A program made the position numbers and the translations under genes. The notes under the pieces were generated by a model. That model was not told the origin of the DNA. It did not search any database and was given only the letters and a program-made list of their open reading frames with translations. DNA of 64,000 bases from Raillietiella orientalis (taxonomy: Eukaryota), in assembly GCA_036172245.1 (NCBI GenBank), contig JAYWIR010000018.1:1-64000 (forward strand), in the 5' to 3' direction. Shown here one piece after another: positions 1 through 64,000 of the stretch (position 1 is the stretch's first letter; each line of letters starts with the position of its first letter).

Positions 1-3000
1 CTTTAACTTCAGTTTCCAGGTATCCTCTGTCCTTGCAGTTCATCTTTCTCAATGGGCAGTACACGACACTCACAGTAGATCCCCCCTTACGAATCGCAAA
101 TCCGTCCGACCCGACCACGAGAAAAGCAATTCAATGAACCTTGGAATCCCCGTTCCTCTTCACGGAATCCCTCTGCATCTTCCCAAATGGTCCCCGATGT
201 CCACGTCTAGGATGGGTGGATGGGGACTCTTGAATTCGGCAGCATCACCTAGGATTAAATAAAATATATCTTGTTTCTACAAATCCCTTTACCTTCGGTT
301 TCCAAGGATCCTCTATCCTCGCATAACTTCACTCTCCATGCGCAGTACACGACACTTACATTAGATCCCCCCTTTGGAGTCGCACATCCGTCCGACCCGA
401 CGACGAGAAAAGGAATCCAACTTACCTTGGAATCTCCGTTCCTCTTCAAGGAATTCCTCAACGTCTTCCCAAATGGTTCCCGATGTCCACGTCTGGAATA
501 AGATTAAGAGGATTTCTGAATTCGACAGCATAACCTAGGATTTATTCAAAAAAATTTATATCTGCAAATCCCATTACCTTCAGTTTCCCGGGATCCTTTG
601 TCCTGGCAGTTCGTCTTTCTCAATGGACAGTACACGACACTCACATTAGATCCCCCCTTAAAAATCGCAAATCCGTCCGACCCGACCACGAGAAAAGCAA
701 TTGAATGAACCTTGGAATCCCCGTTCCTCTTGTAGGGATACCTCGGCGTCTTCCCAAATGGTGCCCGATGTCCACGTCTAGGATGGGTGGAAGGGGACAC
801 TTCAATCCGGCAGCATCACCTAGGATTCAATAAAATAATTCTTGTATCTGCAAATCCCTTCACCTTCAGTATTCAGGGATCCTCTGTCCTTGCATTTCAT
901 CTTTGTCCGTGTGCAGCACACGACACTCACAGTACATCCCCCCTTACGAATCGAAAATCCGTCCGACCCGACGAATAGAAAAGGAATCGAACTTACCTTG
1001 GAATCTCCGTTCCTCTTCAAGGAATTTCTCAACGTCTTCCCAAATGGTCCCCGATGTCAACGTCTGGGATGGGAGGAAAAGGATTCATGAATTCGGCAGC
1101 ATAACCTAGGATTTAAGAAAAAAATTCGTGTATCGGGAAATCCCTTTACCTTCAGTTTCCAAGATTCCTCTGTCATCTCATATCTTCTCTCTCCATGGGC
1201 AGTGCACGACACACACAGTAGATCCCCCCTTACGAATCGCAAATCCGTCCGACCCGACGACGAGAAAAGCAATTGAATGTACCTTGGAATCCCCGTTCCT
1301 CTTCACGGAATCCCACTGCAACTTCCCAAATGGTCCCCGATGTACTCGACTTGGATGGCTGGAGGATGATTCTTCAATTCGGTATATAACCTAGGATTCA
1401 ATGAAAAAATTCTTGTATCTGCAAATCCCTTTACCTTCAGTTTCCAGGGATCTTCTGTCCTTGCGGTTCATCTTTCTCAATGGGCATTACACGACACTCA
1501 CAGTAGATCCCCCCTTACGAATCGCAACTCCGTTCGGCCCGACGACGAGAAAAGCAATTGAACTTACCTTGGAATCCCCGTTTTTTTTCACGGAATCCCA
1601 ATGCGTCTTCCCAAATGGTCCCCGATGTCCACGTCAAGGATGGGTGGAAGGGGACTCTTGAATTCGGCAGCATCACCTAGGATTTAATTAAATTCTTCTT
1701 GTTTCTTCAAATCCCTTTACCTTCGGTTTCCAAGGATCCTCTATCCTCGCATATCTTCTGTCTCCATGGGCAGTGCACGACACTCACAGTAGATCCCCCC
1801 TTACGAATCGCAAATGCGTCCGACCCGACGACGAGAAAAGCAATTGAACTTACCTTGGAATCCCCGTTTTTCTTCACGGAATCCCTCTGCGTCTTCCCAA
1901 ATGGTCCCCGATGTCCACGTCAAGGATGGGTGGAAGGGGACACTTGAATTCGGCAGCATCACCTAGGATTCAATAAAATACTTCTTGTTTCTACAAATCC
2001 CATTACCTTCGGTTTCCAAGGATCCTCTATCCTCGCATATCTTCTGTCTCTATGGGCAGTGCAGGACACTCACAGTAGATCCTCCCTTACGAATCGAAAA
2101 TCCGTCCGACCCGACGAATAGAAAAGGAATCGAACTTACCTTGGAATCTTCGTTCCTCTTCAAGGAATTCCTCAACGTCTTCCCAAATGGTCCCCGATGT
2201 CAACGTCTGGGATGGGAGGAAAAGGATTCATGAATTCGGCAGCATAACCTAGGATTTAAGAAAAAAATTCGTGTATCTGCAAATCCCTTTACCTTCAGTT
2301 TCCAAGATTCCTCTGTCATCTCATATCTTCTCTCTCCATGGGCAGTGCACGACACACACAGTAGATCCCCCCTTACGAATCGCAACTCCGTTCGGCCCGA
2401 CGACGAGAAAAGCAATTGAACTTACCTTGGAATCCCCGTTCCTCTTCACGGAAACCCTCTGCGTCTTCCCAAATGGTCCCCGATGTCCACGTCAAGGATG
2501 GGTGGAAGGGGACTCTTGAATTCGGCAGCATCACCTAGGATTTAATAAAATTCTTCTTGTTTCTTCAAATCCCTTTACCTTCGGTTTCCAAGGATCCTCT
2601 ATCCTCGCATATCTTCTGTCTCCATGGGCAGTGCACGACACTCACAGTAGATCCCCCCTTACGAATCGCAAATGCGTCCGACCCGACGACGAGAAAAGCA
2701 ATTCAACTTACCTTGGAATCCCCGTTTTTCTTCACGGAATCCCTCTGCGTCTTCCCAAATGGTCCCCGATGTCCACGTCAAGGATGGGTGGAAGGGGACA
2801 CTTGATTTCGGCAGCATCACCTGGGATTCAATAAACAATTTCTTGTATCTGCAAATCCCTTTACCTTCAGTTTCCAGGTATCCTCTGTCCTTGCAGTTCA
2901 TCTTTCTCAATGGGCAGTACACGACACCCACTTTAGATCCCTCCTTGGGAATCGCAAATCCGTCCGACCCGACGACGAGAAAAGCAATTGAACTTACCTT

Positions 3001-6000
3001 GGAATCCCCGTTCCTTTTCACGGAATCCCTCTGCAGCTTCCCAAATGGTACCCGATGTCCACCCCTGGGATGGGAGGAAGACGATTCCTGAATTCGGCAG
3101 CATAACCTGGGATCAATAAAATAATTCTTGTTCCTACAAATCCCTTTACCTTCGGTTTCCAAGGATCCTCTATCCTCGCATATCTTCTGTCTCCATGGGC
3201 AGTGCACGACACTCACATTAGGTCCCCCCTTAGGAGTCGCAAATCCGTCCGACCTGACGACGAGAAAAGGAATCGAACTTACCTTGGAATCTCCGTTCCT
3301 CTTCAAGGAATCCCTCAACGTCTTCCCAAATGGTCCCCGATGTCAACGTCTGGGATGGGAGGAAGAGAATTCATGAATTCGGCAGCATCACCTAGGATTC
3401 AATAAACAATTTCTTGTATCTGCAAATCCCTTTACCTTCAGTTTCCAGGTATCCTCTGTCCTTGCAGTTCATCTTTCTCAATGGGCAGTACACGACACTC
3501 ACAGTAGATCCCCCCTTACGAATCGCAAATCCGTCCGACCCGACGACGTGAAAAGCAATTGAACTTACCTTGGAATCCCCGTTCCTCTTCACGGAATCCC
3601 TCTGCATCTTCCCAAATGGTCCCCGATGTCCACGTCTAGGATGGGTGGAAGGGGACACTTGAATTCGGCAGCATCACCTAGGATTCAATAAACAATTTCT
3701 TGTATCTGCAAATCCCTTTACCTTCAGTTTCCAGGTATCCTCTGTCCTTGCAGTTCATCTTTCTCAATGGGCAGTACACGACACTCACAGTAGATCCCTC
3801 CTTGGGAATCGCAAATCCGTCCGACCCGACGACGAGAAAAGCAATTGAACTTACCTTGGAATCCCCGTTCCTCTTCACGGAATCCCTCTGCATCTTCCCA
3901 AATGGTCCCCGATGTCCACGTCCAGGATGGGTGGAAGGGGACACTTGAATTCGGCAGCATCACCTAGGATTCAATAAAATACTTCTTGTTTCTACAAATC
4001 CCTTTACCTTCGGTTTCCAAGGATCCTCTATCCTCACATATCTTCTGTCTCCATTGGCAGTGCACGACACTCACAGTAGATCCCCCCTTACGAATCGCAA
4101 ATCCGTCCGACCCGACGACGAGAAAAGCAATTGAACTTACCTTGGAATCCCCGTTCCTCTTCACGGAATCCCTCTGCATCTTCCCAAATGTTCCCCGATG
4201 TCCACGTCTAGGATGGGTGGAAGGGGACACTTGAATTCGGCAGCATCACCTAGGATTCAATAAACAATTTCTTGTATCTGCAAATCCCTTTACCTTCAGT
4301 TTCCAGGTATCCTCTGTCCTTGCAGTTCATCTTTCTCAATGGGAAGTACACGACACCCACTTTAGATCCCTCCTTGGGAATCGCAAATCCGTCCGACCCG
4401 ACGACGAGAAAAGCAATTGAACTTACCTTGGAATCCCCGTTCCTCTTCACGGAATCCCTCTGCATCTTCCCAAATGGTCCCCGATGTCCACGTCTAGGAT
4501 GGTGGAAGGGGACACTTGAATTCGGCAGCATCACCTAGGATTCAATAAACAATTTCTTGTATCTGCAAATCCCTTTACCTTCAGTTTCAAGGTATCCTCT
4601 GTCCTTGCAGTTCATCTCTCTCAATGGGCAGTACACGACACTCACAGTAGATCCCCCCTTACGAATCGCAAATCCGTCCGACCCGACGACGTGAAAAGCA
4701 ATTGAACTTACCTTCGAATCCCCGTTCCTCTTCACGGAATCCCTCTGCATCTTCCCAAATGGTCCCCGATGTCCACGTCTAGGATGGGTGGAAGGGGACA
4801 CTTGAATTCGGCAGCATCACCTAGGATTCAATAAACAATTTCTTGTATCTACAAATCCCTTTACCTTCAGTTTCCAGATATCCTCTGTCCTTGCAGTTCA
4901 TCTTTCCCAATGGGCAGTACACGACACCCACTTTAGATCCTTCCTTGGGAATCGCAAATCCGTCCGACCCGACCACGAGAAAAGCAATTGAACTTACCTT
5001 GGAATCCCCGTTCCTCTTCAAGGGATACCTCGGCGCCTTCCCAAATGGTCCCCGATGTCCACGTCTAGGATGGGTGGAAGGGGACTCTTCAATTCGGCAG
5101 CATCACCTAGGATACAATAAAATAATTCTTGTATCTGCAAATCCCTCCACCTTCAGTATCCAGGGATCCTCTGTCCTTGCATTTCATCTTTGTCCGTGTG
5201 CAGCACACGACACTCACATTAGTTCCCCCTTTACGAATCGCAAATCCGTTCGACCCGACGACGAGAAAAGCAATTGAAATTACCTTGGAATCCCCGTTCC
5301 TCTTCACGGAAACCCTCTGCGTCTTCCCAAATGGTCCCCGATGTCAACGTCTGGGATGGGAGGAAGAGTATTCATGAATTCGGCAGCATAACCTAGGATT
5401 TAAGAAAAAAATTCGTGTATCTGCAAATCCCTTTACCTTCAGTTTCCAAGATTCCTCTGTCATCTCATATCTTCTCTCTCCATGGGCAGTGCACGACACT
5501 CACAGTAGATCCCCCCTTACGAATCGCAAATCCGTCGGACCCGACGACGAGAAAAGCAATTGAACTTACCTCGGAATCCCCGTTCCTCTTCACGGAAACC
5601 CTCTGCGTCTTCCCAAATGGTCCCCGATGTCCACGTCAAGGATGGGTGGAAGGGGACTCTTGAATTCGGCAGCATCACCTAGGATTCAAGAAAATACTTC
5701 TTGTTTCTACAAATCCCTTTACCTTCGGTTTCCAAGGATCCTCTATCCTCGCATATCTTCTGTCTCCATGGGCAGTGCACGACACTCACAGTAGATCCCC
5801 CCTTACGAGTCGCAAATCCGTTTTGACCCGACGACGAGAAAAGCAATTGAACTTACCTTGGAATCCCCGTTCCTCTTCACGGAATCCCTCTGCATCTTCC
5901 CAAATGGTCCCCGATGTCCATGTCTATGATGGGAGGAAGACGATTCCTGAATTCTTCGGCATAACCTAGGATTTAATAAAAAAATTCTTGTATCTGCAAA

Positions 6001-9000
6001 TCCCTTTACCTTCAGTTTCCAGGGATCCTCTGTCCTTGCAGTTCATCTTTCTCAATGGGCAGTACACGACACTCACTTTAGATCCCCCCTTGGTTATCGC
6101 AAATCCTTCCGACCCGACGACGAGAAAAGCAATTGAACTTACCTTGGAATCCCCGTTCCTTTTCACGGAATCCCTCTGCAGCTTCCCAAATGGTACCCGA
6201 TGTCCACCCCTTGGATGGGAAAAAGACGATTTATGAATTCGGCAGCATAACCTGGGATCAATAAAATAATTCTTGTTTCTACAAATCCCTTTACCTTCGG
6301 TTTCCAAGGATCCTCTATCCTCGCATAACTTCTGTCTCCATGGGCAGTACACGACACTTACATTAGATCCCCCCTTAGGAGTCGCAAATCCGTCCGAACC
6401 GACGACGAGAAAAGGAATCGAACTTACCTTGTAATCTCCGTTCCTCTTCAAGGAATTCCTCAACGTCTTCTCAAATGGTCCCCGGTGTCAACGTCTGGGA
6501 TGGGAGGAAGAGGATTCATGAATTCGGCAGCATAACCTACGATTTAAGAAAAAAATTCGTGTATCTGCAAATCCCTTTACCTTCAGTTTCCAAGATTCCT
6601 CTGTCATCTCATATCTTCTCTCTCCATGGGCAGTGCACGACACTCACAGTAGATCCCCCCTTACGAATCGCAAATCCGTCCGACCCGACGACGAGAAAAG
6701 CAATTGAACTTACCTTGGAATCCCCGTTCTTCTTCACGGAATCCCTCTGCATCTTCCCAAATGGTCCCCGATGTCCACGTCTAGGATGGGTGGAAGGGGA
6801 CACTTCAATTCGGCAGCATCACCTAGGATTCAATAAACAATTTCTTGTATCTGCAAATCCCTTTACCTTCAGTTTCCAGGTATCCTCTGTCCTTGCAGTT
6901 CATCTTTCTCAATGGGCAGTACACGACACTCACAGTAGATCCCCCCTTACCAATCGCAAATCCGTCCGACCCGACTACGAGAAAAGCAATTGACCTTACC
7001 TTGGAATCCCCGTTTTTTTTCACGGAATCCCAATGCGTCTTCCCAAATGGTCCCCGATGTCTACGTCAAGGATGGGTGGAAGGGGACTCTTGAATTCGGC
7101 AGCATCACCTAGGATTCAATAAAATACTTCTTGTTTCTACAAATCCCTTTACCTTCGGTTTCCAAGGATCCTCTATCCTCGCATATCTTCTGTCTCCATG
7201 GGCAGTGCACGACACTCACAGTAGATCCCCCCTTACGAATCGCAAATGCGTCCGACCCGACGACGAGAAAAGCAATTGAACTTACCTTGGAATCCCCGTT
7301 TTTCTTCACGGAATCCCTCTGCGTCTTCCCAAATGGTCCCCGATGTCCACGTCAAGGATGGGTGGAAGGGGACACTTGAATTCGGCAGCATCACCTAGGA
7401 TTCAATAAACAATTTCTTGTATCTGCAAATCCCTTTACCTTCAGTTTCCAGGTATCCTCTGTCCTTGCAGTTCATCTTTCTCAATGGGCAGTACACGACA
7501 CTCACAGTAGATCCCCCCTTACGAATCGCAAATCCGTCCGACCCGACGACGAGAAAAGCAATTGAACTTACCTTGGAATCCCCGTTCCTCTTCACGGAAT
7601 CCCTCTGCATCTTCCCAAATGGTCCCCGATGTCCACGTCCAGGATGGGTGGAAGGGGACACTTGAATTCGGCAGCATCACCTAGGATTCAATAAAATACT
7701 TCTTGTTTCTACAAATCCCTTTACCTTCGGTTTCCAAGGATCCTCTATCCTCACATATCTTCTGTCTCCATGGGCAGTGCACGACACTCACAGTAGATCC
7801 CCCCTTACGAATCGCAAATCCGTCCGACCCGACGACGAGAAAAGCAATTGAACTTACCTTGGAATCCCCGTTTTTCTTCACGGAATCCCTCTGCGTCTTC
7901 CCAAATGGTCCCCGATGTCCACGTCAAGGATGGGTGGAAGGGGACTCTTGAATTCGGCAGCATCACCTAGGATTAAATAAAATATATCTTGTTTCTACAA
8001 ATCCCTTTACCTTCGGTTTCCAAGGATCCTCTATCATCGCATAACTTCTGTCTCCATGCGCAGTACACGACACTCACATTAGATCCCCCCTTAAAAATCG
8101 CAAATCCGTCGAACCCGACCACGAGAAAAGCAATTGAATGAACCTTGGAATCCCCGTTCCTCTTGTAGGGATACCTCGGCGTCTTCCCAAATGGTGCCCG
8201 ATGTCCACGTCTAGGATGGGTGGAAGGGGACTCTTCAATCCGGCAGCATCACCTAGGATTCAATAAAATAATTCTTGTATCTGCAAATCCCTTCACCTTC
8301 AGTATTCAGGGATCCTCTGTCCTTGCATTTCATCTTTGTCCGTGTGCAGCACACGACACTCACAGTACATCCCCCCTTACGAATCGCAAATCCGTCCGAC
8401 CCGACGACGTGAAAAGCAATTGAACTTACCTTGGAATCCCCGTTCCTCTTCACGGAATCCCTCTGCATCTTCCCAAATGGTCCCCGATGTCCTCGACTTG
8501 GATGGCTGGAGGATGATTCTTCAATTCGGTATATAACCTAGGATTCAATGAAAAAATTCTTGTATCTCCAAATCCCTTTACCTTCAGTTTCCAGGGATCT
8601 TCTGTCCTTGCGGTTCATCTTTCTCAATGAGCATTACACGACACTCACAGTAGATCCCCCCTTACGAATCGCAACTCCGTTCGGCCCGACGACGAGAAAA
8701 GCAATTGAACTTACCTTGGAATCCCCGTTCCTCTTCACGGAAACCCTCTGCGTCTTCCCAAATGGTCCCCGATGTCGACGTCAAGGATGGGTGGAAGGGG
8801 ACTCTTGAATTCGGCAGCATCACCTAGGATTTAATTAAATTCTTCTTGTTTCTTCAAATCCCTTTACCTTCGGTTTCCAAGGATCCTCTATCCTCGCATA
8901 ACTTCTGTCTCCATGGGCAGTGCACGACACTCACATTAGGTCCCCCCTTAGGAGTCGCAAATCCGTCCGACCTGACGACGAGAAAAGGAATCGAACTTAC

Positions 9001-12000
9001 CTTGGAATCTCCGTTCCTCTTCAAGGAATCCCTCAACGTCTTCCCAAATGGTCCCCGATGTCAACGTCTGGGATGGGAGGAAGAGAATTCATGAATTCGG
9101 CAGCATCACCTAGGATTCAATAAACAATTTCTTGTATCTGCAAATCCTTTAACCTTCAGTTTCCAGGTATCCTCTGTCCTTGCAGTTCACCTTTCTCAAT
9201 GGGCAGTACACGACACTCACAGTAGATCCCCCCTTACGAATCGCAAATCCGTCCGACCCGACGACGTGAAAAGCAATTGAACTTACCTTGGAATCCCCGT
9301 TCCTCTTCACGGAATCCCTCTGCATCTTCCCAAATGGTCCCCGATGTCCACGTCTAGGATGGGTGGAAGGGGACACTTGAATTCGGCAGCATCACCTAGG
9401 ATTCAATAAACAATTTCTTGTATCTGCAAATCCCTTTACCTTCAGTTTCCAAGATTCCTCTATCCTCGCATATCTTCTGTCTCCATGGGCAGTGCACGAC
9501 ACTCACAGTAGATCCCCCCTTACGAATCGCAAATCCGTCCGACCCGACGACGAGAAAAGCAATTGAACTTACCTTGGAATCCCCGTTCTTCTTCACGGAA
9601 TCCCTCTGCATCTTCCCAAATGGTCCCCGATGTCCACGTCTAGGATGGGTGGAAGGGGACACTTGAATTCGGCAGCATCACCTAGGATTCAATAAACAAT
9701 TTCTTGTATCTGCAAATCCCTTTACCTTCAGTTTCCAGGTATCCTCTGTCCTTGCAGTTCATCTTTCTCAATGGGCAGTACACGACACTCACAGTAGATC
9801 CCCCCTTACGAATCGCAAATGCGTCCGACCCGACTACGAGAAAAGCAATTGACCTTACCTTGGAATCCCCGTTTTTTTTCACGGAATCCCAATGCGTCTT
9901 CCCAAATGGTCCCCGATGTCCACGTCAAGGATGGGTGGAAGGGGACTCTTGAATTCGGCAGCATCACCTAGGATTCAATAAAATACTTCTTGTTTCTACA
10001 AATCCCTTTACCTTCGGTTTCCAAGGATCCTCTATCCTCGCATATCTTCTGTCTCCATGGGCAGTGCACGACACTCACAGTAGATCCCCCCTTACGAATC
10101 GCAAATGCGTCCGACCCGACGACGAGAAAAGCAATTGAACTTACCTTGGAATCCCCGTTTTTCTTCACGGAATCCCTCTGCGTCTTCCCAAATGGTCCCC
10201 GATGTCCACGTCAAGGATGGGTGGAAGGGGACACTTGAATTCGGCAGCATCACCTAGGATTCAATAAACAATTTCTTGTATCTGCAAATCCCTTTACCTT
10301 CAGTTTCCAGGTATCCTCTGTCCTTGCAGTTCATCTTTCTCAATGGGCAGTACACGACACTCACAGTAGATCCCCCCTTACGAATCGCAAATCCGTCCGA
10401 CACGACGACGAGAAAAGCAATTGAACTTACCTTGGAATCCCCGTTCCTCTTCACGGAATCCCTCTGCATCTTCCCAAATGGTCCCCGATGTCCACGTCCA
10501 GGATGGGTGGAAGGGGACACTTGAATTCGGCAGCATCACCTAGGATTCAATAAAATACTTCTTGTTTCTACAAATCCCTTTACCTTCGGTTTCCAAGGAT
10601 CCTCTATCCTCACATATCTTCTGTCTCCATGGGCAGTGCACGACACTCACAGTAGATCCCCCCTTACGAATCGCAAATCCGTCCGACCCGACGACGAGAA
10701 AAGCAATTGAACTTACCTTGGAATCCCCGTTCCTCTTCACGGAATCCCTCTGCATCTTCCCAAATGGTCCCCGATGTCCACGTCTAGGATGGGTGGAAGG
10801 GGACACTTGAATTCGGCAGCATCACCTAGGATTCAATAAACAATTTCTTGTATCTGCAAATCCCTTTACCTTCAGTTTCCAGGTATCCTCTGTCCTTGCA
10901 GTTCATCTTTCTCAATGGGCAGTACACGACACCCACTTTAGATCCCTCCTTGGGAATCGCAAATCCGTCCGACCCGACGACGAGAAAAGCAATTGAACTT
11001 ACCTTGGAATCCCCGTTCCTCTTCACGGAATCCCTCTGCATCTTCCCAAATGGTCCCCGATGTCCACGTCTAGGATGGGTGGAAGGGGACACTTGAATTC
11101 GGCAGCATCACCTAGGATTCAATAAACAATTTCTTGTATCTGCAAATCCCTTTACCTTCAGTTTCCAGGTATCCTCTGTCCTTGCAGTTCATCTTTCTCA
11201 ATGGGCAGTACACGACACTCACAGTAGATCCCCCCTTACGAATCGCAAATCCGTCCGACCCGACGACGTGAAAAGCAATTGAACTTACCTTCGAATCCCC
11301 GTTCCTCTTCACGGAATCCCTCTGCATCTTCCCAAATGGTCCCCGATGTCCACGTCTAGGATGGGTGGAAGGGGACACTTGAATTCGGCAGCATCACCTA
11401 GGATTCAATAAACAATTTCTTGTATCTGCAAATCCCTTTACCTTCAGTTTCCAGATATCCTCTGTCCTTGCAGTTCATCTTTCCCAATGGGCAGTACACG
11501 ACACCCACTTTAGATCCTTCCTTGGGAATCGCAAATCCGTCCGACCCGACCACGAGAAAAGCAATTGAACTTACCTTGGAATCCCCGTTCCTCTTCAAGG
11601 GATACCTCGGCGCCTTCCCAAATGGTCCCCGATGTCCACGTCTAGGATGGGTGGAAGGGGACTCTTCAATTCGGCAGCATCACCTAGGATACAATAAAAT
11701 AATTCTTGTATCTGCAAATCCCTCCACCTTCAGTATCCAGGGATCCTCTGTCCTTGCATTTCATCTTTGTCCGTGTGCAGCACACGACACTCACATTAGT
11801 TCCCCCCTTACGAATCGCAAATCCTTCCGACCCGACGACGAGAAAAGCAATTGAACTTACCTTGGAATCCCCGTTCCTCTTCACGGAATCCCTCTGCATC
11901 TTCCCAAATGGTCCCCGATGTCCACGTCTAGGATGGATGGAAGGGGACACTTGAATTCGGAAGCATCACCAAGATTCAATAAACAATTTCTTGTATCTGC

Positions 12001-15000
12001 AAATCCCTTTACCTTCAGTTTCCAGGTATCCTCTGTCCTTGCAGTTCATCTTTCTCAATGGGCAGTACACGACACTCACAGTAGATCCCCCCTTACGAAT
12101 CGCAAATCCGTTCGACCCGACGACGAGAAAAGCAATTGAAATTACCTTGGAATCCCCGTTCCTCTTCACGGAAACCCTCTGCGTCTTCCCAAATGGTCCC
12201 CGATGTCAACGTCTGGGATGGGAGGAAGAGTATTCATGAATTCGGCAGCATAACCTAGGATTTAAGAAAAAAATTCGTGTATCTGCAAATCCCTTTACCT
12301 TCAGTTTCCAAGATTCCTCTGTCATCTCATATCTTCTCTCTCCATGGGCAGTGCACGACACTCACAGTAGATCCCCCCTTACGAATCGCAAATCCGTCGG
12401 ACCCGACGACGAGAAAAGCAATTGAACTTACCTCGGAATCCCCGTTCCTCTTCACGGAAACCCTCTGCGTCTTCCCAAATGGTCCCCGATGTCCACGTCA
12501 AGGATGGGTGGAAGGGGACTCTTGAATTCGGCAGCATCACCTAGGATTCAATAAAATACTTCTTGTTTCTACAAATCCCTTTACCTTCGGTTTCCAAGGA
12601 TCCTCTATCCTCGCATATCTTCTGTCTCCATGGGCAGTGCACGACACTCACAGTAGATCCCCCCTTACGAGTCGCAAATCCGTTTTGACCCGACGACGAG
12701 AAAAGCAATTGAACTTACCTTGGAATCCCCGTTCCTCTTCACGGAATCCCTCTGCATCTTCCCAAATGGTCCCCGATGTCCATGTCTATGATGGGAGGAA
12801 GACGATTCCTGAATTCTTCGGCATAACCTAGGATTTAATAAAAAAATTCTTGTATCTGCAAATCCCTTTACCTTCAGTTTCCAGGGATCCTCTGTCCTTG
12901 CAGTTCATCTTTCTCAATGGGCAGTACACGACACTCACTTTAGATCCCCCCTTGGGAATCGCAAATCCTTCCGACCCGACGACGAGAAAAGCAATTGAAC
13001 TTACCTTGGAATCCCCGTTCCTTTTCACGGAATCCCTCTGCAGCTTCCCAAATGGTACCCGATGTCCACCCCTTGGATGGGAAAAAGACGATTCCTGAAT
13101 TCGGCAGCATAACCTGGGATCAATAAAATAATTCTTGTTTCTACAAATCCCTTTACCTTCGGTTTCCAAGGATCCTCTATCCTCGCATAACTTCTGTCTC
13201 CATGGGAAGTACACGACACTTACATTAGATCCCCCCTTAGGAGTCGCAAATCCGTCCGAACCGACGACGAGAAAAGGAATCGAACTTACCTTGCAATCTC
13301 CGTTCCTCTTCAAGGAATTCCTCAACGTCTTCTCAAATGGTCCCCGGTGTCAACGTCTGGGATGGGAGGAAGAGGATTCATGAATTCGGCAGCATAACCT
13401 ACGATTTAAGAAAAAAATTCGTGTATCTGCAAATCCCTTTACCTTCAGTTTCCAAGATTCCTCTGTCATCTCATATCTTCTCTCTCCATGGGCAGTGCAC
13501 GACACTCACAGTAGATCCCCTCTTACGAATCGCAAATCCGTCGGACCCGACGACGAGAAAAGCAATTGAACTTACCTCGGAATCCCCGTTCCTCTTCACG
13601 GAAACCCTCTGCGTCTTCCCAAATGGTCCCCGATGTCCACGTCAAGGATGGGTGGAAGAGGACTCTTGAATTCGGCAGCATCACCTTGGATTCAAGAAAA
13701 TACTTCTTGTTTCTACAAATCCCTTTACCTTCTTTTTCCAAGGATCCTCTATCCTCGCATATCTTCTGTCTCCATGGGCAGTGCACGTCACTCACAGTAG
13801 ATCCCCCCTTACGAATCGCAAATGCGTCCGACCCGACGACGAGAAAAGCAATTGAACTTACCTTGGAATACCCGTTTCTCTTCACGGAAACCCTCTGCGT
13901 CTTCCCAAATGGTCCCCGATGTCCACGTCCAGGATGGGTGGAAGGGGACTCTTGAATTCGGCAGCATCACCTAGGATTCAATAAAATACTTCTTGTTTCT
14001 ACAAATCTCTTTACCTTCGGTTTCCAAGGATCCTCTATCCTCGCATATCTTCTGTCTCCATGGGCAGTGCACGACACTCACAGTAGATCCCCCCTTACGA
14101 ATCGCAAATCCGTCCGACCCGACGACGAGAAAAGCAATTGAACTTACCTTGGAATCCCCGTTCCTCTTCACGTTATCCCTCTGCATCTTCCCAAATGGTC
14201 CCCGATGTCCACGTCTAGGATGGGTGGAAGGGGACACTTGAATTCGCAGCATCACCTAGGATTCAAGAAACAATTTCTTGTATCTGCAAATCCCTTTACC
14301 TTCAGTTTCCAGGTATCCTCTGTCCTTGCAGTTCATCTTTCTCAATGGGAAGTACACGAAACCCACTTTTGATCCCTCCTTGGGAATCGCAAATCCGTCC
14401 GACCCGACGACGAGAAAAGCAATTGAACTTACCTTGGAATCCCCGTTCCTCTTCACGGAATCCCTCTGCATCTTCCCAAATGGTCCCCGAAGTCCACGTC
14501 TAGGATGGTGGAAGGGGACACTTGAATTCGCAGCACCACCTAGGATTCAAGAAACAATTTCTTGTATCTGCAAATCCCTTTACCTTCAATTTCCAGGTAT
14601 CCTCTGTCCTTGCAGTTCATCTCTCTCAATGGGCAGTACACGACACTCACAGTAGATCCCCCCTTACGAATCGCAAATCCGTCCGACCCGACGACAAGAA
14701 AAGCAATTGAACTTACCTTCGAATCCCCGTTCCTCTTCACGGAATCCCTCTGCATCTTCCCAAATGGTCCCCGATGTCCACGTCTAGGATGGGTGGAAGG
14801 GGACACTTGAATTCGGCAGCATCACCTAGGATTCAATAAACAATTTCTTGTATCTGCAAATCCCTTTACCTTCAGTTTCCAGATATCCTCTGTCCTTGCA
14901 GTTCATCTTTCCCAATGGGCAGTACACGACACCCACTTTAGATCCTTCCTTGGGAATCGCAAATCCGTCCGACCCGACCACGAGAAAAGCAATTGAACTT

Positions 15001-18000
15001 ACCTTGGAATCCCCGTTCCTCTTCAAGGGATACCTCGGCGCCTTCCCAAATGGTCCCCGATGTCCACGTCTAAGATGTGTGGAAGGGGACTCTTCAATTC
15101 GGCAGCATCACCTAGGATACAATAAAATAATTCTTGTATCTGCAAATCCCTCCACCTTCAGTATCCAGGGATCCTCTGTCCTTGCATTTCATCTTTGTCC
15201 GTGTGCAGCACACGACACTCACATTAGTTCCCCCTTTACGAATCGCAAATCCGTTCGACCCGACGACGAGAAAAGCAATTGAAATTACCTTGGAATCCCC
15301 GTTCCTCTTCACGGAAACCCTCTGCGTCTTCCCAAATGGTCCCCGATGTCAACGTCTGGGATGGGAGGAAGAGTATTCATGAATTCGGCAGCATAACCTA
15401 CGATTTAAGAAAAAAATTCGTGTATCTGCAAATCCCTTTACCTTCAGTTTCCAAGATTCCTCTGTCATCTCATATCTTCTATCTCCATGGGCAGTGCACG
15501 ACACTCACAGTAGATCCCCCCTTACGAATCGCAAATCCGTCGGACCCGACGACGAGAAAAGCAATTGAACTTACCTCGGAATCCCCGTTCCTCTTCACGG
15601 AAACCCTCTGCGTCTTCCCAAATGGTCCCCGATGTCCACGTCAAGGATGGGTGGAAGGGGACTCTTGAATTCGGCAGCATCACCTAGGATTCAATAAAAT
15701 ACTTCTTGTTTCTACAAATCCCTTTACCTTCGGTTTCCAAGGATCCTCTATCCTCGCATATCTTCTGTCTCCATGGACAGTGCACGAAACTCACAGTAGA
15801 TCCCCCCTTACGAGTCGCAAATCCGTTTTCACCCGACGACGAGAAAAGCAATTGAACTTACCTTGGAATCCCCGTTCCTCTTCACGGAATCCCTCTGCAT
15901 CTTCCCAAATGGTCCCCGATGTCCATGTCTATGATGGGAGGAAGACGATTCCTGAATTCTTCGGCATAACCTAGGATTTAATAAAAAAATTCTTGTATCT
16001 GCAAATCCCTTTACCTTCAGTTTCCAGGGATCCTCTGTCCTTGCAGTTCATCTTTCTCAATGGGCAGTACACGACACTCACTTTAGATCCCCCCTTGGGA
16101 ATCGCAAATCCTTCCGACCCGACGACGAGAAAAGCAATTGAACTTACCTTGGAATCCCCGTTCCTTTTCACGGAATCTCTCTGCAGCTTCCCAAATGGTA
16201 CCCGATGTCCACCCCTGGGATGGGAAAAAGACGATTCCTGAATTCGGCAGCATAACCTGGGATCAATAAAATAATTCTTGTTTCTACAAATCCCTTTACC
16301 TTCGGTTTCCAAGGATACTCTATCCTCGCATAACTTCTGTCTCCATGGGAAGTACACGACACTTACATTAGATCCCCCCTTAGGAGTCGCAAATCCGTCC
16401 GAACCGACGACGAGAAAAGGAATCGAACTTACCTTGTAATCTCCGTTCCTCTTCAAGGAATTCCTCAACGTCTTCTCAAATGGTCCCCGGTGTCAACGTC
16501 TAGGATGGGAGGAAGAGGATTCATGAATTCGGCAGCATAACCTAGGATTTAAGAAAAAAATTCCTGTATCTGCAAATCCCTTTACCTTCAGTTTCCAAGA
16601 TTCCTCTGTCATCTCATATCTTCTCTCTCCATGGGCAGTGCACGACACTCACAGTAGATCCCCCCTTACGAATCGCAAATGCGTCCGACCCGACGACGAG
16701 AAAAGCAATTGAACTTACCTTGGAATCCCCGTTCCTCTTCACGGAATCCCTCTGCATCTTCCCAAATGGTCCCCGATGTCCACGTCTAGGATGGGAGGAA
16801 GACGATTCCTGAATTCCGCAGCAAAACCTAGGATTTAATAAAAAAATTCTTGTATCTGCAAATCCCTTTACCTTCAGTTTCCAGGGATCCTCTGTCCTTG
16901 CAGTTCATCTTTCTCAATGGGCAGTACACGACACTCACTTTAGATCCCCCCTTGGGAATCGCAAATCCTTCCGACCCGACGACGAGAAAAGCAATTGAAC
17001 TTACCTTGGAATCCCCGTTCCTTTACGGAATCCCTCTGCAGCTTCCCAAATGGTACCCGATGTCCACCCCTTGGATGGGAAAAAGACGATTCCTGAATTC
17101 GGCAGCATAACCTGGGATCAATAAAATAATTCTTGTTTCTACAAATCCCTTTACCTTCGGTTTCCAAGGATCCTCTATCCTCGCATAACTTCTGTCTCCA
17201 TGGGCAGTACACGACACTTACATTAGATCCCCCCTTAGGAGTCGCAAATCCGTCCGAACCGACGACGAGAAAAGGAATCGAACTTACCTTGGAATCTCCG
17301 TTCCTCTTCAAGGAATTCCTCAACGTCTTCTCAAATGGTCCCCGATGTCAACGTCTGGGATGGGAGGAAGAGGATTCATGAATTCGGCAGCATCACCTAG
17401 GATTCAATACACAATTTCTTGTATCTGCAAATCCCTTTACCTTCAGTTTCCAGGTATCCTCTGTCCTTGCAGTTCATCTTTCTCAATGGGCAGTACACGA
17501 CACTCACAGTAGATCCCCCCTTACGAATCGCAAATCCGTCCGACCCGACGACGTGAAAAGCAATTGAACTTACCTTGGAATCCCCGTTCCTCTTCACGGA
17601 ATCCCTCTGCATCTTCCCAAATGGTCCCCGATGTCCACGTCTAGGATGGGTGGAAGGGGACACTTGAATTCGGCAGCATCACCTAGGATTCAATAAACAA
17701 TTTCTTGTATCTGCAAATCCCTTTACCTTCAGTTTCCAGGTATCCTCTGTCCTTGCAGTTCATCTTTCTCAATGGGCAGTACACGACACTCACAGTAGAT
17801 CCCTCCTTACGAATCGCAAATCCGTCCGACCCGACGACGTGAAAAGCAATTGAACTTACCTTCGAATCCCCGTTCCTCTTCACGGAATCCCTCTGCATCT
17901 TCCCAAATGGTCCCCGATGTCCACGTCTAGGATGGTGGAAGGGGACACTTGAATTCGGCAGCATCACCTAGGATTCAATAAACAATTTCTTGTATCTGCA

Positions 18001-21000
18001 AATCCCTTTACCTTCAGTTTCCAGGTATCCTCTGTCCTTGCAGTTCATCTTTCTCAATGGGCAGTACACGACACTCACAGTAGATCCCCCCTTACGAATC
18101 GCAAATCCGTCCGACCCGACGACGAGAAAAGCAATTGAACTTACCTTCGAATCCCCGTTCCTCTTCACGGAATCCCTCTGCATCTTCCCAAATGGTCCCC
18201 GATGTCCACGTCTAGGATGGGTGGAAGGGGACACTTGAATTCGGCAGCATCACCTAGGATTCAATAAACAATTTCTTGTATCTGCAAATCCCTTTACCTT
18301 CAGTTTCCAGATATCCTCTGTCCTTGCAGTTCATCTTTCCCAATGGGCAGTACACGACACCCACTTTAGATCCTTCCTTGGGAATCGCAAATCCGTCCGA
18401 CCCGACCACGAGAAAAGCAATTGAACTTACCTTGGAATCCCCGTTCCTCTTCAAGGGATACCTCGGCGCCTTCCCAAATGGTCCCCGATGTCCACGTCTA
18501 AGATGTGTGGAAGGGGACTCTTCAATTCGGCAGCATCACCTAGGATACAATAAAATAATTCTTGTATCTGCAAATCCCTCCACCTTCAGTATCCAGGGAT
18601 CCTCTGTCCTTGCATTTCATCTTTGTCCGTGTGCAGCACACGACACTCACATTAGTTCCCCCTTTACGAATCGCAAATCCGTCGGACCCGACGACGAGAA
18701 AAGCAATTGAAATTACCTTGGAATCCCCGTTCCTCTTCACGGAAACCCTCTGCGTCTTCCCAAATGGTCCCCGATGTCAACGTCTGGGATGGGAGGAAGA
18801 GTATTCATGAATTCGGCAGCATAACCTAGGATTTAAGAAAAAAATTCGTGTATCTGCAAATCCCTTTACCTTCAGTTTCCAAGATTCCTCTGTCATCTCA
18901 TATCTTCTATCTCCATGGGCAGTGCACGACACTCACAGTAGATCCCCCCTTACGAATCGCAAATCCGTCGGACCCGACGACGAGAAAAGCAATTGAACTT
19001 ACCTCGGAATCCCCGTTCCTCTTCACGGAAACCCTCTGCGTCTTCCCAAATGGTCCCCGATGTCCACGTCAAGGATGGGTGGAAGGGGACTCTTGAATTC
19101 GGCAGCATCACCTAGGATTCAATAAAGTACTTCTTGTTTCTACAAATCCCTTTACCTTCGGTTTCCAAGGATCCTCTATCCTCGCATATCTTCTGTCTCC
19201 ATGGACAGTGCACGAAACTCACAGTAGATCCCCCCTTACGAGTCGCAAATCCGTTTTCACCCGACGACGAGAAAAGCAATTGAACTTACCTTGGAATCCC
19301 CGTTCCTCTTCACGGAATCCCTCTGCATCTTCCCAAATGGTCCCCGATGTCCACGTCTAGGATGGGTGGAAGGGGACACTTGAATTCGGCAGCATCACCT
19401 AGGATTCAATAAACAATTTCTTGTATCTGCAAATCCCTTTACCTTCAGTTTCCAGGTATCCTCTGTCCTTGCAGTTCATCTTTCTCAATGGGAAGTACAC
19501 GACACCCACTTTAGATCCCTCCTTGGGAATCGCAAATCCGTCCGACCGGACGACGAGAAAAGCAATTGAACTTACCTTGGAATCCCCGTTCCTCTTCACG
19601 GAATCCCTCTGCATCTTCCCAAATGGTCCCCGATGTCCACGTCTAGGATGGGTGGAAGGGGACACTTGAATTCGGCAGCATCACCTAGGATTCAATAAAC
19701 AATTTCTTGTATCTGCAAATCCCTTTACCTTCAGTTTCCAGGTATCCTCTGTCCTTGCAGTTCATCTTTCTCAATGGGCAGTACACGACACTCACAGTAG
19801 ATCCCCCCTTACGAATCGCAAATCCGTCCGACCCGACGACGAGAAAAGCAATTGAACTTACCTTGGAATCCCCGTTCCTCTTCACGGAATCCCTCTGCAT
19901 CTTCCCAAATGGTCCCCGATGTCCACGTCTAGGATGGGTGGAAGGGGACACTTGAATTCGGCAGCATCACCTAGGATTCAATAAACAATTTCTTGTATCT
20001 GCAAATCCCTTTACCTTCAGTTTCCAGGTATCCTCTGTCCTTGCAGTTCATCTTTCTCAATGGGCAGTACACGACACTCACAGTAGATCCCCCCTTACGA
20101 ATCGCAAATCCGTCCGACCCGACGACGTGAAAAGCAATTGAACTTACCTTGGAATCCCCGTTCCTCTTCACGGAATCCCTCTGCATCTTCCCAAATGGTC
20201 CCCGATGTCCACGTCTAGGATGGGTGGAAGGGGACACTTGAATTCGGCAGCATCACCTAGGATTCAATAAACAATTTCTTGTATCTGCAAATCCCTTTAC
20301 CTTCAGTTTCCAGGTATCCTCTGTCCTTGCAGTTCATCTTTCTCAATGGGCAGTACACGACACTCACAGTAGATCCCCCCTTACGAATCGCAAATCCGTC
20401 CGACCCGACGACGTGAAAAGCAATTGAACTTACCTTCGAATCCCCGTTCCTCTTCACGGAATCCCTCTGCATCTTCCCAAATGGTCCCCGATGTCCACGT
20501 CTAGGATGGGTGGAAGGGGACACTTGAATTCGGCAGCATCACCTAGGATTCAATAAACAATTTCTTGTATCTGCAAATCCCTTTACCTTCAGTTTCCAGA
20601 TATCCTCTGTCCTTGCAGTTCATCTTTCTCAATGGGCAGTACACGACACCCACTTTAGATCCTTCCTTGGGAATCGCAAATCCGTCCGACCCGACCACGA
20701 GAAAAGCAATTGAACTTACCTTGGAATCCCCGTTCCTCTTCAAGGGATACCTCGGCGCCTTCCCAAATGGTCCCCGATGTCCACGTCTAGGATGGGTGGA
20801 AGGGGACTCTTCAATTCGGCAGCATCACCTAGGATTCAATAAAATAATTCTTGTTTCTGCAAATCCCTTCACCTTCAGTATCCAGGGATCCTCTGTCGTT
20901 GCATTTCATCTTTGTCCGTGTGCAGCACACGACACTCACATTAGTTCCCCCTTTACGAATCGCAAATCCGTCGGACCCGACGACGAGAAAAGCAATTGAA

Positions 21001-24000
21001 CTTACCTTGGAATCCCCGTTCCTCTTCACGGAAACCCTCTGCGTCTTCCCAAATGGTCCCCGATGTCCACGTCAAGGATGGGTGAAAGGGGACTCTTGAA
21101 TTCGGCAGCATCACCTAGGATTCAAGAAAATACTTCTTGTTTCTACAAATCCCTTTACCTTCTTTTTCCAAGGATCCTCTATCCTCGCATATCTTCTGTC
21201 TCCATGGGCAGTGCACGACACTCACAGTAGATCCCCCCTTACGAATCGCAAATCCGTCCGACCCGACGACGAGAAAAGCAATTGAACTTACCTTGGAATC
21301 CCCGTTCCTCTTCACGGAAACCCTCTGCGTCTTCCCAAATGGTCCCCGATGTCCACGTCAAGGATGGGTGGAAGAGGACTCTTGAATTCGGCAGCATCAC
21401 CTAGGATTCAATAAAATACTTCTTGTTTCTACAAATCCCTTTACCTTCGGTTTCCAAGGATCCTCTATCCTCGCATATCTTCTGTCTCCATGGACAGTGC
21501 ACGACACTCACAGTAGATCCCCCCTTACGAGTCGCAAATCCGTTTTGACCCGACGACGAGAAAAGCAATTGAACTTACCTTGGAATCCCCGTTCCTCTTC
21601 ACGGAATCCCTCTGCATCTTCCCAAATGGTCCCCGATGTCCATGTCTATGATGGGAGGAAGACAATTCCTGAATTCTTCGGCATAACCTAGGATTTAATA
21701 AAAAAATTCTTGTATCTGCAAATCCCTTTACCTTCAGTTTCCAGGTATCCTCTGTCCTTGCAGTTCATCTTTCTCAATGGGCAGTACACGACACTCACTT
21801 TAGATCCCCCCTTAGGAGTCGCAAATCCGTCCGAACCGACGACGAGAAAAGGAATCGAACTTACCTTGGAATCTCCGTTCCTCTTCAAGGAATTCCTCAA
21901 CGTCTTCTCAAATGGTCCCCGATGTCAACGTCTGGGATGGGAGGAAGAGGATTCATGAATTCGGCAGCATCACCTAGGATTCAATAAACAATTTCTTGTA
22001 TCTGCAAATCCCTTTACCTTCAGTTTCCAGGTATCCTCTGTCCTTGCAGTTCATCTTTCTCAATGGGCAGTACACGACACTCACAGTAGATCCCTCCTTA
22101 CGAATCGCAAATCCGTCCGACCCGACGACGAGAAAAGCAATTGAACTTACCTTGGAATCCCCGTTCCTCTTCACGGAATCCCTCTGCAACTTCCCAAATG
22201 GTCCCCGATGTCCACGTCTAGGATGGGTGGAAGGGGACACTTGAATTCGGCAGCATCACCTAGGATTCAATAAACAATTTCTTGTATCTGCAAATCCCTT
22301 TACCTTCAGTTTCCAGGTATCCTCTGTCCTTGCAGTTCATCTTTCTCAATGGGCAGTACACGACACTCACAGTAGATCCCCCCTTACGAATCGCAAATCC
22401 GTCCGACCCGACGACGAGAAAAGCAATTGAACCTACCTTGGAATCCCCGTTCCTCTTCACGGAATCCCTCTGCATCTTCCCAAATGGTCCCCGATGTCCA
22501 CGTCTAGGATGGATGGAAGGGGACACTTGAATTCGGCAGCATCACCTAGGATTCAATAAACAATTTCTTGTATCTGCAAATCCCTTTACCTTCAGTTTCC
22601 AGGTATCCTCTGTCCTTGCAGTTCATCTTTCTCAATGGGCAGTACACGACACCCACTTTAGATCCCTCCTTGGGAATCGCAAATCCGTCCGACCCGACGA
22701 CGAGAAAAGCAATTGAACTTACCTTGGAATCCCCGTTCCTCTTCACGGAATCCCTCTGCATCTTCCCAAATGGTCCCCGATGTCCACGTCTAGGATGGGT
22801 GGAAGGGGACACTTGAATTCGGCAGCATCACCTAGGATTCAATAAACAATTTCTTGTATCTGCAAATCCCTTTACCTTCAGTTTCCAGGTATCCTCTGTC
22901 CTTGCAGTTCATCTTTCTCAATGGGCAGTACACGACACCCACTTTAGATCCTTCCTTGGGAATCGCAAATCCGTCCGACCCGACCACGAGAAAAGCAATT
23001 GAACTTACCTTGGAATCCCCGTTCCTCTTCAAGGGATACCTCGGCGCCTTCCCAAATGGTCCCCGATGTCCACGTCTAGGATGGGTGGAAGGGGACTCTT
23101 CAATTCGGCAGCATCACCTAGGATTCAATAAAATAATTCTTGTTTCTGCAAATCCCTTCACCTTCAGTATCCAGGGATCCTCTGTCCTTGCATTTCATCT
23201 TTGTCCGTGTGCAGCACACGACACTCACATTAGTTCCCCCTTTACGAATCGCAAATCCGTCGGACCCGACGACGAGAAAAGCAATTGAACTTACCTTGGA
23301 ATCCCCGTTCCTCTTCACGGAAACCCTCTGCGTCTTCCAAAATGGTCCCCGATGTCCACGTCAAGGATGGGTGGAAGAGGACTCTTGAATTCGGCAGCAT
23401 CACCTAGGATTCAATAAAATACTTCTTGTTTCTACAAATCCCTTTACCTTCGGTTTCCAAGGATCCTCTATCCTCGCATATCTTCTGTCTCCATGGACAG
23501 TGCACGACACTCACAGTAGATCCCCCCTTACGAGTCGCAAATCCGTTTTGACCCGACGACGAGAAAAGCAATTGAACTTACCTTGGAATCCCCGTTCCTC
23601 TTCACGGAATCCCTCTGCATCTTCCCAAATGGTCCCCGATGTCCATGTCTATGATGGGAGGAAGACGATTCCTGAATTCTTCGGCATAACCTAGGATTTA
23701 ATAAAAAAATTCTTGTATCTGCAAATCCCTTTACCTTCAGTTTCCAGGGATCCTCTGTCCTTGCAGTTCATCTTTCTCAATGGGCAGTACACGACACTCA
23801 CTTTAGATCCCCCCTTGGGAATCGCAAATCCTTCCGACCCGACGACGAGAAAAGCAATTGAACTTACCTTGGAATCCCCGTTCCTTTTCACGGAATCCCT
23901 CTGCAGCTTCCCAAATGGTACCCGATGTCCACCCCTTGGATGGGAAAAAGACGATTCCTGAATTCGGCAGCATAACCTGGGATCAATAAAATAATTCTTG

Positions 24001-27000
24001 TTTCTACAAATCCCTTTACCTTCGGTTTCCAAGGATCCTCTATCCTCGCATAACTTCTGTCTCCATGGGCAGTACACGACACTTACATTAGATCCCCCCT
24101 TAGGAGTCGCAAATCCGTCCGAACCGACGACGAGAAAAGGAATCGAACTTACCTTGGAATCTCCGTTCCTCTTCAAGGAATTCCTCAACGTCTTCTCAAA
24201 TGGTCCCCGATGTCAACGTCTGGGATGGGAGGAAGAGGATTCATGAATTCGGCAGCATAACCTAGGATTTAAGAAAAAAATTCGTGTATCTGCAAATCCC
24301 TTTACCTTCAGTTTCCAAGATTCCTCTGTCATCTCATATCTTCTCTCTCCATGGGCAGTGCACGACACTCACAGTAGATCCCCCCTTACGAATCGCAAAT
24401 CCGTCCGACCCGACGACGAGAAAAGCAATTAAACTTACCTTGGAATCCCCGCTCTTCACGGGTCTTCATCCCCGATGTCCACGTCAAGGATGGATGGACC
24501 TTCAATTCGGCAGCATCACCTAGGATTCAATAAAATTTTGTTTCATCCCTTTATTTCCAAGGATCCTCTATCCTCTCCATGGCACGACACTCACAGATCC
24601 CTCTTACGAATCGCAAATCCCCGACGACGAGAAGAGCAATTGAACTTACCTTGGAATCCCCGTTCCTCTTCACGGAATCCCTCTGCATCTTCCCAAATGG
24701 TCCCCGATGTCCACGTCTACGATGGGTGGAAAGGGACACTTGAATTCGGCAGCATCACCTAGGATTCAATAAACAATTTCTTGTATCTGCAAATCCCTTT
24801 ACCTTCAGTTTCCAGATATCCTCTGTCCTTGCAGTTCATCTTTCTCAATGGGCAGTACACGACACCCACTTTAGATCCTTCCTTGGGAATCGCAAATCCG
24901 TCCGACCCGACCACGAGAAAAGCAATTGAACTTACCTTGGAATCCCCGTTCCTCTTCAAGGGATACCTCGGCGCCTTCCCAAATGGTCCCCGATGTTTAC
25001 GTCTAGGATGGGTGGAAGGGGACTCTTCAATTCGGCAGCATCACCTAGGATTCAATAAAATAATTCTTGTTTCTGCAAATCCCTTCACCTTCAGTATCCA
25101 GGGATCCTCTGTCCTTGCATTTCATCTTTGTCCGTGTGCAGCACACGACACTCACATTAGTTCCCCCTTTACGAATCGCAAATCCGTCGGACCCGACGAC
25201 GAGAAAAGCAATTGAACTTACCTTGGAATCCCCGTTCCTCTTCACGGAAACCCTCTGCGTCTTCCAAAATGGTCCCCGATGTCCACGTCAAGGATGGGTG
25301 GAAGAGGACTCTTGAATTCGGCAGCATCACCTAGGATTCAATAAAATACTTCTTGTTTCTACAAATCCCTTTGCCTTCAGTTTCCAGATATCCTCTGTCC
25401 TTGCAGTTCATCTTTCTCAATGGGCAGTACACGACACCCACTTTAGATCCTTCCTTGGGAATCGCAAATCCGTCCGACCCGACCACGAGAAAAGCAATTG
25501 AACTTACCTTGGAATCCCCGTTCCTCTTCAAGGGATACCTCGGCGCCTTCCCAAATGGTCCCCGATGTCCACGTCTAGGATGGGTGGAAGGGGACTCTTC
25601 AATTCGGCAGCATCACCTAGGATTCAATAAAATAATTCTTGTTTCTGCAAATCCCTTCACCTTCAGTATCCAGGGATCCTCTGTGCTTGCATTTCATCTT
25701 TGTCCGTGTGCAGCACACGACACTCACATTAGTTCCCCCTTCACGAATCGCAAATCCGTTCGACCCGACGACGAGAAAAGCAATTGAACTTACCTTGGAA
25801 TCCCCTTTCCTTTTCACGGAATCCCTCTGCAACTTCCCAAATGGTCCCCGATGTCCACGTCTGGGATAGGAGGAAGACGATTCCTGAATTCGGCAGCATA
25901 ACCTCGAATCAATGAAATAATTCTTGTTTCTACAAATCCCTTTACCTTCGGTTTCCAGGGATCCTCTATCCTCGCATAACTTCTGTCTCCATGGACAGTG
26001 CACGACACTCACAGTAGATCCCCCCTTACGAATCGCAAATCCGTCCGACCCGACGACGAGAAAAGCAATTGAACTTACCTTGGAATCCCCGTTCCTCTTC
26101 ACGTTATCCCTCTGCATCTTCCCAAATGGTCCCCGATGTCCACGTCTAGGATGGGTGGAAGGGGACACTTGAATTCGCATCATCACCTAGGATTCAAGAA
26201 ACAATTTCTTGTATCTGCAAATCCCTTTACCTTCAGTTTCCAGGTATCCTCTGTCCTTGCAGTTCATCTATCTCAATGGGCAGTACACGACACCCACTTT
26301 AGATCCTTCCTTGGGACTAGCAAATCCGTCCGACCCGACGACGAGAAAAGCAATACAACTTACCTTGGAATCCCCGTTCCTCTTCACGGAATCCCTCTGC
26401 GTCTTCCCAAATGGTCCCCGATGTCCACGTCAAGAATGGGTGGAAGGGGACTCTTGAATTCGGCAGCATCACCTAGGATTCAATAAAATAATTCTTGTTT
26501 CTACAGATCCCTTTACCTTCGGTTTCCAAGGATCCTCTATCCTCGCATAACTTCTGTTTCCATGGGCAGTACACGACACTTACATTAGATCCCCCCTTAG
26601 GAGTCGCAAATCCGTCCGACCCGACGACGAGAAATGGAATCCTACTTACCTTGGAATCTCCGTTCCTCTTCAAGGAATTCCTCAACGTCTTCCCAAATGG
26701 TTCCCGATGTCCACGTCTGGAATAAGATTAAGAGGATTTCTGAATTCGACAGCATAACCTAGGATTTAATAAAAAAAATTTATATCTGCAAAACCCATTA
26801 CCTTCAGTTTCCAGGGATCCTTTGTCCTGGCAGTTCGTCTTTCTCAATGGACAGTACACGACACTCACATTAGATCCCCCCTTAAAAATCGCAAATCCGT
26901 CCGACCCGACCACGAGAAAAGCAATTGAATGAACCTTGGAATCCCCGTTCCTCTTGTAGGGATACCTCGGCGTCTTCCCAAATGGTCCCCGATGTCCTCG

Positions 27001-29613
27001 TCTTGGATGGCTGGAGGATGATTCTTCAATTCGGTATATTACCTAGGATTCAATGAAAAAATTCTTGTATCTGCAAATCCCTTTACCTTCAGTATCCTGG
27101 GATCTTCTGTCCTTGCGGTTCATCTTTCTCAATGGGCAGTACACGACACTCACAGTAGATCCCCCCTTACGAATCGCTAATCCGTACGACCCGACGACGA
27201 GAAAAGCAATTGAACTTACCTTGGAATCCCCGTTCCTCTTCACGGAATCCCTCTACATCTTCCCAAATGGTCCCCGATGTCCACGTCTGGGATGGGTGGA
27301 AGGGTACACTTGAATTCGGCAGCATCACCTAAGATTCAATAAACAATTTCTTGTATCTGCAAATCCCTTTACCTTCAGTTTCCAGGTATCCTATGTCCTT
27401 GCAGTTCATCTTTCTCAATGGGCAGTGCACGACACTCACAGTAGATCCCCCCTTACGAATCGCAATTCCGTCCGACCCGACGACGAGAAAAGCAATTGAA
27501 CTTACCTTGGAATCCCCGTTCCTCTTCACGGAATCCCTCTACATCTTCCCAAATGGTCCCCGATGTCCACGTCTGGGATGGGTGGAAGGGGACACTTGAA
27601 TTCGGCAGCATCACCTAGGATTCAATAAACAATTTCTTGCATCTGCAAATCCCTTTACCTTCAGTTTCCAGGTATCCTCTGTCCTTGCAGTTCATCTTTC
27701 TCAATGGGCAATACACGACACCCACTTTAGATCCCTCCTTGGGAATCGCAAATCCGTCCGACCCGACGACGAGAAAAGCAATTGAACTTACCTTGGAATC
27801 CCCGTTCCTCTTCAAGGGATACCTAGGCGCCTTCCCAAATGGTCCCCGATGTCCACGTCTAGGATGGGTGGAAGGGGACTCTTCAAATCGGCAGCATCAC
27901 CTAGGATTCAATAAAATAATTCTTGTATCTGCAAATCCCTTCACCTTCAGTATTGAGGGATCCTCTGTCCTTGCATTTCATCTTTGTCCGTGTGCAGCAC
28001 ACGACACTCACACTAGTTCCCCCTTCACGAATCGCAAATCCGTTCGACCCGACGACGAGAAAAGCAATTGAACTTACCTTGGAATCCCCTTTCCTTTTCA
28101 CGGAATCCCTCTGCAACTTCCCAAATGGTCCCCGATGTCCACGTCTGGTATAGGAGGAAGACGATTCCTGAATTCGGCAGCATAACCTCGAATCAATGAA
28201 ATACTTCTTGTTTCTACAAATCCCTTTACCTTCGGTTTCCAAGGATCCTCTATCCTCGCATATCTTCTGTCTCCATGGGAAGTGCACCACACTTACAGTA
28301 GATCCCCCCTTACGAATCGAAAATCCGTCCGACCCGACGACGAGAAAAGCAATGGAACTTACCTTGGAATCCCCGTTATTCTTCACGGAATCCCTCTGCG
28401 TCTTCCCAAATGGTCCCCGATGTCCACGTAAAGGATGGGTGGAAGGGGACTCTTGAATTCGGCAGCATCACCTATGATTCAATAAAATACTTCTTGTTTC
28501 TACAAATCCCTTTACCTTCGGGTTCCAAGGATCCTCTATCCTCGCATATCTTCTGTCTCCATGGGCAGTGCACGACACTCACAGTAGATCCCCCCTTACG
28601 AATCGCAAATGCGTCCGACCCGACGACGAGAAAAGCAATTGAACTTACCTTGGAATCCCCGTTATTCTTCACGGAATCCCTCTGCGTCTTCCCAAATGGT
28701 CCCCCATGTCCACGTCTAGGATGGGTGGAAGGGGACACTTGAACTCGGCAGCATCACCTAGGATTCAATAAAATACTTCTTGTTTCTACAAATCCCTTTA
28801 CCTTCGGTTTCCAAGGATCCTCTATCCTCGCATATCTTCTGTCTCCATGGGCAGTGCACGACACTCACAGTAGATCCCTCTTACGAATCGCAAATCCGTC
28901 CGACCCGACGACGAGAAAAGCAATTGAACTTACCTTGGAATCCCCGTTCTTCTTCACGGAATCCCTCTGCGTCTTCCCAAATGGTCCCCGATGTCCACGT
29001 CTAGGATGGGTGGAAGGGGACACTTGAATTCGGCAGCATCACCTAGGATTCAATAAAATACTTCTTGTTTCTACAAATCCCTTTACCTTCGGTTTCCAAG
29101 GATCCTCTATCCTCGCATATCTTCTGTCTCCATGGGCAGTGCACGACACTCCCTCTAGATCCCCCTTTACGAATCGCAAATCCGTCCGACCCGATGACGA
29201 GAAAAGCAATTGAACTTACCTTGGAATCCCCGTTTTTCTTCACGGAATCCCTCTGCGTCTTCCCAAATGGTCCCCGATGTCCACGTCTAGGATGGGTGGA
29301 AGGGGACTCTTGAATTCGGCAGCATCACCTAGGATTCAATAAACAAATTCTTGTATCTGCAAATCCCTTCACCTTCAGTATCGAGGGATCCTCTGTCCTT
29401 GCAGTTCGTCTTTCTCAAAGGACAGTACAAGACACTCACATTAGTTCCCCCTTTAGGAATCGCAAATCCGTTCGACCCGACGACGAGAAAAGCTATGGAA
29501 CTTACCTTGGAATCCACGTTCCTCTTCACGGAATACCTCTGCGGCTTTCCAAATGCTCCCCGATGTCCATATCTGGGATTGGAGGAAGGGGATTCCTGAA
29601 TTCGGCAGCATAA
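1..29613. repeat. Tandem satellite DNA array, 286-bp monomer, about 104 copies (runs off the left edge of the window)
   Basis: The motif GAATTCGGCAGCATCACCTAGGATT recurs with a 285-287 bp period (CTAGG at 249, 820, 1106 ... 19685, 19971 ... 29043, 29329). Most monomers carry one EcoRI and one AvrII site. The repeated 82/88-aa ORFs in the track simply mirror this period. Confidence 0.99.
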
Positions 29614-30466
29614 CTAGGATTGAATTCTAGAATTGCTATATATTGGAATCCTTTTACCTTCGGTTCCCAGGGATTTTCATTCCTTGCAGTTTATCTTTCT
29701 CCATGGTGTGTACACGAGACTCTCATTAGATGCCCCCGTCTGAATTTCACATCCTTCCGACTCGACGACGAGAAAAGCAATTGCGCTCACCTTGAATGCT
29801 ACGTTTTCCTTCTTGGGATCGCTTGGTTTTTTCTCAAATGTTTCCCGTTGTCCACGTGTGTAATCAGAGGAGGAGGATTCCTTTGTACGGCAGGATATTC
29901 TAGAACTTTATATTAGAATTCTTGAATCTTTCATTCGTTTTTCTTGCGGTTCTCGAAAATCCTCCATCATGGCCGTTCGTTCTTCCTCTTCGTGGTCACA
30001 CTGCATTCTCTTTTCTGCCTCTATATGGTAGAGCAGTCTTCTTCGACACGACAACCTGAAATGCAAAGGCAGTCACAGAAGAATTTACGTTCTTCTTCTG
30101 GGTATCCGTCAGCGTCATCTCAAATGTTCTCGGGCGTCTCCGTCTTTGAGCAGAAGAAGAGGAATCTGGGTCCGGCTGGATGACCTAGAATTGAACATTT
30201 TAATTCTTGTACCTTCAATTCGTTTTGTTTGCGGTTTTTGTTCTTACTGTATGATTGCCGTTCATCCTTCGTGATCGTTATCTCGCTACAGTTGCTTTCC
30301 TCCTCAACGAATTGTTCTCCTCCTCGCTGGTGCCGAGGACATAAAAAGGGAAATTCTCTTACCGATGAATCCATCTTCTTCTTCGTTGGATGCCTTTCTA
30401 TGCTCGTTCCTTCTTTCGGAAGTCGCCGATGGAGTTTGCGTGTTCATGGGATAGGTTGTTTGTATC
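29614..30466. repeat. About three progressively degenerate terminal satellite monomers
   Basis: 29614-29899 still shows TTTACCTTCGGTT and CGACGACGAGAAAAGCAATTG. 30121-30212 (CAAATGTTCTCGGGCGTC...GATGACCTAGAATTGAAC...AATTCTTGTA) aligns to the monomer junction. 30345-30400 aligns to AAAAGCAATTGAACTTACCTTGGAATCCCCGTTCCTCTTC at the expected ~286-bp register. Confidence 0.8.
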
Positions 30467-33240
30467 TAAAATGTGAGTGGGAGGGTGGAATGGATCATTA
30501 GAAATTTACTGACTTTTTCGTTTTTTTCTTGGAATGTCCTCTCTGGACGGGGTCCTCGTTTCTTCATCTTTCCGAATGTCCTTTTGTTCCGTGTGTTTGT
30601 AGCAAGCCAGTCCTCACTTTCTTTCTGCTTCTTCGGATTTTGGCAATCGTGGACGACAGAGGGGAGGTGGACGCGGAAGAATTTTTGCGCAAGGGTTCGG
30701 ACTTTGGTCTGGTTACCAGTTTGGCCGCTGCTCTTTTTTCTCGTGGGTTCCGTGGAAGGGGGCTTTGGCTCCGTGGTTCGCAAAGGTCACCCTCGAGTTC
30801 TAATTGTGATAGCGATTGTTTATATTTTATTTTTCTTTTTTCCCCTCCTCCTTACTTTTCCCCCTTTTCCGTGTGGAACCATAATTTTGATGTGAACTGA
30901 TGTTGGCGTTTTTTGTTTGCGGTGTCTCTGTTTTGCTGTCTGTCTTTTTGTGGTTGCTGAGCGCTATTCATAAGTGAGTCGCTTACGTACGTTGGGATCT
31001 CAACAGCTTCGAAGTCGGTGGCATTCACTATTCTCTGAGGTTCTACATTGGTACTTACGCACTTAGGTACCTCAGTGGGTTGCTTCGTGGAAGACAGATT
31101 TTCGGGAATTTGGAGCGGATTGTAATTTTTGCTGGAAGGTTGTTTGTTGTTGTTCCTCTTTTCTTCCAGATGAAGCTCCTCTTCTTCCTGCTTTAAATGC
31201 TGAAGGGGAAAGTTGCTGTTGTGTTTTCTTGCTCGCGTTTCGTTATCTTTCCCCGCTTTTCATATTTCATAAGTCCCTCTGTTTTACTAGCGAATCTCTT
31301 TTGAAGCCATTACCGGCGGTGTTGCACTCTGGATGTGAATTCTTCTGCTTTTTTCAAAGCGCAAAACTCTAACATTTCATCTTTCCTTTTGGTGCAGCTT
31401 GATTTAAACTGAAACCTAACCTGCGCTTATCTAACCTCTTCTGATCTTTGATTATTTTACCATGTTGTCCTTCTGCGTGCGAGGCTGTCCCGATCTATAC
31501 GCACCCGTACATTGTGATGTTTAGGTCCCTTCCTGGGGTCTTCACCCTCTTTTAGTTTCGCGAATGTCCACCTTTTTCTATGATCTCCTTGCTTCGCACA
31601 TTTCCAGTCTCTCCCTGACTTCCTGGAGAACAAGTTGCCCGCTGGTCTGCTGACTTCTTACCCCGATTTCGCGTTCACACCTCCGCGACTCCGCTCCCGT
31701 GTGTTCGGCGTCCATCTTTCCAGGACGTTGCCTTCGGCGTTGAGCCATCAGGAGTTCCATACTTGTATTTTCGACGTACCCCTTTGGGTTTCCATGTGCA
31801 TCCTTCGGCTTTGAAACCGCACATCTGCTGCCTCCTTGGAATGAGTGGAAGTCTTACTTCTTCCAGGGGCCTTTTGGTGTTTGTATTGTGCACGTTGAAT
31901 TCTGGAAACTCACCCGATGTGTCCTTTGATTTCTCGGTAATTTTATTTCCCCTTTTTGTCATCAGTTTTTTAGATTACTGCATTCCCATCTTCGAGTGGC
32001 ACATTCACCCATGCCCGACTGTCTCTCCGCCCCTGAATTCATTTGGCGTCCGATTTGAGTTAGAAAGTCGTACCTTGAGATATTCGCAGTTCAAATGTGT
32101 GCGTTCCAAGGTCCAGTAACTCCCTCCTCTTTATGTCCCGGAGTGCCGAATTTTTCCATCTCATGTCCCGCGTTCCCATTCGCAATGTTCTTATTCGTGT
32201 GTTTCTCTATGGAATCCCTGAATGCCGCCCAAGTTCGCATTTCGCAAATGGAATATCTGAATTTTTGCGTTTTCTTACAAATTTCCGCTCCCCCGAAGAC
32301 GCTCTTTGGTGCTCGTTCCAGGTGTCCTACGGAGGAACGTCTTTTCCGTTCGAACGTTTCCTTTTGCGATTCATTCTGCTTCTCTCTTCATTAGCGTTTT
32401 TACGATTGAATCTCAAAGTTCTCACCTGCATCTTCTTACAAACGAATTCGAACCCCCCGTTCGCGTTGGTGGACTAAATTGCTCGATTCCCTTCTTCCTT
32501 TCCTTTTTGGGCCCACTTATTCCTCAAGCATGCAACCTCGCGCGATGTCTTTTGCGCTCAAAGAGTTGAGCCGCGGAAATGCAATTGCTTGCTTCCGTGT
32601 GACCACTGTCGAAAGTGGACAGCCTGGGGCAAGAGGACCTTAGTTCGGTTTTCGGATCCAAATCTGCTCGCTGCGCCTCGAATTTCCTGAGCTAACCGTT
32701 TCACCAATGCATTCCCTCCTTTTGAGTTCGCGCCTCATCCAGATGCAATTCCTGGTCTGCTTCTGCATCCCCACTTGGATAGTTCCCTCGATTTCTATGT
32801 TCAGCTCAGCAGTTCTAAATATTTGCCATTTCTCTTTGCTGGCAAGCAGTCTTCTAAATTCCATCCTTCGTATGCTTTTGGTACTGCACCTTCGTTCGAA
32901 CTGATTGGAAATTCTTCATTGTTGTAGCAGGTGAAAATTTTTCCGAGATCGGATGATGCGTTGCTAGGTTTCCTTTCTTTGTTCTGCCGTTCTTGTCTTG
33001 CTGTTCCTTTTTTCCAAGTCTTCGATCATCATTATTATTATTAGCATTATATTATCGCAATTACTATCGATGTTACGATTATTATTGCCGCTGTGGTACT
33101 TGCCGTTATTATTATTATGATTCTCATTATTGGAATCACCGTTATGATCATTACTGCCGTTATTATCGTTATGATTGCTGCTGAATTCACTTGAGATGCG
33201 CGACAAAGCGCGTTTTGCTTACCACTCGGAGCTTACCTCT
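30363..33240 (-). pseudogene. Putative degenerate multi-exon minus-strand locus (unidentified) reading toward the satellite
   Basis: The minus strand is purine-rich and has several strong donors followed by AG 39-48 nt later (30513-30466, ~31661-31623, ~31912-31870, ~32073-32033). ORF 30783-30514 splices in frame to exon 30465-30363. In-frame stops are present elsewhere and no homology was recognised. Confidence 0.25.
33025..33183. repeat. Degenerate (ATT/ATC/GTT)n trinucleotide low-complexity tract
   Basis: ATCATCATTATTATTATTAG...GTTATTATTATTATGATT; translates as an Asn-rich run on the minus strand. Confidence 0.75.
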
Positions 33241-34979
33241 TTCGAGTAGCTGTAGTCGTCCTTGCAAGAGGGATGCGCTGCATCTTCTTACGGGAAGATC
33301 GCGTTGCCTGACGATGACCACGCAAATCGAGCTGTTCGGCGTTCGTTCTGTTTTGTTTGCTTCCCAAGGACCGTTGATGATTTGTTGCTTGCCATGCGGG
33401 GAGAGCTTGTCCTTCTGGTTTGAGCTCACGTCCTCCTGTTGGCAACAATTGGAGCTTTGGAACATCTTCAAGAATCCTCTGCGAACGTGTCCGCCTCGGC
33501 GGGACATGTGCGTCAGGGAACCCTCGTGGATCCTCAGGTGTCGAAGGTTCCATCGACATGGGAGGAATCTTCTTCAATGAAGCATTTGCAAATCACTCGT
33601 TTTTTCCTGTCTTATTTGCTTGTGGCACTCTTGCGTTTCTGAATGTTTCCGTTTGTTTTTAAGAGGCACGGTGGGCTCATATGGGGTCTAACGCTTTCAC
33701 AAAAATTGTATTTTGAAGATGGACCATTATTTGGGAGAAGTGGAGATTTTGTTCTCTGTGTAGGAGATATTCGCTTCCAATTCTTTTTTGCACTCAAAGT
33801 ATCCCAAATGGGCATTATGAAACGCCCCTCGCTGGTTGAGGAATCATAACTGACAAACGATAGGAGCATTCGGAGAAAGCTGACGATTCGGAGAATTAGA
33901 AAAGGAAGCATCCTCCAAAGAGACTTGAAAAATGCATGCGATGATCATGATGATGTGTAAAGGAATGCATCAGGAAGTAGGAAAGGAAATTTTCGGGAAT
34001 GATAAATACTGTGGTCAAATGAAAACGCGTAATCTTCCTGAGCTCTTCCAAGTTCTTTTCTAAAGGAAAGAGAGATCGTGCTCTCTTGAGTAGCAACATA
34101 AGGCTTTTGGTGGGATTGCAGCCACACCAACTGAGCAGTTTCATTATATTCTGAAAAAAATCACTGCTTGCGTTCGCCTTTGCATCTTGTACTGATTCTG
34201 TCGGAGATGGTTTGCCGAGTGGAAAGAAACGGTGCTTCCCTTAATGATCTCCAGTCCGTGTGACGTGTTGGCCGTAACTAGCTGCTTAAAGGAATCTTGC
34301 AAACTGATGTCCGGGAAAGAAAACACAGAATGCGTGTATGCAATTAGTGTAGAAGCCATAAGAAGATTTCGTGCACGGGTCTCAAGGTCGCATTCTGCAA
34401 GAGCTCGTAACATTGCAGTTAGCATGACCGAAAAGAAAACGGGATCATCGATGGAAGATGAGGCTTTTACAGTGGTATTCTTGATAAAGGTGTTAGCCTG
34501 GAAAATTCCTAGAATGAATTCTGCTACTAAACGGGCTCCGAAGTTGCCTGTTCACTCTGTGGAAACGAAACGGTTGCAAGAAGAGTCCACGTCGAAGATG
34601 GAGTCACAGCTCCGGGTTGGCTTACTGGCCGCGTACTGGATGAGACTTTCGTACTTGCCCGCTAAATGCTGAGTGGCGCGGTTGGGATGGGCCTCCGGCA
34701 CCGCGAATCTCTCACTCCCCAGCATTGCCGTCGCCACCTCACCTTTCTTCCCTGCCGCTCGGCGTCTTCCAGAGTGCGCTCGGGACGCTGCCCTGAAGAG
34801 AAGGCCGGGCGCAGCAGCGTCTGCTCTTTCGCCCGGTCACGCCGGAGCGTTTCTTCTGAGAATTACAAATTTCATCGATGCATCCTTCCGTCTTCCTGTA
34901 GTGGCAGCAAGGTGCAACTGCTTCCGGGTGTTTCGCGGGAGGAGTTGTCTGCTAGGAGCAGTCGCCTGGAGAATCGCAG

Positions 34980-35595
34980 GGAAATCATGAGGAAGGAAGA
35001 TGAACAAAAAATAAACAAAAAAAGTACTTTAATGTTTGGGTGTGAGGGAAGCGAGAGGATCACGGTTTGTCCCCTCGTGGGCCCTGCACCTTCTCAAACA
35101 TGCCGCTCAAGTCCCTCCTGGTTGCGTCTCTGGTGCGGACATCGCACCGGAATCCTCAGGAACGAAAACTCGAAGGATGTGACTTCTCTGTTATTTTAGC
35201 GGGACTTCGAGACGTCGTGGTTCCGCGGACGCAGCTATAAAAATTTCGATCGCCGCGCAGGTGACATCCCACCACACCCGAAGAGAGGCATCCGAAAGGT
35301 TTTCCTCCAGGCAGCTCAGGGACGCGGTGCAGCATCCCGACGCACTCCAGAAGTTGGTGCGGTAGGGTTTCCCTTTTGCCCCACCTGTCACACTCTGGGC
35401 TGCACCTCCCCTGGTCCAGCGGTGGAGGCGAGCGTCGCACGGAATGTCCCGATGCTGTCACTTCGAGGGAAGCACGGAGCTGTCGCAGAACACCACGGGG
35501 ATCCCACATGTTGCAGCGTTACGAGATTCGTCCAGCGGAGAAGCCCTTTGGGGAAGTTGGTGGGGGCTGGAATGGCAGCCATATGATGTAGCACG
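34980..35595 (-). mobile_element. Old 3' fragment of a non-LTR retrotransposon (C-terminal CCHC zinc finger plus 3' UTR), related to the element at 48993-49930
   Basis: The minus strand gives ARLHRWTRG/CSPECDRWGKRETLPHQLLECVG versus ARLSHWTLGRLDAHCTECGETEAFPHLLIECVA in the 49-kb copy. Both share AACCGTGATCC at the ORF end, followed by a C-rich then T-rich UTR. Confidence 0.75.
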
Positions 35596-36164
35596 GCGAG
35601 TTTAATTGGAGAAAATTAGGGAAGTAAGTAAGGAATAGAATGTGTGGGGAGAATGGATTGCGCAAAGAATGTTACGATGAGCACTGGAAAGCAGTTTGGC
35701 CCAGAGAGTATGCGAAGCACCGGGAACCCGGCGACTTGCGGGTCATGAAGAGAGGAAAGCGGCTGAAACAGAAGTCTCAAATCAGGGAAGCGGATTTCGG
35801 AGAAGGTGCCACGCGGGCCGAGTGACTCGGCATGGTTGATCGCGTTGCAGCAGTAGAATGCGTAGAGGATCGAGGGAGAGCTTGGTCACCATGCCTTGGC
35901 CGATAGGACAGCCACTGAAGCAGGAGTGCAGCTTTGATAGCGTGAAAAAAAAAACAGTATGTGATGCTACAAAAGATGAAGGCAAGCGTCTTCGTAGGCA
36001 GTTTCGGTGAGAATGTCTTCGCAGACAGCGAGTGAACAGGTGCGAAGGATTCGTGCTGCAAGAGTGAACCGACCTCTCAGAGAGGCACCTGAGAAAGGGG
36101 AAAAAAAGCAGAAAGAGTGTGCTTCTTTAGCGCAAAGGCTTGCATAGTTCAAGAGGCACAGAAA

Positions 36165-37439
36165 CTAATGGTTCTCCCGAGACAAGCAGCATGGATGGAG
36201 GAAGCTGCACGCATTCGTACTTTGGACCTCGAAACAAACCATCGACGTGAAGAAGTGATGGTGGGTTCCGCCACACAGCATTTCCGCGGAATGCTGCTTG
36301 TATTGCGCAGCGCAACTTCTCGTTGCCAGAACTGACTTGGTTGGCGGTGGGTGAAGCTGAAACGATTGGAGAGAATGATCTCGGAGGATCTCTCGTAGAT
36401 GCCGTGAAATTAAAGAAAGGCAGCTTTCTTCTACAGAGAGAGGGAGGAGGCTTGCTGGCAAGCAAGGAGGGGTGACGATGCCTGCTGCAAGAGGGCACTC
36501 ATCGCGTGGAAGCAAGGAAGCTTTAGTGGTTGTTTTCACGGGAGACGAGCATCGCTGTTCGAGCAAGAAGGCGGGATCGAACAGGATGGAGATGCCACGT
36601 GTACCAAAGGTCTCTACTCTTGCTTTACAAGCGGAGCATTCAAGCTGAAGATCGTTCGGCGAATCGAGAGCCCCCACGTCGGATGTTGGCAACGCTGATT
36701 CTGGGAACTTGCCACTTTTCAGAGAGTAATCTGGCGGAGTTGCTCGGCACCGTTTCTCCGCAATGAACACATCGGAATTCTCGGAAACCAAATAGCAGAT
36801 ATTTCAGCCAGGCTTGGTAGCTCGCTGACTCGAGGACCGGCATGTGCTGGGATTTCGAAACGAGAGTTCTGGAAACTCATTCCTGCGCTTCTTGCGCCAG
36901 GTGGCTTCGGAGAAGGTGAGCGTGGAAGAAGAGCCTTCTTGCAACCGACCATCCTACACAAACATCCCGACGTGATCGGGCAGGTCGTATTCGAGGCAGC
37001 GGTCGGACTCCTGGTTTGGAACTCCGGTGCGTCTTGCGCGCTGCATCACCGCGCACGGGAGTGCTCGGTCACTTCCCATGGCAAGCTCCTCGCGAGCGAC
37101 CTTGAGCATTCCCTTCATGGAAAGGTACCTCCGGAACTCACGTTCCATCGGCAGCTGCTCGAGAGGAGAGATGAGCTTTGGGGCACAGCTGACTCTTCTG
37201 GAGCCGAACTGACTTTCTGAATATGCGGGTCGAAGAGCGGTGCTCGGCGGAGCAGCGGCGACTCTCGAGTGCTTCGGGACCCTCACCCGAGGTCGCCAGG
37301 CTCTTCCGGAGAGATGCAGCGAAGCAAGGGAGAGTATTGCTGACAAAGGGAATGATGGCTCGGTATTTGACTTCGGCGGACAGGCTTGGGATAAGAAAGC
37401 TGTATCAGGAACGTCATCGGGGGGCGGGGATGCGACCAA
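36165..37439 (-). pseudogene. Decayed ~425-codon reading frame of unknown identity
   Basis: Track ORFs 36954-37439 and 36165-36791 share one frame and the gap between them has only two in-frame stops (TAG, TGA). No recognisable domain, and GC-rich DNA makes long frames more likely by chance. Confidence 0.25.
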
Positions 37440-37683
37440 GTTCGAGCTTGGCGGGCGACGCTACAGCGTAGCTCGTTGCCCCGTAGACGGCGGCAGGACC
37501 GTGCGCGCACGCGCAGAACAAGGGCCCCGCCATTGGCTAATCATCCTCCAGGATCGGTTGTCACGGAAACCTCTTTGCAAGAGAATTCGGCAAGAGAGTG
37601 TCCGAGCGGACGCGTTGTACTCGCGTTGCTGAGAAACCCGAGCGATAACGTAAAAAGAAATTTATTTTCTTTTCGCGATGCCT

Positions 37684-37784
37684 GGGACGGGCGTCCCTTG
37701 GCTTTTGAATGTTCATTCTTGTGGGGACGGGCGTCCCCCGATCTCGTTAGCTTGTCGTCCGGGCCGCGGGGACGGGCGTCCCCC
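37684..37784. repeat. Three copies of the palindrome (G)GGGACG-GG-CGTCCC(C)
   Basis: Copies start at 37684, 37723 and 37768; each is a perfect 6-7 bp inverted repeat around GG. Confidence 0.9.
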
Positions 37785-38099
37785 GGATACCGGATGACTC
37801 GCGCTTTTCGGAGACCACGTCCTCGAGGGCAGACAGCAGCTATACGAGAAGAAGACGAGGAACCGGACCAGGCGTCGCAGCAGTACCGGATGAGGACGCG
37901 TCAGCGTGAATCGTTCGGGAAATTGGGAATGTGTGTGCGGAGGGGGACGTTTCAGGAGCGGCGACGGTGGAACCAAGGTCGACGGAAGGCACGGTCAGCG
38001 GCAGCGCAAGAACGTACGGACGGTGTGTCAGCGCAGCACCCCGCAACCCGTTAGTGCTAGGAGAAAGTGCCGCAGCCGGACCATCGACCTGGAGGTAAG

Positions 38100-38500
38100 C
38101 CAAACACACGGAGATGCGTCGACGACACGATGATCAGGAAGATCACACGGAGAAGAGGCGACCATGCAATGATCCGATATCGACACGAAGATCAGCCGAT
38201 GCTACCGAGATGAGCCAGCGACACGGAGATCAGTTGACGTCAAGATGATCAGCCAAAGACAACAAGATGAGGCGGAGACCTGATCGAACATGCATCAGCG
38301 ACACGACGATCGTCAATCGGCACGGTGATGAGCCGGAGACACGATGATTTCTCAACGACCGGGCACTGAGAATAAATGATGTATACTAATGGAGCGACGA
38401 CGCGGTGATCAGCCGACCCCACGCCGGTCAGGCAAGGACACGGCGATGTAGCGTAGACACAGAAATGACTCCATACGATGTTGAGCCAACGACACGGTTA
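38100..38500 (+). repeat. Degenerate ~19-20 bp minisatellite (consensus roughly CGACACGGWGATSAGCC)
   Basis: Repeated variants GACACGATGATCAG, CGACACGAAGATCAGCC, CGACACGGAGATCAG, GGCACGGTGATGAGCC, GACGCGGTGATCAGCC. Confidence 0.7.
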
Positions 38501-39341
38501 CGAGTCGACAATCTGCCTGACCAATACAATTTTGTAGTTTCAGTCGAGCAGACGTTTCTTTTTGAGGGGTGGTATTGAGAAGGAGGCGAAGATTGGCGTC
38601 ATGCTGCCAAAGACCATCCTTCGGTGCTCTTCGACGCTGGAAGCAGGTGACATTGGCTTGTGGACAGCTTGCCGAGGGAGCGGGATCAGCGTCGCGATGC
38701 CGTGACCGCAGTTCTGCTGCCACGGGTCGTCGTCGGCGTTGTATTCGAATGGCACTCTGACGGATGCCGAAAGTCACCTTGCAGGAACATGAGTTGATGG
38801 CGGCCATCCCCACTCGGTGCGTCTACGCGGCTTCAGGATCGCGAGGAAGGTGGTTGCTTACGGCTGCACAGCGTGTCAGTTGCAGGCGTCGAGCTCTCTC
38901 GAGCGCTGCTGGCGAACTCCAGGCGCTTTGTGCTCCCGCTCCCGGAGGGAGACAGCAGCTCCACTGCACGGGTTGCGCAAGACCGCCCTCTTCCTTTTCT
39001 CTTCCAGGAAGACCAGCAGAGAGGCTGAAGCAGAAGGGCCGCCTCCGAAGGATTGTGGAGACTTGGCGGCGCCCTTCCCCTTCGGGGGACATCGTCGTCC
39101 GCTTGGCTCTCCCTTTCGAGGGTAGCGGATGCACATGAAGCTGCCTTCTTCTAGGGTGCAGGAGGACGCTGCCACGTCTCTTGCTTGTCTGGCGCTCCTT
39201 GGCATCCGCTTCCCACTCCACTCCAAACAGTTCTTTTCCTCCGAAGCAAAGTTTTATCTTTAAGGTGTATGGATTAATTAGTAATTTTTCTGTAGTAATG
39301 AAGGTTTATTTATTTTAATTAATTCTAAAATAATTTGGAGG

Positions 39342-39650
39342 TGCTGGTGCAGAAAGTGCTGAGGACTCAGCGTGCAGAAGTGCCGATGTGCCCCTCGCTG
39401 CATGAGCGACCGGCCAACACACTGCCATGCTGCTGGGGGGGCGACGCCGTCGCAGCGAGCCGGAGACCGGTCGCGCCCAAGGTCGGTGACGCCGATGGGC
39501 TCGTGGAAGCTCCCCTGTGGTGGGCGTGGAAGGACTCTGAGCTTCCACGAGAGCGCCTTATGTCGTGCGCGCCATCCGAGCCCCCCATCCGTCCTCCGCC
39601 GCCGATGTGCTCCGGTCGAATGTTCGAGACCCAACAAGGGAATGCTCGAA
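39342..39650 (-). mobile_element. Degenerate non-LTR retrotransposon fragment (post-RT GGLG region)
   Basis: The minus frame reads HRRRRTDGGLGWRARHKALSWKLR, resembling the ..GGLG motif that follows the RT domain in L1-group ORF2 (compare LCRPKEGGGTG at ~56040-56075). Confidence 0.45.
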
Positions 39651-42600
39651 AGCGGGATGGCTGGATGCTGAGGAGCTGAGAACCTGCAATCGAGATCCTC
39701 TGCGAGTCACGCTTCCTGACCAAAGCAGGCAGCTGCACGTGGGTTTGCGTTTCTTCGCACGCGTGAATTGTGCAGTGCCGCCTACTTATTTCTGTGAGTG
39801 ATGATTGCGTAGATGGTAACTGGAGGTTAGATAGGAGGGCAGGGCTTGGGATTTCGTCCTCATCCGATGGTGCATCAAAAGGCTCCCTTCCCATCATTCG
39901 AAGGGACTCCCATTGTTTGATCGGAAGAGGGAAACTGTCTGCGCCAATTTATTCCTGGGACTGCTTTCTCTTCAGCGAGGATCTTCACCCAACGGATTCT
40001 TCGATGGCATTTTAGATCATTGCATACAGGCAGGGCGGAGTCTGCGCGTATAGGGATGGCTGCTAGCGGCCCTGCGTGCGGTGCTCCTGGAGCGTGTTGA
40101 TTTCTCTTCTGCAAGCGACCTCGATGGTGATGGCAATCACTTTTTGCTCTCCAGTCATGCAAGAAGAGAAAATCATCGTATGAGGGAAATCATTTGTGGC
40201 GCACTCAAAGTTCTGCTCGGCAAGCAAGAGCAGGAATCCCTCGCGTTCCTTCATCTGTACTACTCCATGCCGCCGGTTGTCGACTGAGATGCATGGAAGG
40301 AAAAAAAACTCCAAGTGGTCGCTCGCTTGAGGATCCTTGCCGCGCAAAAAGTGGAGAATAGGATTTTCCGTGCCTGCGACCACTGTAGCGGCACGGAAAA
40401 TCAAAGCCTGCTTGTGACAGAGTTGTCTCGACCACAGTTGAGTCAAAACGCGGTTTACGCTGTATCTATGGAGGCTGGATGAAACGCGGAAACGCGTTTC
40501 AAAAACCGGATCTCGTGATGACAAGTCGCTGAAGTCCGCCCTGAGGACCGAAGCCTTCTCCCTGCTTATTAGACAAGGCCATGTGAAGCGCAATGGGAAA
40601 GGCGCAGCAAAACCTTGTAAGAATAGAAGAATCGTCCACATCCAGCGATGTGGCTGCGACTAATGCACCAGCGGTACAGCGATCCAAGCGTTCTTCGTAT
40701 ACGAAATCTCGTACGCCGACTGGTGGTACTTCTCGCAACATTTTGGTTCTGGGAAGGATTTTCTGGTCTTCCTGCCATCCTCGAAGCAGTGGCAGCTTGG
40801 TCGCAGGTAGTGCATATGCATCCATTTTGTTGCTGAGATGCTGGAGATCTTTCTCTTCGATTTCAACCTCTTTCGCCAAGTTTATTGTTTGCAGCTGTGT
40901 CTGTGTCATCTTCGACTGCAAGGAGCAGCTTCACCGATGGCCGTGCCCCGTTCCCGCATGTTCCTTGCAGTCGAAGAACGTATGAATTTTCCATTTTCCC
41001 GCTTCCCAGACAGAGTCTGCCAGAGACGAAGGCGAGATTTCGAGGACCGGCTCGTTTCCTCCTCTCTTCCTTCTCCTGGAGATGGCTGCGTTCCTTGGTC
41101 CACAAGCTTGGAGCGTGGAGCAAGCGCGGCTGAGGCAGGACAACCAGGTCTATCTGGGGAGAGCTGACTGCAGAAAGGGAGGAAGGGTTGACGGCCTTCG
41201 CAAACCCCTTCCGTCCCTCAGATTTTATATGACAAGAGCTCTCTGATGGACCTCAAGAAGAAACGATATTCAAACAAGAATTGGCCAAAGTAACGCAAAA
41301 TGTAAGTGTTGTAAGTAATGCTGCAGATTTGGAAGAACAGTTATTCATAAGTATTCATTCAAATGATTCCCATGATGAATCAGATTTGTTAGGCCCCAGT
41401 GAGTTGTCTCTAAGAACTGAAGTTAATGTTCCAAACATGATTGACACTGATTATCGATCAATTTATCAAGAAACAGCCTATCAGTCGTTAACTTTCATAA
41501 ATGGTAAGATGTCGCCACCTGCCTATAATAATTGATCATACGCAACACTGACTCCTCTGCAACCTTTACCTCCTCGTCCTTCGCCTTCATCGCCCGCACC
41601 GCCAACAATCTGGTGGTCATCTGCTTTGCAGAGCATTCTCCTGGAAAGCAGAAGTCTTTCTCATAAAGAAGGTGACGTCCCGAAGAAATTGCGGGGAGTC
41701 ACCACCACCTGCGCCTTGGACAGTCAGACGATGCCGTCCTAGAAATCTATAGGACCCTTTCGAACATACTAGGCGGCGCCTAGGTGCTTTCGCAGTCTGT
41801 AAGAAATGTTCCGGAGTACTTGAGCTTTCCTCCCGTTTCCAGGGGACAGGGGGAGAGGAGAACCTTGAAAACAGGAAGATGAGTGCTGATCCCACTTGGA
41901 GACTCCCTGGCCGCTGCTCTTCGTTTTCTCTGCCGTGCTTCTTGCAGCAGTAGGTGTGATCGGTTCGCCAGCTTGAGTGCCTGCACCGTGGAGGTCCTCG
42001 CTGCACTTGGAAGGATGCCGCCCTTCGCGAGACGCGGGAGTCCCTACTGCTAGCGCACGCTTCGCACGATCTCTTCGCAGTCCGCCCTCCCCATCGCCGC
42101 GGCCGTTTCCTTTCGTGAGCGCTGGCCGGAGCAGCGCGCGTGCGTCCACACCCGCCAGATCTCGGAGGCAAAGCCGGTGGCGCTGCTCCTCCGCACTTGC
42201 CCTCGTCCTCACCTTTTTCCTCCCATTGACCACGGGACTCAGACCAGCTGAACAATATTTGTGCAAGTCACCAGAACCATTGGAATCTAGTTTGGAACGT
42301 ATGTATGGAAGGAGGATAGAACGGATAAGAAGTTTCTAGGAAGGCCAGTTGCTCTTCCAGCGATGCCAAGGTGTAAGGCGAAAACGGTTGCAGAATAACC
42401 ACCTGTCACCATGTTTCAAGACATTGAAAAAAATGTGACTCGAAAATCTCGAGGTTTCATAGTGGTGATGATGGCAAAGTTGCCATGCAGGTTTAAGACT
42501 TGAGAACAGGATGGAATAGTCAGCGCTACCGACCACTGCCCGTGGTAGTTGCATATCCCCCGTAAATCAATTCCTGACTCTAGAGAGTTGGAGTTTTTCC

Positions 42601-43418
42601 AGTGTATCTACTTCTTAAGAGGCACCGGGTGGACATTTTCGACTTCGAGCACTGGTGTGCTTTTGTGACAGGAAACAAATAAGAGCTCTCAGTGTTTAAG
42701 GGTTCCCCGCGTTCCTAAATTACTTTCGAATAGGTTTCCGTGTAGTTACTGTCGCAAGTAAAAAAAAGAACAATAAAAAAGGAGAAAGTACTTTGATTTC
42801 CACTTTAGAGCCACAATGTGGGAAAGTATTAAGAGCTTGTTGTGATGAAAAGATCAAAATGTTGCGATCAAAGGAAATGTTTTTTGGAAATCCTGAAAAG
42901 TTATTCTACCATGATTACATGTTGGCACAAATGAGAAAAACCAGGAAAACAAAATACAAAACCAATGAAAGACGCCACAGTACATAACCAGGCGTTAAAA
43001 GACGTACACAATGCATGAAGCCTTTTCGTACTGTAAGACAGGCATGCTTTTCTGTGGCGTGTATTTGTTTTTTTCAACATCCGGTAAAGTTCCAGCATGC
43101 TGCAGGTGCATGTTGTTTGGTGAAGCTTGAGACAAACGGATAAAGATGATTTTTCACAAATTAATAAAAGAATTCACATTTCATAATCTCAAAATATGTA
43201 TTTTGAAAGGAGATTTTCAACGCGTATTTCACCTCAAAATTCTCCACGTGTATTTAAAATTCCGTCTCACCTAAACTTTCCAGTGATGTATTTAAGTACG
43301 CTGGTCGAATCATATACTTTTACATTTAAATCTTAATCAAAATTACAAAATTGTTGTACCTAATTTGATGCAAAAATATATTCTCGAACATAAAGCACCA
43401 TTGATTCCTCCATACAAA

Positions 43419-46400
43419 TTAATTTACTTGATCCACTGAATTCAATGCTAAGTACTGTAGGGTCATAGCACGCAAGAACAATGTCTTTCTCTTTATGGCA
43501 GCATCCCTGATAATTTCTTTGCTATTATCAGAATTCAGTTCCAGACTACCAATTTCCTTAAGCTACAATAATTTACAAAACTAGGTTTTGTGAAGCTGTT
43601 ACTAACCGCCACATTTTTCTTTTCAAGTTCCCCTTTCTGGTGGTGCATATAAACTAAAAATTCCAAAATAGTTATGTCCCAAATATGACAGTAATAAGCA
43701 TCAGAAGCATCATTGCATCCTCGTTCACTCAGCCATTTAAATGCTGTTGTATAGTCCACTGGATCTAGAAACTGACACAGAACAGCAGCCTGGATGACAA
43801 GAGTTATCACAAAGAGTATAAATAAATCTGCACTGACTTGTGTATAACACTGCAACTGGCAGCAGCAATAAATCATCTGATGAATGATAGAATCATTCAT
43901 CACATCATGTGATAATGGATGAGAAAAATAATCACTAGCAAGGGAAAGCATTTCCAAGTAATGATGAAGTGCTGTACCCCACTGCTGCCGAACTATAAAC
44001 AGAAACTGCATGCCAATGCATTAATTAACTTACTATAGCAAAATTCTGATCTTATTTGTAACCAAGGAATGTGTTCAGGATGATGAGATAAACCTTGTTC
44101 CAGAACCATATCCAGATAATCAACTACTGCTTCTAAGCTGCACCCACTACTACAAAATATAGAGGATCAACATCTTAGTCAATGAACTACTTACTGTCTA
44201 ATTGACATTGGCCAAAGACCAGGGAATTCATCATGAAGCTCTTGATTTGGCTCATTATGAATGAGAGTATGCAAATGACACAAACATGAAATAAGCACAG
44301 AGAACACTAATTTCTCTCTTATTTTTCCAAGAAAGCGACGAAATGCTTGTCGAGAGAGGGCAGACTGGGGTGATTCCTGAGTGCTAACTGAAGATGACCT
44401 TTTAGAAATGGCTCCAGAACTTGGATGCAATAGATTCACAACTGCTGTCCATAAACGTTCAGAGGCTGGCCCAGGGGTCAACAATCGATTGGAAGAAGCA
44501 GCAGCAGCCATATGACAAACTTGGGCTAACAAAGCTGCCAACTGCACTAATGTCCAACTGCTATCAGCTTCTGCTAAAGGTTCCCATTCCCCCACATTCA
44601 AGAGAAGGGCAACACAATGTTCCACAAGTTCAGAACGAGGAATGAGAAGTTCCCCACTATGCAATGTCCGCAAGCACTGTTTAGTTAGGGATACCAATTC
44701 GCCAACTCCTAATATCGATGCAAAAGTGTTTCGTTTCTATATCACGTACCTTCTCCATGAGGCCAAGCATCTAGAAATGACAAAATGCGCACCAGCAAAA
44801 TTTCCCAATGAATCAAATGAATTAATTTATACGCCCATGGAGCTGGTTGATGTACCTGGGAGGTATCTACTTCCGATATAACCACTTCAAGCAGATGGCA
44901 TGCCTCACTAAAACTCTGCCCAAATTTACGATAAACTACATATTAAGAGACAAACTTTCAAGTTGGTTAATTCTCTAGACTTGGCCATAGTCACATAAGC
45001 AAAGTTCTGTAAGAAGCCTGCAGGCATCATAGATATTGCACTTTGGACAGGTATAGCAAGTTCCCACTAAGAAATAAAAACCAATTGAAAATATGGGATA
45101 TAAAGGCGATCAGATAAACCTTGGCATAGACAGATCTTAAAGGACGATGTGGATCAGCAACAAGTAATCTCTGAATTAACTGCTGAATACACAAAGGATC
45201 ATAAGTTTCAATTAGTTCTCTTTCCAAGTATCCCAATTCCAATCTCTGATCTAGCATTAAAATCGTAAACAGTTAGAAAATGCTAATAACCAGAAATGTT
45301 GACAAGTCCATCACTTACCTAAAGGAGTACCAGAGGCCTCCATCCGTTTGGTGAATGCTGCAGGAGGGATTCCTTGTTCATATTTTTCTTGAGGTGGACA
45401 AACATTAATAGTTTCAAACAAACTCTTTTGGATTTCTGGATCCAGTCCTGATATTCTAGGATTTGCCTGAATAGCTAAGCTATGTATGAATTCTTTGAGT
45501 TGTTGCCACTCTGATTCTAAACAGCCTTTTTGGCAAGAGCTGATAACCTATGTTGGCTGTATACTGTCTTGAATTCCTGAAGCAGTTTACCATTTTTAGG
45601 AATGAAACATCTGCTAGTCCAGGTTGCTCAGCAACTAAAGCCAAATAGTCTAAACGAGGTAATTCCCCATCCAGAACACGCCGGATCACATTGCAGGTGG
45701 CAACCTGCAGGATCAATTTTTGATTAAACTCATAGAATGTCTTATGTTTACCTGATAATAGAGCTTGTACAGACGGTGAGACTTGGCTGAGATGAGACTG
45801 CATTCTAAACGCTCTCTCCAACACATTGGCAAGTTTTTCACCACATTATCTTCCAAGAGAATAGGTATTAAATCCTGCTAACTATTAGTAGTCCAATGAG
45901 GTACTTTAAGAACCTTATATTGGTCTTGAATTGATCTCTCAAACTGTTCCAAAAGAGTAGTCTTATGTTCTAAAATTCCCAAAGCTATGCAAAAGCCTTT
46001 CAATTCTTCTTCATCTACAGCAAACAGTTTTGTATTAAAAGCTGACGGTTTTATCTTCCAGGCCTCCGAAAAAAGAGAAGTTGCTTCTTCGTGACGATTC
46101 AAAATCATATAATAATATCCCAGGTCAAATGCAACCTTGATAATAGCTCAATATTCCTAACCATATGAATAATTACTCACTTTACACTGTAACTCTTTCA
46201 TGTCCACTGGCATTGCTTGTTTCCAAAATATTTGCAGATCAATCTCATTATACTTTGGAATGTCAAAGCAATTGGGACCAGGAACTAACAAAGAGCAACC
46301 TTTGCTAAAAGCAATCTTCTTTAAGATATCTGCATTGACAGGAAATTCAGTTTCCAGTTTCTGCAGCAAACCCTCTACATTCACTCCAGCAATTTGGACC

Positions 46401-47195
46401 ACAGGGACAGCTGAATTTGTAGGTCTTTAAAAAAAAAATTAAATTCAAAAGACAATTTTTCAACTTACAACGAAACAGGTAAATTCTTTGGAATTTTCTT
46501 AGGCAAAGCAGTTTTAGTTAAGGCTCTAATACTCCAGGAAAGATAAAGACTTAGCCCTAATAACATTTGTGGCAAAAGATCAGGAACATTGATTGATGAA
46601 AACACAGGCTGACTACCAAATGTTAAAAGTAACAAATGGTTGACCAATGAATACTGCAGTGGGAGGGGTACTCTTTAAAACACCATGTAATTACTGATTA
46701 ATGAGATACTGATCTCACTCTTTTTCCAACATATCAAAATTCCAATCCATGAATGCCATTGTTTTTAATGCTAGAAACTTGAGGGCTAGCGACTTTTTCT
46801 TCTCCATCATTTGTGATTCCAGAATAACTACTTCTGACTTGTCTTCAGTTGATGATAGTGGAGAAACTTCTGAATTGTTCAGAAACTGAATAATTAATTC
46901 TGGTGCTCGGGGATCTACAAGCATCGAATAAACAATAATATGTTGCATAAATAATTTTAATTCATTTCCAAGAAAACAAATAATCTTCTAATTCTATTAT
47001 TTAAATTCAACGATTCAATGATTCCAAGTTCACATAATCAAAATCGGTGGCCAAATTGTAAATTTTAATCATTCAGGATTATTTACGAAACATTACAAAG
47101 TTCTTACCTTGACAACTCTGAAGTAAATGTTTTTCTAACAAGTCTGGATTCAACAAAAAATCAAACCAGCTCAAATTCTGATGAAGTTGCACCAT
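43419..47195 (-). CDS. INTS8: Integrator complex subunit 8, 16 exons, 979 aa. Exons: 47195-47108, 46914-46719, 46672-46469, 46424-46181, 46135-45914, 45874-45752, 45704-45591, 45547-45319, 45250-45120, 45066-44956, 44915-44750, 44708-44195, 44149-44034, 43992-43838, 43789-43607, 43562-43419
   Basis: Manual GT-AG splicing gives one open 2940-nt CDS. The N-terminus (SWFDFLLNPDLLEKHL...DPRAPELIIQFL...LKFLALK), internal ELQCKVAFDLG and the C-terminus (AVLCQFL.PVDYTTAFK...IWDITILEFLVYMHHQKGE...IGSLELNSDN) match INTS8 as recalled. Confidence 0.95.
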
Positions 47196-48944
47196 TGCCT
47201 CACTGTATAACTGCAATTCCAAGATTGTTTCTATGTCAAATGATTACGTGCTTTGCAAGTGAACAAATTTATTTCCTGAAATCAAAAACTATAAACTACT
47301 GATTTCAACCGTAAAATTCCTAATGTTGAAATGGAAACTTTCGGTAACTTGTGTGAGTAAACGCGATAGTCATTCCTGAATATCTGATGAAATCGGGTAT
47401 TACTGCACATTACTGAATCCTGAGATAATAATTAATTTACTCGGCTTTGCCCTTGTTTCAACAGCTCCTTTCAAGAGTAGCTTGCTTTACATCGTTACAG
47501 AAACCACTGACGACAATCATTCAGATTACCTGATGATAATTTCATGGATACACCTTGGCTCCTAGCACAAAGAAACCCGCTTCACTTTCCATTTTTGAAT
47601 GTCCTAAGTAATTCGAGCACTCCTTTTCTCCGGATTTCCAAACCTCAAACGAGACTTCCACTTCTGCACTTCAAGCCATGAAGTGGCAACCCCTCGAACG
47701 CTTTCGGGAACACAGCGCTGGGGACGTCTCTGCCACAGCATCCCTGCCACTGCATCTCGACACCGTGCGTGCTTTGGTCAGGAACGGAATTCCTCCAGCG
47801 CCAGCACCGTCGGGATCTGTCGGCTCTCCTCCCTCGTCTCTTGGAAACGACCACCACGGGATCTGGCCTCGAACTTCAGATCTCTTCCCGTACCTCACCC
47901 TGTCCGCTCGACAAACACAGGAAGAGGGAGCAGTGATGTGAGATGCTTGCCTTCGGTGAACTTTGACAAGTTTTCATGCAACGAATTCTGAAACGCGCCC
48001 ACGTGCTCACGCAAAGTCTACACAGACATTTTTTTTATTTCCGAAGCACTTTCCCAACTGTGGTTTCCAGTATATATTGATGATGCCCTTTTCGAGATTC
48101 CATTACAAGTCAGTTAGATCTCTTCTTGGAACGTGGAGGTGTCGTGACGGAGGCTCTCTTCCGAAAACCAGAATAGTACTCAACAGGTCTCGACTTCCTA
48201 AATTATCTGAATCACTGCTTCAGACTCTCTAGGAATACCTTTTGTTTTCGTTTTTCTCCTAACCAGCATCATGTTTAAAGCAATCCAAGCAAGGGATGGT
48301 CACCACGAATTTTCTTCGTGCAAAATAAAATATTAGTGCATTCCTCCGTATGAGACCGTTCGTCTGGAAGGTCCATTTAACATTTGCAAAACGTTTACAT
48401 AATCATTTCCTATTGATTGCACTTGAAAAACAACTTCTACGGCGTAAAGATCAGAAAGATGAAAATTCTGTTTGGATTCTTAGAAAACGAAAAGGGAACA
48501 AAATCACAAAGATAACTTAATGCCAGGGGACTAAACAATTGCAGGTACCATTCAACGACTGCTGAACTCGCTGTTTCCCTATCAAAAATAAAGAAAAGCA
48601 CAATCCAAAATGAACACTTAGCTTTGAATAATCTAGCTACGTAGAGCTTGGTCATGTTTTCTCACTTGAGTATCACCATCCATTGTGAAATATTGCTTTC
48701 GAGATAAAATGAGCTATTTTTGAAATTCTCTGCAGCTTCTTTTTAAACATGGCAACAGATCAAGCGTTCTGCATTCTTATGGTTACATTATATACAGCCA
48801 ACCTTTCTAATTCCGTGGAGTTTCTATCATTCTTTGATTTGAAATAATGCATTAAGCATTTCTTGAAATGGTGGTTGTTGCGATGTAAGACCTTGTTCAT
48901 TGCGATTTTCGTTCGAAAAACAAAATATGCGAACAGGATCAATG

Positions 48945-48992
48945 CATTCTATGTAGTGCAAATATCAAAGTTGAATTCTTAAAGTTCGCGCC
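48945..48992 (+). repeat. Left copy of a 48-bp target-site duplication
   Basis: CATTCTATGTAGTGCAAATATCAAAGTTGAATTCTTAAAGTTCGCGCC, identical to 49931-49978. Confidence 0.9.
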
Positions 48993-49930
48993 TCCCTCAG
49001 AGAAGCCAGGGACAGCCAAGAGGAGGCTTCTTGCGAACTGTCCAGCCTCATCGGGGGCAGGAAAAAACTGATGAAGGCGTGGACGTCCCGGGAACTAGCG
49101 GACGCTACAACCCCGACTGTCCGGCCAAATGGAATTGTGCGCTGGGGCGAGCTGCTCGGCATGCCTCCGGAGGAGTGAAGTGGCCCCCAGCGTCTTGGGA
49201 AAACGGCACCCTCCCTTTGGATTGGCAGGAGACGGCGCTGCTTGTGCTCCATTGGGGACTTTTAAGCAGAGCACGCCTGTCTCACTGGACATTGGGGAGA
49301 TTGGATGCCCATTGTACAGAGTGTGGGGAAACGGAGGCCTTTCCCCACTTACTAATCGAGTGTGTTGCCCTCCGCCTCACGTGGGATCGACTCTCGTCGG
49401 CCATAAACGTAGCCGTGGGCGACCCTAAAAATATTTTTCGTCGCTTCTTGATGCGGAACTCCCTGCCAGGTGCCGCGTGTGTTGCAGTTCTCTGCTGCAT
49501 ACGGGGAATATTGGACAAGTGGAACGCGTCAAGGCCGCAGTAGTCGGAATGCCATCCACTGGTCAGTCATCTCCATGGAGAAGGCTTCCCGTTGGCGCCG
49601 GCTGAGAAAAATTCTGCCAGCACTTGTTCGCATCTGGAACCAGATGCAGAGGCCTCCCCTCGGCGAACCGTGATCCCTTCCCTTCCCTCCCCTCCCCATA
49701 AACATCGTCCCCCTAGCGTTTTTACTTTTTTTTGTTTTTTATCTTTTTCTTGTCCCCTTTGCGAGTGGAGAAGGCCTTACCGGCACTCAAGTCGGAAAAC
49801 AAGTGCATAACAAATACGAACAATGTGTCCTGACAGGAACACAAATACAATTAAAAATCAATCGACTGCAATTAATAATTGTTATTTTGGTTTTTTAAAT
49901 AATAAAAGCTCCGGCTTATCCGGGTGAAAA
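48993..49930 (+). mobile_element. 5'-truncated non-LTR (L1/Tx1-like) retrotransposon: ORF2 C-terminus with CCHC zinc finger and 3' UTR
   Basis: ORF 49031-49543 contains HCTECGETEAFPHLLIEC (CX2C..H..C). The insert is GC-rich within AT-rich DNA, has AATAAA at 49901 and ends in AAAA, bounded by the 48-bp direct repeat. Confidence 0.85.
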
Positions 49931-49978
49931 CATTCTATGTAGTGCAAATATCAAAGTTGAATTCTTAAAGTTCGCGCC
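49931..49978 (+). repeat. Right copy of the 48-bp target-site duplication
   Basis: Identical to 48945-48992. Confidence 0.9.
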
Positions 49979-50043
49979 AAGTCCGTTCCCTTCTCCTTAG
50001 TAACATCCAAGCGAGATATGAAATATCAAAATTTCTACCATCA

Positions 50044-50563
50044 GCGCGCGCTGTCGTGAAGGAGGGGAACAATTCCTGATCTCAGCATTCCACGTCGTCG
50101 GTTCTGAATGGCACGAGGCAGTTTTGAAAGTGTTTCTACACAGTAAACTTGCGAATTGATGTTTGTTCCAGGCTCCATAAAGTCAGCACACATTGCTGTC
50201 CGCACATTCCAGACGATTCGGAAATTCAAATGGGAAGCTTTTGATCACCCAATTCTGACCTCGCCCCCAGTGACCACCACGTCTTCCTCCACCTCAAGTG
50301 GCTCAATGATTCGAGGGGGAAAAAGAGGAGTTGAAAACTTTCGGTACTGCTGGATTGACTGAGCCCCCAGGCGACGGAATTTCGTGCAGACGGTTTTGAA
50401 AAGCTCGTTCCACGGTATCAAATGTGTTTGAAAAAAAATGATGACTGAGTAGAGGAATGACATGGGGATGTACACGTTTCGAGCCACCAATACACATTTT
50501 TGTTTCTCTTATTTGCTCTTTCTTTATATCCGATCGGCCCTTTCTTTTGAAATGCTCCTCGTA
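50044..50563 (+). mobile_element. Mariner (Tc1/mariner) transposon relic: C-terminal transposase region and right TIR, with an inverted 5' segment
   Basis: Minus strand 50185-50044 encodes DFMEPGTNINSQVYC.ETLSKLPRAIQNRRRGMLRSGIV.LLHDSAR. Plus strand from 50186 encodes AHIAVRT...KFKWEAFDHP/SDLAPSDHHVFLHLK...GFEKLVPRYQMCL...VEE*. The end ...CTTTTGAAATGCTCCTCG-TA (50563) resembles a mariner TIR plus TA target. Confidence 0.88.
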
Positions 50564-52031
50564 GTTTCATTTGTTCTCAATTCGCTTTCTGTACACAAAA
50601 ATGAAATTTCACCATAAAATTTGCAGTACATTGACTAAAGGTTGGAAACAAATTAGAAAATTAGAGCGAAATTCTCTAACTGTACTATACTTGTTCACGG
50701 CAAACATTTACTGTCATAGAGTAAAACTGTCATTCAGTCTCAGTTCATTACGAACAGATTAATTTTTATATCATCAATATCGAAAGGAATTAGGCTTATT
50801 ATAGTGCAATAAAAGGATATTCCAATAAATGAACTGAAGTTCCTGAACACACATGTTTCGTTAGTAAGTTTCTGACTCTTCAGAAACGAGTGGGAAAACT
50901 TTTCAAAACTTCAAATTAGTTGCAACATGTTTCACTTTCAGTATTTATACTTCTGCCTAAGTCGTTCATATTAATGTAAACTCAAAATACTTTTACTTGG
51001 AATTCGAAGTTAAAGGCAATAATAAGATAAATTGGGTGTGATAAAATAAACTATGGTATGCTCAAACCTTACACCAATTAGTATTTCATAATTATGTTTA
51101 ATTTAAAATTCCAAATCAAAATATCTTCCTTAGTACACGGATAACAAAAACTTGAAATACGTTATGTTTGAAGAAAAAAAACCCTGTCTAGATGATGTCC
51201 AAATGTCAAATACCCATACTAACCAATAGTGCTGCTCACTTTTTAACTGCACAGGATCTCAAGTGCACTTATATTATTAGAGGTATGCTTCAAATTCCTC
51301 AACTGTAGACAACTGAATATACGGATATGTTGATCCATATCTCAGTCTGGTGTTAAGTTTGTTTGCACTTTCTTCTCAATCAACCATACAAATATGAGTT
51401 TGAAAAATATTTGCGCAAGTAATGCAGTTCCTCCCTAATACTCCATGATTTGTGTCATCTGCATAAACGCTTTTACTTATTTACAATTATAAAGTCGGAC
51501 AAACTTTAAAGATAAAGAAGCAGAGCCTAGCAACTCCCATTCACTTTCTTTACATTCTTGATAATGTACAGGAAACCCGGGTTAAGTTAAATGCAAATTT
51601 CTTGCTTTTTCGATCAAGAATTTTTGAGTACAAACAGACTTTAAAAAAATCACATTGACAAAAAGACAACCGTCGGCGAATGCTCAAACACTTTGAGGAC
51701 GTAGAAGTTGAAATGCTTCAAATTCGAGATTACACTGAATCGATGCAGTAGTAATGTAGCCTCGCGCACGGGCAGCATCCTAGGCGAGGAAGGCGACGGC
51801 TCCGCGATCATTGCTCGTTGAAAACTTCACCCAATACCCCGCCAAGGCAGTGCGTAAAACCATTGCCGCGGCAATTTTTGTGTGCCCCGAGAGGGCAAGT
51901 GTTGGAAAAGTGAGTGTGGACGGCATCAAGTGACAGTGCAGCCGAGAATCTTCACCACCTGCGGCAGCACTACAAGAGGGGACTTGCATCCAACGGAGAC
52001 GGCGACGGGAAGTCGTCAGCCCATCGTCCGG

Positions 52032-53650
52032 ATGCAGGAGTCTAGGATGGAGCAGAGACCGACGTCCCCCATAGAAATGGAGGTACAGTACGGCAATGGC
52101 GAGGCGGCGGCGACGCCAAGGATCGCGCCGGCGGCGGCGATGCCAAGGGTCACGCCCGCGGCGGTAACGTCGAGGGTCGCGCCGGCGGCTGCGCCCCAGG
52201 CAAAATCCGCGGGCGTCCACGTGGCACACGGCGTGCAGTACGCGAACGCCATCTTGCTCGGCTACGGCGGTGCAGCCATTTTCGGTGGCGGCGGGCCAGG
52301 CTAGTGCCCAGCTGCAAAGAATTTTTGGCAAACCGGAGAGTGGGAAGCTGGCTAGAGTGAAGGAGCCGATCGTTTGGATAGGTCCGAACGTGAAGCCCAT
52401 CACCTTCAAGACCGGCTTAATCCGGTTCGATAATATTGGGGAGGTCTACTTGTCCCTCTACAAGACAAATGAAGACTTCGATCACATCCAGGCGATCATC
52501 CGAAGTACATCTGGATTCACAGTCTATACGGATTGTGAACACCTTCGGGAAGCGTTGATCCAAAGGGGGATCAACATCCAGGAAAGGATGGTCCGTGGCA
52601 TCGGCGAGATGCCATACACGACCGTCTTCCTCAGCGGCATCTCAACAAATACCACCCAAATAACGGTGTGGAATTTTCTGGCCAAATATGGGGAAGTCCT
52701 GGAACTTGAGTTCCAGAACTTCCCCGAGAAGATCTTTTCTGGCGACGTGATCGCCAAGATCAAATTATGCGAGGTTACGGTGATCCCGGGAATCGCACAC
52801 ATCGATGGGGGACTCCCAAGAGGTGAGCGTGCTCTACCGGCAGCAACCGGTATTTTGCACTGGGTGCAAGCATTTTGGCCACAGAGTCAGTGCTTACCCA
52901 AGATCTCGTTGTTTCTGCTGCGGCAAGCAGGGGCACCAAGTCCGCAACTGCCAGCAGCCGGAGGTCTGTGCCTTTTGCAAGGCACCGGGAGACATGCTAG
53001 GTGAAGCTGTCCCGAATACGCCAACTGGCGTCGAATGTGAGGACTTCCCCCCGTGAGGGAAAGAACCCTCAACGAGGCGGAACAGCCTCAAAAGGTGGTT
53101 GAAAAGCAGAGGAAGGCGAGAGAAGTCGTCCCGGCATCGGCGGACGGCTTCGTTGAAATAGGGAAGAAGGGTATGAGGAAACTCCTCTTATCCCGGTAGT
53201 AGCTGCAGAGCAAGGCGAGAAGATGGAGGTAGCAGAGGAAGGCGAACAGGCGAAAGTGCCAGAACCCACCCCGGTGTCGCAGGAGGCCCTGCAGACCACC
53301 GAAGAGGTGGAGAAACTGTCAGAAGAAGTAAAGGAGGCGCAGAGAGGAGTTCAGCAGGAGCAACTCCTGCAGAAAATCTGCAATGCTCAACAAACCGTCA
53401 ACCAGGTGGTGGAGGCTGCCGAGCGCGAGAAGCTGGAGAACAAGCTTCTCGACGTGAAGGCAAACTTCTGCGCCAAGGTGGCGTTGGAGGTACTCGTAAG
53501 CTCGTCGCACGAGCCGAGCACTCCACTGAGGAGGCCGATTTCACCGACCTCACCGAGACGCAGAGCGACGCCGGCAGCGAGAAGCCCGCTCCTTCGTCTG
53601 GGAAATCACAACAATCTCCCAGACAAAAGAAACTCAGGAAGGCCAGGAAG
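52032..53650 (+). pseudogene. Retrotransposon ORF1 (RRM-like region plus three CCHC zinc knuckles), frameshifted
   Basis: TTVFLSGIS...VWNFLAKYGEV RRM-like segment, then after a frameshift CTGCKHFGH, CFCCGKQGHQVRNC and CAFCKAPG knuckles. A 27-bp x3 repeat at 52104-52184 encodes AAATPRIAP/AAAMPRVTP/AAVTSRVAP. Start and end are approximate. Confidence 0.8.
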
Positions 53651-53665
53651 TAGGTCTTCCCCTTT

Positions 53666-56600
53666 ATGGCCTCGTCTCTATCGACCGCCAGGAGGATCAA
53701 CATCGCCTCCTGGAACGTCAACGGATTGCTCTACCGGAGCAAAAGGAAAAGGATCGTGCAGACCATCGCACATCAAGATATCGTGCGCCTGCAGGAGACC
53801 CACAGGCCAGGTCCCCAGATCAGCCAACAAATGGAACGACGCCTCGATAGGCAGATGTTCGTCAGCGAGGGACGGCGGAACACGGAAGGTGTGGCGGTCT
53901 TGATCGAGAACCACCTGGCCCCCACCATTCTGGAAGTCTTCTATCCCTTTCCGGGACGCATCATCGGCATGCACTGGCCTGGTCCGCTACCGTTCCCCTC
54001 TTCCTGGTGAGCGTGTACAGGCCACACAAACAAAAACATCGGTGTGCGGAGGCGCTGCACGCAGCACTCTGGGAAAAGGTCGCGCCCAAGGATGTCGTGA
54101 TCGTCGCTGGCGATCTCAACATCCTGGATGAAATCACCCATTCCTAGGCCGCCAGAGGAAGGACGGCGTATCGGCGCTTGTCCGACGAGTTCGGGCTGCT
54201 GTGGCGAACAGCTAGCCACAAGCCGATCGACCACGTCCTACGCAGCACCGAACTAGGGAACCGCATTCAAGGTTTTCGCGACACGCTCACCGCGTTGTCC
54301 GATCACCCGTTGGTGCTGTTTTCCCTAAGGACGGAAAATCCTCGGCGTAGGCAAGGCACCAGGGCGGCTCTCATCAGCATGCCCGCCTGGTTCGAGACTC
54401 ATCCCAGTCATCAGGGGGTCCTGGAGGCGATTCTGAAGACGACTACGATCCGAATAGTCGCTGACTGGAACAGCCTGAAACCCAGGATCCATTTGTTTGC
54501 AAATATGCAATACGGCGACAAGAGACTGAGTCAGGAGGCGTACCGGGTGCTGAACATCCAAGATCGCTCCCTCTCAAAGTACTACGACCAGTACGAGAGT
54601 CGGTACGTCTTCCAAAATTCAAAGGGGAAGTCGGCGTGCTGGAGAAGAAGAATCTGGCCACAGACATCTTCCGTATTCAGTACGGCGAACACAGCCGACA
54701 CACGTCGGAGAACATCGTGGATGGCTTCGAAAGGCATTACACGGGACACTTCCGACGACAACATCAGTGTCAGGCGATACAGAAGACCTTCCTGAGCCAT
54801 CTTGAGAAGAAGATTGACGACCTCCAACGGAAGAGACTGGAGGAGGATTTCTCCGAAGAAGAGGTGAAGACTGCGTTTCAGGAATTACGCAAGGATGTGG
54901 CGGCAGGCCCTGATAGTATTCCCATCAGTGACTATCAGCCGTACTTGCACGCCTACCTGTGTTTATTCCACCAGTTGACCCTCTGCATCCAGCAAGAAGG
55001 ACGACTACCGGAGTCTTTCTACGTGAGCAGGACGAGATCGTTTCCGAAAGGAGGCGACCTATCCAGGATAGCCCAATGGAGGCCAATCTCAATCCTTAAC
55101 TCGGATGCCAAGTGGTTGGCAAAGATCTGGGCCAACCGCTTAGGCAAGGTCATGCTGAGGCTGATTTCTCCCGTCCAGACGTGTGCAGTACCCGGACGCC
55201 ACATGTCGGACAATGTCAAGTGCGCGCAGGCCACCGTGGGACTTAGCCGATACCTCGGCGAGAACCTGGTGCTGGCTTTCACCGACATGGAGAAAGCCTT
55301 CGAGACCATCGACCACAGGATGCTGCTGAAGATTCTGGAAAAACTGGGACTTCCGGAATACTTCAGCAACTTCGTGGGAATGATCCTCCGGAATCAACGT
55401 TTCCGGATCAAGATCAACGGAGTAGAAACAGCAGCCATTCGGATGGAACGAGGAGTTCGGCAGGGCGACTCGCTAAGTCCGATGCTGTTTGTTATCTACA
55501 TGGAGGTGCTGTCTTCATTCATCGAGAAGAGCGGGCGTCTACGCGGGATATCCATCGATGACCAGCAGCTCACCCATCTCGACTATGCGGACGATCTCCT
55601 CTTCTTCATCAGGGGAGAGAGGGATCAGCAAGCGTTCCTGGATGTGGTGATGCTCATGGAAGAAGGACTAGACCTGAAGATCAACGCCCAGAAGAGCCAA
55701 CTTTTGCCCGTCGGAATCCTAGATCTCTCCACTCTCACGGGGAGAGGATTCCGAACGGTGGACAATGCCAAGTACCTAGGAGTACACATCGGCGACGACT
55801 CTGCGTCGAAGCTACTGTGGACGGAAATTCTAGGGAAGACGGCAAAAGAAGCAGCCAAATACACTCGACTGGACCTTGGGATGAAGAAGAAGCCCAACCT
55901 CTGGAACGGAATCCTCCTTCCAAAGGTACTCTTCGGAGCGGCCTTCTCCAGAATCCACAAGGAAACCTCGAGAGAGTTGGAGAAGCTGCAGCGGAAAACC
56001 CTCTGGAGCCATTACCGTCCGAGGGTACGGCTGAAACCCCTGTGTCGTCCCAAGGAAGGGGGCGGAACCGGGATGAAGTCGCTTGCACATTCCGTGGAAA
56101 TCATGGATACGCGACACATCCTGGACATCGCCACTCACTGGGATGACTGGCCTTATGCGGCGCATAGGACCTATTCGAAGTTGTTAAACAACTCGAAAGG
56201 CATGATGACTGCGCTGCTAGGCAGAGCAGGGGATTGGATCACCATCGACCCCACCTGAAGGAGGAAGCCACAACTGGTGCGCAAGCTCCAGTTGAAGATC
56301 GTTCCTAGAAGCAAGGAACTCTGGCAGGAAGAATCCATCTTGGTGATCCCTTGGATGCTTCGAGTGCCCTTGGACACAAGAAGCTGGATCTACCAGCGGC
56401 CCAGAGTTACTGTGCAACGAATCCAGGAATGGAAAAGAGGAGGTTACCTACATCACACTCGTATACTTCGGTATATAGAGATGATGTTAGGAAGGTTCAC
56501 CTATAGGACACGCGAGGTCTGGAAGAACCATAACGACCTCGCTTGGTCCAGGGTGACCAAACAAAACGTCAGAAGACTGCTACCAGGGGATGACATGGAC

Positions 56601-57168
56601 ATCAGTGCCCTCCAACAAGCCGCCGATCGCTTCGGAAGCGACAGGATCAACCTGCTGGCGATCGGCACGACGCTCTGGAGGAGTGACCTACCGCCAGACA
56701 CGCAGGATGACTTCTTGATGTTTTACCACGGAGGCATCCAGAGCGGGTCCATACTGAAGCACTATACCGGAAGACGGGAAGATGAAGACTGCACGGCATG
56801 TGGAGACATCGATACGAGACGACCCACATTGCTACACGACTGGCTGATCCTGAAAAGGATCATAGGACTCAACAACAAGTCCGTGATGGAAATCCTCGCT
56901 GGGATGTTCCAGGAAAATCGTAATGTTCCCTGCTACAATCCCAAATCCCAGAACGACCATCGCCCTCTTCATCACCGCCATACTTGTGTGGTGATGGAAG
57001 ATGAGGAAAACCAGAAGAGCCTCTTCCCCGATGGAGATCCTGCAAGGATTCATTAAGAAGGAGATCGGCATCAGGTACTGCGGACGACTCCATGCCTGGA
57101 CGTACCGATTCATCCTGAAGAGGATCGAGGACGACGCCCGGGAAACATCGAGGAGGAACCCACCCTGA
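53666..57168 (+). pseudogene. Retrotransposon ORF2: apurinic-like endonuclease, reverse transcriptase and degenerate C-terminal Cys motif, several frameshifts
   Basis: EN motifs SWNVNG, LQETH, AGDLN, IDHVL, SDH. RT motifs WRPISILNSDAK, DMEKAF, GVRQGDSLSP, YADD, KYLG (ORF 54636-56258). CTACG near 56790. Confidence 0.93.
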
Positions 57169-58161
57169 GTGCAGGACTAGTGATCACCCCAAGGTACTTT
57201 TAGGTGGACAATAAAGTGCAGTGAAAAGTATGAATGGAAAATTGTAGAATGAATGATATATAGAAAATATATTCACCCCACCCCTTGTGGGAATTGGGGA
57301 AAATCGATACAGTAGTAATTAGAAATGCTATTTTTGTTCGCATATTCTCCGTATCAAAGTAATAGTAAAAAATAATGACTGTTTACTACAGTCATACAGG
57401 GAAATCATGATTTAAAATGTTTCCTCTACTGTTCATTTTATTTTTACTGATTTATTCTGATGCTGTTTCATTTTTGCAATGTTTTCGTCATCTATACATT
57501 GAATCCACTCTCAATTTAACAACAATAAAGTGTGAAAACAAAAACATAAATCAGAAAATTATCCAATGGCTAAAGAGACACTTAAGTGTTTGAATATTGA
57601 AGCAATATCGGCGGACTGATTATGTGACGCCCCATTCACCCCAGATTATGAGATACATTCTTATAATCTGGTGTAGATGACCACTTATTCAATTCACTTT
57701 TGCATGTGCACTCGGCATTGAAGTTGTAATTAGAAACGGATCAATTCAGTTTGTAAATGTGTCGTGTGATCTATGAATATTAAGTCGATTGTGCTTACGA
57801 TCAATAAATCAGCACAATGAAAATATAAATACTCATATATATCAATAAACAAACATATTCTGCGTAGGATTTTCCTTGATATGAAGCACATTTTTCGTAT
57901 ACTCGAAAAGTTGGTAATTTCAACATTAGCGAGGGAAAGTGTCACATGCACCATGAAGAGTTTGTGGTGAACAGAGTTTTTTGTAATTTCGTGATGTAAT
58001 TAAAATAATACCATGTTTCACATGTTGTCATTTGCACGTAATGATTCAGATGACAATCCTCCAACTTTAGAACTAATTCGGAATTTTCAAAATCTTTGAC
58101 ATTTGAACGTAACTAATTCGTATACGTAAACTTTCTGTGATTCACTCTGATTGTAAACAAT

Positions 58162-58693
58162 ATGGCAGAGTGTCCAGAGGATTTAAATTTGCCAATGACT
58201 GTAGTGCATCGAATTATCAAAGATGCTCTTCCAGAGGGCATTAATATATCAAAAGAAGCACGTCTAGCAATCGGAAAAGCAGCTTCAGTTTTTGTTTTAT
58301 ATGCAACTTCATGTGCCAATAGTATAGCCAGCAGGAAAAAAAAAAAAACAATTTCGGGGGCTGAAGTTATTCAAGCGATTTCAGATATGGAATTTGAATT
58401 CTTTGTGCCAATTTTACAAGAGTATTTAGAAGGCAAGAGCAAAGTCTTTGTATCCCTGTTTTTCTTGTAAATACTTGTCAGTTTTAATACTTTACAGAAA
58501 ATCTGTTAGTTCATTATTAATTATTTAATAATTAGATCTTGATTTTGCAGAATTTAAAAAAGGTCAGAAAGAAAAAAAAGAAAATTCAGCAAAGAAAAAG
58601 ACCTCTGCTTCATACAGCACAGAAGATATGGAGGATGTTTCCAAAAAAAATCAATCTGCAGATGAGCCTATTATGCAAGAAGAAGAAGGTTGA
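58162..58693 (+). CDS. POLE3: DNA polymerase epsilon subunit 3 / CHRAC17 histone-fold protein, 2 exons (58162-58432, 58551-58693), 137 aa
   Basis: [53 protein letters not shown] matches the POLE3 N-terminus. Splicing GAAG|GC..TTTTGCAG|AA yields the expected basic then acidic tail ([11 protein letters not shown]...MQEEEG*). Confidence 0.93.
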
Positions 58694-61600
58694 TTTTTGG
58701 TATATCGTGATCCAAGTACATTGTGTCGTGTGATATGGATGGATGCAATATTCAAGAGGACACAAATTTTTCTTATAGTATTGATATTTGCATGTTATGT
58801 GAGGATTAATTTGGGAAGTGAAATACATCAAATGAACTTAGCATGCACATAATTCCATAGAATAATGGTTTCTGCTCAATCCACATTCCACTTAAATGTT
58901 TTTTAGTATCTTATACTTCTAGTTTCATGTTTTGGTTTACATTTTTTTTTGTTAAGATTAATGGAAAATACAGCATTATTTTTCTTTTGTTGAACATCAT
59001 TTCTGAATTTAGTTTATCGTTTCGTGACATTCTTGTAGTGCTTAGTTTTTGTTCTGTGCTCTGTGTTTGCATGATTATTCTTAGCATGTTGTCATCATTG
59101 TAGAATTTTGTTGTGTTTTCAATGTATCTTCAGGTGCATCAGTGTCCATGTAGCATGATAATTGCATTAGGTAATGAGATATAGTGCATAATTTTCTTTT
59201 TAGCTCATGGAAAGACTGATTTGTTTTTAGATTGCAACTTTTTGATATTTTTAATAGATCTTTGGAACAGCAAGGTTGGGTTGAGAATCTTGTTCACCAC
59301 ATTAGCATTGATCTCCCTCTATATTGAATATATTTGCAGATATTTCAAATATGAATACATTATCCAACTTTACTAAAGTTTTTAGATTCTTCAATTTCTT
59401 TGTTTAATGTGCTATCTTCTGATGTTTGGAAATGTTTATAGAACTTTTTTCGATACTTCATGTGGAAATATGAAGAATGAAAATTCACATGAAAAATAAG
59501 CATTTTTGTCAAAGTAGGATATGGAAAATTAAATCCAAGGTTGAATTTTGTTCATGGAAAAAATGTGTGCTGTGAAAGATTTGAAATAAAAAAGAAATAT
59601 ATCCTATTAATATGCAAGTTTTTATCTTGGTATAACAGTTTAGTCATCTTAGCATTTGTGGAGTCAATTTTTCTAGAAGGATTTTTTTTTTCATTATGAT
59701 GAGTGCTTTGTCCACTCTATATTTTATATTTGGAAAAATACCACTAATGTGAAGTCAGTTTGGAGTCCTACTTTACAAAGCAGTGAAGATGACATATTTG
59801 AACACAGATGCTTCTAAAAACACTTGCTGCAGAATATATGCAGAAGCATTGTATCAACAGTGAGGATCTAAAGGATTCCGGAAACAAAATAAAAAAGCCA
59901 TGTAAATGATAACTTGTTTGTTTAAGAAAATATCCATTTATGTTTATGAGGAATTTTCGGGTTATTCACAATGAGCAGAGAGTATAATTATCATTTCTGT
60001 CAAAATAATTTTACAGTTTTCAAATCTATCATTCTACTTTTGCTTTCTTTGTTTTACTGGAAAATTTTTCACATGAATGCTATTTGTGTTTGCTATTTGT
60101 ATTGACAACCTTTTGGAGTTTTGTACCAGTTACAAACCATGAAGTGTGCAAACATTTTCAGCAAAATTTCACTTGCATTACAGAACATTTTTCGGTTTTA
60201 TCATAGGTCTTATCTAGTACAAATATTAAAAGTTTTAACCATGCTTGTTTGCAGCCTTTGAAGAAACTAGAGTTTTATTTAAAAAATTGCAGCAATGTAA
60301 AGTGACTTATGGTGTGTTCCTTTTGGATGTGTAAATATAATGTTACCTTGAAATAGGATTAAAGTGCAAATCCGTTTGAGAATGGTAGATTGAATAATGT
60401 AATCCTTGGGTACAAGTTACTTATCACTGTAGTGGAAGATAAGACAGGTGCTGACATGGGGAATCTACTGTAAGTTATGTCCAGGAAAGAGAGTGAGATC
60501 TTTTTGAAGCAAAAGGTTATGCTTGATGTTGTCACCTTATGTATCCTAAAAACTATTACTGCATTCCTGTTCAGTCTCAACGCATTTAAGAATGCTGATC
60601 ATGAAAATTTTCAGCACATTAATAGATGAGGTAGTAATGCATTAGCTATTAATTTAGAACGAAAAATACTGCACTAGTGATTTAGAATTTTTTTTTTTTA
60701 AAAAAAACGATTTCATGCATTGGTTTTCGAAAAGAACACTTAAATTTTTCAATTGTCTTATTGTTTGTATTAGGAACTTATAGTGTTGTTCATCTTGTTG
60801 CAAAGGTTTCTTTAAAACATTAATTTTAAAAATCTCAGATATTATATAGAAATATATTTTCCTGAACTGTCCCCAAATCCAATATCAAATCTTTCTTTTA
60901 TATATTAGATGGATAGATCACTTGCATATATAACTGTATTAGTATTCTCATGAATTGCTTGCCAAATTGTCATTGAAATTTTAGTCATATTTTATATATC
61001 TAGGCCCTTTTCATGTTCCAAAAAGATGAAAATTCTGAAAATTAAATCAAACAGCAAGCAAACTTATTTCAAGGAGAAGGAAGAAATATTTTTTTGGAGG
61101 TAATTTATTAGAAATTTGATTTCAAAAATAAGATGCTTTTTATCTTCCTATCTTACATTTATGGGAAAGCTGCTTCCATATTAATTTTAAACATTAACAG
61201 CAGTCACACATTTAGTTTTTACTTTTGAATTCTTATAAGACCTTCAAATCAAGTGTTATCATGGTTGCAGGGTAATCCGAATTTATGCATTCATTTTCCT
61301 TATATTTCCAAAGTCGCACACTTCCTGTAACTTTTATGAAGATCGTCAACAAAACATCGACCTAATACTTTAATATTCCCTTATTTTTTAAGGCCTAAGG
61401 TTTTTTTCAATATTAAAGCAATGTACATATTTTATGATTCTTTAAATCTGATTCACCATATGTTGAGACGTTTCTGGATATATTTTGTTATTTCTTCATA
61501 TGACGGAGTCTTGGTTCTGTTGGTTCTCGAATGTTCCACTTTTCTACTTGAAAATTGCCTTTACAGATGTCTTTTACAGATGCACATTTTTATCTCTTGA

Positions 61601-62531
61601 AATTTTCATGATGCTTAGTAGTGACACCAATTAGCTACCTAGACATACATAAGAGCAACCATATCAGAGGAAGGCATGATTATAACGTGTTGAGAACCTT
61701 AGCCATCAAGCTACAGTTTAAAGTTTGTTACAGACTCATGCTCAAGAGCAAGGGATTTGCACACCTTTTTTGTTTTGTTTTATGCAAAATTATAGCAACA
61801 CAAATCCAGTGCGCATTTAATTTCCTGGGTTTTTGTTTTGCTTTTTCAGAAAATTAAAACAATTCCCTGCTCGAATTGCAAAAGCAACTGGTTTCTTCCT
61901 GTATGTAGATATACAAACTATGGGAATTCTTTCTTCATAGGCATTTGTTTAGAGATTATTTCCTTCTTTCACTGAAATGTATGTAAAGGATATAATCTTC
62001 ATGTTTATTTCTTCTGGTCCTTCACGATTTCTTGAGGTATATTCAAGTTTTCACAATTCATCAGTTACTGCTATTGTACTAGAACAAATGAAAGATACCT
62101 TCCAAGAAAAAAAAAACATATAGACATCCGCCATCTCATGAACATAACGTTCACCTACCCAAAGGTTGCACAATTTCCAACTGTTTTCTTGATGGCCTTT
62201 TTATTTATCAGGAGGAAAACTTTAAAACCGAACTCTTTTACCGAAGAATGAACGCACGCCTATCATGTGGCCCATCTCTAAAGAGCTAAACTGTCATGAC
62301 AAAATTGAAATGCATTTGCAAGTCCCTTGATCAGAATCGTTGCCTATCAATCATTCGGATAGCAACATCAAAAATTTTGCAAATACGTAATTTGACCTTT
62401 TTATTTGCTTCATTCTGGGTTATAGAATGCAGTTACGTCATAAACCTACGTAATCGTTCTCTGTTGAATTACGCCAACTTCATTTACCTTTATGAAAAAC
62501 TTTAACTCCACACACCTATCATGCTCATTCC

Positions 62532-62552
62532 ATATATATATATATATATATA
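62532..62552. repeat. (AT)n microsatellite
   Basis: ATATATATATATATATATATA. Confidence 0.9.
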
Positions 62553-63343
62553 CACATTACAAAAGGAGGGGGTATAGAACTTGCACCTTGCATGATTTAC
62601 ACTTCTGGGCACTTTCCCCACCCAAAACTGTTCACTGATCGTCTAAGAAACTCTTCATTATTGTGCCCTAATCTTTATTATGAACTTCAAAAAAACTGCA
62701 GTTCCACTTTTCATTTTATGCTTTTCCATTTCCAGAAAATATTTGATTGCCATATAAGGATCCAATCATGTAAGGAAAAAGTGTCGAGTCTTTGGATTGT
62801 GTATTTTATGGTGCCAAATTTGTTGCTTAAGAGTTGACTTTCGAATGTAAGGTTCGTTTGAATAGGACTGAAATCTATTTCTTAACTTTTCATCTGATTG
62901 TCCAAAGTACTTATTGATATTTCAATGCTTTGATTAAAAAATATTATATCAAAACCTACACTGACACAACATACTTGCATACCTAACATAAAATACGAGA
63001 TCAACAGGGAGGGCACTGCATTCAACTCATTTTTGTAAAAATCAAACAATACTGATCACTGAGTTCCGTTCATTTTCTGAAAATTAATTTGGGACCAGTT
63101 GTTGAGATCATTTAAGGATTAGTGATGGTTGAAAAGAATAGACCTAAAGAGCAACAACAACGAATCCCCCAAATAATAGCATTAAGGTGTGGTGAGCACT
63201 CCATTGATTGTGAAAGCTGCAGCAAACATTAGCACAGCTGGATTCCTGATTTTCACGAGCTTTATATAGCTCTACTGCTTGCTGAGTTGAGAATAGCTAA
63301 AACCAATCCATTGTTATTGCACAGGAACTGATAATCAAACTGT

Positions 63344-64000
63344 TTATTTTGAGCTTCGTCTCACAGGTTCAGAAGCTGTAGGAGGTGGAGGAGGACCTCT
63401 TTTATCAAGATCCTCTAAATAGATCCTGAGTAACTTCTCTCTTTCCTCTGGAACACAATCTAGAACTAAATACCGACTGTCTTTTTGGAGACACTCCAGT
63501 ATATCCTTGTAATGTTGCTCGTTCTCCTCCACCGCTTTAAAAGATTTATGGGTGATTATTTTGGTTTCCTATGAACAATCCAACTTCCGTACACGCTTTT
63601 CCATCTCTGCTACACTTACTTTCAGCAGTTCTCTGAAATCCGCTTTGGCAGCAACGAGCCTGTCTTTTAGATATTCCTTAAATTCACGTTCGCATTTCTA
63701 AAACGAGAATCCCCCTCCGTGGTTGTTTGTTACAATGCCCACAGTCACCTACCCTGTCGCTGGAGGAAAACTTTGCATAGCGCGGATCCTCTTTGATGAG
63801 TTTTTTTACCTCTTTCCAGGTGGACATGAGAGTGACTTGAACAGTGTCATCGAGAAGTTCACGAAACTTTTCCTTCTTCTTTTTGATTAGCACCTCAATG
63901 TGCTGGTTAAAAAGCTTCTCCCTCTCTTCCCTGTCGAGCGATTCCACGAGCTCCCACCTGTGGTCCTTGCGCAATTGCTTTTTTGCCTCTTTCCAGGTTA
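63344..64000 (-). CDS. TCERG1: Transcription elongation regulator 1 (CA150), 3' part with FF domains. Exons >64000-63753, 63697-63620, 63568-63344; partial
   Basis: FF repeats (STWKEVKKLIKEDPRYAKFSSSDR/KCEREF...AKADFRELLK/ETKIITHKS) and the diagnostic C-terminus RYLVLDCVPEEREKL...DKRGPPPPPTASEPVRRSSK*. Introns are 55 and 51 nt, GT-AG. Confidence 0.96.

Follow-up and report, generated by a model that had tools for sequence, protein, structure and literature searches.

The window analysed here is a 64-kb stretch of Raillietiella orientalis DNA whose left part consists of a tandem array followed by a unique flank (Table 1). The window also holds the INTS8 gene, a LINE, a U4 sequence and an independent gene at 62.5-64 kb. 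INTS8, identified by Pfam TPR_INTS8 and by the human INTS8 chain, has 15 introns of 39-193 nt and its exons join into a 979-aa ORF; a protein search for longer proteins matching an INTS8 exon was empty. Homologues of POLE3 in many animals reach no more than 70% identity.

A period of 286 holds from position 1 to about 29.8 kb, with about a hundred monomer copies in the window arranged head-to-tail over many kb. The core monomers differ pairwise by 11% on average. They form irregular higher-order blocks, with one deletion junction near 24.5 kb, and are homogenised: 11 monomer pairs are identical and the median difference between nearest neighbours is 1%. At the right edge, identity steps down through 94, 86, 72, 60 and about 50%, with nearly no indels, to E4, the outermost copy still recognisable. 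The array is thus a satellite bearing the marks of concerted evolution, namely a homogenised core, variant blocks and diverged edges. The alignment contains 105 monomer rows, and conservation counts use the 101 full-length core monomers, which excludes edge copies E1 and E2 together with the two junction copies at ~24.5 kb that carry deletions.

Table 1. Features of the array and its flank (window positions; monomer positions in brackets)
Feature	Position	Strand	Description
Core tandem array, 286-bp monomers	1..29372	minus	extends past the left end of the window
109-nt block, representative	19576..19684 (45-153)	minus	acceptor 1 to donor 2; no codon periodicity
44-nt interval, representative	19685..19728 (1-44)	minus	donor 1 5.5 bits, acceptor 1 6.0 bits
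79-nt block, representative	19729..19807 (208-286)	minus	contains the third donor
54-nt interval, representative	19808..19861 (154-207)	minus	perfect 9-nt donor 2, 12.0 bits; acceptor 2, 1.9 bits
Edge copy E1	29373..29657	minus	86% identity to consensus; retains donor 1, donor 2 and acceptor 1; acceptor 2 one base off
Edge copy E2	29658..29943	minus	72%; retains acceptor 1 (29900) and donor 2 (29790) but neither donor 1 nor acceptor 2
Edge copy E3	29944..30228	minus	60%; acceptor 1 (30185) kept; donor 1 and acceptor 2 lost
Edge copy E4	30229..30515	minus	about 50%; z 6.9; donor 30362; 48-nt interval 30513-30466
Unique flank	30530..33600	minus	A-rich, CpG-undepleted; candidate 5' portion of a transcription unit, either non-coding or decayed

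The observed/expected CpG ratio is 0.9-1.0 (undepleted) in array and flank versus 0.3 in INTS8, and both are therefore unlike a methylated housekeeping gene body. In one DNA-type sequencing run (X1, share 0.10), possibly the source of the window itself, summed contig depth is about 270-320 for the monomer and 2-4 for pieces of the flank, values that are not copy numbers; 51 contigs of this run were placed on 29087-36000, with 0 joints. No internal duplication is detectable between the two monomer halves (193/1000 shuffles match), and a GRATYY motif present in nine copies is insignificant once the choice of motif is allowed for (5/60 shuffles). A metagenome locus sharing a conserved 21-nt stretch of the monomer has dissimilar flanks and was discarded as a chance match.

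Splice-like intervals of the monomer

A sequence-only reading had proposed that each monomer is an amplified exon-intron cassette with two minus-strand GT..AG intervals, of 44 and 54 nt, and these lie exactly where it had placed them. The separating blocks were described as purine-rich; the 109-nt block is in fact 57% purine, barely above the 55% of the 44-nt interval. The parallel drawn with INTS8 is borne out, two of its 15 introns being 44 nt long and three having AAG acceptors. With 30% GC, the 44-nt interval agrees with the host intron length mode and the low host intron GC, and is the best intron candidate of the monomer. The 54-nt interval varies least of all monomer segments and has a weak acceptor; its GC content is 48% versus 16-40% for the introns of INTS8 and 43-49% for two held-out introns. 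A third donor is located at monomer position 220 (window 19795; 6.3 bits), and its GT is retained in 100 of the 101 core monomers. Over positions 1-29372, donors of at least 5.5 bits number 275 on the minus and 3 on the plus strand, as copies of one monomer and not as independent counts.

These scores derive from a splice model trained on the 15 introns of a single gene, INTS8, with a donor cut of 5.5 bits, equal to the score of donor 1; held-out introns score 3.1 and, poorly, -0.8 bits. The two best non-overlapping donor-acceptor pairs of the monomer sum to 25.4, and the expectation that they would outscore shuffled monomers was upheld. This sum is reached by 2/2000 dinucleotide and 6/2000 trinucleotide shuffles at intron lengths of 38-56, and by 7/2000 and 20/2000, respectively, at 36-70. 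Sliding 286-nt windows attain it in 21/71 cases on the sense strand of INTS8, the training gene, in 2/25 on the sense strand of the gene at 62.5-64 kb, and in 0/1164 of the remaining window-strands. Donor-acceptor pairs of host type and at host intron length are accordingly present in the monomer, firmly so for the 44-nt interval and driven by the donor for the 54-nt interval.

An ordinary satellite could carry such motifs by chance and spread them by homogenisation, the flank then being an unrelated decayed gene or element. Several of the monomer data would suit this explanation, which we consider possible but somewhat unlikely. The excess hinges on one perfect donor, with a chance of 113/20000 per monomer, and fades when the 54-nt interval is excluded (86-156/2000 shuffles; 86/2000 and 137/2000 for lengths of 38-50). 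Of 5000 shuffles, 179 contain three donors scoring 5.5 bits or more. Moreover, the shuffle p values of the monomer are uncorrected for its choice from a satellite-rich genome.

Conservation in core and edge copies

It had also been claimed that GT and AG persist in most monomers while the neighbouring bases change. All four dinucleotides are indeed intact in 90/101 core monomers, but their conservation does not significantly exceed the monomer average: the comparison with other positions gives p 0.056 when matched for base and 0.061 when matched for dinucleotide, and PWM-weighted splice-site loss gives p 0.10-0.18. As many as 136 of the 286 monomer positions are invariant or differ in a single one of the 101 monomers. 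The two exceptions already noted are real, acceptor 1 being lost near 11970 and GT changed to GC at 25374, and a further one had been overlooked, acceptor 2 being altered in 10 monomers, where an AG then lies one base onward. In these tests, selection on the splice sites of core monomers is undetected, and the ordinary level of conservation sits comfortably with an ordinary satellite.

Retention of the splice sites in the diverged edge copies, as had been asserted, is confirmed for two of the four. Acceptor 1 persists in E0-E3 and the GT of donor 2 in E0-E4, although in E3 this donor scores -1.3; in contrast, E2 and E3 have lost donor 1, and none of E0-E4 has acceptor 2 at its homologous position. 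The base rate of retention over E1-E3 is 5/16 for GT and 2/22 for AG dinucleotides.

In its strongest form, the cassette idea holds that selection maintains a fixed arrangement of two introns and two exons, from which a regular spliced RNA made of 188-nt units would arise. The intact dinucleotides lend it some credit, splicing could in principle tolerate three of the four variant types (GT to GC, and acceptor 2 one base off), and all conservation tests lean its way (p 0.056-0.18). None is significant, however, and acceptor 2 is weak and missing from its homologous position at the edge, where acceptor 1 and donor 2 are retained and not the two pairs proposed. The GC content of the 54-nt interval and the competing third donor also argue against a fixed cassette, which is unlikely.

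The decay at the edge and the irregular higher-order blocks are typical satellite traits, and edge decay is described as general among satellites in the account consulted (PMC11663013). Beyond E4, no older copies were detected, the best nhmmer match between flank and monomer having an E value of 0.68, as would be expected if the flank were unrelated to the array.

Strand-biased donors in the unique flank

The part of the cassette proposal that gains support is its derivation of the array from a minus-strand transcription unit. The flank contains 19 strong minus-strand donors versus 6.9 expected (0/1000 dinucleotide shuffles; 8.8 expected and 1/1000 with trinucleotide shuffles), and 14 copies of GTRAG, a motif on which nothing was trained, versus 4.6 (0/1000 shuffles). 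The plus strand has a single donor versus 4.6 expected, and the A-rich sense strand of the LINE has no donor excess. The limits of the flank were set after inspection, which is mitigated by a fixed-size scan in which the minus-strand window at 30.5 kb ranks first of 124 window-strands (z 6.6), INTS8 windows reaching z 4.8 at most. In addition, acceptors 38-56 nt past the flank donors outscore random positions (p 0.023) and T content increases past these donors (p 0.042). Donor density remains one-sided across the array edge, with 3-10 donors per kb on the minus and 0-2 on the plus strand over 26-35 kb.

These observations weigh against an ordinary satellite, as the flank signal lies outside the coordinates from which the cassette was proposed, on the strand of the monomer, is the strongest in the window and continues over the edge. 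Since detectable similarity to the monomer ends at E4, the case for a single flank-array unit is built on adjacency and a common strand bias. By comparison with the LINE of the window, the flank is not recognisable as a decayed copy of it.

Polyadenylation signals are scarce on the minus strand. There are two AATAAA in the flank versus 3.4 expected (p 0.33), and 2 on the minus versus 78 on the plus strand of the array; the minus-strand scarcity is expected by chance, since only 6% of shuffled monomers contain one.

The unit could be a repeated coding exon of a giant repetitive protein, as in dumpy or silk genes. One frame is open across most of E0 and E1 (93-94 codons), use of donor 2 allows an in-frame 39-nt exon to be modelled at monomer positions 115-153, and the edge copies have nearly no indels. 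Nevertheless, codon periodicity is absent from core and edge copies, stops are frequent in all frames, and variation in the 39-nt exon hits every codon position. Exhaustive listing of one- and two-exon models gave short open frames only, and spliced ORFs in the flank do not rise above frame-perturbed controls, whereas INTS8 beats all 20. Pfam searches of 33 ORFs gave nothing significant in array or flank; the E1 ORF had no usable match in a protein atlas, and a 108-aa flank ORF had 0 matches in a representative protein library. The protein-coding reading is largely refuted and retains very little probability. The sequence itself shows 5' splice-site motifs in one-sided excess, both within the monomer and across the 3 kb of unique flank, together with a stepwise loss of identity at the array edge and the lack of a protein frame.

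About a hundred tandem copies with a perfect, conserved donor following AAG might also suggest a spliced-leader (SL) RNA gene array in which donor 2 serves for trans-splicing. Donors of SL RNAs are preceded by WWG, according to the part of PMC3795323 consulted, and AAG precedes both donor 1 and donor 2 here. Against this, the Sm motif AT4-6G follows neither donor in any of the 101 monomers, which have ATTTG only. A stable fold is absent (z 0.12; best local z -1.8), hand-drawn stems are broken by variants with no changes on both sides, and three conserved stem-loops were not found. Furthermore, the region upstream of donor 2 is purine-rich and variable, and no Rfam SL family matches even at E 10. 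An SL RNA array is the least probable of the readings weighed. At gathering scores, U4 is the sole Rfam family in the window; a comparison with the region upstream of U4 was negative, and is weak since this U4 possibly heads a LINE.

Origin of the repeat and possible function

The occurrence of splice signals on one strand, both in the repeat and in the adjoining non-coding stretch, suggests that the 286-bp repeat probably grew out of a non-coding gene. The reading favoured here, with a probability of about 0.5, is that the array is a tandem amplification of a single 286-bp piece taken from the distal portion of a minus-strand unit that is rich in donors and non-coding (or has long decayed). 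This RNA polymerase II unit would have a layout resembling that of Drosophila hsr-omega.

Such a unit would start near 34-35 kb, where the donor strand bias switches side, and would cross the donor-rich flank before entering the repeats. One segment may have been multiplied and homogenised by unequal crossing-over or conversion, which left the old copies E1-E4 at the edge and gave each monomer one good acceptor along with three donors. Should the unit still be transcribed, its product would probably be a long nuclear RNA with a U1 snRNP about every 100 nt, and U1 loading would suppress early polyadenylation and favour chromatin retention. Splicing would be heterogeneous, removing the 44-nt intron or the 177 nt from donor 2 to the following acceptor 1, with no fixed two-intron pattern.

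In the part of the hsr-omega account consulted (10.1101/695486), an intron-bearing, non-coding unique proximal part is followed by a long run of locus-confined tandem repeats of ~280 bp. The present locus has a comparable arrangement, in which a unique, donor-rich stretch where no spliced ORF was found, as a candidate 5' part, lies beside tandem repeats. However, the hsr-omega intron, with its ultra-conserved junctions, lies in the unique part (10.1101/695486), whereas here donors occur within every repeat. The likeness is one of layout. Other hallmarks of hsr-omega are ORF-omega, mir-4951, nonamer motifs and a stress-inducible nuclear RNA that binds hnRNPs. No perfect heat-shock element was found in 29.3-43 kb, where only one-mismatch elements occur near the flank.

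The array also resembles satellites with degenerate edges, in which head-to-tail monomers, higher-order blocks and stepwise edge divergence are described (PMC11663013; PMC10048060, both in the parts consulted), but differs from them in a one-sided, gene-like density of splice signals that continues into unique sequence. The satellite origins given in the consulted part of PMC10048060 are transposable elements and not spliced host sequence. Searches of open-access papers brought up no description of a short-monomer satellite made from an exon-intron segment. The PIGSFEAST repeat of dumpy is reportedly a coding exon-intron array under concerted evolution in which the reading frame is kept. The 286-bp unit is likewise exon-intron-like and tandemly homogenised, and its older copies sit at the edge, but it has no reading frame.

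In mammals, U1 sites show sense-strand enrichment and promote the retention of RNA on chromatin, according to the parts consulted of PMC4085477 and 10.1101/310433. Like the U1-site-rich, chromatin-retained non-coding RNAs and the U1-PAS axis described there, the R. orientalis locus has donors enriched on one strand and outnumbering good acceptors; unlike them, its putative U1 sites would have been multiplied by tandem amplification. A bolder possibility, which is rather improbable, is that of a living architectural lncRNA outside Drosophila, with a 30-kb-plus repeat tail derived from its own exon-intron segment and three U1 docking sites and a micro-intron per unit. Its nascent RNA would form a multivalent U1/spliceosome scaffold, and unit splicing would tune length and nuclear retention.

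If no RNA exists, the array would be an ordinary satellite of plausible genic origin. If RNA confirms the favoured reading, it would be a rare satellite with its source still attached, whose graded copies lead back to unique spliced host sequence. Spliced non-coding genes would then join the sources of satellite monomers, and the locus would represent convergence on an hsr-omega-like layout, with U1 sites borne by the repeats themselves.

Splice-like intervals in the monomer

On its minus strand, along which positions are numbered, the 286-bp monomer contains two GT...AG intervals, at positions 1-44 and 154-207. The sequence-only reading, which had called them intron-like, placed them correctly, and all four terminal dinucleotides are intact in 90 of 101 monomers. 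The period of 286 extends from 1 to ~29.8 kb (Tandem Repeats Finder), with a mean pairwise difference of 11% between monomers and irregular higher-order blocks. Of 105 aligned rows, 101 entered the conservation counts; the four set aside are the edge copies E1 and E2 and two copies near 24.5 kb that carry deletions. The register is broken at 24528-24802 by one deletion junction and two truncated monomers.

Introns of the source animal are very short. The likeness to INTS8 introns suggested earlier holds for short lengths (table) and extends to AAG acceptors in 3/15 introns. A splice weight matrix trained on these 15 introns, which join into a 979-aa frame, gives 5.5 and 6.0 bits for donor and acceptor of the 44-nt interval and 12.0 and 1.9 bits for those of the 54-nt interval. 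The sum of 25.4 exceeds that of most shuffled monomers: 2-20/2000 reach it across the shuffle orders and the length ranges that admit 54 nt, and 86-156/2000 once 54 nt is excluded. Sliding windows reach it only on the sense strands of two genes (21/71 in the training gene, 2/25 in the other), and 0/1164 other window-strands do so. With a third donor at position 220 (6.3 bits), the minus strand of each monomer offers three donors and a single good acceptor; no plus-strand donor exceeds 3.2 bits. The main rival, an ordinary satellite with chance motifs adjoining unrelated decayed sequence, seems unlikely to us; in its favour, the monomer was drawn from many satellites, a selection for which the p-value is uncorrected, and the matrix derives from one gene only.

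Conservation and the array edge

The proposal that GT and AG are kept above other positions was not borne out. At 136/286 positions at most one monomer deviates, and the excess conservation of the eight splice bases over matched bases is not significant (p 0.056 and 0.061). At these eight, 4 variant alleles occur, compared with a mean of ~0.96 per site, and score loss at splice sites is no smaller than expected (p 0.10-0.18). Conservation thus does not show selection on the splice sites.

Consensus identity falls outward through the edge copies (E0 94%, E1 86%, E2 72%, E3 60%, E4 ~50%), and no monomer similarity is detectable past 30.5 kb. Decay at array edges is general (PMC11663013), a further point for the ordinary satellite. 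These copies had been said to keep the splice sites: the first acceptor and the GT of the second donor do persist, the first donor is gone from E2 and E3, and the second acceptor is missing at the homologous position in E0-E4. Background survival across E1-E3 is 5/16 for GT and 2/22 for AG. A unit with a single exon of 108-109 nt and an intron of 177 nt accounts for this pattern no less well than the two-intron model does. E2 and E3 (29658-30228) have 28-40% of bases off consensus, with substitutions biased towards A on the minus strand, yet only 0 and 1 single-base gaps; a length constraint or a low indel rate may be responsible.

The donor-rich flank and its neighbours

Beyond E4 lies a unique A-rich flank, 30530-33600, whose limits were chosen after the sequence had been read and whose minus strand holds 19 donors scoring 5.5 bits or more versus 6.9 expected, a count matched by 0/1000 dinucleotide and 1/1000 trinucleotide shuffles. 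GTRAG, an untrained motif, occurs there 14 times against 4.6 expected (0/1000); the plus strand has 1 donor versus 4.6. The sense strand of the LINE, also A-rich, lacks the excess. In a fixed scan (25 shuffles per window) the 30.5-kb minus window ranks 1/124 (z 6.6), above INTS8. Acceptors downstream of flank donors modestly beat random (p 0.023). The minus-strand donor bias spans the array to ~35 kb and then tilts, non-significantly, to plus. Neither array nor flank is depleted in CpG (0.9-1.0), unlike INTS8 (0.3).

Features of the window
Feature	Position	Strand	Remarks
GC-rich, CpG-undepleted stretch	35200-43000	plus	no long ORF
Degenerate 19-bp minisatellite	38085-38470	plus	begins just behind strong donor near 38095
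INTS8	43419-47195	minus	15 introns, 12/15 of 39-48 nt; model 979 aa
Exact 48-bp direct repeat	48945-48992 and 49931-49978		brackets ~940-bp LINE 3' fragment
U4 snRNA match directly ahead of LINE	51758-57250	plus	full-length, Rfam 64 bits
Apparent GC-AG intron, POLE3-like gene	58433-58550	plus	118 nt
Gene 3' end	62900-64000	minus	two 51-nt introns, 43-49% GC

The GC-rich stretch, possibly a second non-coding unit pointing away from the flank, has a weak, non-significant plus-strand donor lean (22 vs 16), a TATA-like motif at 35236 and a weak tblastn match to the ~940-bp LINE fragment (~35330-35410, E 0.004); its minisatellite is absent from the Tandem Repeats Finder output. In the LINE behind U4, which has an RT domain, frameshifts interrupt the ORF1-like, endonuclease-like and RT frames; the pair is perhaps a LINE headed by an snRNA, or else a U4 gene behind which a LINE has inserted. 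The 48-bp repeat is a target-site duplication of unusual length, and the fragment within it gives a weak zf-RVT match. The gene at the window's end may encode a TCERG1-like FF-domain protein.

A candidate minus-strand unit

A coding repeat is rejected: codon periodicity is absent from core and edge copies, stops are frequent in every monomer frame, as had been cautioned, exhaustive one- and two-exon models of the monomer yield short frames only, and protein family and homology searches for coding potential gave no significant match. No spliced ORF in the flank exceeds frame-perturbed controls, whereas INTS8 beats all 20. Judged by features described in PMC3795323, the monomers do not make an SL-RNA gene array: Sm site, fold and covariation all speak against it.

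We put at about one in two the probability that the distal segment of a minus-strand polymerase II unit, non-coding or long-decayed, was multiplied into a tandem array, with the edge copies as old layers left behind. The sequence itself shows an excess of motifs on one strand, the gradient at the edge and the lack of a frame; that array and flank form a single unit, where it starts, and that it is transcribed, spliced and bound by U1 are inferred. The layout resembles that of Drosophila hsr-omega, in which locus-specific repeats of ~280 bp follow a unique 5' part that is spliced (10.1101/695486); the likeness is one of arrangement. There the spliced part is unique, whereas here splice signals sit within repeats; because of this, and because only layout is compared, the array is not assigned to hsr-omega. 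Searches of open-access literature brought up no report of a short-monomer satellite made from an exon-intron segment.

If transcribed, the proposed unit would yield, judging from sequence alone, an RNA with a U1 site every ~100 nt. Mammalian U1 sites are described as suppressing early polyadenylation (PMC4085477) and as holding non-coding RNA on chromatin (10.1101/310433); for a human satellite, telescripting is raised only as speculation (PMC9909926). That the array is a living U1-scaffold lncRNA whose repeat units are spliced is improbable.
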